From the NCBI GenBank assembly GCA_033853815.1, contig JAWOLE010000065.1, positions 1 through 61,574 of the forward strand: a DNA stretch of 61,574 nt, in the 5' to 3' direction. Source of the DNA: Thermoanaerobaculia bacterium (lineage in GTDB: Bacteria > Acidobacteriota > Thermoanaerobaculia > UBA5066 > Gp7-AA6). Each line of letters starts with the position of its first letter. Within the stretch, counting starts at the first letter, position 1. The translations under genes and the position numbers were made by a program. The notes under the pieces were generated by a model. The model was not told where the DNA came from. It ran no database searches and saw only the letters and a program-made list of their open reading frames with translations. Of this stretch, positions 1-61,574 are shown one piece after another.

Positions 1-1
1 C

Positions 2-1171
2 CTGGCCATCGGGGGGTTCTTCATCGCGACGAAATGGCTGCTGGCCAACCCCTCGCACCCCGACGCCTGGTGGAAGTACTTCCTGTGCGGCGTGATCGGG
101 ATCCTGACCTCCATCGCCTTCGTGTACATCACGCAGTACTACACGGAATACCGGTACCGGCCGGTGCGCGAGATCGCCGAAGCCTCCCAGACCGGTCCGG
201 CCACCAATATCATCACCGGAATTTCCGTCGGGTTCGAGTGCACGTTGATGCCGGTCATCGCGATCTCGATCGCCATCCTCGCCTCCTACAAGCTCGGCGC
301 GTGGGCCCTGCCCGACGGCGGACTCTTCGGCACGGCCGTCGCGACCATGGGCATGCTGGGGACGGCCGCTTACATCCTGGCCATGGACACCTTCGGCCCG
401 ATCACCGACAACGCGGGCGGCATCGTCGAGATGTCGCGCCAGCCCGAGGAGATCCGCAAGAAGACCGACCGGCTGGACGCCGTGGGCAACACCACCAAGG
501 CGCTGACCAAGGGGTACGCGATCGGCTCGGCCGCGCTCGCGGCGTTTCTGCTCTTCTCGGCGTACCTGGACGAGTTGAAGAACTACAACGCCGGCCTCGA
601 CTCGGTCAATCTTGCCAAGCCCGAAGTCTTCGTGGGGGGCCTGCTCGGCGCGATGCTCGTTTTCTTCTTCTCGGGGCTGGCGATCCGGGCCGTCGGCAAG
701 GCGGCCTACGTCGTCATCCAGGACGTGCGCGCGCAGTTCAAGGAACACCCCGGCATCATGCAGGGGACGGAGAAGCCGGATTACGGGCGCACGGTGGACA
801 TCGTGACGCGGGGAGCGCTGCGCCAGATGATCGCGCCCGGCCTCGTCGCCGTCGGCACCCCGATCGCCGTCGGCCTCGTCTTCAAGATGTTCGGCGTCGG
901 CGCGGAGACGGTGGCGGCGCTCCTGATGGTCGGGACGATCGGCGGCATCGTGGTCGCGACACTGTTGAACAACGGCGGGGGCGCCTGGGACAACGCCAAG
1001 AAATACATCGAGACCGGGGCCTTCGGCGGCAAGGGATCGCCGACCCACAAGGCCGCGGTCGTCGGGGACACCGTGGGCGACCCCTTCAAGGACACGGCGG
1101 GCCCCTCGCTCCACGTCCTCATCAAGCTGCTGGCGACGATCACGCTGGTGCTCGCGCCGCTGTTCATCTGA
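2..1171 (+). CDS. hppA: Membrane H+-translocating pyrophosphatase, C-terminal part (5' end outside window)
   Basis: Track ORF 92..1171 carries H+-PPase hallmarks (DNAGGIVEM, AVGNTTKALTKGYAIGSAALAAF, GDTVGDPFKDTAGPSLHVLIKLL). The same frame is open back to base 2. Lys in GNTT-K-A is the known signature of K+-independent enzymes. Confidence 0.95.
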   Translation: MAIGGFFIATKWLLANPSHPDAWWKYFLCGVIGILTSIAFVYITQYYTEYRYRPVREIAEASQTGPATNIITGISVGFECTLMPVIAISIAILASYKLGAWALPDGGLFGTAVATMGMLGTAAYILAMDTFGPITDNAGGIVEMSRQPEEIRKKTDRLDAVGNTTKALTKGYAIGSAALAAFLLFSAYLDELKNYNAGLDSVNLAKPEVFVGGLLGAMLVFFFSGLAIRAVGKAAYVVIQDVRAQFKEHPGIMQGTEKPDYGRTVDIVTRGALRQMIAPGLVAVGTPIAVGLVFKMFGVGAETVAALLMVGTIGGIVVATLLNNGGGAWDNAKKYIETGAFGGKGSPTHKAAVVGDTVGDPFKDTAGPSLHVLIKLLATITLVLAPLFI

Positions 1172-1173
1172 GA

Positions 1174-1275
1174 AGTCCCTAGTCCTTGGTCCTTAGTCCT
1201 TGGTCCTGTGACCATGGACGGACTAGGGACTAGGGACTGGGGACGAGGGACTAGGGACTAGGGACTAGGGACTAG
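1174..1275. repeat. Inverted heptamer arrays: AGTCCYT x5 (1174-1208) and GGACTAG x8 (1220-1275)
   Basis: Read directly. The arms are complementary and separated by 11 nt. They fill the convergent spacer between the hppA stop (1171) and the stop of 1272..1901, whose TAG is part of the last unit. Confidence 0.95.
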
Positions 1276-1901
1276 TTCTTCGGCATCCCCTTCATCATCT
1301 CGGACATGTCCCGGAACTTGACGCTGTCGGGTGGCGCCATCATCGAATCGGGGACCGAGGCCCCAAGATCGATGTCGCTGTTGGTCGTGGTGATCTTCGT
1401 GTCCCCGGTCTGCGCCTGATAGCGGACCGGGAAGTTCTTCAGGTCCCTCGCCAGCCAGTACTTCTCCTTCTGCGGTCCTCGCTCGACCGATTCCTCGTAC
1501 TCGTAGACGTCGCAGGGATGGCCCTCGACCGTCTCGGTGCCGACCTTCTTGCCTTTCGCCCGGACGTTCTCGATCTTGCCAACGTAGTCCGCCGAAGGGC
1601 CGCCGCGCCGGCGCACGTTCGCGGGGATCTTCATGCCAGTCGCCTGGCCCTCCTGCCACTGGTAGACGACGTCGCCCGTCCGGACCATGTTCATGTCCAT
1701 TCCCATGATCGACATCTTCATCCGGATCTTCTTGTCCTTCATCCAGATCTCGGCGTCGGTCGTCACGTCCCCCTGAGGCCCGCCCTCCATCTGCGTCCTG
1801 GACTTCCAGTGGGCCGACGAAAAAGCCTGGGCCCGCAAGGCGCCCGCGAGAGCCAGGGCGGCGAGCGCCAGGATCGCCGACTTGAAACGTAATGATGTCA
1901 A
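1272..1901 (-). CDS. Secreted hypothetical protein (LolA-like beta fold is only a guess)
   Basis: TTG start at 1901 preceded by AAGGAG. N-terminus MTSLRFKSAILALAALALAGALRAQA is a classical signal peptide. Codon usage matches neighbours. Confidence 0.6.
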   Translation of the reverse strand: MTSLRFKSAILALAALALAGALRAQAFSSAHWKSRTQMEGGPQGDVTTDAEIWMKDKKIRMKMSIMGMDMNMVRTGDVVYQWQEGQATGMKIPANVRRRGGPSADYVGKIENVRAKGKKVGTETVEGHPCDVYEYEESVERGPQKEKYWLARDLKNFPVRYQAQTGDTKITTTNSDIDLGASVPDSMMAPPDSVKFRDMSEMMKGMPKN

Positions 1902-1938
1902 GAGCTACTCCTTTCCCTTTGCGACTTCGGTCCCCCGG

Positions 1939-3123
1939 TCAAACAAAGCGGCAGAGAATTTCATTCGACAGCAGGAATCCCCGCTCGGTCAGGCGCGCGC
2001 GCCCGGAGGCCTCCTCGAGAAGATCCTGGCCCTTCCAGACGGCGTAGTCCTCGGGGAGCCGCGGGTCCTCCGAATTGCGTATGGCTTCCTCGATCTCGTC
2101 GGTGGCGACGCCCTCCGAAAGCCTCAGCCCAAGCACCACTCGCTCCCGCGCCTCTTCTTCCCGACCGATCGGCCGATCCAGGCAAAGCGGGCGCCGCCCC
2201 CGGGCGAGCTCCTCGATGTAACGCTCCAGCGAGGAGACGTTCGCGCGGCGCCGGCCGTCCCAGAACTCGTGCGCCGAGACTCCGAGCCCGAGGGTCGGAA
2301 TTCTCTTCCAGTACTTGAGGTTGTGCCGGCTTTCCCGTCCGGACAGGGACCAGTTGGAGATCTCGTAATGGCGGTATCCGCGGCCGCGGAGCGTCTCCGA
2401 CATTTCCAGCCACAGATCGGCCTGGGCGTCGTCGCAGAGGTAACGAGAAGGATGGAGGCGGCGATCCGCTTCGATCGATTTCGACTTCTCGGTTTCGAGC
2501 AGGTAGACCGAGACGTGCCCGGCGCCCGAGGCGCACAACTCCTTCAGGCTCTCCCGGAAGCTCCGCGCCGTCTGCTCCGGCAGTCCGAGAATCAGGTCGG
2601 CCGAGAAGGAGAGGTCGCTCGAGGCGAGGGCGGCGAGGGCACGGCGGGCCCCTTCCGCGTCGTGGCGCCGCTCGACGGCGGCAAGCTCCCGATCCTCGAA
2701 GGACTGGATCCCGACCGAGACGCGGTTGACGCCGGCCGCGATCCAGCGGCGGGCGGCTTCCTCCGAGACGTCCTCGGGGTTCGCCTCCAGCGTGACCTCG
2801 GCGGAGGGCCGGACCCGGAAGGAGGTTCGCAGCACCTCGAGCAATCGAACGAGATCCGAGGGCGGCGTCAACGACGGCGTTCCGCCGCCGAAGTAGACGG
2901 AGTCGAAGGATTCTCCCCGCGAGTCGGACGCGGCGAGCGCGACCTCCCGCATGAGCGCCTCCCGGTACCGCCCCGCCGACGAGCCGTCCGTCGAGACGAC
3001 GAAGGAGCAGTAGCCGCAGCGGGAGAGGCAATAGGGCAGATGCAGGTAGAGGCCGCAGGCAATCGGGTGATCGGGTGATCGGGCGATCGGGTGATCGGCC
3101 GCAGCCGTCGAAGACAGGATCAT
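1939..3123 (-). CDS. hemW: Radical SAM HemW/HemN-like coproporphyrinogen-III oxidase family protein
   Basis: LYLHLPYCLSRCGYCSF (CxxxCxxC), FGGGTPS, HemN C-terminal-like tail. ATG at 3123 overlaps the stop of the upstream ORF (ATGA). The remaining N-terminal part of the 757-aa track ORF is an Arg-rich GC artefact. Confidence 0.85.
   Translation of the reverse strand: MILSSTAAADHPIARSPDHPIACGLYLHLPYCLSRCGYCSFVVSTDGSSAGRYREALMREVALAASDSRGESFDSVYFGGGTPSLTPPSDLVRLLEVLRTSFRVRPSAEVTLEANPEDVSEEAARRWIAAGVNRVSVGIQSFEDRELAAVERRHDAEGARRALAALASSDLSFSADLILGLPEQTARSFRESLKELCASGAGHVSVYLLETEKSKSIEADRRLHPSRYLCDDAQADLWLEMSETLRGRGYRHYEISNWSLSGRESRHNLKYWKRIPTLGLGVSAHEFWDGRRRANVSSLERYIEELARGRRPLCLDRPIGREEEARERVVLGLRLSEGVATDEIEEAIRNSEDPRLPEDYAVWKGQDLLEEASGRARLTERGFLLSNEILCRFV
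3064..3098. repeat. Octamer array CGGGTGAT x4
   Basis: cgggtgat cgggtgat cgggcgat cgggtgat cgg. Lies inside the predicted first 20 codons of hemW. Confidence 0.95.
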
Positions 3124-4112
3124 CGAGCGCCTGCCAGCAACGCCTCTTCGGCCTCGCGGGCGAGGTCGGGACCGAAAGGAAAGAGCTTGCCGAGGTTGCC
3201 CTCGCGCGCGATCGGCGCGAGGTCGCGGCCGGATTCGTCGATCCACCGGGCCGCGGCGTGCAGGAGCGCCGCCCGGTGCTCGTCCCCCGACGCGGCCACC
3301 GCCTTCTCTTCCAGGCGCCCCGCGGCGGCGGCGTTTGCCGCGGGCTCGTGCAACCCGACGGGGCGCGGCGGGACGGTCGCGAGGCCGAGCCGAGCGCAGC
3401 AATCGCGAAGCCGCTCCTGCGCCAGGCTCGCCTGGGCGAAGTCGCCGTGGTGGACGAGATCGAAGAGGCCGTCCGACGACTCGGGATGGGAGGCGCTCGC
3501 GGCTTCCAGGGCCAGACGTCTGGCCTGACCGTCCTCGGCGAGCGGCACCGACGCCAGGAACCGGGCGCCGGACGCGGCCGCGCGGCCGACGGCGTCCTCC
3601 ACGACCTCCGGCGTCGCGGTCCACCCGGGCACGAAGGGCAGAAGCCAGCCCGCCGGGATGCCGGCCGCGAGCGCGGCCGCGAGCCCCTCGCCCGGAGGCT
3701 CGAGGCCGGGAAACCAGACGAACAGGGCCACGACGGCCGATCCGGGCTCCCGCGGGAGACCCGCGGGCTCGGGCTCGAGCAGGTAGACGGCCCGCCCCGA
3801 GGCCCGCGCTCCCTCGGCGGCCGCGCGGTAGGAACCGCGAACCTCCTCGGCGTCGGAGCACGGGCCGACCAGGACGGGGCCGGCGGGTCCGCGCAGAAGT
3901 GCGGTCCGCCAGACGCCCGCCTCGTGCGGCCCGGCGAGCATGGTGCCCTCGGACGCCCGGGAGAAGAAGCGGCGCTCGACGGGATCGAAGCGGAAACGCG
4001 GGGCGCCCACCTCGCCGGCGTAGGGAAAGGCCCTCGCCGCGATCCGACGGGAGGCGATCTCGAATTCCCCCGGGCGGACGATCGCGTTGCCGGAGGACTC
4101 GAAGACGATCAT
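3120..4112 (-). CDS. Hypothetical protein, translationally coupled between ribE and hemW
   Basis: Track ORF 3120..4148. The internal ATG at 4112 (MIVFESS...) overlaps the ribE stop (ATGA) and its own stop overlaps the hemW ATG. No motif recognised. Confidence 0.55.
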   Translation of the reverse strand: MIVFESSGNAIVRPGEFEIASRRIAARAFPYAGEVGAPRFRFDPVERRFFSRASEGTMLAGPHEAGVWRTALLRGPAGPVLVGPCSDAEEVRGSYRAAAEGARASGRAVYLLEPEPAGLPREPGSAVVALFVWFPGLEPPGEGLAAALAAGIPAGWLLPFVPGWTATPEVVEDAVGRAAASGARFLASVPLAEDGQARRLALEAASASHPESSDGLFDLVHHGDFAQASLAQERLRDCCARLGLATVPPRPVGLHEPAANAAAAGRLEEKAVAASGDEHRAALLHAAARWIDESGRDLAPIAREGNLGKLFPFGPDLAREAEEALLAGAR

Positions 4113-4720
4113 CGGGTCCTGCCCGCCCGGCCGACCCGCCGGCGCCAACCCGACGCTCCGTAGCGCGCGAAGACGTCCGCCTCGAAGTTGAAGACCGTCC
4201 CGGGCTTCGCACCGCCGAGCGTCGTCGCGCGCAGCGTCTTCGGGATCAAGGCCACTTCGAAGTCCCCGCGGCGCCTGCTCGCCACCGTGAGGCTCACGCC
4301 GTCCAGAGCGACCGAGCCCTTCTCGACGACGAAGCGTGAGAGGCCGCGCGGAAGGGAGAACCGGTAGGTCCGGGAATTCCCGGCGGGGCGGGCCGCGAGA
4401 AGCCGGCAGACTCCATCCACGTGGCCGAGAACGAAGTGGCCGGAAAGGCGATCTCCCCAGGCCAGCGCTCGTTCGAGGTTCACGGCGCCCCCGGAGCGCA
4501 GCCCGCCGAGCGTCGAGCGTCGGAGGGTCTCGCCGGAGAGGTCCGCCGCGAACCGGCGCCCGCTCCGAATGGCCGTCAGGCAGACTCCCGACACGCTGAT
4601 GCTCTCCCCATCGCGGAATCGCCCGTAGCCCGCCGGCGGTTCGACCGTGAGCCGGGCTCCCCCACGGACCTTTTCGAGGGAGATCACCTTCCCCTTGCCG
4701 GTCACGATGCCGCTAAACAC
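4109..4720 (-). CDS. ribE: Riboflavin synthase alpha chain
   Basis: MFSGIVTGKGKV N-terminus and duplicated lumazine-binding halves (GESISVSGVCLT / GSVALDGVSLT). GTG start at 4720. Confidence 0.9.
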   Translation of the reverse strand: MFSGIVTGKGKVISLEKVRGGARLTVEPPAGYGRFRDGESISVSGVCLTAIRSGRRFAADLSGETLRRSTLGGLRSGGAVNLERALAWGDRLSGHFVLGHVDGVCRLLAARPAGNSRTYRFSLPRGLSRFVVEKGSVALDGVSLTVASRRRGDFEVALIPKTLRATTLGGAKPGTVFNFEADVFARYGASGWRRRVGRAGRTR

Positions 4721-4743
4721 AGGAGAGCCGCAAAGCTTGGGTC

Positions 4744-4771
4744 ATTCTTAATTCTCAATTCACAATTTCTT
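4744..4771. repeat. Heptamer array ATTCTNA x4
   Basis: attctta attctca attcaca atttctt, abutting the ribD stop codon (4771-4773). Confidence 0.9.
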
Positions 4772-5883
4772 TACTGGCGCACGCTGCCTGTCACGAAGAT
4801 ATCTTCGCCCAGCCGTTCGACCTCGATGTCGTTCAAGCGGGGCGTCGAGCCGAGCGGGAAGCCCCCGCCGCCCACGCCCGCGGGAGCGACGGCGCCTCCG
4901 AGGATGCGGGGCGCGAAGAAAACGGCGACGCGGTCCACCCGCCGGGCGCGAAAGAACTCCCAGAGCGTTGCCGATCCTCCCTCCACGAGAAGGCTCGTGA
5001 TCCCCTGTCGCGCGAGCCTTGTGAGAAGGGCCGGGATGCTCACATGGCCTGAACCTCGGCCGGGCAGGCTCCAGACGAGAACGCCCCGCGAGGCCAGAAG
5101 CCGCACCGAAGGATGGCTCGGAGCGCGAGCGGTTACGACGAGAACGTTCTCCCGACGGCGAAAGAGGCGCGCGCCGGGGTCAACCCTGAGGCGGCCGTCG
5201 AGGAGGATCCGCCAGTGGGGAGTCGCGGCCCTGCCCAGGCGGCGCGTCAGGCGCGGGTCGTCCGCGAGCGCAGTGCCGGACCCGACGAGGACGGCGTCGT
5301 ATTCCTCCCTCAGCAAAAGGGCCCGCTTCCGCGCCCGGGGGCCCGTGATCCAGCGGCTCTCGCCCCCGGCCGACGCGGTCTTGCCGTCGAGCGTGGCCGC
5401 CCACTTGGCGAGCACGAACGGCCGGCGCTCCCGGACCCAGATGCGGAACTTCTCGTTCTGGCGCTCGGCCCGGCGCCGCCGCGCCGAGTCCGCGAGGACG
5501 ACCTGGACGCCGGCGCGCCGCAGGGCGGAAAGCCCGCGCCCCGAAACGAGAGGATTGGGATCGCGCGCGGCGACGACGACGCGGCCGACGCCGGAAGCGA
5601 GGATCGCGTCGGCGCAGGGGGGAGTTCTGCCGAAGTGCGCGCAGGGCTCGAGCGTCACGTACAGATCGGCCCCTCGCGAGCGCTTTCCCGCCCGGGAAAG
5701 CGCGACCACTTCGGCGTGCGGCCCGCCCGCGCGGCGGTGAAACCCCGTTCCTATGGCCCGGCCTCCCCGCGTCACGACGGCGCCGACCATCGGGTTGGGC
5801 GAGACCGAATAGCGCCCCCTTTCGGCCAGCTCGAAGGCCAGGTCCATCCACCTCATATCGATGGGAGCCGGTCGTCGCATCAT
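4771..5883 (-). CDS. ribD: Bifunctional riboflavin biosynthesis deaminase/reductase
   Basis: Zinc deaminase motifs HAEVVAL and PCAHFGRTPPC followed by a reductase half. The start could instead be the ATG at 5856. Confidence 0.9.
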   Translation of the reverse strand: MMRRPAPIDMRWMDLAFELAERGRYSVSPNPMVGAVVTRGGRAIGTGFHRRAGGPHAEVVALSRAGKRSRGADLYVTLEPCAHFGRTPPCADAILASGVGRVVVAARDPNPLVSGRGLSALRRAGVQVVLADSARRRRAERQNEKFRIWVRERRPFVLAKWAATLDGKTASAGGESRWITGPRARKRALLLREEYDAVLVGSGTALADDPRLTRRLGRAATPHWRILLDGRLRVDPGARLFRRRENVLVVTARAPSHPSVRLLASRGVLVWSLPGRGSGHVSIPALLTRLARQGITSLLVEGGSATLWEFFRARRVDRVAVFFAPRILGGAVAPAGVGGGGFPLGSTPRLNDIEVERLGEDIFVTGSVRQ

Positions 5884-5896
5884 CCTCTGGGGTCCA

Positions 5897-6853
5897 TCAG
5901 TTGTCGCCGAGGAGGGCCCTGGCGTACTGGGAGGGATCGAACGGAATCAGGTCGTCCAACCCCTCTCCCACGCCGACGAAGAGGACCGGCAGCTTCAATT
6001 CCCGGTAGATGGCCAGCACGACGCCCCCCTTGGCGCTGCCGTCGAGCTTGGTCAGGACCACGCCCGTCGCGCCGGCGGCCTCGACGAAGCGCCGCGCCTG
6101 GGCGAGGCCGTTCGTCCCCGTCGTCGCGTCGAGCACGAGCAGGGTCTGGTGCGGCGCGCCGGAGACCTCGCGGCCGGCGATTCGCCGCATCTTGGCGAGC
6201 TCCTCCATCAGATTCTTTTTCGTATGGAGGCGGCCGGCCGTGTCCACGAGGAGCGTCTGTGTGCCCCGGGCCCTGGCTGCCGCGATGGCGTCGAAGAGGA
6301 CCGCCGAGGGATCGGCGCCCTCCCGATGCTGGACGATCGGGACCTTCAGTCGATCGGCCCAGACCGCCAGTTGCTCGATCGCTCCGGCGCGGAACGTGTC
6401 GGCGGCGGCGAGCAGGACCGAGCGACCCTCCTCGAGACGGCGCGCGGCGAGCTTGGCCGCCGTCGTGGTCTTGCCCGAACCGTTGACGCCGACCAGGAAG
6501 ACGACCTCGAGCGGAACGTCGGGAGCCGCGGGGGGCCGGGGCGCCGAGGCGATCAGGCGCTCGATCTCTTCCGTCAAGAGCCGGCGCAGGTCCTCGAGAT
6601 CCGTCCGCTCGCCCGCGCCCCGGCGCGCCCGCACGGCTTCGGCCAGCGCTCCGGCGGTCTCCGCGCCGACGTCCGCCTCGATCAGGGCCTCTTCCAGGCT
6701 CTCGAGCACGGACTCGTCGAACCCGAGTCCCTTCTTCACCGCCGAACCGAGCTTTTCCAGGATCTCGGTATGGGTCATGAACAACCCGCGCCGGACCCTG
6801 GCAAAGAAACCGGAGCGCGGCGTCTTCTCGGGTCCGGGCGTCGGATCGCTCAT
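5897..6853 (-). CDS. ftsY: Signal recognition particle receptor FtsY
   Basis: GVNGSGKTTTAAKLA P-loop, DTAGRLH, TKLDGSAKGG. Confidence 0.93.
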   Translation of the reverse strand: MSDPTPGPEKTPRSGFFARVRRGLFMTHTEILEKLGSAVKKGLGFDESVLESLEEALIEADVGAETAGALAEAVRARRGAGERTDLEDLRRLLTEEIERLIASAPRPPAAPDVPLEVVFLVGVNGSGKTTTAAKLAARRLEEGRSVLLAAADTFRAGAIEQLAVWADRLKVPIVQHREGADPSAVLFDAIAAARARGTQTLLVDTAGRLHTKKNLMEELAKMRRIAGREVSGAPHQTLLVLDATTGTNGLAQARRFVEAAGATGVVLTKLDGSAKGGVVLAIYRELKLPVLFVGVGEGLDDLIPFDPSQYARALLGDN

Positions 6854-6917
6854 CGGGACGCATTATTCCCGATCGAGAGCCGTTTCAAAGAGGAAGCCGG
6901 CAGGATCCGGGCGTGCG

Positions 6918-7727
6918 TCAGCTCGACGGATTGGTTTCCAGGAGCAGGCGCGCCTTCGCGCCGGCTTCCCCTGAGGGATCGAGCTCCAGCGTGCGCTCGA
7001 GATAACGGCGGCCGAGCGCCGTCTTCTTCATCGTCACCAGCGCCAGACCCAGGCGCAGATTCGCCTCGGGACTCTTCGGCTGCAGCCGCACCGCCTCCAG
7101 GTAGTCCTCGGCGGCCGCCTCGAGATCGCCCCGCGACTCCCGGGCGACCCCGCGGCCGAGGACCGCGTCGAAGGACCCCGGATCCCGGGCGAGGGCCGTG
7201 GAGAACTCCGCCTCGGCTCCCGCGTAGTCCCCCATCCTCTGGCGCATCCGACCGCGGTTGATGGCCACGTCGACCTTGTCCTCCAGAGCGGAGGATCGGT
7301 CGGCCACGCGGAAGTCTTCCTCGGCGTCTCCGTAGCGTCCCGCCTGCGTGCGCGCCATCCCCCGGTGAATCCGGTAGAGACTCCTTTCCGGATCGAGCTT
7401 CACGGCGCGATCGAACTCGTCGAGCGACTCATGGAGCCTGCCCTGGGCGAGCAGCGCCACCCCGAGCCCGTCGTGCACTTCCGGGTTCTTGGGATCCGAC
7501 CGCAGGACGTCCCGGTAGGCCACCTCCGCGTCGTGCGGGCGCCCGTCGCGCAGCAGGACGGCCGCCATGCGCTCGTTCAACAGGACCTCGGCCGAGGTAT
7601 GTCGCTGCGCGCGGGAGGCACAGCTCACGATTGGCGTCAATGCGACGAGTGCCGCGAGGGCGAATAAGAGAACGACCGGGGGAGCGGGTGACTGCGGGAC
7701 TGGGGGAAAAAGCCGGAGGCTCTCGAT
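6918..7727 (-). CDS. TPR-repeat lipoprotein (start codon unresolved)
   Basis: Lipoprotein signal VVLLFALAALVALTPIVSC followed by several TPR-like units (e.g. AEVAYRDVLRSDPKNPEVHDGLGVALLAQGRLHESLDEFDRAVKLDP). No ATG/GTG/TTG lies between the HD-GYP stop (7775) and the signal peptide; 7727 is an in-frame ATC. The track start at 8066 would overlap the HD-GYP gene by about 290 nt. Confidence 0.65.
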   Translation of the reverse strand: MESLRLFPPVPQSPAPPVVLLFALAALVALTPIVSCASRAQRHTSAEVLLNERMAAVLLRDGRPHDAEVAYRDVLRSDPKNPEVHDGLGVALLAQGRLHESLDEFDRAVKLDPERSLYRIHRGMARTQAGRYGDAEEDFRVADRSSALEDKVDVAINRGRMRQRMGDYAGAEAEFSTALARDPGSFDAVLGRGVARESRGDLEAAAEDYLEAVRLQPKSPEANLRLGLALVTMKKTALGRRYLERTLELDPSGEAGAKARLLLETNPSS

Positions 7728-7732
7728 CCGAC

Positions 7733-7780
7733 TCTCCCAGTCTCCCAGTCTCCCAGTCTCCCAGTCTCTCCGTCTCACAG
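7733..7780. repeat. Octamer array TCTCCCAG x4 plus 2 degenerate units
   Basis: tctcccag x4, tctctccg, tctcacag. The HD-GYP stop (7775-7777) is in the last unit. Confidence 0.95.
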
Positions 7781-9514
7781 CGCCTCTGCGAGCTCCGAGA
7801 ACTCCGGTTCCTCGGGCGCCGGCTGCACGGGGATCGGGGCGATACGCCCCTTCTCGTAGGCCCGCACGAACGCGTCCACGACGACGGGGTCGTACCGCGT
7901 GCCGGCGAACTGCCGGATTCTCTTGACCACGTAGTCGATCTCCATCGCCTGCTGGTAGGGGCGCGCCACGGTCATGGCGTCGAAGGTGTCGGCCACCGTG
8001 ACGATCCGGGCCTGCAGCGGGATCTCCTCCCCCTTCAGGCCCTCGGGGTACCCGCCGCCGCTCCATTTCTCGTGGTGGTACTTCATGCCGGGAATGACAT
8101 CGGCCAGCTGGGGGATGGCCGACATGATGGCGGCGCCCTTGATCGGATGCGTCTTCATGATCTCGAACTCGGCTTCCGTCAGGGCCGTCGGCTTGCGGAT
8201 GATCCGATCATCCACGCCGATCTTGCCGACGTCGTGCAGCTGGGCGGAGAGACGGACCTTCTCCACTTGTGCCGGAGCCAGGCCCATCTCGGCCGCGATC
8301 GTGGCCGCGTAGGCCGCCACCCGGTCGGAGTGGCCTCGCGTGTAAGGGTCCTTGGCGTCGATCGCCTCGGCCAGCGCCCGGATCGAGGAGAGAAACAGCT
8401 CCCGGTTTTCGCGCGCCGCGCTTTGCACCTGATCGAACGCGGCCCGGATCGAGGCGCTCATGCGGTTGAAACTTTCCGAGAGGTCCGCGATCTCCGCCGT
8501 CCCGGCCACCTCCACGGTCGCTCCGTACTGACCCTCGCTGATCGCGTGGGTGGACTGGGCGAGTCTGGCGATGGGAGCGGCGAGGCGCCCGGCGAAGACG
8601 ATCCCGAGGAGGAGCGCCGCCGCGAGCGCGATCGCGCTCCAGATGATCGTGTCCCGCACCATCAGGTCCACCGACGCGAACGCGAGGTCGCGATCGCGCT
8701 CGACGAGAACGCCCCAGTCCGGCTGCCCGACCGGCGCGATCGAGGCGAGGACGGCCCCGCGGGGAGATGGTTCCGAGCGGGTCAGGCGGGCGGGGAAGCG
8801 CATGAAGTCGGCGACGAGAAGCGACTCGCGCCGCCCGGCGGCGCGGCCCACCAGGGGGAACACGATGTCTCCGCCCCGGTCCACGAGCGTGACCCGAACC
8901 TCCCGGTGCGCCTCGTCGCGGAACTCGCTGGCGATCGGCTGCCAGGACACCAGGGCCTCGACGACTCCGGTCCGCCTCTGGCTCTCGTCGGAAATCGGGA
9001 GCGCCAGGACCGCGACGGGGCCCAACTCCGGCAGCCAGAAGGGCTTACCCTGATAGAGCAGGCCGTCGCGCGCGGACTCGAAACCCTTGCGAAACTCGTA
9101 GTCGAGCTCGGCGGACCGCACGTCGGGGCCGACGAACCGGCCTGAGCCGGCGGCGTTGAAGCCGCGCAGGGCCACCAGAGGGGTTCTCCCGCTCAGGAAC
9201 GTCCCGAGGATCCGGGGGCCGTCCTCGGAGGTGAAGGGATCCTTCCCGGTGAGCTGGCCGGCCAGCCAGAGCGAGGCCGCGGCACTCTTCAACCTTTCCC
9301 GCGCCGAGGCGTAGAAGGCCGCCACGTGATCGGCCAGCGCGGAGGAGGAGCGCGTCAGGTACTTCTCTTCGAGCGTCTCGAGAGTCCGGCGGTTCCTGCC
9401 GATGAGCACCACGCCGGAGACGACCAGCGGGACCAGAGAAGCGAGAACGAGCGCCCCCGAAAGGACGACAAAGAGGCGGACTCGGCGCCTCGCGGAACGC
9501 CCGACCACGCGCAA
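7775..9514 (-). CDS. Membrane sensor with HAMP and HD-GYP phosphodiesterase domain
   Basis: N-terminal TM, periplasmic-type sensor region, second TM/HAMP, then QLHDVGKIGV and HHEKWSGGGYPEGL (HD-GYP signature). TTG at 9514 or GTG at 9508. Confidence 0.88.
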   Translation of the reverse strand: MRVVGRSARRRVRLFVVLSGALVLASLVPLVVSGVVLIGRNRRTLETLEEKYLTRSSSALADHVAAFYASARERLKSAAASLWLAGQLTGKDPFTSEDGPRILGTFLSGRTPLVALRGFNAAGSGRFVGPDVRSAELDYEFRKGFESARDGLLYQGKPFWLPELGPVAVLALPISDESQRRTGVVEALVSWQPIASEFRDEAHREVRVTLVDRGGDIVFPLVGRAAGRRESLLVADFMRFPARLTRSEPSPRGAVLASIAPVGQPDWGVLVERDRDLAFASVDLMVRDTIIWSAIALAAALLLGIVFAGRLAAPIARLAQSTHAISEGQYGATVEVAGTAEIADLSESFNRMSASIRAAFDQVQSAARENRELFLSSIRALAEAIDAKDPYTRGHSDRVAAYAATIAAEMGLAPAQVEKVRLSAQLHDVGKIGVDDRIIRKPTALTEAEFEIMKTHPIKGAAIMSAIPQLADVIPGMKYHHEKWSGGGYPEGLKGEEIPLQARIVTVADTFDAMTVARPYQQAMEIDYVVKRIRQFAGTRYDPVVVDAFVRAYEKGRIAPIPVQPAPEEPEFSELAEAL

Positions 9515-9520
9515 ATTATA
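9515..9520 (-). promoter_or_regulatory. Perfect TATAAT hexamer abutting the HD-GYP start region
   Basis: The reverse complement of 9508-9520 is TATAATTTGCGCGTG. A transcript starting about 7 nt after the hexamer would begin at the in-frame GTG (9508), i.e. be leaderless. Confidence 0.3.
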
Positions 9521-9542
9521 CCGCCCGCACCCAACCTGGCTC

Positions 9543-9642
9543 GTAAAACGTCAAACGTTAACCGTCAAACGTGGCGAGGTGAACCCCGAGCAACGGTGTC
9601 TGCCCCGTTCCAACGTTTCACGTTTTACGTTTTACGTTTTAC
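9543..9642. repeat. Inverted heptamer arrays GTNAAAC x4 (9543-9570) and GTTTYAC x4 (9615-9642)
   Basis: gtaaaac gtcaaac gttaacc gtcaaac ... gtttcac gttttac gttttac gttttac. The aroB stop TAA (9639-9641) is inside the last unit. Confidence 0.95.
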
Positions 9643-10724
9643 GGCTCCTGGAGTCGGACGCGCGCGGCGGCTTCGAGCCACTCGGCGATCGGGATCGCCT
9701 CGATGACTCGCGCCCGCCCGATCGCCTCGAGCAGGACCCCCGCCGTCCCGCGCGCATTCCCCTTCTTGTCGCGCGAAAGGTAGCCCTCGAGAGCCGCCGG
9801 GTCGCGCACCGGTTCCGGGAAGGGGCCGAGCGAGTTCAGAACATGTCGGACGCGCGACGCGTCCCGTTCGGGCAGGCGGGCACGCCTCTGCGAGAGATCG
9901 AGCGCCGCCGCGATTCCCCACGCCACGGCCTCCCCGTGGCGCAGGGCCCGATACCCGCCGGCGGCTTCGAAAGCGTGGCCGAGCGTGTGGCCGAAATTCA
10001 GGACTCGCCTGTTCCCCTCTTCTCGGAGGTCTGCGGTCACGACCGCCGCCTTGACGGCGATCGCGCCCGCCAGCAGGGAGAGCAGCGGCCCCTCTTCCCG
10101 GCGCAGCAGGCGATCGATCGCCTCCTCGGCCTCTCGCGCGAGCGACGCGTCGGCGATCCAGGCTCCCTTGAAGGCCTCGACCAGGCCCGCGCGGAAATCG
10201 CGGTCGGGCAGCGTCGCGGCCGCCCCGGGATCCACGAGTATGGCGCGCGGGGGATGAAAGGCGCCGAGCAGGTTCTTTCCGGCCGGGTGATCGACGCCCG
10301 TTTTGCCGCCGATCGCCGCGTCCGCCATGGCCCCGGTCGTCGTCGGGACGGCGTTCCAGGGGATGCCGCGCAGCAGGATCGCGGCCGCGAATCCCGCCAC
10401 GTCGGACACGACGCCTCCTCCGACGGCGACGAACGCGTCGTCGCGGCGGACTCCCGCCGCAATCGCCGCGTCCGCGATCTTCGAGACGGTCTCCAGGGTC
10501 TTCGCCTCCTCCCGATCGTCGATCTCCAGGCTCGTCAGCACCCGGCCGGCGAGGACGTCGCGGATCCGCTCGGCCGGAACGCGGGCGCCCCGCGAGGAGA
10601 CGAGCAGGAAGCGTCCCGAGGGAGACTCCAGATACCGTCCGGCTTCGGCCAGGAGGCCGGTTCCGATCCAGGCGACGCTGCCGGAAGAGCCGGAGCCGAT
10701 CGCGATCCGGCGCGGCTCCTTCAC
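9639..10724 (-). CDS. aroB: 3-dehydroquinate synthase
   Basis: VAVGGGVVSDVAGFAAA, GGKTGVDHPAGKNLLGAFHPP, NFGHTLGHAFE. The GTG start overlaps the aspS stop (GTGA). Confidence 0.9.
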   Translation of the reverse strand: MKEPRRIAIGSGSSGSVAWIGTGLLAEAGRYLESPSGRFLLVSSRGARVPAERIRDVLAGRVLTSLEIDDREEAKTLETVSKIADAAIAAGVRRDDAFVAVGGGVVSDVAGFAAAILLRGIPWNAVPTTTGAMADAAIGGKTGVDHPAGKNLLGAFHPPRAILVDPGAAATLPDRDFRAGLVEAFKGAWIADASLAREAEEAIDRLLRREEGPLLSLLAGAIAVKAAVVTADLREEGNRRVLNFGHTLGHAFEAAGGYRALRHGEAVAWGIAAALDLSQRRARLPERDASRVRHVLNSLGPFPEPVRDPAALEGYLSRDKKGNARGTAGVLLEAIGRARVIEAIPIAEWLEAAARVRLQEP

Positions 10725-12490
10725 GGACGCGGAGTCTGCGGCAGCTCGATCCCGAGCTCCCGGAGCTGGTCGGCGGCGACCTCCGACGGCGCCTTCATCA
10801 TGAGGTCCAGGCCCGAGGTGGTCTTGGGGAACGCGATGACGTCCCGGATCGAAGAGGCGCCGGCCGCGATCGCGCAGATGCGGTCGAGCCCGAGCGCGAT
10901 GCCTCCGTGCGGCGGCGCGCCGTAACGCAGGGCGTCGAGAAGGAACCCGAACCGCTGCCTTCCCTCCTCCGGCGATATGCCGAGCAGGCGGAAGACCCGC
11001 TCCTGCACGTCGGCACGGTGGATCCGGATGGAGCCGGAGCCAAGCTCCCAGCCGTTGACGACCACGTCGTAGGCGTACGCCCGGACGCCGCCCGGATCGG
11101 CTTCGAGACGCTCCAGGTCCTCCTCCCGCGGCGCGGTGAACGGGTGGTTCATCGGAAACCAGCAGCGCGCCTCCTCATCGAAGCCGAAGAGGGGAAACTC
11201 GGTGACCCAGCAGAAGACGTATTTCGACTCGTCGACGAGCTTCAACTCCCGCGCCGCCGCGGCGCGCAGGGCGGACAGGGCCGCGAAAACGGCCTTGGCT
11301 TTGTCGGCGACCATCACGAGGAGGTCGCCCGCGGCAAGCCCGCCGGCCTGCGCAAGGCGCTCGAGTACGCCGGGCGCGAGATGCCTGGCGGCGGGAGAGG
11401 CGAGCGTCTCTTCCTTCTTGATCCAGACGAGGCCGGCCGCGCCGTGCTCGCGGGCAAGGGCGGTCCATTCCTCGAGCCGCTTGCGCGAGACGGCCGCCCC
11501 GCCGGGCAGCCGGATTCCGCGCACCGCGCCGCCCGCCGCGAGCGCCTTCTCGAAGGGGGAGAACCCGCTGCCGGCCGAGACCGCGGAGAGATCCATCAGC
11601 GGCAGGTCGTAGCGCAGGTCGGGCCGGTCGGTGCCGTAGCGCTCCATCGCGTCGCGGTAGGTCAGCCTCCGGAAGGGCCGCTCGCACCCGATACCCGCCG
11701 CGGCGAACGCCTCGACGAGCAGGGCCTCGACGGCGTCGAAAACGTCCTCCTCGGTCGGGAAGGAGATCTCGATATCGATCTGCGTGAACTCGAACTGGCG
11801 GTCGGCGCGCAGGTCTTCGTCCCGGAAGCAGCGGGCGATCTGGACGTACTTCTCCAGGCCCGAGATCATCAGGAGCTGTTTGAAGAGCTGCGGCGACTGC
11901 GGCAGCGCGTAGAACCGCCCCTTGTGCGCGCGCGAAGGCACCAGGAAGTCCCGCGCCCCCTCGGGGGTCGAGCGCGTCAGCATCGGGGTCTCGATCTCCA
12001 GGAACCCCCGCTCGTGGAGGACCCGGCGCACGCGGAAGGTCATCTCGTCGCGCAGCATCAGGTTCTTCTGCATGGCGGGGCGGCGAAGATCGAGGTAGCG
12101 GTATTCCAGGCGCAGTTCCTCGGTCGCGTTGGTGCGGTCCTCGACGACGAAGGGGGGCGTTTCGGACCGCGAGAGAAACTCCAGGCGCGAGGCCAGGACC
12201 TCGACGTCCCCGGTCGCCATGTCGGACCGGCGCTGCGCCGGCGCTCGCGAGGCGACCTCCCCCTCGATCTCGACGACGTCCTCGCTTCGGGCTTCCGCCG
12301 CCGCGGCCACCGCCTCCTGCGGGCAGCGGCCCTTGTCGAAGACCACCTGGACCATGCCGCTCCTGTCGCGGACCGTCAGGAAGATCAACTCCCCCAGGTC
12401 GCGCCGGCGGCCGACCCAGCCCTGGAGGCGCACACGCCGGCCGGTGTCGGCCGCCCGCAGCGTTCCGGCCGGATCCCGGGGCAGGCTCAC
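10721..12490 (-). CDS. aspS: Aspartyl-tRNA synthetase
   Basis: Class II aaRS blocks PQLFKQLLM, RCFRDEDLRADRQFEFTQID, PPHGGIALGLDR. The GTG start overlaps the hisS stop. Confidence 0.95.
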   Translation of the reverse strand: MSLPRDPAGTLRAADTGRRVRLQGWVGRRRDLGELIFLTVRDRSGMVQVVFDKGRCPQEAVAAAAEARSEDVVEIEGEVASRAPAQRRSDMATGDVEVLASRLEFLSRSETPPFVVEDRTNATEELRLEYRYLDLRRPAMQKNLMLRDEMTFRVRRVLHERGFLEIETPMLTRSTPEGARDFLVPSRAHKGRFYALPQSPQLFKQLLMISGLEKYVQIARCFRDEDLRADRQFEFTQIDIEISFPTEEDVFDAVEALLVEAFAAAGIGCERPFRRLTYRDAMERYGTDRPDLRYDLPLMDLSAVSAGSGFSPFEKALAAGGAVRGIRLPGGAAVSRKRLEEWTALAREHGAAGLVWIKKEETLASPAARHLAPGVLERLAQAGGLAAGDLLVMVADKAKAVFAALSALRAAAARELKLVDESKYVFCWVTEFPLFGFDEEARCWFPMNHPFTAPREEDLERLEADPGGVRAYAYDVVVNGWELGSGSIRIHRADVQERVFRLLGISPEEGRQRFGFLLDALRYGAPPHGGIALGLDRICAIAAGASSIRDVIAFPKTTSGLDLMMKAPSEVAADQLRELGIELPQTPRP

Positions 12491-13788
12491 GGACGCGCCT
12501 CGAGGAGGCCGCTCAGTCGTGCGACGAGCTCGCCGCGCGGGACGGTCTCCTGATCGCCCGTGGCAAGCCTCTTGAAAGTCACCATCCCCGCTTCCCTCTC
12601 CCGCGCGCCGATCAGCACCGCGAAGATCTTCTCCCGATCCAGGCCCCGCGCGGCCGCCTCCTCGAAGATCGCGTTGCCGCGCGCCATCGCCTTCTTGAAA
12701 CCGCGCGCGAGCAGGTCCACCTCGACCGAGCCCGGGACCGCGGCGCGCAGCTCCTCGGCCAGCCGGAGCGCCTCCTCCAGATCCTCCGCGCTCTGGGGCA
12801 GGACGAAGAATAGCGGACGCGCCGCCGCCGGCGCCGGCGCGGCCTGCAGGAGGCGGTCCTCCCCGATCGCGAACCCGATGGCGGGCAGCGGGGGGCCTCC
12901 CAGGGATTCGACAAGGTTGTCGTAGCGCCCGCCCCCGAGGATCGCGTCCTGCGCCCCGAGATCCGCCGAGACGACCTCGAAGACCGTGCGCGTGTAGTAG
13001 TCGAGGCCGCGCACGAGCGACGGCTCGTCTCGAAAGGGAATACGCGCCTGCCCGAGCAGCCGCCGGACCTCGTCGTGGTGCCGGCGAGATTCGGCGTCCA
13101 GAAAGTCGAGCGTCCCGGGGGAGCCCTCGAGCGCCGCCCGCACGGCCGCGTCCTTGGAATCGAAGAGGCGCAGCGGGTTCTCCGCGAGCTTTCGGCGATC
13201 GTCCTCGCCGAAGCGGGGGGAGCGGGGCTCGAGATACGCCCGCAGGGCCTCGCCGAACTCCTCGCGGGAGCGCGCCGTCCCGACGGAGTTGAGCGACACG
13301 GACAGCGCACGGAACCCCAGAGCGCCGAGGAACGCGAAGAGCATCGTCAGGACCTCGACCTCCGCCGCTGGGCCCGGCACGCCGAACAGCTCGACGCCGA
13401 TCTGCCGGAACTCGCGGTAACGGGCGGCCTGAGGGCGCTCGTAGCGAAACTGCGGACCCGCGTACCAGAGGCGCAGCGGCATCGGTCCCGCCGCGAGGCC
13501 GCGCTCGATCACCGCGCGCACCACGCCGGCGGTGTTCTCGGGGCGCAGCGAGAGCGAGCGGCCCTTGCGGTCGGGAAACGTGTACATCTCCTTGTGCACG
13601 ATGTCGGTCGTCTCCCCGACCGACCGCGCGAAGAGCTCCGTCGATTCCAGGCAGGGCGTGCGCACCTCGCCGTATCCGTAGGATCCGAACACCCGGCCGG
13701 CCAGGGCCTCCGCCTGCGCGAACCGCTCGCTCTCCGGCGGAAACAGGTCGCGCGTTCCCTTGACGGCTCGGTAGGCCGGGCCGCTCAC
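12487..13788 (-). CDS. hisS: Histidyl-tRNA synthetase
   Basis: VKGTRDLFP, LRPENTAGVVRA, FRYERPQAARYREFRQIG, GGGRYDNLV. GTG at 13788 overlaps the upstream stop. The longer 630-aa track ORF is an Arg-rich extension. Confidence 0.93.
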   Translation of the reverse strand: MSGPAYRAVKGTRDLFPPESERFAQAEALAGRVFGSYGYGEVRTPCLESTELFARSVGETTDIVHKEMYTFPDRKGRSLSLRPENTAGVVRAVIERGLAAGPMPLRLWYAGPQFRYERPQAARYREFRQIGVELFGVPGPAAEVEVLTMLFAFLGALGFRALSVSLNSVGTARSREEFGEALRAYLEPRSPRFGEDDRRKLAENPLRLFDSKDAAVRAALEGSPGTLDFLDAESRRHHDEVRRLLGQARIPFRDEPSLVRGLDYYTRTVFEVVSADLGAQDAILGGGRYDNLVESLGGPPLPAIGFAIGEDRLLQAAPAPAAARPLFFVLPQSAEDLEEALRLAEELRAAVPGSVEVDLLARGFKKAMARGNAIFEEAAARGLDREKIFAVLIGAREREAGMVTFKRLATGDQETVPRGELVARLSGLLEARP

Positions 13789-14318
13789 CGCGCCCACGCC
13801 CCGTCGAGGCGGAAGTACTCCTTTTTGTACTCGAGGTAGTTCAGGTGGTAGCGCTTCAAATCCTCGACCTCGGCGTCGGACAGGACCTTGACCTGCCGCG
13901 CCGGCGCCCCGAGCCAGACCGTGCGCGCGGGCACCACCGTGCGGGGGGACACGAGCGCGCCGGCACCGATCAGCGCGGATTCGCCGACGTCGGCCCCGTC
14001 GAGCACGGTCGCCCCCATGCCGATCAGGGCGCCCTTCCGGATGACCGCGCCGTGCACGATCGCGCCGTGGCCCAGGGTCACCTCCTCCTCGAGGACGGTC
14101 GGGTAGCGGCCCTGCAGGACATGGATCGCGCAGTTGTCCTGGACGTTGGTACGGTCGCCGATGCGGATGGAGTGGCAGTCCCCGCGCACGACCGAGTTGT
14201 ACCAGACCGAGACGTCGTCGCCGAGGACGACGTCCCCGATGATCGCCGCCGTCTCGGCGAGGTAGACGCGCTCGCCGATCCGAGGCCTCTTGCCCCCGTA
14301 CTCCTTGATCAGTCCCAT
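13785..14318 (-). CDS. Gamma-carbonic-anhydrase-like hexapeptide-repeat (LbH) protein
   Basis: MGLIKEYGGKRPRIGERVYLAETAAIIGDVVLGDDVSVWYNSVVRGD...NVQDNCAIHV is typical of the gamma-CA/YrdA family. ATG at 14318. The track extension to 14432 runs into a repeat element. Confidence 0.85.
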   Translation of the reverse strand: MGLIKEYGGKRPRIGERVYLAETAAIIGDVVLGDDVSVWYNSVVRGDCHSIRIGDRTNVQDNCAIHVLQGRYPTVLEEEVTLGHGAIVHGAVIRKGALIGMGATVLDGADVGESALIGAGALVSPRTVVPARTVWLGAPARQVKVLSDAEVEDLKRYHLNYLEYKKEYFRLDGAWAR

Positions 14319-14337
14319 TGTGGGCGGAGAATCTAGC

Positions 14338-14520
14338 ACGTCGCTTCGCGCTTGCGCGGGCTCTGCGCCTTCGGCGCACCGGCGAGCGGCTCGCCCGGAT
14401 GCGGGCTCGACCGCTAGCCTGACCCCGCTCAAGCGCTACGCTCCCGCGGCGCGCGCCTCGGCTTTCGGCGCAGGCGGTCGCTGCGCGACCGGCGCCGAGA
14501 GTTTCAAATACGAGGGCTAA
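14338..14520 (-). repeat. Family-1 modular GC-rich REP/BIME-like element, copy a (modules M2+M3, inverted)
   Basis: The reverse complement reads TAGCCCTCGTATTTGAAACTCTCGGCGCCGGTCGCGCAGCGACCGCCTGCGCCG (M2), then GAGGCGCGCGCCGCGGGAGCGTAGCGC...GCGGTCGAGCCCGCATCCGGGCGAGCCGCTCGCCGGTGCGC (M3). Confidence 0.85.
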
Positions 14521-14557
14521 TCTATGCCGCGACCAGGGCCCGATCCCCCGTGCGTCC

Positions 14558-15172
14558 TTACGGATCCGCTGGCCAGGGATAGGCCCCGCGGCGAAGGAGG
14601 ACCGGCGGATCCACCGTGGCGTCGATCAGGGTCGAGGGCAGCCGGCCGGGCGTCCTCCCGCCGTCCACGAGCAGGTCCAGGCGCCCCTCGAAGGCGCGCG
14701 CCACGTCGTCGGGGTCCTCGAGCGGGGGCGCGTCGGATCGGTTCGCGCTCGTCGCCGTGACCGCGCCGATTTCCTCGAGCAGGGCCCGGAGGTCCGGGGC
14801 GCCCGGGATGCGGACGGCGAGCGTCGCGAGGCCGCGCGAGGCGGCGATCGGCTTCTCGAGCGGCAGGACGACCGTCAAAGGCGCCGGCCAGAGGGCGAGG
14901 TAGCGGTCGAGCAGGGCCCCGGGCGCGGCGACGCCGAGACCGGCGAGCTGCCCGGGCGTTGCGAAGACGACGGGGAGGGGCTTGCGGTCGTCCCGCCCCT
15001 TGGCTTCCAGGACGCGGCGGACGCCGTCCTCGCTCCTCGGGTCCGCCGCCAGGCCGTAGAAGGTCTCGGTCGGGAGGGCCGCGACCCCGCCGGCGGAGAG
15101 GAGCGCGCGAAGCCGCCGGATCTCCTCCGGCGACCCTTTGAGCCGCGCGAGCGAAATGCGGCGCAGCGTCAC
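14558..15172 (-). CDS. tsaC: L-threonylcarbamoyladenylate synthase (YrdC/Sua5 family)
   Basis: ALPTETFYGLAADP and TATSANRSD blocks. The GTG start overlaps the thiF-like stop. Confidence 0.85.
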   Translation of the reverse strand: MTLRRISLARLKGSPEEIRRLRALLSAGGVAALPTETFYGLAADPRSEDGVRRVLEAKGRDDRKPLPVVFATPGQLAGLGVAAPGALLDRYLALWPAPLTVVLPLEKPIAASRGLATLAVRIPGAPDLRALLEEIGAVTATSANRSDAPPLEDPDDVARAFEGRLDLLVDGGRTPGRLPSTLIDATVDPPVLLRRGAYPWPADP

Positions 15173-16197
15173 CTCCCGACGTAGCGCTCGTAGAGAGCGC
15201 GGGCGAGCGCCGGGTCGCCCGTGCCGCGAACGATGCAGCGCCCGTCGGAGAAGACCGTCAGGGTCACGCCCTCGACCTCCGCCGAGAGCAGCTGTGCGGA
15301 GCGGCGCACCCGGCCGACGCGGGCGAGGCGCGACTCGAGGGCGGCGAAATCCGGCCGCTCCCGATCCAAAAGGGAGATCTGCACGGAGTTACGCCCGCAG
15401 AGCTTGACGACTTCCGAGGCCCCCTCCCCCTCGAGCGCGGGGAACCGGCGTCCCGCGCACACGGGACAGGCGGGAGAAGGCCGGGCGTTCTCGAAGAGAC
15501 GCCGCGCTGCGAGCTCCCCCTCCCAGACGGCGACCGACAGGACGCCCCGGGAAGCCGGGCGGCCGACCGCCAGGCGCAGCGCCTCGGTCAAGCCTGCCGA
15601 AGCGACGAGCATCGGGAGAGTCGGGACGACTCCGACCGTATCGCAGGTCGGCCCCGAGCCGGCCGGGGGCAAGGCTTCGAGGTAGCAGCGCAGACAGGGC
15701 GTTTGTCCCGGCACGCTCGCCGCGACCAATCCCTCCTCGCCGACGCAGGCGGCGTACACCGACGGGAGGCCGAGCGCCCGGGCCGCGTCGGAGACGAGAA
15801 GGCGCGTCTCGAAGTTGTCGGACCCGTCGAACACGAGGTCATGCCCGCCGAGAATCTCTCGCGCATTGTGGCGGTCGAGATCGGCGACCACGCCCGCGAC
15901 CGTGAGGTCCGGCGCGATCTCCAGCAGCCTTGCGGCGGCGGCCGCGGCCTTGGACGCCCCGCGCTCGGCGTCCTCCGCGTCGAAGAGGAACTGACGCGCG
16001 AGATTGGACTCTTCGACGACGTCCCGGTCGACGATGGTGATCCTTCCGACGCCCGCGCGCGCCGCGGACTCGGCGGCCGCCGCCCCCACCGCGCCAGCTC
16101 CGACAAACGCGATGGAGAAGGCGCGAATGCGCTCCTGACCCTCCTTCCCGATGCCCGGGAAGAGGATCGAACGGGAGTGCCGATTCAATTGGTTCAT
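15169..16197 (-). CDS. ThiF/MoeB-family E1-like adenylyltransferase
   Basis: FVGAGAVGAAAAESAARAGVGRITIVDRDVVEESNLARQ (Rossmann plus NLxRQ) and zinc CxxC pairs CLRC and CPVC. Confidence 0.85.
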   Translation of the reverse strand: MNQLNRHSRSILFPGIGKEGQERIRAFSIAFVGAGAVGAAAAESAARAGVGRITIVDRDVVEESNLARQFLFDAEDAERGASKAAAAAARLLEIAPDLTVAGVVADLDRHNAREILGGHDLVFDGSDNFETRLLVSDAARALGLPSVYAACVGEEGLVAASVPGQTPCLRCYLEALPPAGSGPTCDTVGVVPTLPMLVASAGLTEALRLAVGRPASRGVLSVAVWEGELAARRLFENARPSPACPVCAGRRFPALEGEGASEVVKLCGRNSVQISLLDRERPDFAALESRLARVGRVRRSAQLLSAEVEGVTLTVFSDGRCIVRGTGDPALARALYERYVGR

Positions 16198-16310
16198 TGA
16201 CTCATTGGTTCATTGGCTCATTGATCCATTGGTTCATTGAATCATTGAGCGGGTCGGCGGTTTTCCGAAGCAATCAGACAATGAACAAATGAATCAATGA
16301 ATCAATTCTT
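16185..16310. repeat. Inverted octamer arrays TCATTGNN x8 (16185-16250) and CAATGAAN x5 (16271-16310)
   Basis: CATTG recurs at 16195, 16203, 16211, 16219, 16227, 16235 and 16243. The complementary CAATGA recurs at 16279, 16287 and 16295. The thiF-like ATG (16197) and the recN stop (16302) are both inside units. Confidence 0.95.
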
Positions 16311-17969
16311 GGCGGCCTCCAGGAGAGCGCGCGCGTGCTTCCAGGCGGTTTCGGTGACCCTGGCTCCCGCCAGCATCCGCGCGATCTCCTCGACCCTCCC
16401 CTCGCCCTCGAGAACGTGGACGGCCACGACGGTCCTTCCGCGAACCTCCCCTTTTTCGGCCCGGAAGTGACGGTCGGCCACCGCGGCGATCTGCGGGACG
16501 TGGGTCACGCAGAGGACCTGCCGGCGCGCGGCGAGCGCCCGCAGCTTCCTGCCGACCACCTCGGCCGTTCGCCCCCCGATCCCCGAGTCCACTTCGTCGA
16601 AGACGAGCGTTCGCCCCGACGCGGCCCGGTCCGCCGCCACCGATTGGATCGCGAGCTGGAGCCTCGCGAGCTCCCCCCCGGAGGCAATCTTCTCGACGGG
16701 CTTCTCCGGCTCTCCGGGATTGGGCGCGAACAGGAAGGAGACCGTCTCGAGCCCCGTTCTCCTCGGCCCGTCTCCCGCGGCCGGCTCGAGCGCCACCCGG
16801 AAACGCGCCTTTTCCATGGCCAGGGCCGCAAGCTCTTTTTCGACGGCCGCTCCGAATCTTCCCGCCGCGGCGCGCCTCTTCGCCGACAGGGCCCCGGCGG
16901 CCTTCGTGTAGAGAAGCCGCGCGCCGTGCTCCTCCTTCTGGCGGCGCTCGAGCGCGTCCTCGATGTTGGAGAGCTCGGCCTGTTCCTTCTTCAGCTTCTC
17001 GCCGAGAGCGAGCACGTCGGAGAGCGTCCCCCCGTACTTGCGCTTCAAGCGCGAGAGCTTCTCCAGCCGCGATTCGATCCTGGTCAGCCGGTCCGGGTCG
17101 CTCTCGATCTGCCCCGCGGTGTCGCGCGCCGCCGCCGCGAGATCGGCGATCCGGCGCTTGAGCTCCTCGGCCTCCTCCCTATGCGCGGCCTCCTGAGGAT
17201 CGATCGCGGCGAGCTCGGCAAGAGCCCTTGCCGCCTCCCCCAGGCGATCCGCCGCCGATCCCTCCCCCTCCGAAAGCGCGGCCAGGGCCGTCTCGGCGGC
17301 CAGCCGGATCCGATCGGCGTGGGTGAGCCTCGCGCGCTCGCGCGACAGCTCTTCCTCTTCCGTCTCGTCGGGCGCCGCGTCCGCGATCTCACGGATCTGG
17401 TAATCGAGCATCTCGAGCCTCGCCGCCCGGTCGCGCCGCGAGGCTTGCAGCGCTTCGAGCGCTTCCCGCGCCTCCGCCCAGGCGCGCGCTGCATCGCCCG
17501 TCGCCCGGCGCTCTTCCTCGGCGCGGGCGAAAGCGTCGAGCAGATCGAGCGGCATCTCGGCCTCCGTCAGCTCCCGCTCCGAGTTCTGTCCGTGAATCGC
17601 CACGAATCGCTCGCCCAGGCGGGCCAGCGTGCGAACAGAAACCGGTTCATCCTCGACGAACACCCGACCCTTCCCGTCCGGGGAGAGCTCCCGGCGCAGG
17701 AGCACTGTCTGCCCGTCCGGCAGGCCGGCTTCCGCGAGCAGCCGCCGCGACGGCGCGTCCGTCTCGAATTCTCCCGAGACGGAAAGCCGCGGCGACCCCT
17801 GGCGGATGAGATCGACCGAGCCGCGCCCGCCGGCGAGCAGCGAGAGTGCGTCCACGAGGATCGACTTGCCCGCGCCCGTCTCTCCGGTGATCACCGTGAG
17901 CCCCGGCTCGAGCTCGATCTCGAGGTCCTCGACGATCGCGAGGTTCTTGACCATGAGCCTTCTCAGCAT
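16302..17969 (-). CDS. recN: DNA repair protein RecN
   Basis: GETGAGKSI Walker A, long coiled coil, ASGGELARL signature, LVFDEVDSGIGG. Confidence 0.93.
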   Translation of the reverse strand: MLRRLMVKNLAIVEDLEIELEPGLTVITGETGAGKSILVDALSLLAGGRGSVDLIRQGSPRLSVSGEFETDAPSRRLLAEAGLPDGQTVLLRRELSPDGKGRVFVEDEPVSVRTLARLGERFVAIHGQNSERELTEAEMPLDLLDAFARAEEERRATGDAARAWAEAREALEALQASRRDRAARLEMLDYQIREIADAAPDETEEEELSRERARLTHADRIRLAAETALAALSEGEGSAADRLGEAARALAELAAIDPQEAAHREEAEELKRRIADLAAAARDTAGQIESDPDRLTRIESRLEKLSRLKRKYGGTLSDVLALGEKLKKEQAELSNIEDALERRQKEEHGARLLYTKAAGALSAKRRAAAGRFGAAVEKELAALAMEKARFRVALEPAAGDGPRRTGLETVSFLFAPNPGEPEKPVEKIASGGELARLQLAIQSVAADRAASGRTLVFDEVDSGIGGRTAEVVGRKLRALAARRQVLCVTHVPQIAAVADRHFRAEKGEVRGRTVVAVHVLEGEGRVEEIARMLAGARVTETAWKHARALLEAAKN

Positions 17970-18016
17970 CGTGAGCCGTCCGCGGCAAGCCGCGCGGCCT
18001 CCCGGACAGCGAGGAA

Positions 18017-18025
18017 ATTATCTCA
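18017..18025 (-). promoter_or_regulatory. Possible extended -10 (TGAGATAAT) upstream of recN
   Basis: The reverse complement of 18017-18025 reads TGAGATAAT, 48 nt upstream of the recN ATG. No convincing -35 or LexA box seen. Confidence 0.3.
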
Positions 18026-18089
18026 GGCCTGCAGAGACCGTGAGGCGGAGGCTCCGATTCGGGAAGGGCCTGGTCTTGAAGCTCCTCGC

Positions 18090-18470
18090 TTCGAGACGCC
18101 CCAGCGTCGGGCCACCTCCCTCGTCGGCACGCTCCGGCCCTGCCGCCAAAAGAGCGAACCGGGCCGTCGCTGGTCGCTCAGTCGCAGGGATTGCGACGCA
18201 AACGATCCAGCTCGTCGTGCTCCTTCGCTCATCGCCTCCTCTGGGAGGCGTCCCGCCGCCGGGGCTCTTACCCGAACTTAAGCCCGAACTGTCAGCCACG
18301 GAGCCGGCGGCGTTCCCCGGAGGAGGCCTTGTCCGAGGGCACACGCCACAGCGGGTGACTAAGACTCGCTATCCCTGTGCCCGAGTGACCAGAGCGGCGG
18401 CCCTCCGGTGATGTTTGCGGCCTGGCCGCCGCGTGCCGACGAGGGGAACGACGACGGATCCGGGGCGCCT
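18090..18470 (-). repeat. Family-2 ~370-nt non-coding element, copy A (MITE-like or structured RNA)
   Basis: Perfect 15-nt inverted termini CCCTCGTCGGCACGC (18118-18132) and GCGTGCCGACGAGGG (18431-18445). The reverse complement aligns block by block with the copies at 38.6 and 47.3 kb. Confidence 0.85.
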
Positions 18471-18529
18471 TTTCCATCTCGCTGCCCCTAAAGGGCCTCA
18501 CAGATGGTGAAACCAGAGCACTACCCGCC

Positions 18530-19315
18530 TTAGGACGGCGGGCGGCCCTTCTTCTGGCCGATCGGTTTGGCAGGGATGCCGGCGGCGATCACCCCGCTCG
18601 GGACGGGCTTGGACGCGACGCCCATGGAGCCCACCATCGCGTCGGCCTCGATCGTGACGCCCGAGAGGACGACCGCGTGGTAGGTGATCCGCGCCCGGTC
18701 GCCGATGACGGTTCTGCCGAGCGAGATGTCGTGGATGTCCTCGACGGAATGGGAGTGGGAATAGATGTTGGCGTAATCGGAGATGGAGACGTCGTTTCCG
18801 AGCACGACCTCGCCGCGGTCGTCGATCAGGACGTTTCTGTGGATCGTCACGCCGTCGCCCACGGAGAGGTTGTAGCCGAAGGAAAACTCCACTTCGTGGA
18901 AGATGCGGACGTTCTTGCCGCAGCGGCGAAACACCCGTTGCGCGAGCATCGCGCGCATCTGGGTCCCCAGGCGGACGTTGCGCCCGACCGGCGAGTGGTC
19001 GAACATCTGCCAGAACCAGAGGAGCGGCTTGACCGGCGCCCACTTCTCCGGGTCGATCTCCCGGTAGTACTCGGCTTCGAGCGTCGCGTTGCGCGGATCG
19101 AAGGTGGCCAGAAGCGTCTTCGTCTCGATCGACAGGCGCCGGTCGGTCAGAGCGTTTTCGTCGAACGGGCGCCCCAGGTAGAGCTGCGAGAGAACGTCCC
19201 TCACGATCACGTTGCGGTCGAGGGCGGGGTCGTCCAGACGCTCGGCCAGCTGGGCGACGAAGCGGGGATAGACTTCTTCTCCGACGGGACCGATCGAAAA
19301 CTCACGGAGTGGCAT
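18530..19315 (-). CDS. Hexapeptide-repeat acyltransferase
   Basis: C-terminal LbH repeats (VGDGVTIHRNVLIDDRGEVVLGNDVSISDYANIY...ITYHAVVLSGVTIEADAMVGSMG). Confidence 0.75.
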   Translation of the reverse strand: MPLREFSIGPVGEEVYPRFVAQLAERLDDPALDRNVIVRDVLSQLYLGRPFDENALTDRRLSIETKTLLATFDPRNATLEAEYYREIDPEKWAPVKPLLWFWQMFDHSPVGRNVRLGTQMRAMLAQRVFRRCGKNVRIFHEVEFSFGYNLSVGDGVTIHRNVLIDDRGEVVLGNDVSISDYANIYSHSHSVEDIHDISLGRTVIGDRARITYHAVVLSGVTIEADAMVGSMGVASKPVPSGVIAAGIPAKPIGQKKGRPPS

Positions 19316-20692
19316 GTGCGCGCGAACCTAACAAAGCGATTCCCGGCAGTCAAACTCGCGACCGTCCTGGCGGCCGGTGCCGCCCTCCTGCTGATTGCGG
19401 CCCTGCCGTTGCGGGCGCAGGATCCCGCGGAGCCGCCGCAGGGCCCGCCCTCGCCGAAGGCGCCGCCTCCCGCCGGCGGGGCGATCGCGCGCAAAGCGGT
19501 GGATGAGGGAGCGCTTCGCGCGACCGTCGAGGGGCTCGTCGCGTGCGGGACCCGGCACTCCCTCTCCTCCTGGGAGAGCGGCGTGCGCGGCATCGGGTGC
19601 GGACGCGACCGGATCGTGGCGCGCTTGACCGGGATCGCGAAGGCCTCGGGCGGGCGATTGAAAGTCTCCGTGGACCGTTTCGAGGCGACCGCGCCGCGGA
19701 CTCACGACAGGCCCGCCCGTCTGGAGAACGTGTACGCCATCCTTCCCGGCGACGACCCGAGGCTGGCGAAAACCGTCTTTCTCGTCTCGGGTCACTACGA
19801 CTCGATGCCCTCCTCCGTGATGGATTCCGAGACCGATGCTCCGGGAGCCGACGACGACGCCTCCGGCACGGCGGTCTCGATCGAGTGCGCGCGGCTGCTC
19901 GCGAAGGGCTCGTACCGCGCGACCCTCCTCTTCGCGGCCGTGTCGGGAGAGGAACAAGGGCTGCTCGGCGGAACGCATCTGCTGGCGTACCTGAAGGAGA
20001 AGGGATACGAGATCGGGGGCTTCCTCGACAACGACATCGTCGGAGCCGACTTCGCTCCGGGCGGCCCGCACCGGATGCGCGTCTTCTCCGGTGGCGGAGC
20101 GGACGGCGTGGATTCTCCTTCGCGCGATCTCGCGCGCGCCGTCGAGGAGATCGCCGGCCGCGACGCCATCCGCCTGATTTTCCGTCTCGACCGCCTCGGG
20201 CGGGGCGGAGACCACAGGCCGTTCGTCGAGGCGGGCCTGCCCGCCGTGCGCTTCACCGAGCCGCTCGAGAATTACGACCACGAGCACCAGACGCCGCGCG
20301 TCGAGAACGGCCGAGAGTACGGCGATCTCGTGAAGTTCCTGAACTTCGCGTTCCTCGGCAACGTCGCGAGGGCCAACGCGGAGACCCTCCGCCAGCTCGC
20401 GCTCGCCCCGGCGGCCCCGAGGGAGGTCACGATTTCCGGCGGCGTGACGCCCGACGCGAAGCTCGCCTGGACGGCCGGGGAGGACCCCGACCGAGCCGGG
20501 TTCGAGATCCTCTGGCGGGAGACGACCGACCCGCGCTGGACCGTCTACGACTTCGTCCCGGCCGCCGGCGAGAACGTGTTAAAGGGAGTCTCGACCGACA
20601 ACCACTTCTTCGCCGTCCGCGCAGTGGGCAAGAACGGCGCCCGCTCAATCCCCGTCGCGGCCGTCCTAAAGCCCCCCACCCCCCGACGCTGA
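19316..20692 (+). CDS. Secreted M28-family aminopeptidase with C-terminal FN3-like domain
   Basis: Signal-like KLATVLAAGAALLLIAALPLRAQ, then GADDDASGTAVSIECARLL and SGEEQGLLG metal-ligand blocks. GTG 19316 is the only canonical (ATG/GTG/TTG) start upstream of the signal peptide. Confidence 0.82.
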   Translation: MRANLTKRFPAVKLATVLAAGAALLLIAALPLRAQDPAEPPQGPPSPKAPPPAGGAIARKAVDEGALRATVEGLVACGTRHSLSSWESGVRGIGCGRDRIVARLTGIAKASGGRLKVSVDRFEATAPRTHDRPARLENVYAILPGDDPRLAKTVFLVSGHYDSMPSSVMDSETDAPGADDDASGTAVSIECARLLAKGSYRATLLFAAVSGEEQGLLGGTHLLAYLKEKGYEIGGFLDNDIVGADFAPGGPHRMRVFSGGGADGVDSPSRDLARAVEEIAGRDAIRLIFRLDRLGRGGDHRPFVEAGLPAVRFTEPLENYDHEHQTPRVENGREYGDLVKFLNFAFLGNVARANAETLRQLALAPAAPREVTISGGVTPDAKLAWTAGEDPDRAGFEILWRETTDPRWTVYDFVPAAGENVLKGVSTDNHFFAVRAVGKNGARSIPVAAVLKPPTPRR

Positions 20693-20751
20693 CCTTCCCC
20701 TGTCTGAGCCGTCGAAGCCCTGAGACTTGTTCGATCCGGCCGAACCCTGGC

Positions 20752-20779
20752 CGAGAGCTCGGACTCAGCCGAGCTCTCG
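20752..20779. terminator. Perfect 11-bp hairpin in the convergent spacer (M28 peptidase / low-GC ORF)
   Basis: CGAGAGCTCGG-actcag-CCGAGCTCTCG. No U-tract on either strand. Confidence 0.4.
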
Positions 20780-20795
20780 CCTTAGGACATGAAGG

Positions 20796-21374
20796 CTACT
20801 TCCGAAAAGGAACAACTAGCGGGCCGCGCGCTCGAAGACCCCCAACGGCTTGAATCGCAGGGGAACCGTCATCAAAAGAGCAAAGCGAAGTGCGAACGGA
20901 GCACGTAAAGGGATTGCCGGTATCGCTGCTGCCGGCATCTCCCCGCAGCACGAATGATCCGCCAGGGATACGGACCGGCACGCCACAATCGGTCAAACTC
21001 GTAACCGCAATGTACTCGCCTTTCCGAACGGGGAGAGGCGGCGCCAGAGCTACCGTTTGAGGGCTCTGAACAACATCAAACGGTCCCCGCTCTCCGTCCA
21101 GAATTACATTGTAGGTGTATATGAATCCAACCTCGTAAAAGGTCTTGATCTTGACCGCTGCGCGGCAGGGAAAAGCTGACCACTGAAAAGTCGCTGAGGT
21201 CAGAGATCCGTCGCGGGTTGCGGGAAAGGCGCGGTCGATGACAGACATCGGGCTCGGACCAAAGAAGAACCCACTCGGGCCGCTTAACGAACCGATCGTA
21301 AGCGACTGCGCGCCGACGCCCGTCGAGTACGTCAATGCCATCGCGACCAGAAGACAGCACCGACGCTTCGTCAC
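20796..21374 (-). CDS. Secreted hypothetical protein in a low-GC islet
   Basis: GTG start at 21374. Signal peptide MTKRRCCLLVAMALTYSTGVGAQS. Many A/T-ending codons, unlike all neighbours. Confidence 0.55.
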   Translation of the reverse strand: MTKRRCCLLVAMALTYSTGVGAQSLTIGSLSGPSGFFFGPSPMSVIDRAFPATRDGSLTSATFQWSAFPCRAAVKIKTFYEVGFIYTYNVILDGERGPFDVVQSPQTVALAPPLPVRKGEYIAVTSLTDCGVPVRIPGGSFVLRGDAGSSDTGNPFTCSVRTSLCSFDDGSPAIQAVGGLRARGPLVVPFRK

Positions 21375-21517
21375 GTGAATCCTTGCTCCCTAACTTACGG
21401 TGCGAAGCCTCCAGTCATCTAAATCGGATCGAATGACGTCGGGAAGCTTCGCCTCCGTCCAGCCTTTTGGCCAACATCTCGTAACACCGACGAAGGCTCC
21501 TTGGTGTGCAGCAGCAT

Positions 21518-21650
21518 CCCACTGCGTTCGCGGCGCGCGTAGTCTCCCGACGGAGGAGGGAGGAGGCGCGCGCCGCGGGAGCGTAGCGCGGAGCGAGTGA
21601 CGAGGCGGGCGGTCGAGGCCGCATCCGGCCGAGCCGCCCGCCGGTGGCGC
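21518..21650 (+). repeat. Family-1 element, copy b (modules M1+M3)
   Basis: CCCACTGCGTTCGCGGCGCGCGTAGTCTC (M1), then GAGGCGCGCGCCGCGGGAGCGTAGCGC...GCGGTCGAGGCCGCATCCGGCCGAGCCGCCCGCCGGTGGCGC (M3). Confidence 0.85.
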
Positions 21651-21657
21651 AGCCACG

Positions 21658-23127
21658 TCACACGCGCCGTGCGAAGCGACGGCGTAGGAACTCCATCGTC
21701 AGCGCGACGCCGAAGCCCGTCGCTCCAGGGTCGTAGCCCGCGTGCTCTTTCTCGAAGTGGGCCACGCCCGCGATGTCGATGTGGGCCCAGGCGACGCCCG
21801 GCGGCACGAATTCCTTCAGGAAGACCGCCGCGTTGACGGTCCCCGCCGCGCGCCCCGCCGTGTTCTTCATGTCGGCCCACTCGGACCTCAGGTTTTCCCG
21901 GTAGTCCGGCCAGACCGGCAGCCGCCAGAGCCGCTCGCTCGTCGCCTCGCCCGCCTCGAGCAGGTCCCGGGCGAAGGCGTCGTCGGGCGTCATGAGCCCC
22001 GCGCACTCGTGGCCGAGCGCGATCAAGACCGCGCCGGTCAGCGTGGCGTAGTCGATCAAGACGTCCGGCCGGAATTTCCCGGCGTAGGAGAGCGCGTCGG
22101 CGAGGATGAGCCGACCCTCGGCGTCGGTGTTGTCCACCTCGACGGTCTTGCCGTTTCTCATCCGCAGGATGTCGCCCGGTCGGCAGGCGGAGCCGCTCGG
22201 CAGGTTCTCGGTGACGGGGGTCAAGGCGACAACGCGCACGGGCAGCCTCAGCCGTTTGGCCGCCTGGAGACAGGCCAGGGCGGTCGCCGCGCCCATCATG
22301 TCGTACTTCATCTCCCCCATCGAGGGAGCGGGCTTGATCGAGATGCCGCCCGAATCGAAGGTGATCCCCTTCCCCACGAGGACCGCGGTCCCCCGGGCGC
22401 GCGCCGGACGATACTCGCCGATCAGGAAGACCGGGGGGCGGACGCTGCCCGAGTTGACGGCGAGCAGCCCTTCCATGCGTTCCCGGGCGATCTCTCTCTT
22501 GCGGAGGACCCTCAAGCGAAGCCCCTCGCGCCGCGCCATCGCCCGCGCCTGCCGGGCGAACTCCGCCGGTCCCAGGTCATTTCCCGGGGTGTTTCCGAGG
22601 TCGCGCGCCCAGGCGACCGCGGCGGAAAGGACCGCGGCCTCGCGCGCCGCGTCCTCGAGCGCAGCGGCGGGAACCGACGGGGGCGGAAGCACCACCGCCC
22701 GGCCTTCGCGCGCGGCCCCGCGGGGCTTCTCCTCCGACTTGTAGCGGCGGAATCGATAGTCCCCTTGCGCGACGTGCCGCAGGAGAGCGCGCATCCGAAG
22801 CGCGCTGATACCTTCTCCGAACGCGAGGAGCATCTGCCGGCCGGGCCGGCGGAGCGCGTCGCGCAGAGCTCGCTGGAGCGCCCGGCGCAGCTTACCGAGA
22901 GGCGCGGAAACCGGCCCCAGCCCGACGAGCACCCAGCCTCCGCGGGCCGTCAGGGCCCCGGCGACCTCCTTCTCCTGCCCCCGGAAGCCGGACGCCCGGC
23001 ACGCTTCCTTCACGGCCTTCCGGACCGAAGCCGGCGCCCCCGCGGATGGATCGGGGGCCTCGTGCAGGAATGCGATGCAGAGGCCGCGTGCAGGGCGGGG
23101 GGCAGAATCCCGGACGTCCACACGCAT
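21658..23127 (-). CDS. pepA: Leucyl aminopeptidase (M17)
   Basis: VGKGITFDSGGISIKP and NTDAEGRLILADAL. ATG at 23127 (MRVDVRD) chosen over the track start at 23196, which overlaps purC. Confidence 0.9.
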   Translation of the reverse strand: MRVDVRDSAPRPARGLCIAFLHEAPDPSAGAPASVRKAVKEACRASGFRGQEKEVAGALTARGGWVLVGLGPVSAPLGKLRRALQRALRDALRRPGRQMLLAFGEGISALRMRALLRHVAQGDYRFRRYKSEEKPRGAAREGRAVVLPPPSVPAAALEDAAREAAVLSAAVAWARDLGNTPGNDLGPAEFARQARAMARREGLRLRVLRKREIARERMEGLLAVNSGSVRPPVFLIGEYRPARARGTAVLVGKGITFDSGGISIKPAPSMGEMKYDMMGAATALACLQAAKRLRLPVRVVALTPVTENLPSGSACRPGDILRMRNGKTVEVDNTDAEGRLILADALSYAGKFRPDVLIDYATLTGAVLIALGHECAGLMTPDDAFARDLLEAGEATSERLWRLPVWPDYRENLRSEWADMKNTAGRAAGTVNAAVFLKEFVPPGVAWAHIDIAGVAHFEKEHAGYDPGATGFGVALTMEFLRRRFARRV

Positions 23128-23172
23128 AGGGCGGGAACAATAGCAGAGGGCCGTGCTAATGTCCGTGTCCCG

Positions 23173-24066
23173 ATGGCCGCGGTCATGGAAACCCACCTCT
23201 CCGGGGTGCGCCTGTCACGGCGCGGCAAGGTCCGCGAGCTCTACGATCTCGGCGAGACGCTCCTGCTCGTCGCGAGCGACCGCATTTCGGCCTTCGACTG
23301 CGTCCTCTCCCCCGGCATCCCGGACAAGGGCAAAATCCTGACGCAGCTCTCGAATTTCTGGTTCCGGAAATTCGCCGACGTCGAGAACCATCTGATCGAG
23401 ACCGAGGTCGAGCGTTTCCCCGAGACTCTCCAGGCGGACCGCGCCATGCTCGCCGGTCGCTCGGTGATCGTGAGGAAGGCCGAGGTGGTTCCCTTCGAAT
23501 GCGTCGCGCGCGGCTACCTCGCGGGCTCCGGATGGGCGGAGTACAGGAAGACGAAGTCGGTGTGCGGCATTCGCCTTCCGGCGGGCCTGGTCGAGGCGGA
23601 CCGCCTCTCCCAGCCGATCTTCACGCCGGCGACCAAGAGCGAACGCGGGCACGACGAAAACGTCTCCTTCGAGCACATGGTCAACGAGATCGGGACCGAG
23701 GAGGCCGAGCTCCTGCGCGACCGGACGCTCTCGCTCTACAGCCGCGCCGCCGAGTACGCCGCTTCCCGGGGGCTCATCCTGGCCGATACGAAGCTCGAGT
23801 TCGGCTGGGCGGACGGCCGCCTCATCTGGATCGACGAAGCCTTTACGCCCGACTCCTCGCGCTACTGGGACGTCGCCTCCTACAAACCCGGCCACAGTCC
23901 GCATTCACTGGACAAGCAGTTCGTCCGGGACTGGCTCGACTCGACCGGATGGGACAGGCGTCCTCCGGCGCCGAAGCTTCCGGAGGGGGTCGTCCGCATC
24001 ACCCGCGAGAAGTACCTGGACGCCTACAAGGCGCTCACCGATTCGGTCCCGGCCTACCTGGGCTGA
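23173..24066 (+). CDS. purC: SAICAR synthase
   Basis: GKVRELYDLGETLLLVASDRISAFD and ILADTKLEFG. ATG at 23173, or alternatively 23185. Confidence 0.92.
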   Translation: MAAVMETHLSGVRLSRRGKVRELYDLGETLLLVASDRISAFDCVLSPGIPDKGKILTQLSNFWFRKFADVENHLIETEVERFPETLQADRAMLAGRSVIVRKAEVVPFECVARGYLAGSGWAEYRKTKSVCGIRLPAGLVEADRLSQPIFTPATKSERGHDENVSFEHMVNEIGTEEAELLRDRTLSLYSRAAEYAASRGLILADTKLEFGWADGRLIWIDEAFTPDSSRYWDVASYKPGHSPHSLDKQFVRDWLDSTGWDRRPPAPKLPEGVVRITREKYLDAYKALTDSVPAYLG

Positions 24067-24185
24067 TCCTTCCGTCCTTACTCACGGCGCAAACCGGCCT
24101 TTCCGAGAGCCGGGTTGGCCTGCAATTTGCTTAGCTCCATGCCGTGGGACTTTGTCGAGAGCAACCCCCTAAGGAAGGAGAGATT

Positions 24186-24818
24186 ATGCGCAGGAGAATC
24201 TCAGGTCTCATCGTCACAATCGCCGCTTTGGCAGTCGCCACGGCACTCTTCGCCCAGAACGCAGACCAGAACACCGGCGGCCCCACGAAGAACACCTTGA
24301 TGCTCAAACTCATGGAGCCTGCGGAAGGGACCACCATCACGGGCGATACCGTCCGGGTCACCGTGGACTACAACCACCAGATCTTCGCGGCGGGACAGGG
24401 CACGAGGTTCGGAGAAGCCAACTTCCCGCAGCCTCGCTTCGACGTGTACCTGGACAACTCGCTCAAGGCCACGCTGAAGGGAACCGAATCCAACACGGCG
24501 ACGATCGAAAACGTTCCACCGGGGAATCATAAGATCGCAGTCGTCGCGTTGAACGTCAGCGGCGAGGTGATCGACCGCAAGGAAGTCGGCATCACGACGA
24601 CGGCCGCGACGACGGTCATGGCCGAAAAGAACAAGACCGTCGAAACGGCTCCGGCGCCCGCTCCACCGGCCCCCGCGCCGGCGCCCTCTTACCAGCCGGC
24701 CCCGCCGGCACCGACCGAGACGACCCTTCCCACGACCGCGACGATCTTTCCGCGGCTCGCTCTGCTGGGTCTGGCCCTGGTCGCCGGCGGCTTGCTTCTC
24801 GGCCGCGAGGCCCGCTGA
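24186..24818 (+). CDS. Secreted Ig-like surface protein with LPTTAT sorting signal (paralog A)
   Basis: AAGGAAGGAGAG RBS then ATG 24186. Signal peptide, one beta domain, Pro/Ala-rich stalk. C-terminus LPTTAT-IFPRLALLGLALVAGGLLLG-REAR. Confidence 0.8.
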   Translation: MRRRISGLIVTIAALAVATALFAQNADQNTGGPTKNTLMLKLMEPAEGTTITGDTVRVTVDYNHQIFAAGQGTRFGEANFPQPRFDVYLDNSLKATLKGTESNTATIENVPPGNHKIAVVALNVSGEVIDRKEVGITTTAATTVMAEKNKTVETAPAPAPPAPAPAPSYQPAPPAPTETTLPTTATIFPRLALLGLALVAGGLLLGREAR

Positions 24819-24836
24819 GGCCGAACTAGAACTCCT

Positions 24837-24872
24837 GCGCCCGGCGTCCCGCTCCTGAGCGGGGCCGGGCGC
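24837..24872 (+). terminator. Strong GC hairpin after paralog A (no U-tract)
   Basis: GCGCCCGGC-gt-CCCGCT-cctg-AGCGGG-g-GCCGGGCGC, 19 nt after the stop codon. Confidence 0.45.
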
Positions 24873-24905
24873 GGGATTGCCCTACACAAGAACTCCAACA
24901 GCAGG

Positions 24906-25457
24906 ATGTTCAGTCACAGGATCATCCCTGCCCTGGCATCCGTCGGCCTCGGGTGCGGAATTCTCTTCACCACGCCGCTGGCGCGCGAGATCTATTCCGG
25001 CATGTCGAGACCCCGCACACTGTCCTTCTCCTCGCCGCCTTCCACTCCGCCTCCACCTCGGGGCGAACTCGTCGCCCGTCTGACGGTCTCCCGTCTCGCG
25101 CTCGATTCCGCCGTCCTCGAAGGACTCGAGGCGGGGACGCTCGCGAAGGGAGCGGGCCACGTGCCCGGCACGGCCCTTCCGGGGGAGGAGAAGGCCGCGC
25201 GCCCGTCTCTGATCGCCTTCGCACGCGGCCGCACGGCCTCGGAGATCGCCGGACTGCGGCTGGGCGACCACGTGCGTCTGACGAGCGCTCGCGGGCCGCG
25301 GCGCTACCGGGTCGTCGAACGGCGGATCGAGGAAGCGCGGCATCTGCGCCTCGATGAGGCTTCAGGCGGCCGCGTGACGCTCATCGCGCCCTTCCCGCCC
25401 GATTTTCCCGGCCCGGCTCCGATGCGCCTCGCCGTCGTGCTGAAAGGACGGGACTGA
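24906..25457 (+). CDS. Sortase-fold protein lacking the catalytic His and Cys (pseudo-sortase)
   Basis: N-terminal anchor and GAGHVPGTALPGE. The His block reads SLIAFARGR, the Cys block VTLIAPFPPDF, and the Arg block APMRLAVV is retained. Alignment to canonical IAGH / TLxTC / R blocks was done by eye. Confidence 0.72.
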   Translation: MFSHRIIPALASVGLGCGILFTTPLAREIYSGMSRPRTLSFSSPPSTPPPPRGELVARLTVSRLALDSAVLEGLEAGTLAKGAGHVPGTALPGEEKAARPSLIAFARGRTASEIAGLRLGDHVRLTSARGPRRYRVVERRIEEARHLRLDEASGGRVTLIAPFPPDFPGPAPMRLAVVLKGRD

Positions 25458-25588
25458 GCGTCCTCTCGCGCGTCCACATCTCGCACGCTCTGCGCCTCTT
25501 GAGCGATTCTCCCGGCTGAATTGATGCATTCGGGTCATGGCCGACGGGGCCGCGGCGTGCATACTGGATCCGTCGAAAGGGAGGAGTT

Positions 25589-26215
25589 ATGAGGAGAAAA
25601 TCTCTGGGAATTGTCATCGCGGCCTCCTTACTGGCGACCGGCGTGGCCCTTGGCCAGCGCGCCGACCAGAATACGGGAGGGCCGACCAAGAACACGCTCG
25701 GGATGAAGGTTGTCGAGCCCGTCGAGGGCGCCATGATCACGGGGGACACGATCCGTGTAGCGGTGGGCTACAACACGGAGAATTTCGCGGTTGGACAGGG
25801 CACGCGCTTCGGCGAGCCCAACTACCCGCAGCCCCGTTTTGACGTCTACGTGGACAACGTGCTCAAGACGACCCTGAAGGGCACCGAATCCAACGTGGCC
25901 ACCATTTCGGGAGTCTCCCCCGGCAGTCACAAGATCGTCGTGGTCGCCTTGAACGTCAGCGGCGAGGTGATCGACCGCAAGGAGATCGAGGTCCAAACCG
26001 TGCCCGTGGTCGCCGAGAAGGCCATCGAGCCGGCGAAGCCGGAACCGGTGGCGGTAGCGCCCGCTCCGCCCCCTCCGGCGCCTGTCGCGGCGGAACCGCC
26101 TCCGATCGCCGAGGAAAAGGCCCTTCCGAAGACGGCTTCTCCGTATGCCGCGCTCGCGCTGGCCGGCGCCGCTCTCCTGACGACCGGTCTGCTTCTTGCC
26201 CGCAAGGTGCGGTAG
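25589..26215 (+). CDS. Secreted Ig-like surface protein with LPKTAS sorting signal (paralog B)
   Basis: GGGAGGAG RBS. Paralog of 24186..24818 (ADQNTGGPTKNTL, PQPRFDVYxDN, LKGTESN, ALNVSGEVIDRKE). C-terminus LPKTAS-PYAALALAGAALLTTGLLLA-RKVR. Confidence 0.8.
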   Translation: MRRKSLGIVIAASLLATGVALGQRADQNTGGPTKNTLGMKVVEPVEGAMITGDTIRVAVGYNTENFAVGQGTRFGEPNYPQPRFDVYVDNVLKTTLKGTESNVATISGVSPGSHKIVVVALNVSGEVIDRKEIEVQTVPVVAEKAIEPAKPEPVAVAPAPPPPAPVAAEPPPIAEEKALPKTASPYAALALAGAALLTTGLLLARKVR

Positions 26216-26241
26216 AGCCCGGCGCAAGCGCCTCCCCCTTT

Positions 26242-26278
26242 GCGCCCGGTCCGCGACAGGCCGGGCGCGTTTCTGTTT
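26242..26278 (+). terminator. Intrinsic-terminator-like hairpin with T-rich tail after paralog B
   Basis: GCGCCCGG (26242-26249) / CCGGGCGC (26261-26268) followed by GTTTCTGTTT. Confidence 0.6.
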
Positions 26279-26327
26279 GAGCCTGCCTGGTAGCGAGGAT
26301 TCGCCGCGGCCGGGCGACTGCTCTTCG

Positions 26328-27668
26328 TCAGCCGATGAACTCGAGGAAATCCGCCACGCGCTCGACCGGACGGACGGAGAGGTCCGGGAATTTCGCGGCC
26401 TCACCCGCATCGCCGGAGGGAACGTAGAGGGTCCGAAAGCCCATCGCCGCCACCTCCTTGAACCGCGAACCCGCCGCCGGCACCCGCCGGACTTCGCCCA
26501 GAAGCCCGATCTCGCCGAAACAAACGGAGTCGCCCGGTATGGCCCGGCGCCGGGCCGATGAAACCAGGGCCGCAACGACCGCGAGGTCCGCAGCCGGCTC
26601 GGCGGTCTCGAGGCCGCCGGCGCAGGACACGAAGACCTCGCGCGAGGAGAGCGGGAGTCCCGCGCCCTCGAGCACGGCGAGCAGAAGCGCGAGCCGCCCG
26701 GCATCGACTCCGATCGCCACGCGCCGGGGCGAGCCGGCCGCCGAGGGTCCGACCAGGGCCTGGATCTCCACCAGCAGGCAGCGGGAGCCCTCGCGCGTGG
26801 CCGTCACGGCGCTTCCGGGAAGCCCCTGGCGCCGTCCGGAGAGGAGCGCCGCCGAGGGGTTGGCGAGCTCTGCCAGGCCTTCCCCGGTCATGTCATAGAG
26901 GGCGAGCTCGTCCACCGGCCCGAATCGGTTCTTCGTCGCGCGCAGGACGCGGCGCATAGACGTCCGCTCTCCTTCCAGCGTGATCACGGTATCCACCAGG
27001 TGCTCGAGGGATTTGGGGCCGGCGAGGCTTCCGTCCTTCGTGACGTGGCCGATCAGGATCACCGGAACCCCATGGGTCTTGGCGCAGCGAAGCAGAACGG
27101 AGGCGCACTCGCGCACCTGGGAGACGGTGCCGGCGGCCGAAGAGAGGGCGGGCTCCTGGACGGCCTGGATCGAATCGACTATGAGAAGGGCCGGCCGCCG
27201 CCGGACGGTGCCGGAGACAATCCTCTCGACGTCGGTCTCCGCGACGAGCAGCAGATCCTCCTCGGCGACTCCGAGCCGCGCGCCGCGCATCCGGACCTGC
27301 GCGGCCGACTCCTCGGCCGTCGCATAGAGGACTTCGCCGACCCGCGCCGCGACGGCGCGGGCGACCTGCAGGAGGAACGTGGACTTGCCGACCCCCGGCT
27401 CCCCGCCGATCAGCACGACCGAGCCCGGCACGAGGCCCCCGCCGAGCACCCTGTCGAGCCCGGGCAGCCCGGTCGCGACCCGGGCCTCCTCGCCGCCGGG
27501 GAGAGCGGTGATCGGAAGCGGGGGCGTCTCCTGCGACGAGGCGGCCCTCTCCCCGTGGGCTTCCTCCACGTAGCTGTTCCATTCACCGCACTCCGGGCAG
27601 CGTCCGAGCCACTTGGGCGAGGACGCCCCGCAGGACTGGCAGGCGAAGACCGTCGTCACTCTAACCAT
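26328..27668 (-). CDS. radA: DNA repair protein RadA/Sms
   Basis: Zinc ribbon CQSCGASSPKWLGRCPECGEWNS, GGEPGVGKST, KNRFG, Lon-like C-terminal domain. Confidence 0.95.
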   Translation of the reverse strand: MVRVTTVFACQSCGASSPKWLGRCPECGEWNSYVEEAHGERAASSQETPPLPITALPGGEEARVATGLPGLDRVLGGGLVPGSVVLIGGEPGVGKSTFLLQVARAVAARVGEVLYATAEESAAQVRMRGARLGVAEEDLLLVAETDVERIVSGTVRRRPALLIVDSIQAVQEPALSSAAGTVSQVRECASVLLRCAKTHGVPVILIGHVTKDGSLAGPKSLEHLVDTVITLEGERTSMRRVLRATKNRFGPVDELALYDMTGEGLAELANPSAALLSGRRQGLPGSAVTATREGSRCLLVEIQALVGPSAAGSPRRVAIGVDAGRLALLLAVLEGAGLPLSSREVFVSCAGGLETAEPAADLAVVAALVSSARRRAIPGDSVCFGEIGLLGEVRRVPAAGSRFKEVAAMGFRTLYVPSGDAGEAAKFPDLSVRPVERVADFLEFIG

Positions 27669-27669
27669 G

Positions 27670-27763
27670 GCAGACGGGGCCGGAAGACGGTAGACGGAAG
27701 ATGGCAGACGTACGGGACACCGAATCTGGCTCTTTCGTCGCGCCTCTCCCGTCTTCCGTCTCC
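27670..27763. repeat. Heptamer array GAAGACG-type x4 (27683-27710, plus one unit at 27670) and complementary CGTCTYC x2 (27750-27763)
   Basis: gaagacg gtagacg gaagatg gcagacg ... cgtcttc cgtctcc, between the mlaD-like stop and the radA start. Confidence 0.85.
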
Positions 27764-27770
27764 CGGCTCC

Positions 27771-29216
27771 TCACGGGCGGATCGGGGAGCCAGCGAGCAG
27801 GTACTTGATGTCGTCGTCGGTCCAGCGCACGCCGGCGCCGAAGAAGATGGAGTCGGCGCCCCGCGAGCGGTTCAGGAGATCGTCCCAGCCTCCGGTCACG
27901 AACACGGAGGGAGAAAAGTAGTACCGGCCCGCGATCTTGGCGTGGGCGGAAAAGTTGGGATGATTGAAGTCCCAGATGTCGGCGGAGAAGCGGAGACGAT
28001 CTTTGAGGAGCTTGTAGTCGAGCCCCGCCCCGCCGGTCGATTCGATGACGCCCGCCCGCAGGGCGAGGTCCTTCCAGCGCCACCCGAAGAGCGCCGAGAA
28101 CGCGAAGTCGTACTTGTAGTCCTGCTTGTCGACCAGGAAGGCCTCCGTGTGGCCGTCCGGGAACGTCACGGTGTAGGTCGTCGTGTCCTGGACCCTCCGG
28201 CCGAACGGCTCGCTCATCAGCTCGACCCGGTAGAAGCGGGGCGAGTCCGGAGGCTCGATGTCCAGCGTCATGTAACCCTTCCCCTTGTTGAAGCGCGTCA
28301 GAAGCTCCGAGCGAACGCCCAGGTCGAACTTCGTCTTCTGCACCCGCCCGAAGGTCTTGTTGAGCGTCCCCACCCCTTCCTTGACGGCGACGAGAGCGTC
28401 GTTCAGGTTCTTGTGCGTCTCCTCGCTCTCGACGAGCTTGCCGACCGTCCCCTTGCCTTCGCGGATCCGGGTTGTGATGTCGCTCAAGTTATCGGCCGTC
28501 GTCACGAGTTTCTGCGAGACCTCCTTGATGTTCGCGATCCCCTGCGTGACGTTGTTCTGGTTGGCCTGAACGAGTTTGTCCAGGCGGTCCACCAGCTGCG
28601 TCATTCCCTCGGTGAAATCGCGCAGGTTCCCGATCGTCGCGTCCACGTTGCCGCGGTTGGAGGCGACCATCGTTCGGAGGTCCTCGGTGATGACGCGCAC
28701 GTTCTCGACGATCGTGTCGAGTTTCTTCTCCCCCTCCGGCCCCCCGATCGCCTGGTTCAGGTTTTTCGTGATGTCCTTGATGTCCAGTTCGATGTCCCGG
28801 GCGAGCCTGGTGATCTGGTCGAAGCTGACGGGGACGTCGCCCTTGAGGGTTGTCCCTTCCGGCAATTCCGGCGCCCCGACCGGTCCCGGCACGAGCTCGA
28901 CGTACTTCTCGCCGAGCAGGCCCAGGTTCGCGACGGAGGCCGAGGCTCCCTGGCGCAGCTCGACGTCCCGGTCGAGGTCCATGTCCACGATCGCGTGTCC
29001 GTCCGGGGCCAGCCGGATCCGCGCCACCTTCCCCACGCGCACCCCGGCCAGGCGCACGGTGGACTTGGCGTCCAGGCCCGCGACGTCTTTGAAGTCGACC
29101 GAGATCCTCTTGGCCGGCCCGCGCCCCAGCCGCAGATCCTCGATCCGCCAGATCAGGATCCCCGCGAGGATCAGGACCACCAGGAAAAACCCTCCGACCT
29201 TTGCCGCCGTGCTCAT
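27771..29216 (-). CDS. MCE/MlaD-family protein with long helical region and C-terminal beta-rich domain
   Basis: N-terminal TM, MCE domain (ISVDFKDVAGLDAKSTVRLAGVRVGKVARIRL), then about 200 aa of helical repeats, then about 170 aa of Tyr/Phe/Gly-rich sequence. Confidence 0.85.
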   Translation of the reverse strand: MSTAAKVGGFFLVVLILAGILIWRIEDLRLGRGPAKRISVDFKDVAGLDAKSTVRLAGVRVGKVARIRLAPDGHAIVDMDLDRDVELRQGASASVANLGLLGEKYVELVPGPVGAPELPEGTTLKGDVPVSFDQITRLARDIELDIKDITKNLNQAIGGPEGEKKLDTIVENVRVITEDLRTMVASNRGNVDATIGNLRDFTEGMTQLVDRLDKLVQANQNNVTQGIANIKEVSQKLVTTADNLSDITTRIREGKGTVGKLVESEETHKNLNDALVAVKEGVGTLNKTFGRVQKTKFDLGVRSELLTRFNKGKGYMTLDIEPPDSPRFYRVELMSEPFGRRVQDTTTYTVTFPDGHTEAFLVDKQDYKYDFAFSALFGWRWKDLALRAGVIESTGGAGLDYKLLKDRLRFSADIWDFNHPNFSAHAKIAGRYYFSPSVFVTGGWDDLLNRSRGADSIFFGAGVRWTDDDIKYLLAGSPIRP

Positions 29217-29234
29217 GCGCCCCTCCCCATGAAT

Positions 29235-30044
29235 TCAACGGACCAGGACTTCGGACTCTCGCGTCAGGGGACCCTTCGCGGTCCCCTCGACGAACTGCCG
29301 CACGGCGGGTTCCTCGGCCCGAAGGAACTGCTCCGGCGGAGCGTCGTACAGGATCTTTCCGCCGAAGAGCAGAGCGACCCGGTCGCCGATCTTCCGCGCG
29401 CTCTCCATATGGTGCGTGATCGTCACGATCGTGGGCTTCATCTTCTCGCGCATCTCCAGGATGACCTCATCGATGATGTCGGTCATGATGGGGTCGAGGC
29501 CGGTGTTGGGCTCGTCGAACAGGAGGATCTCGGGCTCGTGCGCGATCGCCCGGGCGAAACCGACCCGGCGCCGCATGCCGCCGGACAGCTCGGAGGTGCG
29601 CTTCTCCTCGACGTTGGGCAGATGGACGATTTCCAGGCATTCCCGCACGCGCTCGCGAACCTCTCCCGGCGGCCGCCCCGAGCGGCGCAGCGGAAAGGCG
29701 ATGTTGTCGAAGACCGACATCGAGTCGAAGAGCGCGCCTTCCTGAAAGGACATGCCGAACTTCTTGCGGACCCCGTTGCGCTCGACGTGGGAGAGCGCCC
29801 ACAGGTCCTTTCCGACGACGAAGACCTTTCCGGAGTCGGGCTTCAGGAGGCCAATCAAGTGCTTCAAGAGGACGCTCTTGCCGGTCCCGGACGGTCCCAC
29901 GACCACGAGGGATTCCCCCGGCGCGACCGCGAAGGAAATACCGTCCAGGACGACCTTGCCGCCGAAGGATTTCCGCAGGTCCTCGACGCGCAGCTTGGGC
30001 TGGGTCGTGTCCGGAGAGGGAGTCGGCGACAACCTGGCTTCCAT
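29235..30044 (-). CDS. MlaF-like ABC transporter ATP-binding protein
   Basis: GPSGTGKSVLLK, LSGGMRRRVGFARA, LLFDEP. Confidence 0.9.
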   Translation of the reverse strand: MEARLSPTPSPDTTQPKLRVEDLRKSFGGKVVLDGISFAVAPGESLVVVGPSGTGKSVLLKHLIGLLKPDSGKVFVVGKDLWALSHVERNGVRKKFGMSFQEGALFDSMSVFDNIAFPLRRSGRPPGEVRERVRECLEIVHLPNVEEKRTSELSGGMRRRVGFARAIAHEPEILLFDEPNTGLDPIMTDIIDEVILEMREKMKPTIVTITHHMESARKIGDRVALLFGGKILYDAPPEQFLRAEEPAVRQFVEGTAKGPLTRESEVLVR

Positions 30045-30047
30045 CGG

Positions 30048-30830
30048 TCAGTACAGGAGCTTGGTCAGGAAGAAGTCCGACACGAGCACCGAGAGGCTCC
30101 CGGAGACGACGGCGCTCGTCGTCGAGCGGCCCACGCCCTCAGCCCCTCCGGTCGTGTAGTACCCGCGCACGCACGCGATCAGCGAGAAGATCAGACCGAA
30201 GACGGCGGCTTTGATGACGCCCGAGACGATGTCGTCCTTGACGTGCAGGTACTGGAAGGAGTTGTCCAGATAGGCGACGGGGTTCGCTCCGAGGAGCTGT
30301 ACGGCCACGAAATACCCGCCGTAAATCCCCACCGCGTCTCCCAGGATCACCAGCAGCGGCAGCATCGCGATCGAGGCCCCGACGCGCGGCACCATCAGGT
30401 ACTGGACCGGTTCGGTCGCCAGGGCGGTCAGGGCGTCGATCTGCTCGGTGACCCGCATCGTGCCGAGCTCCGCCGCCATCGCGCTGCCCACGCGGCCCGT
30501 CACCATCAATGCGGTCAGGACCGGGGAGAGCTCGCGCGTCAGCGAAAGCGCGACGACGCTGCCGACGAGGTTCTGGGCGTGAAAGCGCGCGAAGCCGTTA
30601 AAGGTCTGGAGCGCGAGCACCATGCCGGTGAAGAGCGTCGTGAGGAAGACCACGGGGATCGAGTCGTATCCCACGCGGACCATCTGCCGGAGCAGCTCCG
30701 GGACATCGTAGGGGGGCCGCACGGCCCACGTCGCGACCCGGCCGAGCATGGAAAAGAAATGCCCGATCTCCTCGAGGACCCGCAGGACGAAATGACCCAG
30801 GCCTTCGAGAAACTTCGTTACGGGGTGCAT
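30048..30830 (-). CDS. MlaE-like ABC transporter permease
   Basis: Multi-TM protein with the ELGTMRVTEQIDAL block. ATG at 30830 (MHPVTKFLEG) overlaps the alr end by 13 nt. Confidence 0.85.
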   Translation of the reverse strand: MHPVTKFLEGLGHFVLRVLEEIGHFFSMLGRVATWAVRPPYDVPELLRQMVRVGYDSIPVVFLTTLFTGMVLALQTFNGFARFHAQNLVGSVVALSLTRELSPVLTALMVTGRVGSAMAAELGTMRVTEQIDALTALATEPVQYLMVPRVGASIAMLPLLVILGDAVGIYGGYFVAVQLLGANPVAYLDNSFQYLHVKDDIVSGVIKAAVFGLIFSLIACVRGYYTTGGAEGVGRSTTSAVVSGSLSVLVSDFFLTKLLY

Positions 30831-31963
30831 GTTCTCGCAACGCGCGAGCCGATCCCACAGAGGATCTCGTAGGGAATCGTGCCGGCCGCGCGCGCCAGGT
30901 CCCAGGCCGTCACGCGGCGCGGGCCCACCGAGCCCAGGCACACGACCGGGTCCCCGGGCACCGCGCCGCATTCGGTCGCATCCACGAGCGTCAGGTCCAT
31001 GCTCACCGCACCGACGATCGGCGCCTCCACCTCTCGCAACAACACGGAAACCCTAGAGGAAAACGATCTTCGAAGGCCGTCATGATAGCCGATCGGAAGG
31101 ACCGCGATCGTGGACGGCCGGCGAGTGACGAAGGAGCCGCCGTAGCCGAGCGGCGTGCCGGCGGAGACCTCTTTGACGGAAAGGACGCGCGTCGTGAGAG
31201 TCATGGCCGGCTCGAGCCCCTCCGCGTCCTCGGAATCCCACGGGGGCACGCCGTAGAGAGCGATTCCCGGACGAACGGCGTCGAAGGCGGACTCCGGATG
31301 CGCGAGGACCCCGGCGGAATTGGCCAGGTGGACGAGCCCGGTCGGAACGCCCGCCTCCGCCAGCGCCGCCACGAGCTGGCGGAAGAGGCGAATCTGGGAG
31401 GCGGTCGCCGCGGGCGAACGCTTCTCGGCCGATGCGAGGTGCGAGAAGACCCCGGCGACGGCAAGGCCCGGGGCCGAACGCAGAAGGGAGACGAGGTCCG
31501 GCAGCTGCTCGGGCAGGAACCCCAGGCGCCCCAGGCCGGTATCGAGCTTGAGATGCACGGAAAGCCTCGTGCCGCCCCGGCCGGCGGCCTCGGCGAACTC
31601 TCGGGCCTGCGCCATGTCGTAGAGCGCCGGCGTCAGCCCGTAGCCGCGGCAGATCGGCAGGTCGGCGACCTCGCAGAAATTCAGGAGAAGGATCTCGCCG
31701 CGGACCCCGGCGCGCCTCAGCTCCATCCCCTCCTGCGCGTCGGCCAACGCGAACCGGCGCGCGCCCTGCCCTTCCAGATGCCGCGCCACCGCGGCGGCGC
31801 CGTGCCCGTACGCGTCGGCCTTCAAGACCGGGATCAAGGCGACGCCCTGCGGGACCCTGCCTTCGAGCAGACGGTAGTTACGGGCGATGGATTCCAGGGA
31901 GATCAACGCCCGCGAACGCCTCGAGGGAGGCCACGATTCGGAAGCCTGCAGTTCGGAATTCAA
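30818..31963 (-). CDS. alr: Alanine racemase (start uncertain)
   Basis: VLKADAYGHGA PLP-lysine block and ISLESIARNY N-terminal block. Candidate TTG starts at 31963 or 31906. The track GTG start at 32002 lies inside a repeat element. Confidence 0.85.
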   Translation of the reverse strand: MNSELQASESWPPSRRSRALISLESIARNYRLLEGRVPQGVALIPVLKADAYGHGAAAVARHLEGQGARRFALADAQEGMELRRAGVRGEILLLNFCEVADLPICRGYGLTPALYDMAQAREFAEAAGRGGTRLSVHLKLDTGLGRLGFLPEQLPDLVSLLRSAPGLAVAGVFSHLASAEKRSPAATASQIRLFRQLVAALAEAGVPTGLVHLANSAGVLAHPESAFDAVRPGIALYGVPPWDSEDAEGLEPAMTLTTRVLSVKEVSAGTPLGYGGSFVTRRPSTIAVLPIGYHDGLRRSFSSRVSVLLREVEAPIVGAVSMDLTLVDATECGAVPGDPVVCLGSVGPRRVTAWDLARAAGTIPYEILCGIGSRVARTCTP

Positions 31964-31996
31964 GCGCCCAAGGCTAGCAGGTCTCAAGCGGCACTG

Positions 31997-32080
31997 CCCC
32001 ACTTCGTTCGCGGCGCGCGTAGTCTCAACTCTCGTATCCGAAACTCTCGGCGCCGGTCGCGCAGCGACCGCCCGCGCCGA
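31997..32080 (+). repeat. Family-1 element, copy c (modules M1+M2)
   Basis: CCCCACTTCGTTCGCGGCGCGCGTAGTCTC + AACTCTCGTATCCGAAACTCTCGGCGCCGGTCGCGCAGCGACCGCCCGCGCCG. Ends 3 nt before the dnaB stop. Confidence 0.9.
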
Positions 32081-32083
32081 CAG

Positions 32084-33457
32084 CTAGAACGGTTGCTGGT
32101 CCGAGCCGCCCGGCTCGCGAGCCTCAGGCGTGTAGTTGCGGAAGGTCATGTGGTCGGGCAGGAAGACGAGCTCGAAGTCGCCGATCGGTCCGTTGCGCTG
32201 CTTGGCGATGATCACGTCGGCGATCCCCTTGCGATCCGTGTTGCGGTCGTAGATCTCCTCGCGGTAGAGCATGATGACGACGTCGGCGTCCTGTTCGAGG
32301 GAACCGGAGTCGCGAAGGTCGGACAGCTGGGGCTTGCGCTGGTCCCCCTTGCGCTGTTCCGGCTGCCGGGAAAGCTGGGAGAGCGCCACGACCGGCACCT
32401 TCAATTCCTTGGCGAGCAGTTTCAGGCCGCGCGAGATCTGTGAGACCTCCTGCGTGCGGTTGTCGAACCGCCCGTGTCCGGCCATCAGCTGCAGATAGTC
32501 CACGATGATCAGGTCCAGGCCCTTCTCGCGTTTGAGGCGTTGCGCCTTGGCGCGCATCATCGGGACGGTCAATCCCGCGCTGTCGTCGACGAAGAAGTTC
32601 GCGCCGGTGATCGTCGTCTGAGCGAGCACGAGCCGCCCGATCGCCTCCTTCGAGGCGTACCCGTCGCGCACCTTCTTGGCGTCCACGTCCGCCTCCGAGC
32701 AGAGGACGCGGAACCCGAGCTGCTCCGTGGACATCTCGAGCGAGAAGAAGCCCACGGATTTCCTCTCGTGCAGCGCGGCGTACTGTCCGATGTTCAGGGC
32801 GAGCGAGGTCTTGCCGACCGAGGGGCGCGCGGCCAGGATGATGAGGTCGGACATCTGGAGCCCCGAGGTCAGGCGGTCGAGCTCCGTGAACCCCGTCGCC
32901 AGACCCGAGAGCATCCCCTGCCGGGCGCGGGCGTCCTCGATCACCTCGAGGTTGTGCCGGACGATCTTGCCGATCGGCGTGAAGGCCTCCCGCACGGAGT
33001 CGTCGGCGATCTCGAAGATCTCGCCGGTGACGTCGTTCAAGAGGTCCTCGGCCGTCTTCTCCTGGGTGAGACCGTCGCGCACGATCCGCTGACCGGCGCG
33101 GATCAACCGGCGCAAGGTCGCTTTTTCCTTGACGATCCGCGCGTAGTGCTCGACGTTGCCGATATCCGGCACCCCGTCGAGCAGCCACGAGAGGTAGGCG
33201 GCGTCCGCCGCTTCCGCGCCGCCGGCGTTTAGCTCTTCGTTGAGCGTCAGCAGATCGATCTCGGCGGAACGCAGGAACAGATTGAGCATCCCCCGGTAGA
33301 TCCGCTGGTGCTTGTCGCTGTAGAAGCCCTCCTCCGACGGCAGGATCGGCACGACGCGAGAGATCGCGGCCGGATCGAGCAGCACCGAGCCCAGGACGGC
33401 GCGCTCCGCCTCGGCATTTTGAGGCAAGCCTTTATCGGCGACGGCTTCTTCGAGCAT
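32084..33457 (-). CDS. dnaB: Replicative DNA helicase DnaB
   Basis: GLATGFTELD, ILAARPSVGKTS Walker A, IIVDYLQLM, VPVVALSQLSR. No intein. Confidence 0.95.
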   Translation of the reverse strand: MLEEAVADKGLPQNAEAERAVLGSVLLDPAAISRVVPILPSEEGFYSDKHQRIYRGMLNLFLRSAEIDLLTLNEELNAGGAEAADAAYLSWLLDGVPDIGNVEHYARIVKEKATLRRLIRAGQRIVRDGLTQEKTAEDLLNDVTGEIFEIADDSVREAFTPIGKIVRHNLEVIEDARARQGMLSGLATGFTELDRLTSGLQMSDLIILAARPSVGKTSLALNIGQYAALHERKSVGFFSLEMSTEQLGFRVLCSEADVDAKKVRDGYASKEAIGRLVLAQTTITGANFFVDDSAGLTVPMMRAKAQRLKREKGLDLIIVDYLQLMAGHGRFDNRTQEVSQISRGLKLLAKELKVPVVALSQLSRQPEQRKGDQRKPQLSDLRDSGSLEQDADVVIMLYREEIYDRNTDRKGIADVIIAKQRNGPIGDFELVFLPDHMTFRNYTPEAREPGGSDQQPF

Positions 33458-33481
33458 CAGAACATTGGATTGACCGATGCT

Positions 33482-33618
33482 TTATCCAGGACATTTGCCA
33501 GTCAACGGACCGCAGGAGAATCCGCAACTTTTCCACATCCGGTTCGCCATGACGCAACGAGCGGAAAAAATATTTTTGACCTCCTTTCCACAGCACTACC
33601 AGTCTCGGCTGTGGAAGG
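33482..33618. promoter_or_regulatory. Cluster of DnaA-box-like 9-mers plus an AT-rich tract upstream of dnaB
   Basis: TTATCCAGG (33482-33490), TTTTCCACA (33529-33537), CTTTCCACA (33584-33592), TGTGGAAGG (33610-18, reverse complement CCTTCCACA), compared with consensus TTATCCACA. GGAAAAAATATTTTTGAC at 33563-33580. Confidence 0.35.
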
Positions 33619-33678
33619 AGACAAACAACGTCCGAGCCTCGATCCGAAAACAGCGGAGCGTTGACGACGCGAGTCTGT

Positions 33679-33758
33679 CCCACTTCGTTCGCGGCGCGCG
33701 GTCTTAGCTCTCGTAGCAGAAACTCTCGGCGCCGGTCGCGTAGCGACCGCCCGCGCCG
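33679..33758 (+). repeat. Family-1 element, copy d (modules M1+M2)
   Basis: CCCACTTCGTTCGCGGCGCGCGGTCTTAGCTCTCGTAGCAGAAACTCTCGGCGCCGGTCGCGTAGCGACCGCCCGCGCCG. Nearly identical to copy c and in the same orientation. Confidence 0.9.
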
Positions 33759-33762
33759 GAAG

Positions 33763-34155
33763 TCACCAGACGAAGGAGCGTTCGGCCGAGCGGATGAGGG
33801 AGATGGCGGTGGGCCAGCCCACGAGCTCGTCCACGCTCGCGGCGAGTGTCTGCCGGTCGAGCCTCCGGTTGACCATCGAGGCGGAGCACGCAAGAAACCG
33901 CACGCTTCCCGTCTCGCGCGCTTCGCGCAGCAGGCGGCCGGCGCCGCCGGATTCCCCCTGCTCCTCCGACAAACGCCCCGACACGAGGGCCTCCAGGGCC
34001 GCGTCGAACCAGATGAGCGTCACGTCGATGCCGAGGGAGACCGCGGCCGCGGTCATGGCGGCGGCCTCGTAGAGCACCTCTTCGGCGTCGCGCTGGAGGA
34101 GCAGCACCCAGAAGGGCCGCGGCGGCGCGGCCGTCTTCTCCCGCCAGCCGGTCAT
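33763..34155 (-). CDS. Small DsrE/DsrF-like protein (weak call)
   Basis: 130-aa product from ATG 34155, which overlaps the PHP gene stop (ATGA). Size and alternating beta/alpha character with LACSAS resemble the DsrE family. The upstream part of the track ORF is an Arg-rich artefact. Confidence 0.45.
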   Translation of the reverse strand: MTGWREKTAAPPRPFWVLLLQRDAEEVLYEAAAMTAAAVSLGIDVTLIWFDAALEALVSGRLSEEQGESGGAGRLLREARETGSVRFLACSASMVNRRLDRQTLAASVDELVGWPTAISLIRSAERSFVW

Positions 34156-34976
34156 CGCCGGCGCGCGCGCGCGCGCAGGAGCCCGAGCATCTCGGCCGTG
34201 CCGACCACCCCGCCCGGATGTTTTCGCCCCTCCGGGACGCCGTGGAAGTCGCTGCCGGCCGTCACGAGCAGACCGAGCTCGTGGGCGAGGCTCCCGAACC
34301 GGGCCTCCTCTTCGGGCCCGTGGTCCGGGTGGAAGACCTCGAGAGCGTCCAGTCCGCCACCGGCCAGGGCTCGGATGAGGCGCTCCGAGTCCCTGTACCA
34401 GACGGCGTGCGCGAGCGAGGAGACCCCTCCCGCTTCCCGGATGGCTTCCAGTACCTCGAGCGCGGCCCACTTCGTCGAGGGGACGTACCAGGGATGTTCG
34501 CGGCCGAGAAAACGCTTGAAGGCCTCGTCGTGCGAGGGGGCATGTCCGGCGCGCACGAGAGCGCGCGCCAGATGGGGCCTTCCCCAGACGCCGTCGCCGA
34601 CGTCCTGGCGGATCGCCTCCAGGTCGATCGGATAGCCGGCTTCGACGAGCTTCTCCGCCATCAGCTCGCCTCGCCGGCGCCGGTTCTCCTGCCGCTCGGC
34701 CAGGCGCGCGTTGAAGCGGCCGTCGCGCTCGTCCACGAAGAGGGCGAGGATGTGGACGTCGTCCTGCCCCTGGAACTCCGCCGAAACTTCGGCGCCCGGG
34801 ATGAGATCCAGCCCGAATCTCTCCGCTTCCGCGCGCGCCTCCGGCAGGCCCTGCAAGGTGTCGTGGTCAGTCAACGCGAAGGCCTCGAGGCCGGCGTCCC
34901 TCATCTTGCGAACCAGCTCCGCCGGCGAATCGAGCCCGTCCGACACCGAGGAGTGAGAGTGGAAGTCTACGCGCAC
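34152..34976 (-). CDS. PHP-domain metal-dependent phosphoesterase
   Basis: MRVDFHSHSSVSDG, ALTDHDT, later His/Asp ligand blocks. GTG start at 34976. Confidence 0.85.
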   Translation of the reverse strand: MRVDFHSHSSVSDGLDSPAELVRKMRDAGLEAFALTDHDTLQGLPEARAEAERFGLDLIPGAEVSAEFQGQDDVHILALFVDERDGRFNARLAERQENRRRRGELMAEKLVEAGYPIDLEAIRQDVGDGVWGRPHLARALVRAGHAPSHDEAFKRFLGREHPWYVPSTKWAALEVLEAIREAGGVSSLAHAVWYRDSERLIRALAGGGLDALEVFHPDHGPEEEARFGSLAHELGLLVTAGSDFHGVPEGRKHPGGVVGTAEMLGLLRARARRR

Positions 34977-34994
34977 GGTGGGATCTTAAGGGAA

Positions 34995-35146
34995 AAGGTG
35001 TCAGGGAACAGGTGCCAGGTCAAAGGCAGGTGCCAGGTGTCAGGTATCAGGTAGCAGGGACGAGAGCCAAGCCCCGGCCCCGGACACCTGAAACCTGACA
35101 CCTGAAACCTGCATCTCCCCTGACACCTTCTAACCTGACACCTACA
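34995..35146. repeat. Inverted heptamer arrays CAGGTGN x~9 (34995-35061) and CCTGAMA x~8 (35083-35146)
   Basis: CAGG recurs every 7 nt (35002, 09, 16 ... 35027, 34, 41, 48, 55). CCTG recurs at 35087, 94, 101, 108, 119, 126, 134, 141. Fills the divergent PHP/polX spacer. Confidence 0.9.
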
Positions 35147-35155
35147 ATCCTTCCC

Positions 35156-36889
35156 ATGGACCGGCAGGCCGTGGCCCGGGTGCTCGAAGAGATTGCCGCG
35201 ATGCTGGAGATGGCCGGCGAGAATCCCTTCAAGATTCGCGCTTACGAGGCGGGCGCGCGGGCCATCCAGACCTTTTCCGGAGACCTCGAGGCCGCGATCG
35301 CGAGCCGCCGGCTGCTCGAGGTGCCGGGGATCGGGCAGGGCCTCTTCGCGAACATCGAGAAGCTCGTCACGACCGGATCGCTTCCCTACTACGACGAACT
35401 GCGCGCGCGGTTTCCCCCCGGGCTGCGCGAGTGTTTGAGGATCCCGGGACTGGGGGCCCGCAAGCTCCGGCTTCTCCACGAGACCCTCGGCGTCGATTCG
35501 CTGGAGGCGCTGGAGAGAGCCTGCCAGGAGGGCAGGCTCGCCGGCGTCAAGGGGTTCTCCGCGGCCGGCGCGGAAAAGATCCTGAAAGGGATCGCGCTCG
35601 CCCGCGCGGGCGCCGGGCTCCACCGCTATCCGAAGGCCCGCCGGCGCGCCGAGGAAATCCGCGAGGCGCTCGCCGCGACCGCTCTCGCGTCGTCCCTGGA
35701 GATCGCGGGAAGCCTGCGCCGCAAGAAGGAGATCGTCCGCGATCTCGACATCGTGGCCGCCTCGCCGCAGCCCGCGCGCCTCTCCGAGGCCTTCCGGAAC
35801 CTTCCGGACGCGGCGGAGGTCCTCGCCGAGGGCCCGACGAAGACCTCCGTCCGGTTCGCCGACCGGTTCGCCGCCGACCTTCGCGTCGTGTCGGAGGCCG
35901 AGTTTCCGGCGGCGCTCCTCTACTTCACCGGATCTGAAGAGCACAACACGCTGCTGCGCGGCCGGGCGAAGCAGCTCGACCTGAAGCTGAACGAGTATGG
36001 CCTCTTTGGACAGGGCGGGCCGGTGGCGGGCGCCAGCGAGGCGGAGATCTACGGAGCGCTCGGCCTCTCCTACATAGAGCCGGAGCTGCGCGAGGGGTGG
36101 GGCGAGATCGAGGCGGCCGAGCGCGGCAAGCTTCCTCGCCTGGTGGAAGAACGCGACCTGCGCGGCGTGATTCACCTGCACACGACGGAGTCGGATGGGC
36201 GCGACAGCCTGGAGGCCATGCTCGCCGCCGCCCGGGACGCCGGATACTCCTACGCGGCGATCACCGACCACAGCAAGAGCGCGGCCTATGCCGGGGGCCT
36301 CGACGAGGCGAGGGTGCTGTCCCAGCGCGAAGAGATCCGGGCGATCCGTCCGCGTTTCCCGGGCCTGCGCATCTTCCACGGCACCGAGGCCGACATCCTG
36401 CCCGACGGGTCGATCGACTACGGCGACGAGTTCCTGAGGGGCTTCGACCTCGTCGTGGCCTCGGTCCATTCGAGGTTCGGCCTTCCAAGAGAGGACCAGA
36501 CCCGCCGGCTCATCCGGGCGGTGCGCAATCCCTTCGTCTCGATCCTGGGCCACGCGAGCGGGCGGCTGTTGCTCTCCCGCGACCCGCTCGAGGCCGACTG
36601 GGATGCCGTGCTCGTGGCCGCCGCAGAATCCGGCTGCGCCATGGAGATCAACTGCAACCCGGAGAGGCTCGACCTCGACTGGCGCCTCTGCCGCCAGGCC
36701 GTCCGCGCCGGCATCCTCCTCTCAATCGACCCGGACGCCCACTCCGTCGCCGAGATCGGCCTGGTGTCTCTGGGCGTCGGCATCGCCCGCAAGGGCTGGG
36801 TCACCCGGGAAACCGCGCTGAACGCGAAGAGCGCCGAAGAGTTGGAAGCCTGGCTCGTCCGGAGGCGCGGGGAGCCATTGCCGGATTGA
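35156..36889 (+). CDS. polX: Family X DNA polymerase with C-terminal PHP domain
   Basis: N-terminal HhH/Pol-beta-like region (ENPFKIRAYE, VPGIG), DLDIV nucleotidyltransferase block, C-terminal IHLHTTESDGR and ITDHS. Confidence 0.92.
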   Translation: MDRQAVARVLEEIAAMLEMAGENPFKIRAYEAGARAIQTFSGDLEAAIASRRLLEVPGIGQGLFANIEKLVTTGSLPYYDELRARFPPGLRECLRIPGLGARKLRLLHETLGVDSLEALERACQEGRLAGVKGFSAAGAEKILKGIALARAGAGLHRYPKARRRAEEIREALAATALASSLEIAGSLRRKKEIVRDLDIVAASPQPARLSEAFRNLPDAAEVLAEGPTKTSVRFADRFAADLRVVSEAEFPAALLYFTGSEEHNTLLRGRAKQLDLKLNEYGLFGQGGPVAGASEAEIYGALGLSYIEPELREGWGEIEAAERGKLPRLVEERDLRGVIHLHTTESDGRDSLEAMLAAARDAGYSYAAITDHSKSAAYAGGLDEARVLSQREEIRAIRPRFPGLRIFHGTEADILPDGSIDYGDEFLRGFDLVVASVHSRFGLPREDQTRRLIRAVRNPFVSILGHASGRLLLSRDPLEADWDAVLVAAAESGCAMEINCNPERLDLDWRLCRQAVRAGILLSIDPDAHSVAEIGLVSLGVGIARKGWVTRETALNAKSAEELEAWLVRRRGEPLPD

Positions 36890-36912
36890 CGATTGAGGAT
36901 TCCAGGATTGGG
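36884..36912. repeat. 7-8 nt array GATTGAN x4
   Basis: gattgac gattgag gattccag gattggg. The first unit contains the polX stop TGA (36887-36889). Confidence 0.85.
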
Positions 36913-36919
36913 CGGCCCC

Positions 36920-36952
36920 TTGACTTTTAATAAATAAATGTATATTTATTTA
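36920..36952 (+). promoter_or_regulatory. Putative tetR promoter (TTGACT -35, TATATT/TATTTA -10) overlapped by a 9-4-9 palindromic operator
   Basis: TTGACT at 36920-36925. TAAATAAAT (36931-36939) gtat ATTTATTTA (36944-36952) is a perfect inverted repeat. The ATG at 36957 is only about 9 nt after the -10, implying a leaderless or near-leaderless mRNA. Confidence 0.55.
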
Positions 36953-36956
36953 GTCC

Positions 36957-37604
36957 ATGGGGAGGCCGGAGAGGGTCACGCGGGAGCAGGTCCTGGCGCA
37001 GGCGCGGCGGGCGTTTGCCGAACGGGGCTTCGATGGGACGACGCTCGCGGACATCGGCGCGCGCCTGGGCGTCTCCCCCGCGGCGCTGCTGCGCCACGCC
37101 CCCTCCAAGGAAGCGCTCTTCGCCCTGGCGATGGAGTCGGAGCCGGCCGGCGAGGCCCTCCCGACCGATTTCCTGGCGTCGGTCTCTGTCGGCGAGGACC
37201 CGGCGCGCGTCCTCCGGAAGCTCGCCCGCGAGTTCATCCCGTTCATCGAGTTGAAGATGGGGGAGAACATCGCCCGCTTCCTGCGAGCCCGCAACGAGGA
37301 GGAAGCCCGGACGATCCGGCTCCCCTTCGACCCCCGCAAGAAGACCGCCCCTCCGGCCCGGGCGATTCGCGCTCTTGAGGCCTACCTTCGCCGTGCGCGC
37401 GAGGCCGGCTCGGTCTCGGTCCGCAGCGCCCGGGCGGCCGCGCTCGCGTTCCTGGGGTCGCTGCAGTCCTACGTCTTCCTGCACCGCGTCCTGCGAATCG
37501 AGCCGCCGATCCCGCTCGAGGGATACCTGGACACGGTGATCGACATCTGGAGGCGCGGAGCGATACGCGGGAGAACCGAAACCCGCGGGAGACACGAGAC
37601 ATGA
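36957..37604 (+). CDS. TetR-family transcriptional regulator
   Basis: N-terminal HTH RRAFAERGFDGTTLADIGARLGVSPAALLRHAPSKEALF. Confidence 0.88.
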   Translation: MGRPERVTREQVLAQARRAFAERGFDGTTLADIGARLGVSPAALLRHAPSKEALFALAMESEPAGEALPTDFLASVSVGEDPARVLRKLAREFIPFIELKMGENIARFLRARNEEEARTIRLPFDPRKKTAPPARAIRALEAYLRRAREAGSVSVRSARAAALAFLGSLQSYVFLHRVLRIEPPIPLEGYLDTVIDIWRRGAIRGRTETRGRHET

Positions 37605-38536
37605 AACGCAGAAGGACGATCCTCCTCGTCCTCCTGGTCCTGGCCGCCGCCGGCGCGCTCGGCTGGTGGCTCGGGGTGCGGAAGAAGGAGAAGCCGCTCC
37701 TTCTCTCGGGAGCGATCGAGGCGCGCGACGTCGAGGTGGGCTCGCTTCTGGGAGGCCGCGTCGCGAAGATCCTCGTCGAGGAGGGCTCGCGGGTCTCCGC
37801 CGGCCAGCCGATCGTCCAGTTCGAGACCGACCTCGTCGATCTGCAGATCCAGCAGCAGAAGGCCAAGGTCGAACAGGCGCGGGCCAACCTCGTCAAGGCT
37901 CTGCGGGGCCCCCGCGTCGAGGAGATCGCGAGCGCCCGGGCGCAGGCGCAGAATGCCGAGAAGGAGAGGCTCCGCCAGAAGGTCCTCCTCGAGAAAGGAG
38001 TCACGCCCCAGCAGAATTACGATGCCGCCGCCACGCAGGCGAAGACGTCCCTCGAGGCGCTCAAGGAGCTGGAGAGGGGAAACCGCCCCGAGGACATCGC
38101 CGCGGCGCGGGCGACGCTGGAGGCCGAAGAGAGGCAGTTGGGTTATCTCGAGCGCCAGAGGGCGGAGTCCGTCGTCACGGCGCCGGCCGCGGGGGTCATC
38201 GAGTCGATGGACCTGCGCCCGGGGGACCTCGTTCCTCCCAACCAGCCCGTCGCCAAGATGCTCGAGCCCTCACAGCTCTGGGTGCGCGTCTACGTCCCCG
38301 AACCGCAGCTCGGGCGTGTGCGCGTGGGCCAGAGAGCCGCCCTGACGGTGGACACGTTTCCGAAGAAGGAGTTTCCGGGGAAGGTCGTCGAGATCCGGAC
38401 CCAGTCGGAGTACACGCCTCGCAACGTGCAGACGCTCGATCAGCGCATGGACCAGGTCTTCGGCGTGAAGGTGGCCATCGATCCGTCGCCGGAGCTGAAG
38501 CCGGGCATGGCGGCCACGGTAAGGCTCGTGGAGTAA
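37601..38536 (+). CDS. HlyD-family membrane fusion / periplasmic adaptor protein
   Basis: Single N-terminal TM, coiled-coil hairpin, beta-barrel C-terminus. The ATG overlaps the tetR stop (ATGA). Confidence 0.85.
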   Translation: MKRRRTILLVLLVLAAAGALGWWLGVRKKEKPLLLSGAIEARDVEVGSLLGGRVAKILVEEGSRVSAGQPIVQFETDLVDLQIQQQKAKVEQARANLVKALRGPRVEEIASARAQAQNAEKERLRQKVLLEKGVTPQQNYDAAATQAKTSLEALKELERGNRPEDIAAARATLEAEERQLGYLERQRAESVVTAPAAGVIESMDLRPGDLVPPNQPVAKMLEPSQLWVRVYVPEPQLGRVRVGQRAALTVDTFPKKEFPGKVVEIRTQSEYTPRNVQTLDQRMDQVFGVKVAIDPSPELKPGMAATVRLVE

Positions 38537-38540
38537 GAGA

Positions 38541-38579
38541 GTGCGAGGTGCGAGACAAGCGCGAAGTGCGAGACGCGAG
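38541..38579. repeat. Heptamer array GTGCGAG (4 units, one 11-nt interruption)
   Basis: gtgcgag gtgcgag acaagcgcgaa gtgcgag acgcgag, directly after the hlyD-family stop. Confidence 0.8.
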
Positions 38580-38606
38580 GTTCTAGTGGTATGTGACATT
38601 CGAATC

Positions 38607-38987
38607 GGTGGTGGCGGAAGGCCCGCCCCGGAGCCTGCGGCGTTCCCTGCCGGGGCACGCTCGCGCAGGCCGTTACTGGAAGAACCGGCGCTCGCTGAGG
38701 GCTCCTCGCAGTCTCAGCTTGGTGCCGGCCGCATCATTCCATGCTCGTCACCCATCACCCCGTACGGGAACGCCTCCGGCTCCGGGGCTCCAATCCGGCG
38801 TATCGCCTCGCTGGAGCCACGGCGGCGGCGGAACCTCCCGGAGGAGGCCATGAGCGAAGGAGCACACGGCAGACTCTCCTTCGCCACGCTGCCCGTGCGA
38901 CTGAGCGACGAGCGACGGCCCGGAACTCTTCTGCGCGGCCGGGCCGGAGCGTGCCGACGAGGGAGGGCGCAGCCGACGCCGTGGTGG
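38607..38987 (+). repeat. Family-2 element, copy B
   Basis: Termini CCCTGCCGGGGCACGC (38645-38660) and GCGTGCCGACGAGGG (38949-38963). Internal blocks are shared with copies A and C. Flanked by GTGGTGG direct repeats (38608-38614, 38981-38987). Confidence 0.85.
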
Positions 38988-39068
38988 ATTCGAAAGGGAG
39001 TTCATTCCCGCCGGCCGGTATCGATTCAGCTGTTACATGGAGCTAGGTCAATGAGCCGAACAGGGATC

Positions 39069-39104
39069 GAACTGGCGAACTTAGAACTTGGAACCTAGAA
39101 CTTC
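39069..39104. repeat. Heptamer array GAACYTN x5
   Basis: gaactgg c gaactta gaacttg gaaccta gaacttc, 13 nt upstream of the ABC ATPase ATG. Confidence 0.85.
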
Positions 39105-39116
39105 GCACTATCGATC

Positions 39117-40115
39117 ATGTCTGAACAACAGCAGCGCGACTACGGCATCATCGTCGAGGGCGTCTCCCGCGACTTCGGGCCGGTTCGCGCGCTCGACAAG
39201 GTCTCGCTCCACGTGCCGCGCGGCGAGATCTATGGCCTGCTCGGCCCCAACGGCTCGGGAAAATCGACGCTGATCCGCATCCTCTGCGGCCTCCTCGTCC
39301 CGACCGAGGGGCAGGCCTTCGTCGACGGCCTCGATGTCGCGAAGGAGGGAGAAGAGGTCCGCCGCCGGATCGGATACGTCCCGCAGAAGTTTTCCCTCTA
39401 TGAGGACCTGACCGTTCTCGAGAACCTGAACTTTTTCGCGTCCGTCTACGGCCTGAAGAACGCGCAGTTGAAGGAGCGCCGCGAGTGGGCGATCGGGCTG
39501 ACATCGATCGGCCCCTACCGGCAGCGGCTGGCGGCCCAGCTCTCCGGAGGCTGGAAGCAGCGCCTGGCCCTCGCCGCTTCGCTCATGCACCGCCCGCGCG
39601 TGCTCTTCCTCGACGAGCCGACGGCCGGAATCGACCCCGTCGCCCGCCGGGAGCTCTGGAACCTTCTCTTCACGCTCGCCGGCGAGGGAGTGACGCTGCT
39701 CGTTTCCACGCATTACATGGACGAGGCGGAGCGCTGCGGCCGCGTGGCCTACCTCTACCTCTCACGAATGCTCGTCGAAGGAGACCCGGCGGACCTGACG
39801 AAGCTTCCCGAGATCACTCCGGCGGGGACGCGGCGCGTGGAAGCCGACTGCGAGGAGGGCGCCGCCGCCGTCATGAGCCAGGCGCGCAGCCTCCCCTACG
39901 TCGAGGACGTCACGATCTTCGGCAACGCCCTGCACCTCCTGGTGAAAGCCGAGGTCGCCGACGACAGGATCGCGCGCGACCTCGAGGAGGCCTCGCACGC
40001 CAAAGTCACGATCCGGCCGATCGAGGCCTCGCTCGAGGACGTCTTCGTCCGGCTGACGAGGCTCCAGATCGAGCAGCGCGGCGAGATCCCGGCCGCGGCG
40101 GAGGCGACGCGATGA
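39117..40115 (+). CDS. ABC-2-type transporter ATP-binding protein
   Basis: GLLGPNGSGKST, LSGGWKQRLALA, LFLDEPTAGIDP. Confidence 0.92.
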   Translation: MSEQQQRDYGIIVEGVSRDFGPVRALDKVSLHVPRGEIYGLLGPNGSGKSTLIRILCGLLVPTEGQAFVDGLDVAKEGEEVRRRIGYVPQKFSLYEDLTVLENLNFFASVYGLKNAQLKERREWAIGLTSIGPYRQRLAAQLSGGWKQRLALAASLMHRPRVLFLDEPTAGIDPVARRELWNLLFTLAGEGVTLLVSTHYMDEAERCGRVAYLYLSRMLVEGDPADLTKLPEITPAGTRRVEADCEEGAAAVMSQARSLPYVEDVTIFGNALHLLVKAEVADDRIARDLEEASHAKVTIRPIEASLEDVFVRLTRLQIEQRGEIPAAAEATR

Positions 40116-41218
40116 GAGGCTTCCTGCCGGTCTTGAAGAAAGAGGCGATGCAGATGATCCGGGACCGCGGGACGCTCCAGTTCGCTCTTTTCGTCCCCGC
40201 CATCCAGCTCGTGCTCTTCGGCGTGATCGACACCAACGTCAAGCACGTCCGCACCGTCGTCTTCGATCAGAGCCGAACCCAGGAGAGCCGCCAGCTCCTG
40301 AACGATTTCGTCAACACGAGCTACTTCGACATCGTGGGTTACGCCCCCTCGGATGCGGCCCTGAAGGAGGCGATCGTGGCGGGCCACGCCTCGACCGGAG
40401 TCGAGATCCCGCCGGACTACGCCCGCCGGCGCCTGAACGGCGAGCCGGCCGACGTCCTGGTCCTGATCGACGGCTCGGACTCGACAATCTCCAGCGCGGC
40501 CCTCGCCGCGGCCAACGGAGTCGCCTTCGCGCGGTCGGCAACGGAGCTGGCCGAGCGCGCCGGCGCGAAGGACCTTCCCATCCGCACGCACCCGCTCTTG
40601 CTCTTCAACCCCGACTCGAGGAGCGCCAACCTCCTGATCCCCGGCCTCGTGGCGGTCCTGCTGACGTTCTCGGGCACCCTACTCGCGGCCTTCGCGATCG
40701 TCCGCGAGCGGGAGCGGGGGACGCTCGAACAGCTCATGGTGACGCCCGCCTCGCCTGTCGCCGTCGTGCTCGGGAAGCTCCTCCCCTATCTCGCCCTGGC
40801 CTTCATGCAGCTGCTCTTCGTCCTGTTCCTCATGACGGTCGTCTTCCGCGTGCCGATCCACGGGAGCCTCCCGCTGCTGCTCGGTCTCTCGGCCATCTAC
40901 CTCTTCGCGCTGCTCTCGATGGGCCTGCTCGTCTCCTCGCACGCGCGCACGCAAATGGAAGCGATCCAGCTCTCGCAGATGCTGCTCCTCCCCTCGATCA
41001 TGCTCTCCGGATACATCTTCCCTCTCTCCTCGCTCCCGGCCGCCCTGCGCGTGGTCTCCCAGGTCCTCCCCGCCACGCACTTCATCGCGATCGCTCGCGG
41101 CGTCATCATCCGGGGGGCAAGCTTCGGCGATCTCTGGCAGAGCGTGGCGGCGCTCCTCGTGATCGCCGCGGTCCTCGTCGCGGGGAGCACGCGGGCCTTC
41201 CACAAGACCATCACGTAA
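40112..41218 (+). CDS. ABC-2-type transporter permease
   Basis: MRGFLPVLKKEAMQMIRDRGTLQF start overlaps the ATPase stop (ATGA). One N-terminal TM, a large loop, and five C-terminal TMs. Confidence 0.85.
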   Translation: MRGFLPVLKKEAMQMIRDRGTLQFALFVPAIQLVLFGVIDTNVKHVRTVVFDQSRTQESRQLLNDFVNTSYFDIVGYAPSDAALKEAIVAGHASTGVEIPPDYARRRLNGEPADVLVLIDGSDSTISSAALAAANGVAFARSATELAERAGAKDLPIRTHPLLLFNPDSRSANLLIPGLVAVLLTFSGTLLAAFAIVRERERGTLEQLMVTPASPVAVVLGKLLPYLALAFMQLLFVLFLMTVVFRVPIHGSLPLLLGLSAIYLFALLSMGLLVSSHARTQMEAIQLSQMLLLPSIMLSGYIFPLSSLPAALRVVSQVLPATHFIAIARGVIIRGASFGDLWQSVAALLVIAAVLVAGSTRAFHKTIT

Positions 41219-41219
41219 G

Positions 41220-41304
41220 AATCGGGCGATCGGCTGATCGAGCCATCGGGCGATCGACGCGAGCCCTCAATCACCCGATCACCCGATCGCAGATCACCCG
41301 ATGG
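41220..41304. repeat. Octamer arrays GATCGRNC x5 (41220-41260) and ATCACCCG-type x4 (41269-41304)
   Basis: ATCG(G/A) recurs at 41221, 29, 37, 45 and 53. ATCAC/ATCGC recurs at 41270, 78, 86 and 93. The arms are partly complementary (GATCGGG / CCCGATC). Confidence 0.88.
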
Positions 41305-41365
41305 AAACGATAGAATCACCGCCCGGCGACTTGCGCCGCCGCAAATGGCTGGAAGGAGCGACCCC

Positions 41366-41830
41366 ATGACTCATTTGAAGCCCGGCGACATGGCCCCCGA
41401 TTTCACGCTCCCCTCGACAGTGGGAGAGAAGGTCACCCTCTCCGACTTCCGGGGCAAGAAGAATGTCCTGCTGCTCTTCTATCCCCTGGATTTCTCGCCG
41501 ACCTGTTCGAAGGAGACCAAGCTCTGCGCCGAGATCCTTCCGACGAAAGGAGGGGATGATGTCGAGGTCCTCGGCATCTCGGTCGACTCCCTCTGGGCGC
41601 ACAAGGCCTTCGCCCCGCACAACGGGATCACCTATCCCCTGCTCGCGGACTTCCATCCCAAGGGGGAGGTCTCGAAGAAGTACGGCGTCTACCTGGAGGA
41701 CCGCGGCTTCTCGGCCCGCACGGCCTTCATCATCGGCAAGGATGGCAGGATCAAGGAGATCGTCACGAGCGACATCCCGGTCGCCCGCGACATCGTCAAG
41801 CTGGTCGAGAGGACCCGGGCCGCCGCATGA
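41366..41830 (+). CDS. Peroxiredoxin (AhpC/TSA, Bcp/AhpE-like)
   Basis: GGAAGGAG RBS then ATG 41366. [11 protein letters not shown] and the peroxidatic Cys block [10 protein letters not shown]. Confidence 0.88.
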
Positions 41831-42429
41831 GTGACGCCGTCATCACCGTTCCCTCGGTCGAAGACGCGGAAAAGGTGCGCTCGATCGCCGGCCACATGCG
41901 CCGGGTGATCGAGCTGCTGGGCCTCGATGCCTCCGACCCCAATCTCGTCGAGACGCCGGAGCGCGTGGCGAAGATGTACCTGGAAATGTTCGGCGGTCTG
42001 GCGGAAGGCGCGGAGCCCGACATCAAGTTCTTCCCCAACGAGGAACGCTACACGGCGATGGTCATCGAGAAGGACATCCCCTTCTACTCGCTCTGCTCCC
42101 ATCACTTCGTCCCGTTCCACGGGCACGCGCACGTCGCCTACATTCCCAAGGAGAAGATCGTCGGGCTCTCCAAGATGCCGCGGATCGTCGAGTTCTACGC
42201 CCGCCGGCCGCAGCTGCAGGAGCGCCTGACCGAGCAGGTGGCGGGGTTCCTGGCGGAGAAGCTGTCGCCGCAGGGAGTCATGGTCGTCGTCGAGGCGAGG
42301 CACCTCTGCGTCGAGATGCGCGGCGTCAAGAAGCCCGGAGCCCTGACCGTCACCTCCGCCATCCGCGGGATCTTCTTCAACAGGCCGGTGCGGGAGGAGT
42401 TCCTGGACCTGTTGAACCGGCGAGGCTGA
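41827..42429 (+). CDS. folE: GTP cyclohydrolase I
   Basis: [10 protein letters not shown] and [11 protein letters not shown] blocks. ATGA overlap with the peroxiredoxin gene. Confidence 0.93.
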
Positions 42430-42432
42430 AGG

Positions 42433-42473
42433 AGAATTGATGATTGATGATTCGAGGATCGGTAGTGATTCGG
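42433..42473. repeat. 7-8 nt array GATTGAT-type x5
   Basis: gaattga tgattga tgattcg aggatcgg tagtgattcgg, directly after the folE stop. Confidence 0.8.
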
Positions 42474-42479
42474 CCCGCA

Positions 42480-42527
42480 TCCTAATTTCGTTAGGAGATT
42501 TGCTAGAAAATCCTAATAAAATTAGAA
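42480..42527. terminator. Two short AT-rich hairpins in the convergent folE/BtuF-like spacer
   Basis: TCCTAA-tttcg-TTAGGA (42480-42496) and (T)CCTAAT-aaa-ATTAG(A)A (42511-42527), in one of the most AT-rich spacers seen in the window. Confidence 0.35.
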
Positions 42528-42542
42528 GCAGCTCAATTCGCA

Positions 42543-42575
42543 GATCACCCGATCACAAATCACAAATTTCTGATC
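42543..42575. repeat. 7-8 nt array ATCACNN x4
   Basis: gatcaccc gatcacaa atcacaa atttctg. Overlaps the last codons and the stop (42560-42562) of the BtuF-like gene. Confidence 0.8.
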
Positions 42576-43330
42576 GTCTCTCTCAGCCTCCTCATCGCCC
42601 TGAGCCCGTCCAGGGTCCGGACTCCGTGCCAGCAGTAGTCGTCGCCCTCGACGAAGAGGCGGACGCGCTCGCGGCCGAAGAGCCGTTCGGTCAGGGGCCC
42701 GTGCCTGTCCTGGCGAAACGGGTAGGGCTCGCTCGGAAAGAAGTGCACGTCGGCGCCGCGAGCAAGCGAGGCCTCCGGTGTTGACGTCGGATAGCGGTCC
42801 GCTTCGCGGCCGTACGCGTTGACCCCGCCGGCCAGTCGGAGGAGATCCGCCACGTAGGTGTCGTCCGAGACGGTCATCCAGGGGTCTTTCCAGATCCAGT
42901 AGGCGTAGAGAAAGGGCGCCGGGGCCGGCTCGGCCGCGAGCGCCGCGTGCTCCTCCTCGATCCTGCGCGCCAGGGCCTCGGCTTCGGTCTCCGATCCCTC
43001 CCCCAGCCTCTCTCCCCACTGCCGGACGGCCGCCGGCACGTCCTCGACAGTCTTGGAGAACGTCACGTCTACCTCGATCCCGGCCTCGCGAAGCGCCCGC
43101 ACGTCCTCGATCCGATTCTCCTCCTCGTTGGCAAAGACCAGGTCGGGCTTCAGGGCCAGGATGCGTGGGAGGTCCGGGTTCTTGGTGCCACCGATCCGGG
43201 GAAGCCCCCAGAGCATCCCCTTGGGCCGCACGCAGAAGCGCGTCGCGCCGGCGAGGCGCTTCAAGCCACCGATCGCGACGAGCGTCTCCGTGATCGAGGG
43301 ACAGAGGGAAACGACCCGGCGCGGCGGCAT
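42560..43330 (-). CDS. BtuF-like periplasmic-binding-fold (cobalamin/iron-siderophore type) protein
   Basis: VVSLCPSITETLVAIGG and KPDLVFA blocks typical of cluster-A binding proteins. No obvious signal peptide. Confidence 0.7.
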   Translation of the reverse strand: MPPRRVVSLCPSITETLVAIGGLKRLAGATRFCVRPKGMLWGLPRIGGTKNPDLPRILALKPDLVFANEEENRIEDVRALREAGIEVDVTFSKTVEDVPAAVRQWGERLGEGSETEAEALARRIEEEHAALAAEPAPAPFLYAYWIWKDPWMTVSDDTYVADLLRLAGGVNAYGREADRYPTSTPEASLARGADVHFFPSEPYPFRQDRHGPLTERLFGRERVRLFVEGDDYCWHGVRTLDGLRAMRRLRETIRNL

Positions 43331-43348
43331 GCGGGAAACGGCAGCCGG

Positions 43349-46300
43349 CTACGCCACGCGCACCTGCTGGCGAGTCGCGGGAGAGACACGCTCGTCCGGC
43401 GTGAGGATTCCCCGGAAGTTCAAGGGATCCGCCGCGGAGACGGTCAGGGCCGCGGGCTCCTCGGACGAGGTGCGCCGGCGAACCGCGCGCAGGAGCGCCA
43501 CGGCCTCGGGCAGCGCGTACTGCTCGCCGTCGAATCCGGCCACGAAACGCCCGCCCCGGACTTCTCCCCGCGCTTCGAGCGTGCGCAGCGTCCGCGCGAT
43601 GTCGCGCCAGGGAACCGGAAGCCTCTCGCGGGCCAGCGTCTTCCGGAAAACGACCCCTGTGCGCGCGAGCAACCTGCGAGCCGCGAACTCGGCCGAGGGC
43701 GCGGCTTCACCGGACCGCCGGATCAGGCTCCAGCGCCCTGCCGTAGGCCCGCCAGCTTTCCGCCGCGAGGCTGGAACGATCAGCCACCGCAGCCCGCCGA
43801 AGGAGTCGCACGTCACGCGGCCAAGAGCAATCAGGTCGGCCAGCCCGGCCTCGACGAAGGAAGGGGGCATCCGCGTCGCGCGGACGAGTTCCTGCAGGAA
43901 CATGGCCCCCCGAGACGCCAGGGCCTCATGGACCTCCAGCGCCCCCCCGGTCGGCTCGCGGCACTCTCCCTGCCCGGCCAGGGCAGCCCAGCTCTCCAGG
44001 TCTTCGCGCGGAACGAGGCAGATCGGCGTGCGGCGCACGGCGTTCGCCCCTCCACCCCAGAGCCTGCCCCAGGCGATCTCTCCGGAGAGGGTCAGCTGGT
44101 CGAGCCAGTCGCGCCGGTAGCCTCGCACGCGCGCCGGCAGCACGCTCCCTTCCCAGGCCGCGGCGGCGACCTCGAAGCCCGCGAGCTGGATGACGATCTG
44201 AGCCACGCCTCGCGGGCCCTCCAGGCGGTACTCGGGGTCCACGTGCTGCCAGCAGGCGAGGAAGCGCAGGAACTGCGCCGCCGTCACGGGCTCGATCTCC
44301 TTGCGCAGGCGGTCGAGCGTGTACCGGTGGATGCGGGCGAGAAGCCGCCGGTCGCACCAGGCGGGGCGGCCGTCGATCCTCGTGCGCAGGACCACACCCT
44401 CGCTTTCGAGCGCCAGCATGAGCGGGTCTTCGCTCGCGATCGGGCCGAGAGCCTCCATGCGGCCTCGCAGGACGGCCTTCGGATCCCGCGTCGCCTCGGC
44501 GGCGAACCAGCGCTCGCCTTCCCGGACGGCGCGGCCGGCCGCGGCGAGCTCCTCGAGCCAGGGCTTCCAGGGCCTCGCCTCCGCCTCGGTGACATAGCCC
44601 ATCCAGAGGAGCGCCTCGTGGAGCTCCTCGGCGTCGGCCGGCTGCGGCCAGGCCTCTTCTCTGACCCGCGCGATGGCCTCAAGGTCGAGGTTGCCGAGCC
44701 CATCGGCCGTCGCGACGTCCAGGACTCGCCGGGAGAAGACCGCCTGCGTGCGCCGCTCCTCCAGGGGCGCGTCGTCCAGGAAGGTGTAGACCTGCGAGGA
44801 CAGGATGCCGCGCGCGAAGGCCGAAGGCTCGGCCGTGTCCACGGCACGGCGCTCGATCGAGCCGTCTCTCAAACCCCGAAGCACCTCGAGGAAGCCCTCG
44901 ACGTCCATGGCCTCCGTCAGACAGTCCTCGATCGTCTGCCGGACGATGGGATGATCCATCGGGACCTCAATGGGGCCTCCCGGCAGCGTCTCGGGACAGG
45001 CCAGGACCTCGGGGAAGGCTCCCGCGAGAAGATCGTTGGCGCGCATCCGCAGGAGAGGCGCCGGGACCTTCTTGCCGCCCCTCGAGCGCTCGAGCAGGAG
45101 CGAACGCTGCGCGTTCCAGCGCCACCTGGTCTCGAAGAGCGGGGTCGCCAGGACCGCCTGCACGAGGACCTCGCGAGCACTCTCGGGATAAAGATAGTCA
45201 AAGACCCCTTCGAGCTCGAAGCTGTGCTGAGGTCCCAGAGACAGCACGATCGCTTCTTCGTTGGCTGCGGCCTGAAGCTCGAAGCCGAAGCCCACGCAGA
45301 AGCGCTTGCGAAGCGCCAGACCCCAGGCCCGGTTGATCCGGGACCCGAAGGGCGCGTGCACGACGAGCTGCATGCCGCCGCTCTCGTCGAAGAATCGCTC
45401 GAGGATCACGCGGCGGCGCGTCGGGACGGCGCCCAGGACCCTCCGGCCCGCCTCGACGTATTCGGCGATCTGGGTCGCGCCGGCCTCCGGCAGCGCGTCC
45501 CCGCAGCTCGAACCGAGCGCCTTCGGGCCGTCTTCCGCGGCGGCGCACACCTCACGCAGCTCCCCGATCTCTTCGGCGAGCTCGCGCGTGCGGCCCGGGC
45601 CCTCGCCCAGCCAGAACGGCAGAGAGGGCGGCTGGCCCCGGGCGTCCGCCACCCGGACGATGCCCGGCTCGATGCGCAGAACCCGCCAGGAGGCGTTGCC
45701 GAGCTGGAAGATGTCGCCGCGGTTGGATTCGACCGCCCAGTCCTCATTGACGGTCCCGACCAGAGTCCCCTCGGGCTCCAGCCGCACCTGGTAGTCGGCG
45801 GTATCCGGGATCGCTCCGCCCGAGAGAAGCGCCGCCAGACGCGCCCGGCGCGTGGCCATCAGGCGGCCGCCGATGCCGTCGCGATGGAGAAGCGCGCGCC
45901 GTCCGCGCGTGTGGAGCGCGACGACCGAGTCGAACTCCTCGCGCGTCAGGTCCCGGTACGGCCAGGCGCTGCGGACGAGCTGGAAGAGAGTCTCCTCCTC
46001 CCAGTCCTCCGGGACGCAGGCCGCGACGATCTGCTGCGCCAGGATGTCCAGGGGCCTCGGCGGCACCGGCGTCCGGTCGAGGATGCCGCTGCGGATCGAG
46101 CGGAGGATCGCCGCCCCCTCCACCAGCTCGTCGAGTGTCAGCGGGAAGAGCCGGCCCTTCGGCACCCGCCGCAGGGCGTGTCCCGAGCGGCCCACGCGCT
46201 GGAGGAAGGTGGCGATCGACCGCGTCGCGCCCACCTGGAGGACCAGGTCCACGTCGCCGATGTCGATGCCGAGCTCGAGCGAGGCCGTCGCCACGAGCGC

Positions 46301-47248
46301 CCGCAGCCTGCCGGCCTTCAGCCTCTCTTCCGCCTCGAGGCGGCGCTCCCGCGAGAGGCTGCCGTGGTGGCTGGTGACCGCCTCCTCGCCGAGGAGCCTC
46401 GTCAACTGAGCGGCGATCCGCTCGGCCATCTTGCGCGTGTTGACGAAGACGAGGGTCGTCCGGTGCTCGCGGACGAGGTCCGCCATCCGGGCGTAGATCT
46501 CCTCCCACTGCTCGTGGGAGCAGACGGCCGCCAGCGGCGAGGGGGGCACCTCGAGCGCGAGATCGAGTTCGCGGAAGGTGCCGGCGTCCACGAGCGCGCA
46601 CTCCCGGCCGTCGCCCGCGAGGAAGCGGCCGACTTCGTCCAGAGGTTTCTGAGTGGCCGAAAGCCCGACTCGCTGAATCGGTCCCCCGGCGAGCTTCTCC
46701 AGCCGCTCGAGCGACAGGGCCAGATGGCTCCCCCGCTTGTCGCGCACGAGGGCGTGGATCTCGTCCACGATGACGGTCCGGACTGTCGCCAGCATGCCCC
46801 GGCCGCCGGCGCTCGTCAGGAGCAGGTAGAGGGATTCCGGCGTCGTCACGAGGATGTGCGGCGGCCGGCGGGCCATGGAGGCGCGCTCGCCCGAAGGCGT
46901 GTCGCCGGTGCGCACGAGGACGCGAATCTCGGGAAGCGAGGGATCGGCGGCGCGGATCTCGGCGAGCGGGGCCTGCAGGTTCTTCTGGACGTCGTTGGAA
47001 AGCGCCCGCAGCGGAGAGACGTAGAGGACCTGGGTCGCGTCCTTCAATGCCGGGCCCTGGCGAAACAGCGAGTCGATGGCCGAAAGGAACGCCGCGAGGG
47101 TCTTGCCGGAGCCCGTGGGCGCGGCGATCAGGGTGTTCCGGCCCTCGCGGATCCGGGGCCAGCCTTCGCGCTGCGGCGGCGTCGGCTCTCCCAGGCGCTC
47201 GCTGAACCATCTCCGGACCGCAGGGTGGAAGGAAGACAGGAGAGCCAC
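43349..47248 (-). CDS. lhr: Lhr-like large ATP-dependent DEAD/DEAH-box helicase
   Basis: APTGSGKTLAAF (motif I), VDEIHAL (motif II), LSAT, QRVGRSGH (motif VI), long C-terminal extension. GTG start at 47248. Confidence 0.88.
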   Translation of the reverse strand: MALLSSFHPAVRRWFSERLGEPTPPQREGWPRIREGRNTLIAAPTGSGKTLAAFLSAIDSLFRQGPALKDATQVLYVSPLRALSNDVQKNLQAPLAEIRAADPSLPEIRVLVRTGDTPSGERASMARRPPHILVTTPESLYLLLTSAGGRGMLATVRTVIVDEIHALVRDKRGSHLALSLERLEKLAGGPIQRVGLSATQKPLDEVGRFLAGDGRECALVDAGTFRELDLALEVPPSPLAAVCSHEQWEEIYARMADLVREHRTTLVFVNTRKMAERIAAQLTRLLGEEAVTSHHGSLSRERRLEAEERLKAGRLRALVATASLELGIDIGDVDLVLQVGATRSIATFLQRVGRSGHALRRVPKGRLFPLTLDELVEGAAILRSIRSGILDRTPVPPRPLDILAQQIVAACVPEDWEEETLFQLVRSAWPYRDLTREEFDSVVALHTRGRRALLHRDGIGGRLMATRRARLAALLSGGAIPDTADYQVRLEPEGTLVGTVNEDWAVESNRGDIFQLGNASWRVLRIEPGIVRVADARGQPPSLPFWLGEGPGRTRELAEEIGELREVCAAAEDGPKALGSSCGDALPEAGATQIAEYVEAGRRVLGAVPTRRRVILERFFDESGGMQLVVHAPFGSRINRAWGLALRKRFCVGFGFELQAAANEEAIVLSLGPQHSFELEGVFDYLYPESAREVLVQAVLATPLFETRWRWNAQRSLLLERSRGGKKVPAPLLRMRANDLLAGAFPEVLACPETLPGGPIEVPMDHPIVRQTIEDCLTEAMDVEGFLEVLRGLRDGSIERRAVDTAEPSAFARGILSSQVYTFLDDAPLEERRTQAVFSRRVLDVATADGLGNLDLEAIARVREEAWPQPADAEELHEALLWMGYVTEAEARPWKPWLEELAAAGRAVREGERWFAAEATRDPKAVLRGRMEALGPIASEDPLMLALESEGVVLRTRIDGRPAWCDRRLLARIHRYTLDRLRKEIEPVTAAQFLRFLACWQHVDPEYRLEGPRGVAQIVIQLAGFEVAAAAWEGSVLPARVRGYRRDWLDQLTLSGEIAWGRLWGGGANAVRRTPICLVPREDLESWAALAGQGECREPTGGALEVHEALASRGAMFLQELVRATRMPPSFVEAGLADLIALGRVTCDSFGGLRWLIVPASRRKAGGPTAGRWSLIRRSGEAAPSAEFAARRLLARTGVVFRKTLARERLPVPWRDIARTLRTLEARGEVRGGRFVAGFDGEQYALPEAVALLRAVRRRTSSEEPAALTVSAADPLNFRGILTPDERVSPATRQQVRVA

Positions 47249-47304
47249 GGGCCCATATTAACCGCGCGGAGCGTTCCTCTCTTCCCCCGGCGACGGTGTT
47301 ACGC

Positions 47305-47675
47305 AAAAGCCGCCCTGGCGCCGTCGGCATTTTCCGCGTCGGCACGCGCCGGCCTGCCCGCAAGACTCCCAACCGGCCGGCGCTGAGGGTTCCTCGCAGT
47401 CTCGCGTAGGCGCCGGTTTCGCTCCTCCATGCTCGTCACCCATCACCTCCTCGGAAAACGCCGCCGTCTCCAGAGCTGATAGCTCCGCTTAAGTGAACCT
47501 GCCAGCCCCGGCGGCGGGACGCCTCCCGGAGGAGGCTTGAGAGAGGGAGCACACCACACAGGATCAGTCGCCTCACTGTCTGTGCGACCGAACGACAAGC
47601 GACGGCCCGGTTCTTGTATTGCGGCAGGGCCGTCGCGTGCCGACCAGGGAGGCGGGCCCGACGCCGGGGCGACGA
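47305..47675 (+). repeat. Family-2 element, copy C
   Basis: Termini CGCGTCGGCACGCG (47335-47348) and CGCGTGCCGACCAGGG (47634-47649). Shares CATGCTCGTCACCCATCACC, GCCCCGGCGGCGGGACGCCTCCCGGAGGAGGC and AGCGACGGCCCGG...GGGCC blocks. Confidence 0.85.
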
Positions 47676-47731
47676 ATTCGCCCACGGTTCAATCAGATGC
47701 TGCCGGCGGTGTGGTACTTTCGCCGGTCTCC

Positions 47732-50700
47732 ATGAATCGGCGCCTCCCAAGCGTCGCCCTGCTGCTCTTCGGGTCGGGGCTGACGGCCCTGATCTACCAG
47801 GTCGCGTGGATGCGGGAGCTGCGGCTCGTCTTCGGCTTCTCGACGGCCGCCTCCGCGGCGGTGGTCGCGATCTTCATGGGAGGCCTGGGCCTGGGAGGAT
47901 GGCTCCTGGGCCGGAAGGCCGACGCCGCCGGAAATCCCCTCGCGTTCTACGGCCGTCTGGAGCTCGGGGTGGCCGGCTCGGCGGCGCTGACGCCACTCTG
48001 GGTCTTTCTGGTCCAGAAGGGTTACATCGCGCTCGGAGGGACCTTCGCCCTGGGCCTTTTTGCAGGCACCCTGGTCCGGCTTCTCTTCTCTGCGATCGTG
48101 CTTGGCGTGCCGACCGTGCTGATGGGGGGCACGCTTCCCGCGGCGACGCGGGCGGTCGAAACCTCTCGGGACTCCCGCCGCCGCTTCCTCGCTCTGCTCT
48201 ACGGGTCGAATACTCTCGGGGCCGTCGCCGGAACGCTTCTCTCGACATTCGTGATGCTGGAGTCCTTCGGCACCAGAGAGACGCTCTGGCTTGCCTGCGC
48301 CGTAAACGCCCTCGTGGGGCTGGCGGCGGTCTGGCTCTCCCGGGTCGCCGCTCCCACTCCGGCAGCGAGCGGCGAAACGGCCGAGGCCGCCCAGAAGCGC
48401 CGCGAGGGGGAGCGCCCGGGTTCGCGGGAAGTGAGAGGCCGGGCAGCGGCGCCGCCGGCTGCGCTCCCCAACCGCAGATTCGTGCTCTCCGCGGCCGCCG
48501 GAGTGGGGTTCGCGTTCTTCCTGATGGAGCTCGTGTGGTATCGGATGCTCGCGCCGCTGCTCGGCGGCTCGACGTACACCTTCGGCCTGATTCTGGCGGT
48601 CGCGCTCGCCGGAGTCGGCCTGGGATCGGCGGCCTACTCGCGCTCGGGCCGCGGGCCGGCGAGACTCTCGAGCTTCGCGGCGACGTGCGCGCTGGAGGCC
48701 CTGTGCCTGGCCGTCCCCTACGCTCTCGGCGACAGAATCGCGGTCCTGGCGGCGCAGGTCGGACCGAAAGGGGCTTTCGCGCTGGCCGGCTACGCGGCGG
48801 GATGGTCCCTGGTGGCCGCGATCGTGGTGTTCCCCGCGGCCTTCGTCGCGGGCTTTCAGTTTCCGCTGCTGGTCGCCCTGCTCGGGAAGGGAGACGAGAG
48901 GGTCGGCACGGATGTCGGGCTGGCCTACTTCTGGAACACGGTCGGCGGTATCGCGGGCTCTCTTGCCGGAGGGTTCGGTCTGCTGCCACTGCTGTCGGCG
49001 ACGGGAACCTGGGTGTTTGTCGTCGGTTTCCTCTGCGCCCTCGGTCTCCTCGCCCTCCTCCCTGCCGGGCGCGGCGCCGGATGGAAGGGGCGGGCCTGGT
49101 TCCCCATCGGCACGGCGGCTCTGAGTCTCTTGCTCCTGCTCTCGACAGGCCCGACAGCCGCCTGGCGCCACAGCGCGATCGGGGCCGGGCGCGCAGACCT
49201 TCGAGGGGCATCCCCAAACGCCGTGGAGGAGTGGCTTCGGGACCGGCGGCGGCAGCTGGCCTGGCAGGCCGACGGCCTGGAGTCGAGCGTGGCGGTCCTT
49301 AAGAAACCGGGCGGCTACTCCTTCGCGATCGGGGGCAAGGTGGACGGCAACGTTCGGGACGACGCGCCGACGGGCGTCATGGGCGGGTTGATCGGAGCGG
49401 CGCTCTCTCCGGATCCCCGACGGGCGCTGGTGATCGGGCTCGGTACGGGGGAGACGGCCGGCTGGCTGGGCGCCGTTCCCGGCCTCGACCGGGTGGACGT
49501 GGTCGAGCTCGAGCCGGCGATCCTGCGCGTGGCACGCGATTGCGCGCCCGCCAACCAGAATGTCCTCTCGAACCCCAAGGTGCACGTCGTGATCGGCGAC
49601 GCGCGCGAGTTCCTGCTGACCTCGCGCGAGACCTACGACTTCATCTTCTCCGAACCGTCCAACCCCTACCGGGTCGGCATCTCGAGCCTCTTCACGGAGG
49701 ACTTCTACCGCGCCGCGCGCGCGCGCCTGAAGCCCGGCGGCATCTTCCTCCAGTGGCTGCAGGCCTACGAGGTGGATGCCATCACGGTCCGGACGGTCTA
49801 CCGAACGCTCCTCGCGGCCTTTCCCGAAGTGGAAACGTGGTTCACGCGCCCGGCCGATTTGCTACTCGTCGCGTCGGGCAAGCCGATCGCCTACAACGCC
49901 GCGCGCCTCTCCGAGCGGCTGCGTGCGGAGCCCTTCGTAACCGCCATGGAGGAGGTCTGGCGGGCGAGAGGACTCGAGGGTTTTCTCTCCCACCACCTGG
50001 GGCGCGCCTCTCTGGCCCGGGCGCTCGCCGGGGAGCCGGGCGCGGGAGAGAACAGCGACGACCGCAACCTGGTCGAGTTCGGGTTCGCTCGCAGCCTGGG
50101 ACAGCGCGGCTCCTTCAACGTGGAAGAGCTGCGGCGACGCGCCCGCTCGCGCGGGGAGGACAGGCCCGCCGTCTCAGGAGCCGTGGACTGGGCGGCGGTC
50201 GATCGGTGGCGGGTGACGGCTGTGACCTCGGATGGAGGGGTCCCGCCGGTTGACCCGGACATGACGGGAGAGGCCCTTCGACAGGCTCTCGCCCAGAAGA
50301 GCTTCATCAACGGAGAGGACGCAGTAGTCCTCGCGAACTGGCGCAGGCAGCCCTGGGAGCCGGTCGGGTCGGTCGAGGAGTTCGTCGTGGCGGAAGCCCT
50401 CGCCCAGGGAGGAGACGAGGGGGCGATCGCCTGGATCGACCGGCTGCGCGCGCCGCACCCGGTCGAAGCCGACCTCCTTCTTGCGCGCCTGCGCTGGGCG
50501 CAGGGGCGCCCGCAGGAGGCCGTCGATGCCCTCGAACGCGCCTTCGCCGCCTATCGCCGCGATCCGTGGCCTCTGCTGACGGCAGTCCGCAACGCCTTCC
50601 CGATGGTGCACGACATCGCCACGAAGGACGAGCGCCTCGCCGCCCGGCTCTGCGACGCCCTGGCGCACCCCTTCGCCGTCGCCCTGCTCGACGACGAGCG

Positions 50701-50923
50701 GCGTCTCGTGCGGCTCGACGTCGCGTCCCGGGTGGGTCCCGGCCGTTACGCTGAGGTCGTGGAGGAGATGGAGCCGAACGTCCCCTGGCGGTGGGGAATT
50801 CTCGAGCTGCGGGCGCGAGCCTACGCGGAGACCGGCAACCCTCGCGCGGCTCTGGCGAAGCGAGAACTCGACAGGTTCATCGACCAGGAGCCCCGTCGCC
50901 CCGTCCGGCCGGCGTCTCCGTGA
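47732..50923 (+). CDS. Fused polytopic membrane / spermidine-synthase-like methyltransferase-fold protein with helical C-terminal domain
   Basis: ATG 47732 (MNRRLPSVALLLFGSGLTALIYQVAWMRE), about 14 TMs, VIGLGTGETAGW and IFSEPSNPY blocks. The 65 aa upstream in the track ORF lie inside a repeat element. Confidence 0.8.
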   Translation: MNRRLPSVALLLFGSGLTALIYQVAWMRELRLVFGFSTAASAAVVAIFMGGLGLGGWLLGRKADAAGNPLAFYGRLELGVAGSAALTPLWVFLVQKGYIALGGTFALGLFAGTLVRLLFSAIVLGVPTVLMGGTLPAATRAVETSRDSRRRFLALLYGSNTLGAVAGTLLSTFVMLESFGTRETLWLACAVNALVGLAAVWLSRVAAPTPAASGETAEAAQKRREGERPGSREVRGRAAAPPAALPNRRFVLSAAAGVGFAFFLMELVWYRMLAPLLGGSTYTFGLILAVALAGVGLGSAAYSRSGRGPARLSSFAATCALEALCLAVPYALGDRIAVLAAQVGPKGAFALAGYAAGWSLVAAIVVFPAAFVAGFQFPLLVALLGKGDERVGTDVGLAYFWNTVGGIAGSLAGGFGLLPLLSATGTWVFVVGFLCALGLLALLPAGRGAGWKGRAWFPIGTAALSLLLLLSTGPTAAWRHSAIGAGRADLRGASPNAVEEWLRDRRRQLAWQADGLESSVAVLKKPGGYSFAIGGKVDGNVRDDAPTGVMGGLIGAALSPDPRRALVIGLGTGETAGWLGAVPGLDRVDVVELEPAILRVARDCAPANQNVLSNPKVHVVIGDAREFLLTSRETYDFIFSEPSNPYRVGISSLFTEDFYRAARARLKPGGIFLQWLQAYEVDAITVRTVYRTLLAAFPEVETWFTRPADLLLVASGKPIAYNAARLSERLRAEPFVTAMEEVWRARGLEGFLSHHLGRASLARALAGEPGAGENSDDRNLVEFGFARSLGQRGSFNVEELRRRARSRGEDRPAVSGAVDWAAVDRWRVTAVTSDGGVPPVDPDMTGEALRQALAQKSFINGEDAVVLANWRRQPWEPVGSVEEFVVAEALAQGGDEGAIAWIDRLRAPHPVEADLLLARLRWAQGRPQEAVDALERAFAAYRRDPWPLLTAVRNAFPMVHDIATKDERLAARLCDALAHPFAVALLDDERRLVRLDVASRVGPGRYAEVVEEMEPNVPWRWGILELRARAYAETGNPRAALAKRELDRFIDQEPRRPVRPASP

Positions 50924-50944
50924 GGCGATGGCTAAGGGAACTTC

Positions 50945-51541
50945 TCAGGCTCCCTTGCGCATGTACTTCCAGTTCCGCGGCTTGCCCTGGGCCATCCACT
51001 CGACCGCGGTGCCCAGCCGCTTCCTGCGAGTCTCCCCGGTCTTCGCCTCGGTGATCCACTCGATGTACTCCCTCCTGTGGCTCGGCGAGAACCCCTCGAA
51101 GGTGGCCCGGGCCTTCGCGTTCTTCTTCAGGGCCGCGGCGAGGTCCGCCGGCGTCCCGGGCGGTTTCTTCGCGCCGCGGGCCTTGCGCGGGACCTTCATG
51201 CCGGCGTCGTTCAAGCGGGCCGCCTCGCGCACGTAACCGAGAAGAACGCGGTCCTCCGGAAGATCCGCGAGCGAGGTCAGCCGGCCAAACTGGCCCATGG
51301 CCTCCGGGTTCCGCTCGAGGACGAGCTTGTTCTTCCAGAATCCGAGGGCGCAGTGTCCCTTGAAGGCGGCCATGCCGCAGAGCATCCCCTTGTAATCGAA
51401 GTGCGGCATGCCCCACCTGATCGTTTCCTCGACCTCAGGGCAGCCCCTGTGGACGATCTCCCGAAGGTGTCGCAGGATCGGCTTGGCGAAGTCCGCCGAA
51501 TTGGCGATGTAGGCGTCCACCCGAGGATCCTTCTTCGCCAT
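50945..51541 (-). CDS. YdeI/DUF1801-type protein
   Basis: GGAGG RBS then ATG 51541 (MAKKDPRVDAYIANSADFAKPILRHLR...). The C-terminal half resembles the YdeI/OmpD-associated family. Confidence 0.7.
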   Translation of the reverse strand: MAKKDPRVDAYIANSADFAKPILRHLREIVHRGCPEVEETIRWGMPHFDYKGMLCGMAAFKGHCALGFWKNKLVLERNPEAMGQFGRLTSLADLPEDRVLLGYVREAARLNDAGMKVPRKARGAKKPPGTPADLAAALKKNAKARATFEGFSPSHRREYIEWITEAKTGETRRKRLGTAVEWMAQGKPRNWKYMRKGA

Positions 51542-51572
51542 TTTCGAGCCTCCTTCGAGAATCTCTGTCACC

Positions 51573-53666
51573 CTACCGGGTGACGCTGTAGACGGTTTCC
51601 AGGGCCTTCGGGTCGGCCGGGGCGCCGCCCAGGTACCGGTGCAGCCAATCCATGACCGTGGCGTGCCACAGGCGGGAGTTGCCGGGCTTCAAGACAAAAT
51701 GGCCTTCGTCGGGGAAGGTCAGGAGCTTGGAGGGGACTCCGCGCACCTGCAGCGCCGTGAAGAACTGGAGGCCCTGGCCGAAGGGGACCCGGTAGTCCTT
51801 CTCGCTCGTGATGATGAGCGTGGGAGTCTTGAAGTTCTTGACGAAGAGCATGGGATTCCATTTCGCGTAGAGGTCGGAGTCCCAGGGCCATCCCTTGAAC
51901 TCCCAGACCGGGAACCACAGCTCCTCGGTCTCGAGGTTGGAGGAGACCGTGTCGAAGATCCCGTCGTGGGAGACGAGAGCTTTGAATCGATCTGTGTGCC
52001 CGGCGATCCAGTCGATCATGTAGCCGCCATAGGAAGCGCCGGCCGCGCCGATGCGCGTCCTGTCCACGAAGGGGAGCGACTCGAGGTCGTCGGCCTGACG
52101 CATCAGGTCGTCATAGACCTTCCCGCCCCAGTCGCCGGAGATCTCGTCCACGAACTTCTGGCCGAATCCCGTCGAGCCGCGCGGGTTTGCGGCATAGACG
52201 ACGTAGCCGTAGGCCGCCCAGACCTCCGGATTCCAGCGGTAGGACCAGGAGTCCAGCCAGGCGCCCTGCGGGCCGCCGTGGATCAGGAAGACGGCGGGAT
52301 ACTTCTTCGAGGGATCGAAGCCGGGAGGCTTGACGAGCCAGGCCTGGAGGCCGCGCCCGTCGGCCGAGGGCGTCGTGCGCTCGGAGACCACGCCCATCTC
52401 GACTTCGGCGAAAAGGCCGTCGTTGACGTGCGTGACCGGAGCGGCGCCTTTCCCATCGGCGCCGGCGCTCCAGACCTCGGCGGCGCGCGAGAGCGAGGAG
52501 GAGGAGAAATAGATCCGGCGTCCATCGCGCGAGGCGGTCAGTCCCGAGGCCGTCCCGCCGCGCCAGATCTCGGCGGGTTTGCCTTCGAGGCCGACCCGGA
52601 AGATCGCTCCGCGGCCAGCGACCTCGGACGTGAAATAGAGCGACTTCGAGTCCGGGGCCCAGAGGAAGGACTCGACCCATTCGTCGAAGTCTTCCGTCAG
52701 CGGACGGGTCTTTCCCGTCCCCCGCTCCCGAAGCATGAGCGTGAACTTGTCCGACTCGAAGCCGGGACGCTTCTGGGCGCGGTAGGCGATCCACTTCCCG
52801 TCCGGCGAAAACCTCGGAGTCCCGTCGTAGGCCCTGTTGGCGACGGTCAGGTCCTGCGCCTGGCCCCCGCCCCCGAAGGAGGTCTGCCAGATGTCGCCGT
52901 TGGTCGAGACGGCCTCTACTGCGTCGGGGTTCGAGGCGTAGAGGAAGTCCCTTCCGTCGGGCGAGACGTCGTAGTCGTCGCCGCCGCCGAGCGAAAAAGG
53001 CGGAGCGTCCCGGTCGCCGGGAGTCAGGTCCACGTATGTCTGGGGGTTCGGGGGAACCGAGACGGGCGCCTTCCAGACGTGCGTCCGCAGCCCCTCCTTC
53101 CAGGCGTTCCAGTGCCGGAAGAGGAGCCGCTCGGCCACGCGCGCCTTCGTCTTCGATTTCTCCCGTTCCCTGAACTTCTTCTCGTTGCAGGCGGCGTCGG
53201 CGCAGTCGGGGAAGACGTCGGCCGTGAAGACGAACCACTTCCCGTCGGGAGACCAGCGGAACCCAGCGATGTCGGCCGGAAAAGCAGTCGCTCTAGCAGG
53301 CTCGCCGCCGGCCACATCGAGGACCCAGATCTGCGATCCGCCCTCGCGGTCGGAGAGGAAGGCGATTCTCCTGCCGTCGGGAGAGAACTTCGGATCGGAG
53401 TCCCGCTTCTCTCCGGAAGTCAGCCGGCGCGGCTCCCCGCCCGAGGTCGCCTGTATCCAGAGCTCCGTGCGCGTGCGGTTCTCCTCGACGTCGGGGATGC
53501 CGAGCGAATAGGCCAGCCACCGGCCGTCCGGCGACAGGGAAAACGACCCGAGGCGCCGGACGCTCGCGAGCTCGTCGAAGCGAAAGGGGCGTCCGGAGGC
53601 GGCCGAAGCGGAGACCCGGAGCGAGAAGAGAAACAGAGCGGCGGCGACGGCGCGGCGGAAATGCAT
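51573..53666 (-). CDS. Secreted S9-family serine peptidase (prolyl oligopeptidase/acylaminoacyl peptidase type)
   Basis: Signal peptide from ATG 53666, propeller blades with recurring SPDG(R/K)W, nucleophile elbow GASYGGYM. Confidence 0.88.
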   Translation of the reverse strand: MHFRRAVAAALFLFSLRVSASAASGRPFRFDELASVRRLGSFSLSPDGRWLAYSLGIPDVEENRTRTELWIQATSGGEPRRLTSGEKRDSDPKFSPDGRRIAFLSDREGGSQIWVLDVAGGEPARATAFPADIAGFRWSPDGKWFVFTADVFPDCADAACNEKKFREREKSKTKARVAERLLFRHWNAWKEGLRTHVWKAPVSVPPNPQTYVDLTPGDRDAPPFSLGGGDDYDVSPDGRDFLYASNPDAVEAVSTNGDIWQTSFGGGGQAQDLTVANRAYDGTPRFSPDGKWIAYRAQKRPGFESDKFTLMLRERGTGKTRPLTEDFDEWVESFLWAPDSKSLYFTSEVAGRGAIFRVGLEGKPAEIWRGGTASGLTASRDGRRIYFSSSSLSRAAEVWSAGADGKGAAPVTHVNDGLFAEVEMGVVSERTTPSADGRGLQAWLVKPPGFDPSKKYPAVFLIHGGPQGAWLDSWSYRWNPEVWAAYGYVVYAANPRGSTGFGQKFVDEISGDWGGKVYDDLMRQADDLESLPFVDRTRIGAAGASYGGYMIDWIAGHTDRFKALVSHDGIFDTVSSNLETEELWFPVWEFKGWPWDSDLYAKWNPMLFVKNFKTPTLIITSEKDYRVPFGQGLQFFTALQVRGVPSKLLTFPDEGHFVLKPGNSRLWHATVMDWLHRYLGGAPADPKALETVYSVTR

Positions 53667-53788
53667 GCGAGGTCCCTCCGGTTGGATTCTAAGCGCGCGG
53701 CTCCCGCGCCGCCCCGGGGAAGAGCGCGTCCCTTTGGTATGATTCAGGGTTCGGGCGGGCACGTTCACACAGACAGAAAAAGGAGTCC

Positions 53789-55639
53789 ATGGTGAGCACT
53801 GTCGTTGAAGAGAAGACCCTTGAGCAGGCGGGGGGTGTCTCCGTCGTCAATGACTTCTCGATCCATGTCGCCACGGCCAACGGGTCGGGCAGCATGTCCT
53901 CCAACAACATCCTCATGCGGGCGATCTTCCAGATGGGGGTCCCGGTTTCGGGCAAGAACCTCTTCCCCTCCAACATCCAGGGCCTGCCGACCTGGTTCAC
54001 GGTCCGGGCCTCCCGGGAGGGCTTCATCGCGCGCCGCCGGGACATCGGGGTCCTGATCTGCATGAATCCCGAGACGGCCCACGAGGACATCCGGACCGTG
54101 CATCCCGGCGCCGCGGTCATCTACGAGGAGAACCTGAACTTAAAGTCGCTGCGGGACGACGTGCACTTCTACCCCGTCCCCTTCTCCAAGCTCGTCCTCG
54201 AGCTTGTCCACGACGGGAAACTCCGGCGCCTCGCGGTCAACATGATCTACGTCGGCGTGGCGGCCTGGCTCCTCGACATCGACATGGAGGAGATCCGCAA
54301 GGCCGTCGGACGTCAGTTCAAGTCGAAGCAGAAAGCGGTCGAGATCAACTGGAACGCGATCCAGGGAGGCTTCGACTGGGCGAAGAAGAACCTGACCAAG
54401 ACCGATCCTTATCGCCTGGAGCGGATGGACAAGACCGCCGGCAAGATCATCATCGAGGGCAACGCGGCGACGGCGATCGGCTGCATCATGGCGGGCGTCA
54501 ACGTTCTCGCCTGGTATCCGATCACGCCGTCCTCGTCACTCGCCGAGGCCGTCATCGAGTACTGCCACCGTTTCCGGCAGGATCCCGTGACCGGGAAGCC
54601 GACCTGCGCGATCGTGCAGGCCGAGGACGAGCTCGCCGCCGCCGGGATGGTCATGGGCGCGGGCTGGGCGGGGGCGCGGGCCATGACGACGACCTCGGGC
54701 CCCGGCATCTCGCTCATGTCGGAGTTCGTGGGCCTGGGCTACTACGCGGAGGTGCCCGGGGTCTTCATCGACGTGCAGCGGGTCGGGCCCTCGACGGGCC
54801 TGCCGACGCGCACCATGCAGGGGGACATCATCTCGACCTACTTCCTCTCGCACGGCGACGCCAGGCACATCCTTCTCATCCCGGGCTCCGTCGAGGAGTG
54901 CTACTCCCTCGCCCTGGAGGCCTTCGACCTGGCCGAGAGGTTCCAGACGCCGGTCTTCCTCATGACGGACCTCGACCTCGGCATGAACAACTGGATGGCC
55001 GACCCCTTCCCCTATCCCGAGAAGGGACTCGACCGCGGCAAGGTGATCCGGACCGAGGAGGAGCTGAAGGATCACATCCGCAAGTTCAAGGAGTTCGCAC
55101 GCTACCGCGACGTGGACGGGGACGGGATCGGATACCGTACGCTGCCGGGGCTGATCGATAACCCCGCCGCGATGTACTTCTGCCGCGGCTCGGGCCACTC
55201 CGAGCGGGCGACCTACACCGAGAAACCGGAGGACTACAAGGCGAACATGGACCGCCTGGCCCGCAAGTTCGAGACCTCGCGCCGCTTCGTGCCCAAGCCC
55301 GTCGTCTCCAACGACTCGGGGGCATCCATCGCCCTCATCGCCTACGGCTCCTCCGACTTCGCGGTGGAGGAAGCGCGCCACCTGCTCGCGCGGCGCGGCG
55401 TCGCCACGGATTACCTGCGCCTGCGGGCCCTTCCCATCGGCGACGAGGTCACCGAGTTCGTGGCCGCGCACGACCGCGTCTACGTCGTGGACCAGAACCG
55501 CGACGGGCAGATGTACGACGTCCTGCGGCTCGAGCTCGGCCCCGACGCCGGCAAGCTGCGCTCCATCCGCCATTACGATGGCTTCCCCATCGATGCCGAG
55601 ACCGTGGTCGAAGGGGTCGAGGCCGGGGAGAAGAAGTGA
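53789..55639 (+). CDS. korA: 2-oxoacid:ferredoxin oxidoreductase alpha (fused gamma-alpha) subunit
   Basis: AAAGGAG RBS. N-terminal gamma-like SIHVATANGSGSMSSNNILMRAIF, then an alpha domain (AWYPITPSSSLAE). Confidence 0.9.
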   Translation: MVSTVVEEKTLEQAGGVSVVNDFSIHVATANGSGSMSSNNILMRAIFQMGVPVSGKNLFPSNIQGLPTWFTVRASREGFIARRRDIGVLICMNPETAHEDIRTVHPGAAVIYEENLNLKSLRDDVHFYPVPFSKLVLELVHDGKLRRLAVNMIYVGVAAWLLDIDMEEIRKAVGRQFKSKQKAVEINWNAIQGGFDWAKKNLTKTDPYRLERMDKTAGKIIIEGNAATAIGCIMAGVNVLAWYPITPSSSLAEAVIEYCHRFRQDPVTGKPTCAIVQAEDELAAAGMVMGAGWAGARAMTTTSGPGISLMSEFVGLGYYAEVPGVFIDVQRVGPSTGLPTRTMQGDIISTYFLSHGDARHILLIPGSVEECYSLALEAFDLAERFQTPVFLMTDLDLGMNNWMADPFPYPEKGLDRGKVIRTEEELKDHIRKFKEFARYRDVDGDGIGYRTLPGLIDNPAAMYFCRGSGHSERATYTEKPEDYKANMDRLARKFETSRRFVPKPVVSNDSGASIALIAYGSSDFAVEEARHLLARRGVATDYLRLRALPIGDEVTEFVAAHDRVYVVDQNRDGQMYDVLRLELGPDAGKLRSIRHYDGFPIDAETVVEGVEAGEKK

Positions 55640-56682
55640 TGTCCACCGCCGCCGAACCCAAGGCCCTTCCGAAAAACCGCATCGGCCTGACCGTCAAGGA
55701 CTACGGCGGCCTGAAGTCCACGCTCTGCGTGGGGTGCGGGCACGACGTCATCACGCGCCAGATCACGCAGGCGTTCTTCGACATGGGAGTCGCCCCGTAC
55801 AAGGCGGCGAAGATGTCGGGCATCGGGTGCTCCTCGAAGACGACCGCCTACTTCGCCGACCGCGGCCACGGCTTCAACGCCGTGCACGGCCGCATGCCGG
55901 CCGTCGCCACCGGGGCGATGCTCGCCAACCAGACGCTGCTCGCGATCGGCGTGTCGGGAGACGGGGACACGGCCTCGATCGGGGCCGGGCAGTTCATGCA
56001 CCTCCTGCGCAGGAACGTCCCCATGATCTACATCGTCGAGAACAACGGCGTCTACGGCCTGACCAAGGGGCAGTTCTCCGCGACGGCGGACCTCGGGACG
56101 AAGTCGAAGGGCGGAGCCGTCAACGACCTGCCGGCGATCGACCTCTGCGCGATGGCGATCGAGCTCGGCTGCGCCTACGTCGCCCGCTCCTTCTCGGGGG
56201 ACATGAAGCAACTGCTCGCTTTGCTGAAGGGCGCGATCGCCCACCGGGGGACGGCGCTCCTCGACGTCATCTCCCCCTGTGTGACGTTCAACAACCACGA
56301 GGACTCGACCAAGTCCTACAAGTGGGCCAAGGACCACGAGATCCCGATCCAGGAGATCGGCTTCGTCCCCTACTTCGAAGAGATCACCGTGGACTACGAC
56401 CCCGGCACGACGCAGGACGTCGTCCTCCACGACGGCTCCCACATCCGGCTGAAGAAGTTGAAGGAGGACCACGATCCGACCGACAAGAAGGCCGCCTTCA
56501 ACCTCCTCCACGAGGCGCAGGAGAAGGGAGAGTTCCTGACGGGCCTGATCTACGTCGAGCCGGAGAAGAAGGACTTCCTCTCGCTGCTGGACCTCCCCGA
56601 GGAACCGCTCGCGACCTTGCCCCTGGACCGGGTCCGCCCGCCGCGCGAAGCCCTCGCTCGGATGATGGAGGAGCTCCAGTAG
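55636..56682 (+). CDS. korB: 2-oxoacid:ferredoxin oxidoreductase beta (TPP-binding) subunit
   Basis: CVGCGHD and GVSGDGDTASIG TPP-binding block. The start overlaps the korA stop. Confidence 0.9.
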   Translation: MMSTAAEPKALPKNRIGLTVKDYGGLKSTLCVGCGHDVITRQITQAFFDMGVAPYKAAKMSGIGCSSKTTAYFADRGHGFNAVHGRMPAVATGAMLANQTLLAIGVSGDGDTASIGAGQFMHLLRRNVPMIYIVENNGVYGLTKGQFSATADLGTKSKGGAVNDLPAIDLCAMAIELGCAYVARSFSGDMKQLLALLKGAIAHRGTALLDVISPCVTFNNHEDSTKSYKWAKDHEIPIQEIGFVPYFEEITVDYDPGTTQDVVLHDGSHIRLKKLKEDHDPTDKKAAFNLLHEAQEKGEFLTGLIYVEPEKKDFLSLLDLPEEPLATLPLDRVRPPREALARMMEELQ

Positions 56683-56687
56683 CCCGG

Positions 56688-56718
56688 CTCGGGGATTCGG
56701 ATCTCGGATTTCGGTCTT
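56688..56718. repeat. 7-8 nt array (G)GATYTCG x4
   Basis: TCGG recurs at 56689, 56697, 56704 and 56711, between the korB stop and the TTG start of the Mo-oxidoreductase. Confidence 0.8.
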
Positions 56719-58927
56719 GAGCCGTCCGCACTCCCGCGTCTCGTGGATTCCGTTCGGGCTCGAGGAAATCGGGCCGCGGCATTACCGCGAGATGGCGAAG
56801 ATTCTCTGGGAGAACCGTAAGGAGCTCCCCTTCGCCTGGCGGATCCTCTCGCGGGGTGTTTGCGACGGCTGCGCGCTCGGCACGAGGGGGATGCGCGACT
56901 GGACGATAGAGGGGGTACACCTCTGCATGGTGCGGCTCGAGCTGCTCTCGCTCAACACGATGGCGCCGCTCGATATCGAGAAGCTGTCGAACGTCGAGCG
57001 GCTGCAAGGTGCGGCGTCGCAGGAGCTCCGGGAGATGGGCCGCCTCTCCGAGCCCATGATCCGCCGGCGGGGCGACCCGGGGTTCCGCAGGATCGCCTGG
57101 GACGAAGCCCTGGACCTCGCCGCCTCCCGCCTGCGCTCGGCCTCTCCCGATCGCGTTGCGTTCTACCTCACCTCGCGCGGGATTCCCAACGAGACGTACT
57201 ATGCTGTCCAGAAGGTCGCGCGGTTTCTCGGCACAAACAACGTGGACAACTCCGCGCGCCTCTGCCACGCCGCTTCCACCGCCGCGATGAAAGGGATGCT
57301 CGGCTACGGCGCGATGACGGGAAGCTACCGCGACTGGCTCGAAGCGGACCTGATTGTTTTTCTCGGCTCCAACGTCCCCAACAACCAGCCGGTCACGACG
57401 AAGTACCTCTACTACGCCAAGAAGAACGGCGCGCAGATCGCCGTCGTCAACACGTATCGCGAACCCGGACTGGAGCGGTACTGGGTCCCCTCGGTCCCCG
57501 AGAGCGCTCTCTTCGGAACCAAGCTCGCCGACCACTGGTTTGACGTGGACACCGGTGGCGACCTGGCGTTCACCAACGGTGTCTTCCGGGCGCTCCTCGA
57601 AGAGGAGGGAGGTATCGACAAGGAGTTCGTCCGCGGCCACACCGACGGCTTCGAGGCCGCGGCCGCCGCGGTCCACGCACAGAGCTGGGACGAGCTGTCG
57701 CGCGCCAGCGGCTCCTCGGAAGCGGAGATGCGGCGGTTCGCGCGCCTGCTGGTCGCGAAACCGAAGACACAATTCGTCTGGGCGATGGGGCTGACCCAGC
57801 ACGCCCACGGCGTGGACACGATCCGCGCGCTCGTCAACGTGGGTCTCGCCCGAGGGCTGCCGGCGCGGCCCGGGGCGGGCATGACTCCGATCCGCGGGCA
57901 CTCGGGTGTCCAGGGAGGCGCCGAGGTCGGATGCGTTCCCGGCGTGGACGCCGCGACCCTCGACCGCTGGTCGGAGGTCTGGGGCTTCGACACGCCCCGC
58001 TCCCACGGGATGGCGACCGTCGAGCAAATCGACGCCGGCGCCGAAGGAAAGCTTGACGTCTTCTGGATGATCGGTGGAAACGTCCTGGAGACCCTGCCCG
58101 ATGCGGAGCGCTGCCGGAAGGCCCTCGAGAAACCCGCTCTCCGAGTCCATCAGGACATCGTGTTTTCCTCGGCGATGCTGGTCGCGCCTTCCGACACGGT
58201 ACTGCTCTTGCCTGCCGCCACGCGTTACGAGTCATCCGGCGGAGTCACCGAAACCTCGACGGAGCGCCGGATCATCTTTTCGCCGGAAGTCCCGGGACGC
58301 CGAATCCCCGGAGCGAGGCCCGAGTGGGAGGTCCTGGGCGAGGTGGCCGCGCGCGCTCGCCCGGAATCCGCCCCAAAAATCCGCTTCGCTTCGACGGCGA
58401 AGATCCGCGAGGAGATCTCCCGCGCGATCCCCCTCTATCGCGGAATCGAAGCCCTCGCGAAACAGGGCGACTCTTTCCAGTGGGGTGGACCGCGCCTCTA
58501 CTCCGGCGGCCGCTTTGCCACGCCCGACGGCAGGGCGCATTTCGCAAGCGTCCGGCTCCCCGACCGGCCCGCTCGAGGAGGCCTCTTCCACCTCTCGACC
58601 CGTCGCGGCAAGCAGTTCAACTCCATGGTCCAGCGCCAGACCGATCCCTTGACCGGCGCCGGCCGCCGCGACATCTTCGTCAGCGAGGAAGACGCGCGCA
58701 CCCTCTCGATCTCCGACGGAGACGCCATCCGCCTCGTCTCCGACGCCGGCGAATTTAGCGGCACCGCCTTCATCGCCCCGATCAAACCAGGCAACCTCGA
58801 GGTCCACTGGCCCGAGGGAATGCGTCTCCTCTCCTGTGGCCTCGATCCCCAGTCCGGCGAGCCGGACTACAACGCCCTGGTCCGAATCGAGAAGACCGAG
58901 GCAAGGGTTTCGGAGCCGACCCGGTAA
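56717..58927 (+). CDS. Molybdopterin oxidoreductase, YdeP/FdhF-related alpha subunit
   Basis: N-terminal Cys cluster (VCDGCALG...HLC), SARLCHAAST active-site-type block, C-terminal MopB barrel. TTG start at 56717 is tentative. Confidence 0.82.
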   Translation: MSRPHSRVSWIPFGLEEIGPRHYREMAKILWENRKELPFAWRILSRGVCDGCALGTRGMRDWTIEGVHLCMVRLELLSLNTMAPLDIEKLSNVERLQGAASQELREMGRLSEPMIRRRGDPGFRRIAWDEALDLAASRLRSASPDRVAFYLTSRGIPNETYYAVQKVARFLGTNNVDNSARLCHAASTAAMKGMLGYGAMTGSYRDWLEADLIVFLGSNVPNNQPVTTKYLYYAKKNGAQIAVVNTYREPGLERYWVPSVPESALFGTKLADHWFDVDTGGDLAFTNGVFRALLEEEGGIDKEFVRGHTDGFEAAAAAVHAQSWDELSRASGSSEAEMRRFARLLVAKPKTQFVWAMGLTQHAHGVDTIRALVNVGLARGLPARPGAGMTPIRGHSGVQGGAEVGCVPGVDAATLDRWSEVWGFDTPRSHGMATVEQIDAGAEGKLDVFWMIGGNVLETLPDAERCRKALEKPALRVHQDIVFSSAMLVAPSDTVLLLPAATRYESSGGVTETSTERRIIFSPEVPGRRIPGARPEWEVLGEVAARARPESAPKIRFASTAKIREEISRAIPLYRGIEALAKQGDSFQWGGPRLYSGGRFATPDGRAHFASVRLPDRPARGGLFHLSTRRGKQFNSMVQRQTDPLTGAGRRDIFVSEEDARTLSISDGDAIRLVSDAGEFSGTAFIAPIKPGNLEVHWPEGMRLLSCGLDPQSGEPDYNALVRIEKTEARVSEPTR

Positions 58928-58977
58928 TCATTGCGGAACGGGGACCTGCTCGCTCCGGGAGGCGAGGCGGGAAAGGG

Positions 58978-59640
58978 TCAGGCCTTTGCGGCAAGTTTCG
59001 GAGTTTGCGGGCGGCAGACGGGCAGGCTGCCTCGCAGATCCGAGCGTTCGCCGTCGCCGGGGACGACGGGTTCGGTGGCAGCGTCCGCGGGAGGCACGGT
59101 CCCGTCGCCCGGGTAGTAGGGGCGATAGCCGTAGCCGTCCTTGACGGGAACGCCGGGCTTCTCGATCAGCTTGTCGATGCCGAAGATCGCCTGCTGCCGG
59201 TTGAAGAACGCCAGTTCGTAGTCCCGCGTCATCCAGATCGCGTCCTTCGGGCACGCGTCCACGCAGAACCCGCAGAAGACGCAGCGCAGCATGTCGATGT
59301 CGAAGACCACGGGGTACTTCTCGTAGGCGATCTTCGGGTGCTCCCCCGCCACGATCGTGATGCATTCGGCGGGGCAGACCTGGGCGCACATGTAGCAGGC
59401 CACGCACTTCAAGGTCCCGTCCTCGCGGGTCTTCAGGATGTGCTTGCCGCGGAAGCGGCCGGAGTAGTCGCGCTTCTGTTCGGGATACAGGATCGTCGGC
59501 AGCCTGCGGACGGCGAAGACGTTGCGCAGCATGTGGCGGATCGTGACCCGCATTCCCGCGAGGATCTCCGGCAGGTACAGCCGCTGCGCGAAGGTGAGCT
59601 TCGCCGGAGCGCGCGCGGAGACATCGACGACGCCGCTCAC
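58978..59640 (-). CDS. nuoI: NADH-quinone oxidoreductase subunit I-like 2x[4Fe-4S] protein with about 55-aa C-terminal extension
   Basis: CVACYMCAQVCP and CVFCGFCVDACP. GTG 59640 overlaps the nuoCD stop (GTGA). Confidence 0.9.
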   Translation of the reverse strand: MSGVVDVSARAPAKLTFAQRLYLPEILAGMRVTIRHMLRNVFAVRRLPTILYPEQKRDYSGRFRGKHILKTREDGTLKCVACYMCAQVCPAECITIVAGEHPKIAYEKYPVVFDIDMLRCVFCGFCVDACPKDAIWMTRDYELAFFNRQQAIFGIDKLIEKPGVPVKDGYGYRPYYPGDGTVPPADAATEPVVPGDGERSDLRGSLPVCRPQTPKLAAKA

Positions 59641-61367
59641 CGGTCGAGCTCCCCCGCGATGATGTTCAGGGTCCCGAGCGTGGCGATGGCGTCGGAGATC
59701 GTCCCTCCGAGGACGATCTTCTCGAAGGCGGCCATCATGGGGAAGCAGGGGGGCCGCACCTTCAGCCGGTAGGGGATGCCCCCGCCGTTCGAGATCGCGT
59801 AGAAGCCGAGCTCGCCGTTGGCGGCCTCGATCCATTCGTAGCGCTCCCCCTTCGGGACCTGGATCCCCTCCATGATCAGCTTGAAGTGGTAGATGAGCGA
59901 CTCCATGTCGTGGTAGACCGCGTCCTTGGGCGGCAGCACGACGTGCCAGTCGTCGGAGTTGACGGGGCCCTTCTCGGGGAAGATCTCGAGCGCCTGCCGG
60001 ATGATCTTCAGGGACTGCCGCATCTCCTCCATGCGCACCAGGTAGCGGGAGAAGTTGTCGCCGTCGGTCGCGATCGGAATGTCCCAGTCGAACCGGTCGT
60101 AGAAGCCGTAGGGATGCGACCGCCGCACGTCGTAGGGCACGCCGGAGGCGCGCAGCATCGGGCCCGTCAGGCCCCAGGCCACGGCCTGCTCCTTCGTGAC
60201 GACGCCGACGCCCTGGAAGCGGTTGCGCACGATGCGGTTGTTGGTCACCAGGCGGTCGACGTCGTCCAGGAACTTCGGGATCGATTCGAGAAGCCCGCGG
60301 CAGCGCTCGACGAAATCCTCGGGCACGTCGATCGCGAGGCCGCCCACGCGAACGTAGGAGACCGTCAGGCGCGCGCCGCAGCAGGCCTCGATCAAGCCGT
60401 AGATGTTCTCCCGGGGCTGGTAGAGGTACCAGAAGTTCGTCAGCGCGCCGATGTCCACGAGGTTCGCGCCGATGTTGACGCAGTGGTCCATGATCCGGGT
60501 GAACTCCGACAGGATCGTCCGCACGAGGATGCCCCGCTCGGGGATCTCGATGCCCAGCATCTTCTCGACGGCCCGGACGTAGCCGACCCCGTTGATCATC
60601 GCCGAAACGTAGTTCAGGCGGTCCGTGTACGGGATGACCCCGTTCCACCTGTGCGTCTCCGCCATCTTCTCGAAGCAGCGGTGGAGGTATCCGATCTGCG
60701 TCTCGGCGCGCGTGATCCGCTCCCCGTCCATCCGGGCGATCAGGTGGATGATCCCGTGCGTGGCCGGGTGCGAAGGGCCGATCGACAGGGTCTGCGTCTC
60801 GAAGTGCCCCGCGTGGACATCGGTCTCCTGGGCCCAACCGGGCATCTTGAGATCCTCCTCGGTCGCGAACCAGCGCTGGCCGGGCGCGTAGTCCTTGCGC
60901 AGGGGGTGTCCGACGAAGGCCTCATGGCAGAGGATCCGGCGCAAGTTCGGATGTCCCGTGAAATCGAACCCGTAGAGGTCGTAAGCCTCCCGCTCGAACC
61001 AGTCGGCGGCCGGCCAGACCTCGTGAACGGACGGGAGCGCCGGGGACGCCCCGTCGGGCAGGAGGACCTTGACGCGCAGGTGCTCGTTGCGCGGCAGCGA
61101 ATGGAGGTGGACGACCGCCTCGAAGCGCGTCTCCTGCCCCGTCCGCCTCAAATTGTCCACGCCGGCAAGATCCAGGAAGAGGTCGTAGCGGCACTCGGCG
61201 TCGTCGCGCAGCCAGGCGGCCAGGCCCGGCCAGTCGCGCGGGGCGACCTCGAGGGTGGGCAGATCGAGATCGCGGACCGCGACCTTTTCGGCGAAGGGAG
61301 AAGCTGCGAGCCTGCCGGCGATCCGTTCGGCCGCGGCGGACAGCGCCGGGGCCTCGACTGTGCTCAC
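59637..61367 (-). CDS. nuoCD: Fused NuoC/NuoD-like subunit
   Basis: NuoC-like N-terminus ([11 protein letters not shown]), then a NuoD core [20 protein letters not shown]...[12 protein letters not shown]. No NiFe-ligand cysteines. GTG 61367 overlaps the nuoB stop. Confidence 0.92.
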
Positions 61368-61574
61368 GAGGGCCTTCCCGCCGCGAACTTCGCCGACCGG
61401 CGGTCGCGCGAAATCTCTCCCGACTTGATTTTGCGCTGCAGCTCGAGGATCCCGTACATGAGCTCCTCGGGCGTGGGCGGGCAGCCGGGCACGTAGACGT
61501 CCACGGGGATGATCTCGTCGATCCCCTGCGAGACGTGGTAGGCGCGGTAGAAGCCCCCCGAGGACGCGCAGACG
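61364..61574 (-). CDS. nuoB: NuoB-like subunit, C-terminal 69 codons (5' end outside window)
   Basis: Reverse translation reads [49 protein letters not shown], including two of the N2-cluster cysteines. Confidence 0.88.

Follow-up and report, generated by a model that had tools for sequence, protein, structure and literature searches.

Repeat arrays at gene boundaries of the window

The window, the whole 61,574-nt stretch of DNA analysed here, is a core chromosomal region of an uncultured soil acidobacterium, a Thermoanaerobaculia-like member of the Acidobacteriota. A preliminary description of this DNA had reported tandem arrays of 7- or 8-nt units at gene boundaries, often as inverted pairs, and this core observation was confirmed as real and striking (Table 1). 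For all 21 of the intervals it listed, the best autocorrelation period is 7 or 8 as claimed, with P <=0.0165 at every site and <0.001 at most (2000 shuffles). TRF arrays, counted at period 7 or 8 with at least three copies, lie at 1182-1275, 3062-3098, 4744-4767, 7733-7780, 9542-9572/9613-9643 and 16182-16248/16279-16306, and further on at 27681-27710/27745-27770, 35009-35058/35086-35111, 39077-39103 and 41270-41302; shorter ones were called at 42436, 42552 and 56696. Units of 8 nt are also common, and all units consist of a conserved core of 5-6 nt plus one or two positions that vary. The adjoining genes are unrelated housekeeping genes, and the genes of the window include neither a transposase nor a RAYT.

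Table 1. Tandem repeat arrays of the window and their gene context
Position	Strand	Array	Statistics	Context
1174..1275	.	Inverted pair AGTCCYT x5 (1174-1208) / GGACTAG x8 (1220-1275)	Period 7, match 0.82/0.92; hairpin dG -68.6, z -9.7	Fills convergent spacer between H+-PPase gene (stop 1171) and DUF4412 gene (stop 1272); stop codon CTA/TAG belongs to a unit; sole pair in window with C-rich arm first
3062..3098	-	Single array CGGGTGAT x4.6, mRNA strand AUCACCCG	Period 8, match 0.93	22 nt past stop of gene 3120-4112, ahead of radical-SAM/HemN-like gene; same unit family as 41220-41304
4744..4771	-	Single array ATTCTNA x4, mRNA NAGAAUU	P=0.001	Ends on ribD stop codon
7733..7780	-	Single array TCTCCCAG x6, mRNA GACUGGGA, G-rich	Period 8, match 0.90	Overlaps stop codon of HAMP/HD-GYP gene
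9542..9643	-	Inverted pair GTNAAAC x4 / GTTTTAC x4, hairpin	z -4.6/-5.2	One arm overlaps aroB stop; hairpin followed by TATAAT box immediately ahead of HD-GYP gene start
16182..16310	-	Inverted pair TCATTGNN x8 / CAATGAAN x5	z -5.5/-6.7; higher-order period 24 nt	One arm over stop of recN/SMC-like gene; other arm provides thiF start codon
27681..27770	-	Inverted pair GRAAGACG-type x4 / CGTCTYC x3.7	z -6.0/-6.4; 6 bp + 1 mismatch per unit	Abuts mlaD stop (27771); mRNA-first arm G-rich
34989..35146	.	Hairpin CAGGTGN x9 / CCTGAMA x8	z -8.8/-11.7	Divergent spacer, PHP-domain gene / polX, flanked by -10-like boxes ATCTTA ... TACAAT; dispersed family
36884..36912	+	Degenerate single array GGATTGA x4	Period 7, P=0.0015	Begins within polX stop codon; then tetR promoter/operator-like AT-rich palindrome
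38541..38579	+	Interrupted single array GTGCGAG x4, mRNA G-rich	P=0.0005	5 nt past stop codon of hlyD-family gene
39069..39104	+	Single array GAACYTN x5	TRF + autocorrelation; higher-order period 14 nt	13 nt upstream of ABC ATPase start; immediately 3' of ~400-nt dispersed element
41220..41304	+	Inverted pair GATCGGGY x5 / ATCACCCG x4	z -3.8/-8.8	Begins 2 nt past ABC-2 permease stop; then TAGAAT box and AhpC/redoxin gene
42433..42575	.	Two degenerate (N)nTGAT arrays	P=0.002 and 0.0125; z -3.3	Convergent spacer; ATTGATG-type units after folE stop (42429); AT-rich palindrome between the arrays; TTTGTGA/CGGGTGA units take in stop (42560) and last codons of Peripla_BP_2 gene
56688..56718	+	Degenerate single array GGATYTC x4	P=0.0005	6 nt past stop of pyruvate:ferredoxin oxidoreductase beta-type gene

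Under a gene model based on codon usage, which divides the window into 6.1 kb of spacer and 55 kb of coding DNA, the spacers hold 14 arrays (477 nt), against a mean of 0.04 and a maximum of 1 in 100 dinucleotide shuffles. Within the 55 kb of coding DNA the sole period-7/8 array is 3062-3098, where the start of the gene is ambiguous; arrays of period 6 or 9 are confined to coding DNA. Of the roughly 32 spacers that measure 15 nt or more, 13 contain an array (approximately 40%), so that the original wording, 'almost every' spacer, was too broad. Similarly, each site was said to have its own unit; this holds for most sites, and at least 13 unit types occur within 61 kb, but CGGGTGAT/ATCACCCG recurs at three sites of the window. 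The expectation that facing complementary arrays fold was upheld for six inverted pairs, which form long, nearly continuous predicted hairpins (z -4.6 to -11.7); a seventh pair, at 42428-42580, folds more weakly (z -3.3). Also upheld were the contacts with the stop codons of 1272..1901, ribD (4771), the HD-GYP gene (7775), aroB (9639), the recN-like gene (16302) and polX (36889), and with the thiF start codon (16197).

The arrays are not assembly artefacts, since an independent Logan assembly (SRR16529308) reproduces parts of two of them: it equals the window base for base over 41273-42476, with just two small differences, near its 3' end and outside the repeats. Independently assembled relatives carry homologous arrays, and the shuffle controls reject chance. 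The reading of the arrays as a chance pattern or artefact, raised in the preliminary description, is refuted and retains next to no probability.

Gene 3' ends and strand polarity

The architecture is also found, patchily, in relatives and in Gemmatimonadota. Across 1.58 Mb of high-GC loci, 161 non-coding arrays have period 7 and 30 have period 8, compared with 8 of period 9, 4 each of periods 6 and 5, and 3 of period 10. Arrays favour gene 3' ends: of 142 non-coding arrays, 41 lie no more than 8 nt from a stop codon and 6 equally close to a start codon. The three spacer types had been thought to carry arrays alike, yet the frequencies are 30/102 (29%) for convergent, 82/556 (15%) for tandem and 13/152 (9%) for divergent spacers (convergent vs divergent, Fisher P 2.7e-5).

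On the sense strand, stop-adjacent arrays have more G than C by 56:8 (P=6e-10), and the partner array is C-rich. Within tandem spacers, stop-proximal arrays are G-rich by 50:4 and distal arrays C-rich by 39:6. Leaving out arrays that contain stop trinucleotides does not remove the bias (27:7), which Acidobacteriota (32:7) share with other phyla (21:1); in the window it tracks gene strand, in 5/6 arrays after + strand genes and 6/8 after - strand genes. Exceptions with the C-rich arm first make up 7/33 cases in convergent and 4/54 in tandem spacers (P=0.09), a trend in line with avoidance of Rho, which we infer to be the likeliest cause of the polarity.

A G-rich sense strand beside stop codons, with one GGG tract per repeat in units such as GGGACTA, CTGGGAGA and CGGGTGAT, would suit G-quadruplex elements, as proposed for the heptamers of Xanthomonas and Nostoc. 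However, at least three GGG tracts are present in just 17/72 stop-adjacent arrays, and many units have no G-run (GTAAAAC, TTCATTGA, ATTGATG, GAGAATT). This sequence argument excludes G-quadruplexes as a general explanation, and the proposal has very little probability here.

Polarity linked to gene strand, placement directly 3' of stop codons and enrichment in convergent spacers would also be expected if the hairpins were selected RNA elements at transcript 3' ends, with tandem repeats as merely the simplest way to evolve a long stem. Candidate roles are termination without a U-tract, as might suit a genome of high GC, processing by RNase III, or a REP-like block to 3' exonucleases. The -10-like boxes (TAGAAT, TACAAT, TATAAT) that follow several hairpins suggest that the hairpins mark transcription-unit boundaries, U-tract terminators in the first 20 kb are no commoner than chance (12 vs 8.9 expected, all within genes), and the Xanthomonas repeats are transcribed (PMC4692102). 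Nevertheless, we regard this explanation as possible but doubtful. No U-tract follows the hairpin stems, divergent spacers also carry hairpins, and about half of the arrays are single, without a partner, so that no hairpin can form. Moreover, G.U pairs do not exceed A.C mismatches on the sense strand (11 vs 12), and 41215-41310 folds far better antisense (-61.9 vs -39.1 kcal/mol).

Turnover, dispersal and conservation

Local slippage at gene ends, as first suggested, is supported by 14-nt unit indels, by unit diversity at folE and by stop codons inside units. Unit number is polymorphic between near-identical relatives. In contigs L158/L159 (98.6% identical), the sole gap is a 14-nt two-unit indel inside an array, and L062/L063 differ by an indel of the same kind. 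L002 and L013 differ strongly in unit number; their 4-fold sites are 92% identical in two genes and 83% in a third. About ten different units follow the folE stop across lineages, and some arrays have taken in the stop codon and final codons of a gene as a unit (window 42560).

Whole hairpins also vary, with 83 nt against 17 nt in L111/L112 (99.7% identical) and a hairpin against a short spacer in L010/L092 (97.7% identical). Relatives without arrays have spacers of 13-70 nt that retain -10-like boxes, and the short alleles resemble one-unit remnants or seeds of the hairpin. The hairpin is therefore dispensable, as close relatives do without it at the same junctions, which weakens the case for a selected RNA element.

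The arrays had been described as not being a dispersed repeat, but CAGGTGN, ATCACCCG and other families do occur as dispersed copies. Seven CAGGTGN-type hairpins in three non-orthologous spacers have the non-periodic landmarks GGGAAATGCAGGTG / CACCTGCATTTC in common, and CGCAGATCACCCGAT marks two sites of the window and, in relatives, non-orthologous ones. In one Gemmatimonadaceae genome, the resident array of an orthologous spacer has been swapped for a family found at two other sites there. Such dispersal of a complex architecture, the recurring landmark, family replacement and presence or absence between near-identical genomes would fit non-autonomous mobile elements (MITE or REP/BIME-like), whose units would be bound by a transposase encoded elsewhere in the genome with a preference for stop-adjacent insertion. 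Other transposons are known to carry transposase-binding repeats in inverted subterminal arrays. Yet neither target-site duplications nor clean boundaries were seen between filled and empty sites, many arrays are single, and the window lacks the genes noted above. The diversity of units, both within the window and at one gene end across lineages, would further demand many transposase specificities, and paired mobile elements appear unlikely.

The two arms of a pair can change together. Between L050 and L053 (91% identical), ACTGCGT/ACGCAGT corresponds to ACTGCGA/TCGCAGT across both whole arms, so that about ten units in the two arms carry a complementary substitution. Between relatives, an 83-nt loop matches at 74/83 positions as the reverse complement and at 61/83 forward, i.e. 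it is inverted. The coupling is not tight, because the lengths of the two TRF-called arms correlate weakly (rho 0.22, P 0.13); in 41220-41304, three left-arm units have changed T to C with the right arm unchanged.

The same pair is matched unit by unit in L003 and L004. Its 35-nt right arm (41269-41304) matches at 35/35 and 34/35 positions, respectively, where 4-fold sites are 0.50-0.63 identical (P ~1e-7 under neutrality). Conservation beyond that of neutral sites points to constraint or to a maintained family consensus, and counts in favour of an RNA element. It would also suit multi-site platforms for sequence-specific DNA- or RNA-binding proteins, in that units with a constant core persist between genomes whose synonymous sites are near saturation. 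By analogy, the binders could be nucleoid proteins or global regulators, an idea put forward for Geobacter metallireducens, or they could regulate post-transcriptionally, as suggested for TAACTGA repeats; both have precedent as hypotheses (PMC2700814; PMC4679880). The unit types are, however, too many for one or a few binding proteins, the neighbouring housekeeping genes are unrelated, gain and loss of arrays distinguishes near-identical genomes, and two-unit higher-order repeats explain the variable positions. Binding platforms are thus quite improbable.

A probable slippage-based origin and known heptamer repeats

We consider it rather probable that the arrays are slippage-prone long simple-sequence-repeat palindromes, which fill the dispensable DNA past stop codons and are filtered by transcription direction. 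Their origin and remodelling would take place at the DNA level, on 7-/8-nt units that form largely imperfect palindromes. Replication slippage inserts or deletes blocks of one or two units, as the 14-nt indels and the 14-, 16- and 24-nt higher-order periods show. Inverted arms would swap sequence, whether through gene conversion, intramolecular recombination or template switching, as the loop inversion and the complementary substitutions in both arms suggest; such exchange would keep the arms complementary with no need for selection on an RNA fold. The parity of G.U and A.C mismatches on the sense strand agrees with coupling at the DNA level. Some families have been copied to other spacers, as their dispersed copies attest. 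Arrays probably accumulate where a compact genome has dispensable DNA, and only the stretch from a stop codon to the following promoter or start codon would qualify; this would explain why they abut stop codons. Finally, survival would be set by transcription direction, giving the observed order of a G-rich, C-poor arm first on the mRNA and a C-rich arm second, presumably since untranslated RNA rich in C, if exposed, would recruit Rho and lead to polarity. The by-product would be a long stem with regularly spaced mismatches behind many genes, and it plausibly forms a barrier at the 3' end of the transcript, before the next promoter. From the earlier interpretation, local slippage and the class-level analogy to STRR are retained, and non-dispersal, equality of spacer types and novelty for a high-GC genome are given up.

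Like the arrays of the window, REP/BIME elements and MITEs lie between genes as imperfect palindromes, in many cases at the 3' ends of genes, and form dispersed, strain-variable families. To our knowledge, tandem-repeat arms do not define either group, and no GTAG/CGTC head, RAYT gene or target-site duplication was seen for the window's arrays.

The STRR of heterocystous cyanobacteria have the units CCCCAGT, TTGGTCA and CAACAGT; these and TAACTGA are absent from the window. As a class, the comparison is fair. Both STRR and the TAACTGA repeats of Beggiatoaceae, cyanobacteria and Bacteroidetes are tandem intergenic heptamers, dispersed and of unknown function, although with few fixed units per genome, unlike the window (PMC4679880). 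TAACTGA arrays are mostly found just ahead of start codons and seldom in inverted orientation, whereas the window's repeats follow stops and are often paired (PMC4679880).

Among the long simple sequence repeats (LSSR, 5-11 nt) of prokaryotes, heptanucleotides are commonest, polymerase slippage is the proposed origin, the phylogenetic distribution is scattered, there is an association with large, high-GC genomes of non-pathogens, and genes exclude units with a length not divisible by 3 (Mrazek et al. 2007, as summarized in PMC4679880 and PMC4692102). The window's arrays resemble them, as far as these summaries go, in heptamer dominance, scatter, high GC, exclusion from genes and proposed origin. 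That survey was statistical, on the genomes of 2007, and inverted pairing, stop-codon abutment and arm polarity do not figure in its summaries (PMC4679880; PMC4692102).

Two high-GC systems had already been described, contrary to the preliminary description. The 'global regulator binding sites' of Geobacter metallireducens consist of 3-5 tandem 7-9-nt units (GTTGCTYN, TCTCCGTS[Y], MTYCTGA), intergenic and mostly in opposite-strand pairs at variable distance, in several multicopy families per genome that are missing from the sister species (PMC2700814, Aklujkar et al. 2009). There are few such families, with 8-24 pairs each, whereas most window sites have their own unit; the regulator-binding idea, a hypothesis only, fits this diversity poorly, and none of the Geobacter consensus units occurs as a tandem in the window.

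Xanthomonas campestris and X. axonopodis (~65% GC), of a different phylum from the window's host, carry intergenic tandem GGGAATC heptamers, mostly of about 4 units (PMC4692102, Rehm et al. 2015). Each genome has 70-75 cases of two nearby inverted arrays, capable of forming stem-loops, beside stop codons (PMC4692102). One unit, absent from the window, dominates the genome and is read as a G-quadruplex former, whereas most of the window's unit types are not G4-capable. The repeats are depleted between divergent genes, and stop-proximal copies are G-rich on the sense strand, with antisense placement near the next start codon (PMC4692102). The pattern of the window thus belongs to a known, still unexplained class of bacterial heptamer repeats, and the polarity of the Xanthomonas arrays is the polarity measured in this analysis.

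Occurrence, periodicity and placement of the arrays

Tandem Repeats Finder returned period-7 or period-8 arrays at each major site of the preliminary description, and in all 21 intervals listed there the top autocorrelation period was the claimed 7 or 8. Among 2000 shuffles per site, no more than 1.65% equalled the observed match (P ≤ 0.0165), and at most sites fewer than 0.1% did. A gene model based on codon-usage log-odds, checked with Pfam on 47 genes, assigns 55.5 kb of the window to coding sequence and 6.1 kb to spacers. Fourteen arrays of three or more copies (477 nt in total) lie in the spacers; 100 dinucleotide-preserving shuffles gave 0.04 arrays on average and never more than one. 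Coding DNA of the window contains no period-7 or period-8 array of at least three copies, except that at 3062-3098, at an ambiguous gene start, while arrays of period 6 and 9 lie in genes only. An independent Logan assembly of run SRR16529308 is identical to the window across 41273-42476, including parts of two arrays, and the two small differences in its contig lie near the contig's own 3' end, outside the repeats. The arrays in the window are thus real and are not an assembly artefact.

Three statements of the preliminary description are nevertheless too strong. Arrays were said to fill almost every spacer, whereas they occur in 13 of about 32. Each site was said to have its own unit, but the CGGGTGAT/ATCACCCG unit is found at three sites in the window. 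Inverted, facing arrays at six sites were borne out, with long stems (z −4.6 to −11.7) in which each unit typically contributes 6 bp and one mismatch; a seventh pair is weaker. Spacers of all orientations were said to be affected alike. In the wider loci described below, however, arrays occupy 29% of convergent, 15% of tandem and 9% of divergent spacers (Fisher P = 2.7 × 10⁻⁵, convergent versus divergent).

The wider set comprised the window and 153 high-GC related or control loci, 1.58 Mb in total. Its gene models came from a simple caller trained on the window, which leaves too much sequence as 'non-coding', and the enrichment figures are therefore conservative. Non-coding arrays peak sharply at period 7 (161, followed by 30 of period 8, eight of period 9, four each of periods 6 and 5 and three of period 10); coding arrays were of period 6 (54) and period 9 (33). 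Of 142 non-coding arrays in the initial 1.14 Mb of this set, 41 are no more than 8 nt from a stop codon, and six are equally close to a start codon. At window position 42560, the last two codons and the TGA of a gene form the first array unit. Across the loci, 52 neighbouring array pairs were found, with a median loop of 20.5 nt, and about half of the arrays are unpaired. The loops are GC-rich, free of repeats and different between orthologues, and the units average about 55% GC compared with 69% for the genome. Many arrays fit a period of 14, 16 or 24 nt better than the basic one; thus, the 'N' positions originally written into the units reflect two- or three-unit higher-order repeats.

Genomic setting and other elements of the window

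The window has a GC content of 69% and encodes housekeeping proteins, including H+-PPase, RibD, FtsY, AroB, AspRS, HisRS, DnaB, Alr, MlaDEF, PolX, FolE, Lhr and subunits of POR and Nuo. Pfam analysis of 47 of its genes revealed no transposase gene, and the whole window gave no Rfam match at the gathering threshold and no tRNA in a tRNA scan. Features other than the arrays, together with the hairpins discussed below, are collected in the table, where handles beginning with L denote related loci or contigs compared with the window.

Positions of genes, hairpins and other elements (window coordinates unless a related locus is named)
Position	Strand	Feature	Observation
1174-1275		Convergent array pair	Both arms are exceptions to the arm polarity
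3064-3098		Single array	Exception to the arm polarity
9509-9541; 35138-35155; 36915-36956		Start-proximal −10-like boxes/AT-rich palindrome
14461-14520; 32015-32084; 33694-33762; near 21510 (partial)	either	REP-like GC-rich repeat, about 60-110 nt (CTCTCGGCGCCGGTCGCGCAGCGACCGCCCGCGCCG)	In spacers; 88-93% identity
16302-17954		SMC-like gene	Called recN in the preliminary description
38600-39060	+	Dispersed element, about 400-450 nt
47290-47740	+	Dispersed element, about 400-450 nt
17990-18500	−	Dispersed element, about 400-450 nt
L003 8255-8680		Dispersed element, about 400-450 nt	Further copy, in a related locus
20693-21657		965-nt region of lower GC (0.61)	No confident gene call; ORF at 20796-21374 without Pfam match
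24228-24818; 25643-26215		Paralogous gene pair without Pfam match	1400 nt apart; 73-86% DNA identity; tandem duplication with a small gene in between
33458-33762		Spacer upstream of dnaB	Conserved in L001-L015 orthologues; AT-rich core AAAAATATTT; DnaA-box-like TTTTCCACA at 33529
34989-35146		CAGGTGN hairpin	Divergent PHP-domain gene/polX spacer
near 35 kb	− to +	Switch of gene orientation
35156-36889		PolX gene	Pfam
42480-42525		AT-rich palindromic element (CCTTATTTAATTAGGAG ... CCTAATTA..AAGG type)	Convergent folE/Peripla_BP_2 spacer
L050 7015-7163; L053 7125-7272		AGGGGTC/ACCCCTG hairpin	Loop inverted between the two loci

The dispersed non-coding element is an insertion, since the orthologous spacer in relatives measures only 9-68 nt. 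Its strongly conserved blocks are GCCTCCCGGAGGAGGC and GCGTGCCGACGAGGGAGG..CCCGACGCCGGGGCG, and the consensus structure predicted from four copies comprises 99 base pairs; compensatory changes occur at 19 of these. It gave no Rfam match even at E ≤ 1, and is a candidate mobile structured RNA or MITE. The AT-rich palindrome of the folE/Peripla_BP_2 spacer is conserved in the same spacer of many relatives (L010, L085, L089, L091-L093, L105, L107 and L115), against the 69% GC of the host genome, and may be a bidirectional terminator or operator. A second AT-rich palindrome, AATAAATAAATGTATATTTATTTA, lies ahead of a tetR-family gene; it is operator-like and conserved in relatives.

The spacer upstream of dnaB carries DnaA-box-like motifs, which read TTATCCACAG in relatives, and may represent oriC or a dnaB promoter under DnaA control. 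The window contains just one DnaA box with at most one mismatch. In addition, several start codons (polX, the HD-GYP gene and the AhpC-type gene region) are preceded at a distance of only 5-10 nt by −10-like boxes (TACAAT, TAGAAT, TATAAT), a spacing that suggests leaderless or very short-leader mRNAs.

Turnover and spread of the arrays in relatives

The nearest genomes are uncultured Acidobacteriota and Thermoanaerobaculia MAGs with conserved gene order and PolX identities of 63-76%. A search for genomes of the same species found no record with the exact PolX protein; the top genome-collection matches were 76% identical to it, and the top metagenome matches to FolE were 89% identical. Sequence identical to part of the window was recovered in only one Logan contig, of 1.2 kb. 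Polymorphism was therefore read from contig pairs of related lineages, 97-99% identical, rather than from the window's own species or population.

At orthologous junctions, arrays are present in some relatives and missing in others. Array-free spacers are only 13-70 nt long yet retain the −10-like boxes of array-bearing ones, so the arrays are extra, dispensable DNA. Their turnover is fast. The contigs L158 and L159 (98.6% identical) differ by one gap alone, a 14-nt indel of two units within an array, and L062 and L063 show a similar two-unit indel; unit number is thus polymorphic between near-identical contigs of related lineages, and arrays change in steps of one or two units. Whole hairpins also come and go: L111 and L112 (99.7% identical) have an 83-nt hairpin and 17 nt, respectively, and L010 and L092 (97.7% identical) have a hairpin and a short spacer with about one unit left per arm. 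Some hairpins are long-lived, the right arm at 41269-41304 being identical to L003 at 35 of 35 positions and to L004 at 34 of 35, with flanking-gene 4-fold sites at 50-63%.

Among about 80 metagenomic relatives, at least 10 different units, or none, directly follow the folE stop codon (for example, TTGTGAW, TGGTGAT, AAGTCCA, GCCGTGA, GACTGTC, AGGTCGA, GGTTTCY and AAGTCYC), and in several cases the stop codon lies within the unit. These observations support the local generation at gene ends that had been proposed. The accompanying statement that the repeats are not of a dispersed, mobile kind is not supported. Seven CAGGTGN hairpins from three non-orthologous spacers can be aligned over their full length and have non-periodic landmarks in common, and CGCAGATCACCCGAT is shared by two sites of the window and additional sites in L003 and L004. 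Where one of two Gemmatimonadaceae genomes (91% identical) has a CTGATTG/CAATCCG hairpin, the ACTGCGR family has taken its place in the other, which carries this family at two other sites as well. Therefore, families also spread.

The two arms of a hairpin are coupled. In the same Gemmatimonadaceae pair, ACTGCGT/ACGCAGT in one genome corresponds to ACTGCGA/TCGCAGT in the other, a complementary change homogenized over about ten units. The 83-nt loop of an AGGGGTC/ACCCCTG hairpin, itself made up of two sub-hairpins, is inverted between the two genomes of this pair (loci L050 and L053), with 74 of 83 positions identical as reverse complement and 61 of 83 in the forward sense. This inversion is direct evidence of recombination between arms. 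Symmetric growth of the arms was dropped as an explanation, since arm lengths correlate weakly (rho = 0.22).

Arm polarity, transcription and known repeat classes

Of the arrays adjoining a stop codon, 56 are rich in G and poor in C on the gene's mRNA strand, and eight are C-rich (P = 6 × 10⁻¹⁰). Within tandem spacers, G-rich arrays prevail by 50 to 4 close to the stop and C-rich ones by 39 to 6 at distances above 40 nt; therefore, the order of the hairpin is G-arm, loop, C-arm. Seeding by the stop codon is ruled out as the cause, because the bias stays at 27:7 in arrays without any stop trinucleotide. Acidobacteriota show the polarity at 32:7 and the remaining phyla, chiefly Gemmatimonadota, at 21:1. 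Eleven of the 14 stop-adjacent arrays of the window are G>C on the sense strand (five of six after plus-strand genes and six of eight after minus-strand genes), and the polarity tracks gene strand, not one fixed DNA strand. Exceptions with the C-rich arm first lean towards convergent spacers (7 of 33 versus 4 of 54, P = 0.09).

C-rich, G-poor untranslated RNA provides rut sites, which load Rho. Arrays that place such a tract first on the untranslated transcript may be removed, and we infer that Rho loading is the likely reason. The arrays would occupy constraint-free DNA, beginning at the stop codon, where slippage would create and resize them and recombination or template switching between arms would keep the arms complementary. 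Slippage is also the explanation put forward for heptanucleotide LSSRs (Mrazek et al., 2007, as summarized in PMC4679880).

A barrier function of the hairpins at the 3' ends of transcripts is plausible. Mismatch, strand-folding, pairing and U-tract checks gave no positive evidence for selection on an RNA fold: G·U and A·C mismatches on the sense strand number 11 and 12, respectively, and for one hairpin the antisense strand gives a much more stable fold. Canonical intrinsic terminators, with a GC-rich stem-loop and an immediate U-tract, do not account for the arrays, as no U-tract or T-run lies 3' of the hairpin stems, and a scan of the first 20 kb for canonical terminators and promoters gave no enrichment and no terminator match in spacers. 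Mimicry of Shine-Dalgarno or anti-Shine-Dalgarno sequences (GGTGATC versus the 16S 3' end) was also considered; 11 of 72 arrays contain a match of 5 nt or more, compared with 6.9 in shuffles (P = 0.07), and such mimicry is not general because the longer matches stem from one related family. It is conceivable, although we consider it improbable, that G-first heptad hairpins form a distinct functional class of transcription-unit boundary element common to a number of phyla with high GC (Acidobacteriota, Gemmatimonadota, Xanthomonadales, Geobacter). In that case, the register of 7-8 nt and the constant order of the arms, purine- or G-rich first and C-rich second, would enable a stem that lacks a U-tract to halt or insulate RNA polymerase and at the same time hide the C-rich arm from Rho, and the elements would have spread without a transposase, by slippage and by template switching between arms and between spacers.

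The arrays have practical consequences. They disrupt short-read assemblies, the SRR16529308 contig stopping near or within repeat hairpins at both ends; they can provide or hide start and stop codons and thus mislead gene callers; and they can serve as VNTR-like markers to distinguish strains of uncultured soil bacteria.

REP/BIME elements are palindromes of 20-40 nt that have a conserved GTAG/CGTC head and occur in genomes encoding a RAYT transposase. No such head was seen among the units here, and the genes of the window (61.6 kb of genome) include no Y1 transposase. The arrays do not resemble MITEs with terminal inverted repeats and clean filled and empty sites: no target-site duplication separates filled from short alleles, and the latter retain about one unit per arm. 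CRISPR arrays, with 23-47-nt repeats and unique spacers of similar length, are likewise rejected, as the units are 7-8 nt long and contiguous.

Closer relatives are found among the simple sequence repeats. Heptamers are the commonest long SSR class in bacteria according to STRR reports and the 2007 LSSR survey, as summarized in PMC4679880. Like LSSRs, the arrays consist of 5-11-nt head-to-tail units longer than chance allows, heptanucleotides dominate, periods that are not multiples of three are kept out of coding DNA, and slippage-type changes in unit number occur in related lineages. Cyanobacterial STRRs comprise a few fixed heptamers with about 100 dispersed copies in heterocystous cyanobacteria, whereas this organism belongs to the Acidobacteriota; the STRR1-3 units (CCCCAGT, TTGGTCA and CAACAGT) and tandem TAACTGA units are absent from the window. 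The families of Geobacter metallireducens consist of tandem runs of three to five 7-9-nt units, with runs on opposite strands forming pairs (Aklujkar et al., 2009; PMC2700814). This multicopy, opposite-strand design recurs here, with none of the consensus units GTTGCTYN, TCTCCGTS and MTYCTGA in tandem in the window. Xanthomonas genomes carry 70-75 inverted pairs of GGGAATC heptamers (Rehm et al., 2015; PMC4692102), and both their nearby complementary arrays and their arm polarity are matched here. Their G-quadruplex potential is not: the window has no tandem GGGAATC, only 17 of 72 arrays contain at least three GGG tracts, and most units, judged by sequence, would be unable to form G-quadruplexes.

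Overall, the window shares the architecture of the Xanthomonas, G. metallireducens and LSSR/STRR repeats with none of their unit sequences, and differs from them in unit diversity per genome, share of spacers occupied and phylum. With about 40% of its spacers occupied and many different units, the lineage is an extreme example, which makes it well suited to distinguishing properties tied to the unit sequence from those independent of it. At least three phyla now show the arm polarity relative to the stop codon, Acidobacteriota and Gemmatimonadota from this work and Xanthomonas from the literature, and this polarity gives a specific clue, open to testing, that these repeats are shaped by transcription.

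What the first reader, a model, noticed from the sequence alone, without database searches (positions are those of the whole stretch)
18090..18470. Unclassified ~370-nt non-coding element with long inverted termini, three copies, always upstream of and co-oriented with a gene
The copies lie at 18090-18470 (reverse orientation), 38607-38987 and 47305-47675. The cores are about 315-330 nt and are bounded by CCCTCGTCGGCACGC ... GCGTGCCGACGAGGG. These termini are perfect in this copy (18118-18132 / 18431-18445) and carry a few mismatches in the others. Weaker complementarity continues about 25 nt further out (GGCGCCCCGG..CGTCG versus CGACGC..GGGGCG). Three conserved internal blocks were seen:
- CATGCTCGTCACCCATCACC, present in two copies
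- GCCCCGGCGGCGGGACGCCTCCC-RGA-GGAGGC, which forms a small hairpin GCCTCC-nnnn-GGAGGC
- GCGACTGAGCGAC.AGCGACGGCCCGG...GGGCCGGAGCGTGCCGACGAGGGAGG, which contains a GGCCC/GGGCC stem
The copies differ by many small indels. These destroy the only shared reading frame (MSEGA...), so conservation is at the DNA/RNA level. Each copy ends 57-130 nt before a start codon on its own strand: recN at 17969, the ABC ATPase at 39117, and the membrane spermidine-synthase-like gene at 47732. It could be a MITE, given the terminal inverted repeats and lack of coding capacity. It could also be a structured leader or ncRNA with a long closing helix. No match to any RNA family I can recognise by eye (not RNase P, tmRNA, SRP, 6S, GEMM or cobalamin).
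Basis: seen in the sequence. Interest (0 to 1): 0.65.

Follow-up and report, generated by a model that had tools for sequence, protein, structure and literature searches.

The report
Palindromic miniature transposon family in Thermoanaerobaculia
The three ~380-nt repeats are old, partly truncated copies of a previously undescribed miniature transposon of soil Acidobacteriota (class Thermoanaerobaculia) that sits between genes and is transcribed with them; it is not a leader RNA for the genes downstream.

Summary
Three related non-coding copies lie at about 18071-18525 (-), 38582-39047 (+) and 47290-47685 (+).

The MITE reading is supported; the "structured leader, always co-oriented with the next gene" reading is not.

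- **Family size:** 95 copies at 81 distinct sites were recovered from at least 10 Acidobacteriota/Thermoanaerobaculia MAGs and from soil metagenomes. 89 of 90 non-redundant copies are intergenic.
- **True ends:** They are 19-bp terminal inverted repeats, GGTAGTGACCTGGTTTGAG, flanked by 8-bp target-site duplications: perfect at 5 independent sites, 6-7 of 8 at 3 more.
- **Empty sites:** close relatives lack copies A and B. The intergenic gaps there are 49-51 nt and 0-23 nt, against 560 and 580 nt in the window.
- **Orientation:** the downstream gene is co-oriented 36 times and opposed 36 times.
- **Interior:** a long imperfect palindrome made of two ~170-nt modules. The 3' module is strongly conserved, nearly constant in length, and keeps its helices through compensatory changes.
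- **Other tests:** it has no coding periodicity, no Rfam match and no clear RNA-strand signature. Metatranscriptome contigs contain it.

The transposase was not found. The GGnnnTG tip plus the 8-bp duplication suggest an IS6/IS26- or IS1-type enzyme. This is a new member of a known kind, with a residual chance that the conserved module acts as RNA.

The parts
18071..18525 (-). Copy A, whole element (~455 nt). The 5' terminal repeat is kept; the 3' terminal repeat is truncated.
   Evidence: nhmmer E 1.5e-112. Bounded by comparison with the empty sites in L058 and L056. The intergenic gap is 560 nt here against 49-51 nt in relatives.
18507..18525 (-). Copy A 5' terminal inverted repeat remnant, GGTAGTGCTCTGGTTTCAC (15 of 19 to the family consensus GGTAGTGACCTGGTTTGAG)
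18295..18466 (-). Copy A left module ('unit A', type A2). Its own inverted ends are GCCCCGGATCCGTCGTCGTTCCCC and GGGGAACGCCGCCGGCTCCGTGGC.
   Evidence: Inverted repeat I4. The same module type occurs in L007, L039, L030 and L019.
18096..18266 (-). Copy A right module ('unit B', 171 nt), the conserved core of the family
   Evidence: Metatranscriptome contigs match 18121-18268 exactly.
38582..39047 (+). Copy B, whole element with decayed outer inverted repeats (TCTAGTGGTATGTGACATTCGAATC ... GATTCAGCTGTTACATGGAGCTAGG). It lies within a ~550-nt insertion between the membrane-fusion adaptor gene and the ABC ATPase gene.
   Evidence: Empty sites in L060-L063, where the two genes overlap by 4 nt or are 23 nt apart.
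38625..38788 (+). Copy B left module (unit A, type A1, containing CATGCTCGTCACCCATCACC)
   Evidence: Inverted repeat I1
38815..38987 (+). Copy B right module (unit B, 173 nt)
47290..47685 (+). Copy C. No terminal repeats are recognisable. It fills most of a 462-nt divergent intergenic region.
47312..47476 (+). Copy C left module (unit A, type A1)
   Evidence: Inverted repeat I1
47504..47672 (+). Copy C right module (unit B, 169 nt)
   Evidence: An RNA contig spanning 47642-47761 runs from its end into the downstream gene.
14455..14515 (+). Solo ~60-nt hairpin module GGCTTTCGGCGCAGGCGGTCGC-TGC-GCGACCGGCGCCGAGAGTTTCAAA. The same module is embedded in other subfamilies of the element.
   Evidence: Weak nhmmer hits, E 0.003-0.007; sequence read; compared with L013, L050 and L067

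Best explanation
The three repeats are copies of a non-autonomous DNA transposon (a MITE) family of Thermoanaerobaculia.

**Anatomy.** A complete element is 400-475 bp. From the outside in it has:
- a 19-bp terminal inverted repeat, GGTAGTGACCTGGTTTGAG;
- a short linker;
- a left module of about 165-170 nt that comes in several interchangeable types;
- a ~27-nt central hairpin;
- the conserved right module, 'unit B', of 167-175 nt;
- a linker and the second terminal repeat.

The left half is a diverged reverse complement of the right half. The element is therefore one long imperfect palindrome, and each module can also close on itself.

**Mechanism.** A transposase encoded elsewhere recognises the terminal repeats and inserts the element at a staggered 8-bp cut, which leaves an 8-bp duplication. 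The steps differ in how well they are shown:
- Shown: the ends and the duplications.
- Inferred: the enzyme. The GGnnnTG tip and the 8-bp duplication are the signature of IS6/IS26-type elements, and IS1-type elements share the tip.

**State of the window copies.** Insertions persist only between genes. All three copies are old. A has lost its 3' tip, B has decayed ends and C has none, so they are probably immobile.

**Transcription.** The copies are transcribed by read-through from neighbouring genes. Copy B sits inside an operon. The RNA can fold into very stable hairpins.

**Effect on the host.** Any effect would be a side effect of insertion rather than the reason the sequence exists. Candidates are uncoupling of formerly overlapping genes, RNA processing sites, or transcript stability. 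This last part is inference.
For: **Multi-copy and dispersed.** There are 3 copies in 61.6 kb here and 35 copies in 10 species-level MAGs, including at least 11 in one 4.46-Mb contig. Soil metagenome contigs added 57 more. DNA depth over the element is 75-160 against 2-7 in its flanks in two soil runs.

**Terminal repeats with 8-bp duplications.**

| Locus | Duplication | Match | Element length |
|---|---|---|---|
| L070 | GATTTCCG | 8/8 | 400 bp |
| L072 | GTTGCCGA | 8/8 | 474 bp |
| L076 | CTATTTCG | 8/8 | 399 bp |
| L013 | CGCCGTGC | 8/8 | 472 bp |
| L002 | GAAGGATC | 8/8 | 471 bp |
| L067, L021 | - | 7/8 | - |
| L084 | - | 6/8 | - |

. An 89-bp element made of the terminal repeats alone sits next to the L013 copy and shares the same 8-mer.

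**Empty orthologous sites.**
- hexapeptide-repeat gene to recN: 51 nt in L058 (RecN 92% identical) and 49 nt in L056 (79%), against 560 nt in the window.
- adaptor gene to ABC ATPase: overlapping, or 23 nt apart, in four relatives (ATPase 91-95% identical), against 580 nt in the window.
- No copy anywhere in 66 kb of these orthologous loci.

**Position and orientation.** 89 of 90 non-redundant copies are intergenic, and orientation relative to the downstream gene is 36:36.

**Not coding.** Column variability by codon position is 0.66/0.61/0.66, and several copies carry stops or frameshifts.

**Ends.** The GGnnnTG tip is a stated feature of IS6/IS26 elements, which make 8-bp duplications, and is shared with the IS1 family (PMC6807381).

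**Not a known RNA.** No Rfam family matches.
Against: - No transposase with matching ends was found in the 785 kb held, so the mobilising enzyme is unproven.
- None of the three window copies has both terminal repeats or a recognisable duplication. Their membership rests on homology to complete copies and on the empty sites.
- Only about 9 of 81 sites show both ends.
- Unit B is more ordered than a decaying transposon interior should be:
  - 40% of its columns are at most 3% variable and 23% are at least 30% variable, and the variable columns are clustered (lag-1 autocorrelation 0.46, 0 of 5000 permutations). Part of this comes from the search patterns, which fix 23 and 26 of the columns.
  - Its length is nearly constant.
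  - G.A mismatches are conserved, and 15 pairs show compensatory changes.
- RNA contigs cover the unique stretch of copy A's unit B at depth 11.5, while both flanking genes read 0.
- Between co-directional genes the element is sense 21 times and antisense 6 times (p 0.006). These points leave room for an RNA-level role.
Confidence: 0.8

Rival explanations
1. Unit B, alone or with its partner module, is a functional structured RNA that merely rides on, or was domesticated from, the transposon. It could be a cis-acting stability or processing element in read-through transcripts, or a multi-copy small RNA. Selection on the RNA would then explain its conservation. This reading is compatible with the transposon origin.
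For: - **Helices kept by covariation.** 90.4% of cells are paired. 15 pairs changed on both sides. The covariation score is 0.088, against 0.042 in shuffles (0 of 500 reach it) and 0.006-0.024 when partners are slid. One pair switches A-U (34 copies) to G-C (23 copies).
- **Conserved G.A mismatches,** including a tandem G.A/A.G.
- **Constant length** of 167-175 nt in 65 copies.
- **Clustered conservation**.
- **RNA contigs** match copy A's unique stretch exactly at depth 11.5 while the flanking genes read 0.
- **Orientation** between co-directional genes is sense 21, antisense 6.
- **G.U exceeds A.C,** 35 to 19 cells.
Against: - Compensatory change is also expected in a DNA palindrome, through hairpin-templated repair or co-evolution of the arms. 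It does not single out RNA.
- The G.U excess falls to 20 against 13 once the two dominating columns (15 G.U in one pair, 6 C.A in another) are removed, which is not significant.
- The orientation bias could vanish if the 16 contig-edge sites with an unknown upstream gene were antisense.
- No sigma-70-type promoter or intrinsic terminator was found in copies A and B.
- The RNA evidence comes from unstranded assembled contigs of a multi-copy sequence.
- Close relatives do without the copies at the recN and ABC-transporter sites.
- No Rfam family matches.
Confidence: 0.2
2. It is a structured 5' leader or riboswitch-like regulator of the gene downstream of each copy.
For: In the window all three copies precede a co-oriented gene by 25-106 nt. 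The fold is very stable: -222, -199 and -177 kcal/mol, with z = -5.05 for copy A. An SD-like GGAGGAGG sequence is sequestered in a hairpin.
Against: - Family-wide the downstream gene is co-oriented 36 times and opposed 36 times.
- The downstream genes are unrelated to one another.
- Orthologues of recN and of the ABC ATPase lack the element.
- Conserved upstream motifs of recN and of the spermidine-synthase-like gene lie downstream of the element.
- Fold z-scores for copies B and C are only -0.97 and -2.22.
- The SD-like hairpin is replaced by GCTGGCGGC in whole subfamilies.
Confidence: 0.03
3. It is a REP/REPIN-like element mobilised by a RAYT-type (HUH tyrosine) transposase. The cue is GTAG inside the terminal GGTAGTG, and Acidobacteria have RAYT-like genes flanked by inverted repeats.
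For: The tip contains GTAG. The architecture is palindromic and modular, and the elements are intergenic. PMC3733652 describes GTAG-tagged repeats and Acidobacteria-specific repeat-flanked tyrosine transposases.
Against: - Five independent perfect 8-bp duplications were found. By established knowledge, IS200/IS605-type single-strand transposition makes none.
- The elements are 400-475 bp, not 20-40 bp units or ~100-bp doublets.
- Both ends are equivalent inverted repeats.
- No tyrosine transposase was seen beside any copy, though flanking genes were not scanned against protein-family libraries.
Confidence: 0.05
4. It encodes a small protein (MSEGA...RLSDQRRPG...), translated from the strong SD-like sequence plus ATG inside unit B.
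For: GGAGGAGGCGATG is a near-ideal ribosome-binding site plus start codon. The frame keeps its length for about 25 codons in most copies. Codons 2-5 vary mainly at the third position.
Against: - There is no overall 3-base periodicity (0.66/0.61/0.66).
- In-frame stops occur in L048, L020, L036, L044 and L005.
- A 1-nt deletion shifts the frame in a whole subfamily while the nucleotides stay conserved.
- The start codon is ATG, GTG, CTG, TTG or absent.
- The frame diverges after codon 25 because the loop length varies.
- The GAA-to-GAG change covaries with a non-synonymous CTG-to-CCG change, as a base pair would.
Confidence: 0.02

Closest known systems
Bacterial MITEs derived from DDE insertion sequences, for example IS6/IS26- or IS1-type ends (comparison partly from my own knowledge; the end signature is from PMC6807381)
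   Same: Short size (400-475 bp), no coding capacity, terminal inverted repeats with a GGnnnTG tip, 8-bp target-site duplication, many dispersed intergenic copies, and presence/absence polymorphism between relatives.
   Different: No parent insertion sequence has been identified. The interior is not a simple deletion remnant. It is a long palindrome of two ~170-nt modules with strongly conserved blocks and interchangeable left modules.
Correia elements (CREE/NEMIS) of Neisseria and ERIC/IRU elements of enterobacteria (from my own knowledge)
   Same: Intergenic, imperfectly palindromic elements that are co-transcribed with neighbouring genes and fold into long RNA hairpins. They can sit inside operons. 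Effects on processing or stability are side effects of insertion.
   Different: Those elements are 100-160 bp, and Correia elements duplicate TA. This family is three to four times longer, duplicates 8 bp, is GC-rich, has a two-module interior, and is restricted so far to Thermoanaerobaculia-type Acidobacteriota. No RNase III or promoter function has been tested here.
Mosaic intergenic repeats: BIME (E. coli), RIME (rhizobia), BOX (pneumococcus) (from my own knowledge)
   Same: Built from a small set of modules combined in different orders. The same right module occurs here with at least four or five different left modules, and a ~60-nt hairpin module also occurs solo (window 14455-14515).
   Different: Those families lack defined terminal inverted repeats with target duplications. 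Here the modules are carried between transposon ends.
REP/REPIN elements with RAYT transposases (PMC3733652)
   Same: GTAG lies near the tip. The elements are palindromic, extragenic, often downstream of genes, and plausibly transcribed.
   Different: These elements make 8-bp target duplications and are 400-475 bp long. No associated tyrosine transposase was seen.

Membership tests
MITE (non-autonomous terminal-inverted-repeat transposon) | Terminal inverted repeats at both ends | tested here: met
   19-bp GGTAGTGACCTGGTTTGAG and its complement at both ends of 7 non-redundant elements, plus a GGTAGTGGGTCA variant in L013 and L002. In the window only copy A keeps one (15/19, 18507-18525). Copy B has TAGTG-type remnants and copy C has none.
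MITE (non-autonomous terminal-inverted-repeat transposon) | Target-site duplication of fixed length directly outside the repeats | tested here: met
   8/8 at L070, L072, L076, L013 and L002; 7/8 at L067 and L021; 6/8 at L084. Not visible at the three window copies.
MITE (non-autonomous terminal-inverted-repeat transposon) | Small and without coding capacity | tested here: met
   399-475 bp. No codon periodicity; stops and frameshifts among copies.
MITE (non-autonomous terminal-inverted-repeat transposon) | Insertion polymorphism: empty orthologous sites | tested here: met
   Copy A: 49-51 nt in L056 and L058 against 560 nt. Copy B: overlap or 23 nt in L060-L063 against 580 nt. Copy C could not be tested because upstream synteny is lost.
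MITE (non-autonomous terminal-inverted-repeat transposon) | A cognate autonomous element with the same ends encoding the transposase | tested here: inconclusive
   No terminal-repeat pair more than 700 bp apart. Whole genomes could not be scanned.
IS6/IS26- or IS1-type ends | GGnnnTG at the outer tip | tested here: met
   GGTAGTG; the feature is as stated in PMC6807381.
IS6/IS26- or IS1-type ends | 8-bp duplication (IS6/IS26), or 8-9 bp (IS1, from my own knowledge) | tested here: met
IS6/IS26- or IS1-type ends | Transposase of that family in the same genomes | not testable with these tools
Only 8-kb pieces of the host genomes are held.
REP/REPIN with RAYT | No target duplication; 20-40 bp GTAG-tagged hairpin units or their doublets | tested here: not met
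   8-bp duplications and 400-475 bp elements; definitions from PMC3733652.
Cis-regulatory leader / riboswitch | Fixed position and orientation upstream of the regulated gene class | tested here: not met
   Downstream gene co-oriented 36, opposed 36, over 81 sites. The neighbouring genes are unrelated.
Cis-regulatory leader / riboswitch | Conserved upstream of orthologous genes | tested here: not met
   Absent upstream of the recN, ABC ATPase and spermidine-synthase-like orthologues in 11 loci.
Any curated RNA family (Rfam 15, including the acidobacterial motifs it holds) | Score at or above the family's gathering threshold | tested here: not met
   0 hits for the whole window. At E up to 10 around copies A and B there are only far sub-threshold chance matches, such as plant miRNA precursor models.
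Independent small-RNA gene | Own promoter and terminator; discrete transcript | tested here: inconclusive
   No sigma-70-like promoter or intrinsic terminator in copies A and B. RNA contigs exist but are unstranded and fragmentary.
Independent small-RNA gene | Strand-specific signature of RNA pairing (G.U tolerated, A.C not) | tested here: inconclusive
   G.U 35 cells in 16 pairs against A.C 19 cells in 11 pairs. This becomes 20 against 13 without the two dominating columns.

The most novel reading that the evidence does not exclude
The conserved 170-nt right module is a genuine structured RNA domain. It has a closing helix, a helix with a tandem G.A motif that encloses a constant-length 30-nt semi-variable stretch, and an invariant 12-bp stem. 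On this reading the module has been spread through Thermoanaerobaculia genomes by a transposon chassis and is kept after the ends decay, because in sense orientation it benefits the host transcript or acts in trans. It would be a multi-copy, transposon-borne regulatory RNA of a new class.
Probability: 0.15. Interest if true: 0.65.

Novelty: new member of a known kind. Interest (0 to 1): 0.3.

Why it matters
For genome annotation of soil Acidobacteriota, this family explains a recurrent class of long, GC-rich, hairpin-forming intergenic sequences. These break metagenome assemblies: many contigs start inside the element. They could also be mistaken for riboswitches or small-RNA genes.

The family documents active or recently active cut- or copy-and-paste transposition in an uncultured class, and gives a concrete end sequence with which to look for the transposase.

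It shows insertions into operons, between formerly overlapping genes, that are tolerated. That offers natural experiments on translational coupling and RNA processing.

If the conserved module proved to act as RNA, it would be an example of a regulatory RNA dispersed by a transposon. On present evidence it is an ordinary, if elaborate, mobile repeat.

Tried and rejected
- **Rfam.** At gathering score for the whole window, and at E up to 10 around copies A and B, only noise was found.
- **Coding.** Rejected by the lack of periodicity and by stops and frameshifts.
- **Hammerhead-like or group II domain V-like motifs.** Considered by eye (GAUGAGCGAA, CUGAGCGA, the AGC-stem). Rejected because motif order and spacing do not fit and no Rfam ribozyme or intron model matched.
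- **Orthologous flanks among the first 54 loci.** tblastn found only a paralogous ABC ATPase.
- **First strict search for ends and duplications.** It found only two copies. The consensus end emerged only after the metagenome loci were added.
- **Literature search for the end sequence as a string.** It returned only unrelated primers.
- **Viral contigs and plasmids:** no copy.
- **Promoter and terminator scans:** nothing.
- **Empty site for copy C.** Upstream synteny is not conserved in the nearest relatives, which are 73-76% identical.
- **Stranded RNA evidence.** Only assembled contigs were available.
- **First look-up of P0002** failed on a server error and was repeated.
- **A covariance model** was not built. 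nhmmer run without its speed filters (--max) had already found all copies, and a model would not separate RNA from DNA palindrome.
Full report
**1. The observation**

The three copies exist where stated. They align over about 400 columns at 76% mean identity. A profile built from them finds exactly these three places in the window, at E of 1e-112 or lower. The perfect 15-nt inverted pair in copy A, its weaker outward extension, the three conserved blocks and the small GCCTCC/GGAGGC hairpin are all present.

Each copy also matches the profile on its opposite strand (88, 73 and 31 bits). The left half is therefore a diverged reverse complement of the right half.

The window is 68.5% G+C. RecN, ABC ATPase and fused MFS/spermidine-synthase homologues place the organism in Thermoanaerobaculia, Acidobacteriota.

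**2. Not a known RNA and not coding**

Rfam 15 gives no hit at gathering score in the whole window. At E up to 10 around copies A and B it gives only chance matches far below threshold.

The MSEGA frame has no support as a gene:
- Column variability by codon position is 0.66/0.61/0.66 over unit B.
- Several copies carry in-frame stops.
- One subfamily has a 1-nt deletion inside conserved nucleotides.
- The start codon varies or is missing.

**3. The family**

A pattern scan of one genome per species returned 54 loci. 35 true copies lie in 10 MAGs labelled Acidobacteriota or Thermoanaerobaculia, one of them labelled Gemmatimonadales. At least 11 copies sit in a single 4.46-Mb contig. A second, different pattern run against metagenome contigs added 57 copies. 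That makes 95 copies at 81 distinct sites.

No copy was found in viral contigs or plasmids. In two soil DNA runs, depth over the element is 75-160 against 2-7 in the flanks.

**4. Anatomy**

The right module, unit B, is 167-175 nt long in 65 distinct copies. It has:
- its own inverted ends, GCCCCGGCGGCGGGnCGCCTCCC and GGGAGGCGnCCCGACGCCGGGGC;
- a helix AGGAGCA/UGCGAC(U/C) with an internal tandem G.A, enclosing a semi-variable stretch of constant length (30 nt);
- an almost invariant stem, GCGACGGCCCGG/CCGGGCCGUCGC.

The left module comes in at least four or five types. The window holds two of them: A1 in copies B and C, A2 in copy A. Copies that at first looked like halves simply carry another left module.

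A ~60-nt hairpin module appears inside some elements in either orientation, and also solo in the window at 14455-14515. Some copies have lost the left module exactly between its inverted ends (L051, L020).

**5. True ends and mobility**

Outside the core, complete copies carry 19-bp terminal inverted repeats, GGTAGTGACCTGGTTTGAG (variant GGTAGTGGGTCA...), flanked directly by 8-bp direct repeats:

| Locus | Duplication | Match | Element length |
|---|---|---|---|
| L070 | GATTTCCG | 8/8 | 400 bp |
| L072 | GTTGCCGA | 8/8 | 474 bp |
| L076 | CTATTTCG | 8/8 | 399 bp |
| L013 | CGCCGTGC | 8/8 | 472 bp |
| L002 | GAAGGATC | 8/8 | 471 bp |
| L067, L021 | - | 7/8 | - |
| L084 | - | 6/8 | - |

. Each perfect match has a chance probability of about 1.5e-5. 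An 89-bp element consisting of the two terminal repeats alone abuts the L013 copy, with the same 8-mer at all three junctions.

Orthologous empty sites exist for two window copies:
- **Copy A.** The hexapeptide-repeat gene and recN are 51 nt apart in L058 (RecN 92% identical) and 49 nt apart in L056 (79%). In the window they are 560 nt apart.
- **Copy B.** In four relatives (ATPase 91-95% identical) the membrane-fusion adaptor gene and the ABC ATPase gene overlap by 4 nt or are 23 nt apart. In the window they are 580 nt apart.

None of the 11 orthologous loci holds a copy. Comparison with L056 shows that copy A has lost the last bases of its 3' terminal repeat, which explains the missing duplication. 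Copy C could not be tested because synteny is lost.

**6. Which enzyme**

The tip fits GGnnnTG. According to PMC6807381, this feature is present in most IS6/IS26-family elements, which duplicate 8 bp, and is shared with the IS1 family. No such transposase, and no terminal-repeat pair enclosing an ORF, is present in the 785 kb held. The assignment is therefore an inference.

A RAYT-type mechanism was considered because the tip contains GTAG (PMC3733652). It does not fit the 8-bp duplications.

**7. Relation to genes**

I called genes with a codon log-odds caller trained on the data. 89 of 90 non-redundant copies are intergenic. Over 81 distinct sites:

| Comparison | Count | p |
|---|---|---|
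| Downstream gene co-oriented vs opposed | 36 vs 36 | 1.0 |
| Upstream gene co-oriented vs opposed | 38 vs 21 | 0.04 |
| Between co-directional genes, sense vs antisense | 21 vs 6 | 0.006 |

The sense bias is not robust. 16 sites at contig edges have an unknown upstream gene and an opposed downstream gene, and they could hold the missing antisense cases.

The window's 3 of 3 co-orientation with the downstream gene is therefore a small-sample effect. In addition, conserved upstream motifs lie between the element and the start codon. These are CCTGAGATAATT for recN and TGTGGTAC..TTCGCC for the spermidine-synthase-like gene.

**8. DNA palindrome or RNA structure?**

On 65 copies the three-helix model is 90.4% paired. 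15 pairs changed on both sides, and the covariation score is 0.088. Shuffles give 0.042 (0 of 500 reach the observed value), and slid partners give 0.006-0.024. Variable columns are strongly clustered. Complementarity and some sequence blocks are therefore maintained.

This does not identify the molecule:
- Palindromic DNA arms can co-evolve without any RNA function.
- G.U (35 cells in 16 pairs) against A.C (19 cells in 11 pairs) is not a clear strand signature.
- The search patterns themselves fix 23 and 26 of the columns.
- Fold stability exceeds shuffles clearly only for copy A (z = -5.05, -0.97 and -2.22 for A, B and C).

**9. Transcription**

Two soil metatranscriptome runs hold contigs that match the window copies.
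- A 300-nt contig runs without mismatch from the end of the adaptor gene into copy B, at 38376-38675.
- Exact contigs cover copy A's unit B, including its unique stretch (18162-18246, depth 11.5), while recN and the upstream gene read 0.
- A 120-nt contig runs from copy C into the downstream gene.

The contigs are unstranded, and the sequence is multi-copy. They show presence in RNA, not an independent gene. No sigma-70-like promoter or intrinsic terminator was found in copies A and B.

**10. Verdict**

This is a new family of a known kind: a palindromic, modular MITE of Thermoanaerobaculia with 19-bp ends and 8-bp duplications. The window holds three old, probably immobile copies and one solo module.

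The leader and co-orientation idea is not supported.

The unusually ordered right module, its presence in RNA, and a possible sense bias leave a modest chance (about 0.15-0.2) of an RNA-level role. Stranded RNA data and a whole-genome census would decide that.

Noticed in passing
window 14455-14515: A solo ~60-nt hairpin module (GGCTTTCGGCGCAGGCGGTCGC-TGC-GCGACCGGCGCCGAGAGTTTCAAA) lies in a 240-nt intergenic region. The same module is embedded in several subfamilies of the element, in either orientation. It may be a separate small repeat that nests into the larger one.
   Followed up: partly
window 18021-18032 (- strand); L055-L058 upstream of recN: CCTGAGATAATT is conserved upstream of recN. 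It lies 7-8 nt before the ATG in three relatives, which looks like a leaderless arrangement. In the window and in the closest relative (L058) it lies about 45 nt before the ATG, so an extra ~45-nt segment sits between motif and start.
   Followed up: no
L013 7611-7699: An 89-bp element made only of the two terminal repeats sits directly beside the 472-bp element. The 8-mer CGCCGTGC is at all three junctions. This suggests repeated insertion at, or next to, an existing end.
   Followed up: partly
L002 about 2019-2030 and 2495-2530; L067 about 2655-2665 and 3140-3175: Two elements of different subfamilies are inserted at GATCCTTC within a GATCCTTCGCYRCGCTCAGRATGACAG motif. The motif looks like another widespread short repeat. 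This is either an orthologous site with module exchange or a preferred target.
   Followed up: no
window 38541-38572 and 39077-39103: Short reiterated heptamers flank copy B outside its recognisable ends: GTGCGAG three times on the left and (A/C)GAACTT three times on the right. The two flanks are partly complementary (GCGAGGTTCTAG against CTAGAACTTCGC). Their origin is unexplained.
   Followed up: no
window 36957-41218; L060-L063: Copy B interrupts a conserved TetR - membrane-fusion adaptor - ABC ATPase - ABC-2 permease operon. In relatives the adaptor and ATPase genes overlap by 4 nt, which suggests translational coupling. The window genome tolerates a 580-nt spacer there.
   Followed up: partly
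window 47690-47731; L117 1970-2000; L118 1730-1762: A conserved TGTGGTA(C/G)(C)TTCGCC motif lies about 15 nt upstream of the fused MFS/spermidine-synthase gene in the window and in two relatives whose upstream neighbours differ (BlaI/BlaR-like genes there).
   Followed up: no
L048 5026-5426: One full copy with a good 3' terminal repeat lies in a MAG labelled Gemmatimonadales. This is either a binning error or spread beyond Acidobacteriota.
   Followed up: no
L064-L116 (metagenome contigs): About a third of the metagenome contigs begin or end inside the element. The family is evidently a frequent assembly breakpoint in soil metagenomes.
   Followed up: no

Follow-up and report, generated by a model that had tools for sequence, protein, structure and literature searches.

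A catalytically dead sortase homolog encoded with LPxTA-tailed proteins in Thermoanaerobaculia

Introduction

Class D sortases, known from the SrtD/YhcS-type enzymes of Bacillus (models NF033746 and NF058671), are small, single-domain, membrane-anchored proteins associated with sorting signals of the LPxTA[ST/TN] type, and their genes lie beside one or two dedicated substrates. Among diderm bacteria, the class GN ('marine') system of Proteobacteria (TIGR03784, TIGR03788 and PdsO; SO2194-SO2196 in Shewanella) joins a catalytically intact sortase to a single dedicated adjacent target with an LP[QK]TA-type signal; this target is a vWFA protein, accompanied by an OmpA-family partner and a two-component regulator. 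According to an analysis from 2021, every known sortase has a catalytic triad in which the cysteine is active (PMC8416519). For Gram-negative bacteria, the literature acknowledges openly that it is not known what sortases do. The literature searched yielded engineered inactive mutants only and no description of a natural inactive sortase or pseudo-sortase; according to a first-pass annotation of this DNA, no substrate-enzyme-substrate cassette is known whose enzyme is missing both the nucleophile and the general base. Here we give an account of a clade of sortase homologs from Thermoanaerobaculia (Acidobacteriota) that lacks both residues, and which seems to be the first pseudo-sortase family recorded from nature. 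Its reference member lies in the window, by which we mean the whole 61.5-kb stretch of DNA that was analysed.

Locus organization

The first-pass annotation described a substrate-enzyme-substrate cassette, in which a dead sortase homolog stands between two paralogous genes whose products end in tripartite sorting signals, within a diderm host. On re-reading of the sequence all of these features were present, both sorting signals included, and correct to the codon (Table 1). The diderm host was likewise borne out, by relatives in the Acidobacteriota and by an Mla operon.

Table 1. Coordinates of the features of the dead-sortase locus, in window positions unless residues are given
Feature	Position	Strand	Details
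sub1, ancestral substrate gene	24186-24818	+	210 aa; signal peptide aa 1-23; Pro/Ala stalk
sub1 conserved mature N-terminus			QNADQNTGGPTKNTL
sub1 predicted FN3/CARDB-like beta-sandwich	~aa 40-139	+	AF2 model, FN3-like Foldseek matches
sub1 sorting motif LPTTAT	24726-24743 (LPTTA 24726-24740)	+	followed by TM helix and REAR tail
Sortase-like pseudoenzyme	24906-25457	+	183 aa; hydrophobic N-terminal segment, GAGHVPGTALPGE
Predicted N-terminal TM anchor of sortase-like protein	~aa 7-24 (24924-24977)	+	hydrophobic helix at aa 7-21, with conserved Arg5 before it
Predicted sortase beta-barrel	~aa 53-183 (25062-25454)	+	
Ala106 (GCA) in SLIAFARGR	25221-25223	+	catalytic His position, by profile alignment to PDB sortases
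Pro162 (CCC) in VTLIAPFPPDF	25389-25391	+	catalytic Cys position, by profile alignment to PDB sortases
Arg174 (CGC) in APMRLAVV / GPAPxR block	25425-25427	+	retained active-site Arg
sub2, lineage-specific substrate duplicate	25589-26215	+	208 aa
sub2 sorting motif LPKTAS	26123-26140 (LPKTA 26123-26137)	+	followed by TM segment and RKVR
Intrinsic terminator-like hairpin	26241-26279	+	11-bp stem and T-run; closes the three-gene unit

No terminator-like site was found on the + strand between sub1, the dead sortase and sub2, and from this placement of terminators the three genes are predicted to be co-transcribed as one operon. Both substrate genes are preceded by a strong Shine-Dalgarno sequence (AAGGAGAG in the case of sub1), whereas that of the dead sortase is weak, with none obvious. 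The neighbours of the locus are purC and radA.

An FN3-like protein with an LPxT[AG][ST] or MPRTAS tail is encoded directly upstream of the dead sortase in 27 of 28 genomes. One lineage (L012, L092 and L093) has a full-length dead sortase with neither a substrate gene nor a remnant of one at the locus, so that the dead sortase is not strictly dependent on an adjacent substrate. The two substrates of the window are paralogs, as first noted, with 60% identity overall and 67% across the first 140 aa. Since the single upstream gene of the relatives is 74-81% identical to sub1 and 64-65% identical to sub2, sub1 is its ortholog. A second substrate is present in two near relatives (L086 and L087), truncated in a third (L085) and absent from more distant ones. 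Of the proposed cassette, the substrate upstream of the enzyme is thus the conserved part and the second substrate is confined to the window's near relatives; the conserved unit is a substrate followed by the dead sortase, and sub2 is a recent duplicate.

Both substrates carry the motif, hydrophobic segment and basic tail of an LPXTG-type signal, with tail peptides such as PAPTETTLPTTATIFPR. The signal of sub2 passes TIGR01167 (LPXTG_anchor; 16.7 against a cut-off of 15.9), and sub1 has the same layout, with an AF2-modelled helix at aa 188-209, while scoring below the HMM thresholds (PF00746, 13.8 against 20). Among the substrate homologs listed, [LI]PxT[AG][ST] occurs in 120 of 120, with invariant Pro and Thr and a free x, and LPxTAS in 118 of 120. 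The AF2 model of the substrate is moderate (pLDDT 63.6), and its structure search returned only generic FN3/CARDB-like sandwiches. The search of the substrate sequence against the PDB gave one spurious low-complexity match, which was set aside.

The sortase-like protein

The product of 24906-25457 is a true sortase homolog by descent (PF04203, MEROPS C60). Pfam Sortase matches it at 27.6 bits (gathering score 26.6, E 2.6e-6), an HMM built from intact relatives at E 1.4e-31, and the profile of its own family matches PDB sortases at E 6.5e-14, far beyond chance. The AF2 model (mean pLDDT 81.8, above 90 across most of aa 55-140) predicts the eight-stranded sortase barrel behind an N-terminal membrane anchor; Foldseek placed only sortases among its top 50 PDB matches, with a best E of 1.9e-11.

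The catalytic columns were assigned by profile-to-PDB alignment, in which 'SVITGHRG' and 'LTLVTCTP' of a class C sortase are paired with 'sviAiaRg' and 'vtLiapyP', respectively. A MAFFT alignment with S. aureus SrtA had set these columns off by a few residues and was replaced by the profile alignment. Ala106 and Pro162 thereby occupy the places of the catalytic His (IAGH/HRD) and Cys (TLxTC), as the first-pass annotation had read them, and in this alignment no Cys-His pair stands in the active site; the Arg is kept. The His column holds A, P, S or T and the Cys column P, A, S or I in the 43 dead members, against His and Cys in all 185 intact relatives, while the Arg174 column is invariant in both sets (43/43 and 185/185). 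Neither residue occurs at its catalytic position in any of 86 database homologs or of the 28 genome copies of the clade. The loss of His and Cys is therefore clade-wide, although the particular Ala and Pro of the window are not conserved as such, the substitutes varying among members.

Beyond these two columns, the sites that are relaxed in the dead clade gather round the active site (G99, N100, H106, F111, L114, T161, C162 and F165). The GxGH..T..P motif, R107, Y134, P164, G.AP and R174 are kept invariant.

The dead-sortase clade

Members of the clade come from 28 species-level genomes and fall into 16 clusters at 50% identity; in the clustering at this level the top 16 clusters are dead and the following 133 of 133 are intact. 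In the tree the dead sequences are monophyletic (29/29), and they remain so when the columns of the active-site neighbourhood are left out (27 of 30 bootstraps), which points to a single origin of the catalytic loss. The dN/dS of the dead sortase is 0.19-0.37, compared with 0.10-0.14 for radA. A homolog of an enzyme whose catalytic residues are gone and which is under purifying selection across species is a pseudoenzyme by the operational definition, and the view of the first-pass annotation that this is an in-frame pseudoenzyme holds; the alternative that it had named, intact orthologs beside a neutrally decaying copy, was not seen. The names under which the dead proteins stand in public annotations ('sortase', 'sortase A' or 'class D sortase') are misleading as to function.

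Intact sortases of the Acidobacteriota usually have an LPxTA-S protein encoded directly upstream. At one locus of a sister lineage (L048) this protein belongs to the same family as the substrates of the dead clade, so the dead pair appears to descend from a working class-D-like system, a type of system common in Acidobacteriota. Sortase systems had been held rare in such hosts, an expectation that fails against these widespread intact pairs.

Intact paralogs in related genomes

No intact sortase was found in the 61.5-kb window. In at least three related genomes, dead and intact sortases occur together: assembly DASWIB01 carries both types (L014 and L033), as does JBHENW01 (L032 and L037), and in the window's own subclade a single 4.46-Mb contig has the dead P0018 at 1.35 Mb and P0464, an intact orphan with a GSELP variant, at 3.26 Mb. 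The co-occurring intact paralogs are orphans with no adjacent substrate, and L,D-transpeptidase and/or M23 genes, that is peptidoglycan enzymes, lie alongside. The first-pass annotation had suggested looking for an intact sortase in the rest of the genome; the window's organism probably has one, to judge from its relatives. Of the functional options named there, tail binding or retention and processing in trans, the latter gains a specific candidate in these orphans. A pattern-based genome scan (80 of 129 matches listed) reported no intact paralog in several long-read or high-quality relatives, but it misses GSELP variants and so overlooked P0464, and the co-occurrence of dead and intact types is not countable from it. 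P0466, considered as a second intact sortase of a dead-sortase genome, was dropped, the metagenome sample in question representing several bins.

Proposed function

We propose that the dead sortase, encoded in an operon with its substrate, binds the sorting signal but has no catalytic role, and that cleavage is carried out in trans by the intact orphan sortase, a proposal to which we give about an even chance. The ancestor would have been a working, dedicated class-D-like sortase encoded beside a single FN3-like substrate. In an ancestor of the Thermoanaerobaculia clade the enzyme would have lost its Cys and His together with a ring of active-site residues around them, but not the barrel, the Arg or the strands bearing the canonical IAGH and TLxTC blocks, and selection would then have held the protein in the operon with its substrate. 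What remains would be a membrane-anchored sortase fold facing the periplasm, no longer capable of transpeptidation, that may still bind the LPxT[AG][ST] signal of its neighbours without cleaving it and so serve as a substrate-specific adaptor or gatekeeper. The orphan sortase near the M23 and L,D-transpeptidase genes would cleave the signal and attach the substrate in trans, presumably to peptidoglycan in the periplasm. Because intact sortases are found elsewhere in related genomes, a dead enzyme at the locus does not imply that the tails go unprocessed, and the arrangement hints at a dead adaptor working with an active orphan sortase beside peptidoglycan enzymes.

A more specific form of this proposal, which we hold only tentatively, is that the first natural sortase pseudoenzyme is a receptor for the LPxTA signal which it has ceased to cleave, deciding for a periplasmic FN3-like envelope protein between tethering at the inner membrane and hand-over to the orphan, peptidoglycan-associated sortase, which would attach it covalently. 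If so, it would add a regulatory layer to protein-to-peptidoglycan anchoring in a diderm phylum.

The tails might instead stay uncut, with the dead sortase gripping the LPxTA signal (perhaps along with the TM helix) in a stable inner-membrane complex that shows the FN3-like domain on its Pro/Ala stalk in the periplasm. The predicted co-transcription with the substrate suits such retention without processing, as do the report of no intact paralog from the scan of high-quality relatives and the strong conservation of the signal and of the TM segment after it, which has a fixed length and invariant Gly and Leu positions in the substrate homologs. The conserved tail TM was nevertheless rejected as proof of a permanent complex: its pattern, S..P......GL..L, is shared with substrates of intact sortases and is therefore no novelty of the dead system. 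The invariant Pro and Thr around a free x have the look of a cleaved sortase motif, an intact class-D-like orphan lies on the same contig as a dead sortase in the window's subclade, and the weak ribosome-binding site of the dead sortase, set against the strong ones of its substrates, argues against a 1:1 structural partner and fits a stoichiometric complex poorly. We regard retention without processing as rather unlikely.

Residual enzymatic activity, in the form of a non-canonical cleavage or ligation through His85, Arg107, Arg139, Asp166, Arg174 or Thr158, seems very improbable. Several polar residues are indeed invariant or nearly so, and the conservation of Arg139 is peculiar to the dead clade. 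His85, Thr89, Arg107, Thr158 and Arg174, however, are equally conserved in intact sortases and so are not new catalytic inventions; no nucleophile-like residue is fixed at the two variable catalytic positions, and the ring of relaxed invariants next to the active site is as expected once catalysis has been lost. If the gene were a decaying pseudogene, or an artefact of sequencing or assembly, this would account for the loss of two catalytic residues and for nothing else. Such a reading is effectively refuted by a frame that is open in the window as well as in 86 independently assembled homologs, by the spread over species and clusters and the dN/dS given above, and by a barrel modelled at high confidence over most of the domain.

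Comparison with known systems

Class GN resembles the locus in its diderm host and its single dedicated adjacent target, but its sortase is intact, and none of its vWFA target, OmpA-family partner and two-component regulator is present at the window locus. The FN3-like substrates sub1 and sub2 gave no vWFA match, and the dead protein scores 37.7 bits on TIGR03784, against a cut-off of 158.25.

Class D is the class on which both the dead protein and the intact relatives score best. The locus shares with it the small single-domain membrane-anchored protein, the gene beside one or two dedicated substrates, and the signal type, to which LPTTAT and LPKTAS both conform. The dead protein stays far below the class D cut-offs (37.8 against 165 bits on NF033746, 36.3 against 140 on NF058671), and differs in lacking the His and Cys and in belonging to a diderm acidobacterium rather than a Firmicute. 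The intact Acidobacteriota relatives score best on the NCBIfam class D models, which supports the class-D-like affinity first read from the LPxTA[ST] signal; at 108-136 bits most of them also lie below the cut-offs and so form an uncurated sister group.

For the loss of catalysis itself there are parallels outside the sortases. The degenerate LytM factors EnvC and NlpD activate amidases, and iRhoms and derlins are rhomboid pseudoenzymes. These likewise keep an enzyme fold under selection without its catalytic residues and work with the clients of active paralogs; their folds are unrelated to that of sortases, and any partner of the window protein is putative.

The intact substrate-sortase pairs of the Acidobacteriota (L033-L084, L048 and L052 among them) are a large uncurated set brought to light here in a diderm phylum, of which no description was found in the literature searched. 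They share with the dead clade their descent, the GxGHVPGTALPG and GPAPxR blocks and the gene order, with the LPxTA-S protein directly upstream. Unlike the dead clade they keep HRD and TLxTCYPF (185/185), and beside them a clade without Cys and His, held under selection next to perfect sorting signals, would represent a natural split of recognition from catalysis.

Organization of the cassette

The three open reading frames of the first-pass annotation, namely two paralogous surface-protein genes (sub1 and sub2, the putative substrates) on either side of a sortase-like gene, were found at exactly the positions claimed, and the quoted codons and LPxTA motifs were confirmed in the raw sequence (see table). 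Strong Shine-Dalgarno sequences were detected for sub1 and sub2 and none was obvious for the sortase-like gene; no terminator-like site lies on the + strand between the three genes.

Coordinates of cassette features in the window and of sortase regions in compared database genome loci
Locus	Feature	Coordinates	Strand	Remarks
Window	sub1, 210 aa	24186-24818	+	ORF confirmed
Window	Sortase-like gene, 183 aa	24906-25457	+	ORF confirmed
Window	sub2, 208 aa	25589-26215	+	ORF confirmed
Window	Mature N-termini of sub1 / sub2	24255-24299 / 25655-25699	+	QNADQNTGGPTKNTL
Window	LPTTA of sub1	24726-24740	+	raw sequence
Window	Ala106 codon GCA	25221-25223	+	raw sequence
Window	Pro162 codon CCC	25389-25391	+	raw sequence
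Window	Arg174 codon CGC	25425-25427	+	raw sequence
Window	LPKTA of sub2	26123-26137	+	raw sequence
Window	Terminator-like hairpin, 3' of sub2	26241-26269	+	hairpin search
L033; L034; L037; L040; L041; L088; L089	Region of intact orphan sortase	6674-7693; 3874-5004; 4593-6356; 6330-8209; 6440-8204; 6826-7572; 5748-6452		
L057; L060; L068; L071; L078-L080	Sortase-VWA fusion	5701-7299; 5671-7296; 5683-7293; 5632-7296; all about 5640-7296		
L012; L092; L093	Region of dead sortase without substrate	about 3650-4441; 5674-6555; 2642-3523		directly after purC

Sortase homology and catalytic positions

As a single sequence the 183-aa protein narrowly passed the Pfam Sortase model (27.6 bits, gathering score 26.6) and remained far under all of the class cut-offs in NCBIfam (class D, 37.8 vs 165; class GN, 37.7 vs 158.25). 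A search of a large protein collection retrieved 86 homologs, mostly of ~183 aa with a more distant group of ~226 aa; several carry the names Thermoanaerobaculia or Acidobacteriota, and none of the 86 has His or Cys in the catalytic blocks. The profile built from 56 of them (A1) matched solved sortases with an E-value of 6.5e-14, aligning the family blocks 'sviAiaRg' and 'vtLiapyP' on 'SVITGHRG' and 'LTLVTCTP' of a class C sortase, so that Ala106 takes the place of the catalytic His and Pro162 that of the Cys, as had been called from the sequence alone. The AF2 model computed from the alignment had a mean pLDDT of 81.8, exceeding 90 for most of residues 55-140, with a confident barrel, and its best 50 PDB matches were sortases only (best E 1.9e-11). 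Profile alignment and model together establish the sortase homology proposed in the first-pass annotation, the sortase fold and both catalytic substitutions. By descent and fold the protein, hereafter the dead sortase, belongs to the sortase superfamily, and it fails the catalytic features that define a sortase enzyme.

Distribution and ancestry of the locus

GTDB representatives were scanned with one genome per species, and 80 loci of 129 matches were kept and classed by their catalytic columns. Among these, 28 species-level genomes (L005-L032), all from Thermoanaerobaculia or unclassified Acidobacteriota, lack both catalytic residues, and L033-L084 are intact ('HRD' and 'TLxTCYPF'); the blocks 'GxGHVPGTALPG' and 'GPAPxR' are common to both groups. 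In an exhaustive profile search of 1.84 billion cluster representatives, the best 16 clusters (50% identity) were dead and the next 133 all had His, Cys and Arg. The dead proteins formed a single clade (29/29) in a neighbour-joining tree, recovered in 27 of 30 bootstraps from which eight columns around the active site were left out to avoid circularity.

Gene order is strongly conserved: purC is followed by the substrate and the dead sortase, and these by convergent radA, mlaD, an ABC ATPase gene, mlaE, alr and dnaB. In 27 of the 28 genomes the gene immediately preceding the dead sortase encodes a protein of ~210-240 aa that ends in a tripartite signal. Of the two window copies, sub1 is orthologous to this single upstream gene (74-81% identity, vs 64-65% for sub2); the sub2 duplicate was found only in the near relatives L086 and L087, being truncated in L085. 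The flanking pair first described is real in the window; the conserved unit is a substrate followed by the dead sortase, and the three-gene layout is a local elaboration of that pair. The second substrate of the close relative L085 (4727-4987) is cut to its last 86 aa, comprising stalk and LPKTAS tail, and directly adjoins the dead sortase gene at its end, through either a real deletion or assembly collapse between paralogs at their common SGEVIDRKE stretch. Public data contain annotation and assembly faults: two long-read MAGs carry frameshifts in the substrate gene (L048 5054-5755; L009 about 5750-5920), and in L086 (828-1703) the gene caller overlooked the dead sortase, annotating an antisense ORF of 291 aa instead. 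Dead sortases of the 226-aa subclade have a ~45-aa C-terminal extension, the coding part of which overlaps convergent radA by ~170 nt (L004: dead sortase 9087-9767, radA 9599-11017).

An LPxTA-S protein lies directly upstream of most intact Acidobacteriota sortases in the scanned loci. That of L048 is a clear homolog of the window substrates (GQNADPN..., SGEVIDRKEI), its LPETAS tail being read in the +1 frame past an apparent frameshift of that assembly. The ancestor of the cassette was therefore a working pair of sortase and dedicated substrate. Among NCBIfam models, those of class D give the intact relatives their highest scores, mostly under the cut-offs, which fits the LPxTA[ST] signal and the class D affinity first read from it. 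Also observed were Acidobacteriota fusions of 530-554 aa that join an intact class-D-like sortase to a C-terminal VWA domain (L071: TIGR03436 acidobact_VWFA, 209 bits; SrtD model, 148 bits), each with an LPKTA-S protein directly upstream.

Substrates and sorting signals

Each substrate consists of a signal peptide, a conserved mature N-terminus, one beta-sandwich, a Pro/Ala stalk and the sorting signal. The beta-sandwich (moderate model, pLDDT 63.6) has generic FN3/CARDB-like structural neighbours only, and this search yielded no functional assignment for the ectodomain. The stretch of ~15 residues that follows predicted signal-peptide cleavage, QNADQNTGGPTKNTL, hardly varies across the family yet is predicted as disordered by AF2, and may serve for recognition or as an acceptor. 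All 120 substrate homologs listed contain the motif [LI]-P-x-T-[AG]-[ST], with Pro and Thr invariant and x alone free. Signals are clade-specific: LP[HQKT]TAS in the subclade of the window, MPRTAS in a second and LP[KA]TG[ST] in the 226-aa subclade. In the MPRTAS subclade (L013, L015, L017, L018, L019; the upstream genes end at about 5921-5928), Met replaces the Leu that is normally invariant in sortase signals. Further LPKTA- and LPGSA-tailed proteins occur a few kb upstream of the cassette (L021 2070-2477; L029 1071-2510), so such organisms have more than one sortase-type substrate.

Intact sortases and proposed role

The best-supported model, to which we give roughly even credence, is that of an adaptor or gatekeeper, in which the dead sortase would bind its neighbour's sorting signal and an orphan intact sortase would cleave it. 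Because the signal would be recognised and could not be cleaved, the dead sortase would serve as adaptor or gatekeeper; the substrates would be cut and attached, presumably to periplasmic peptidoglycan, by the orphan enzyme. Arg174, which is retained, and the beta4 and beta7 strands, which bear the IAGH and TLxTC blocks in canonical sortases, are the probable counterparts of the elements in contact with the LPxT peptide in solved SrtA complexes (S. aureus SrtA-LPAT). Permanent retention of the substrates, with cleavage wholly absent, is conceivable but rather unlikely. The lineage of L012, L092 and L093 is a caveat for any strictly dedicated-partner model: an intact-frame dead sortase is kept, the substrate gene is absent from the locus and tblastn found no remnant in the 327-nt gap after purC, so the pseudoenzyme can persist without a substrate neighbour.

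HMM searches of the six-frame translation of the 61.5-kb window found no second sortase. Related genomes do carry an intact one: assembly DASWIB01 has a dead (L014) and an intact (L033) copy, as does JBHENW01 (L032 and L037, respectively), and a single 4.46-Mb contig carries intact P0464 ('NCVITAHRDS', 'LTLITCYPF...APERL') ~1.9 Mb from dead P0018, a member of the window protein's subclade that shares 61% identity with it. The pattern-based scan overlooked P0464 owing to a GSELP variant, and one sample accession can cover several bins, so these cases are a lower bound on co-occurrence. The intact Thermoanaerobaculia paralogs have no adjoining LPxTG protein; the genes behind them encode an L,D-transpeptidase (SHGCIRL motif), an M23 peptidase or both. 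This is a peptidoglycan context and points to a 'housekeeping' sortase operon, linked to peptidoglycan, in a diderm.

Selective constraint

When 43 dead and 185 intact sequences were compared site by site, constraint in the dead group was relaxed at His106 and Cys162 as well as at the neighbouring G99, N100, F111, L114, T161 and F165, and G73, L79, G84-H85, T89, P92, R107, Y134, P164, G169, A171-P172 and Arg174 were still invariant. The Cys position holds P, A, S or I and the His position A, P, S or T; a replacement nucleophile is therefore not fixed there, and we regard a non-canonical catalytic mechanism as improbable. In comparisons with three close relatives (amino-acid identity 81-93%; dS 0.16-0.37), the dead sortase has a dN/dS of 0.19-0.37, compared with about 0.2-0.43 for the substrates and 0.10-0.14 for radA. 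The pattern is the signature of a single ancient loss of catalysis, after which the scaffold was long maintained. With His/Cys loss conserved across 28 genomes in one clade, the initial reading as a pseudoenzyme holds; a decaying gene or assembly error is excluded, the chance of a pseudogene or artefact being negligible.

Comparison with known systems

Pseudoenzymes are common as a phenomenon. Full-text literature searches turned up neither a naturally inactive sortase nor any account of sortases in Thermoanaerobaculia, and according to a 2021 paper an active cysteine is present in all known sortases (PMC8416519). The function proposed here is inferred and the hosts are uncultured, which weighs against the case; in its favour, the dead sortase is a clear-cut pseudoenzyme case, conserved and open to testing, and brings to light an uncharacterised sortase system of a diderm phylum. 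Of the systems described so far, the nearest are class D sortases with LPxTA-type substrates and the class GN ('marine') proteobacterial system, the role of which is stated as unknown in the literature. Both are catalytically intact, unlike the window protein, which fails every curated sortase class model.
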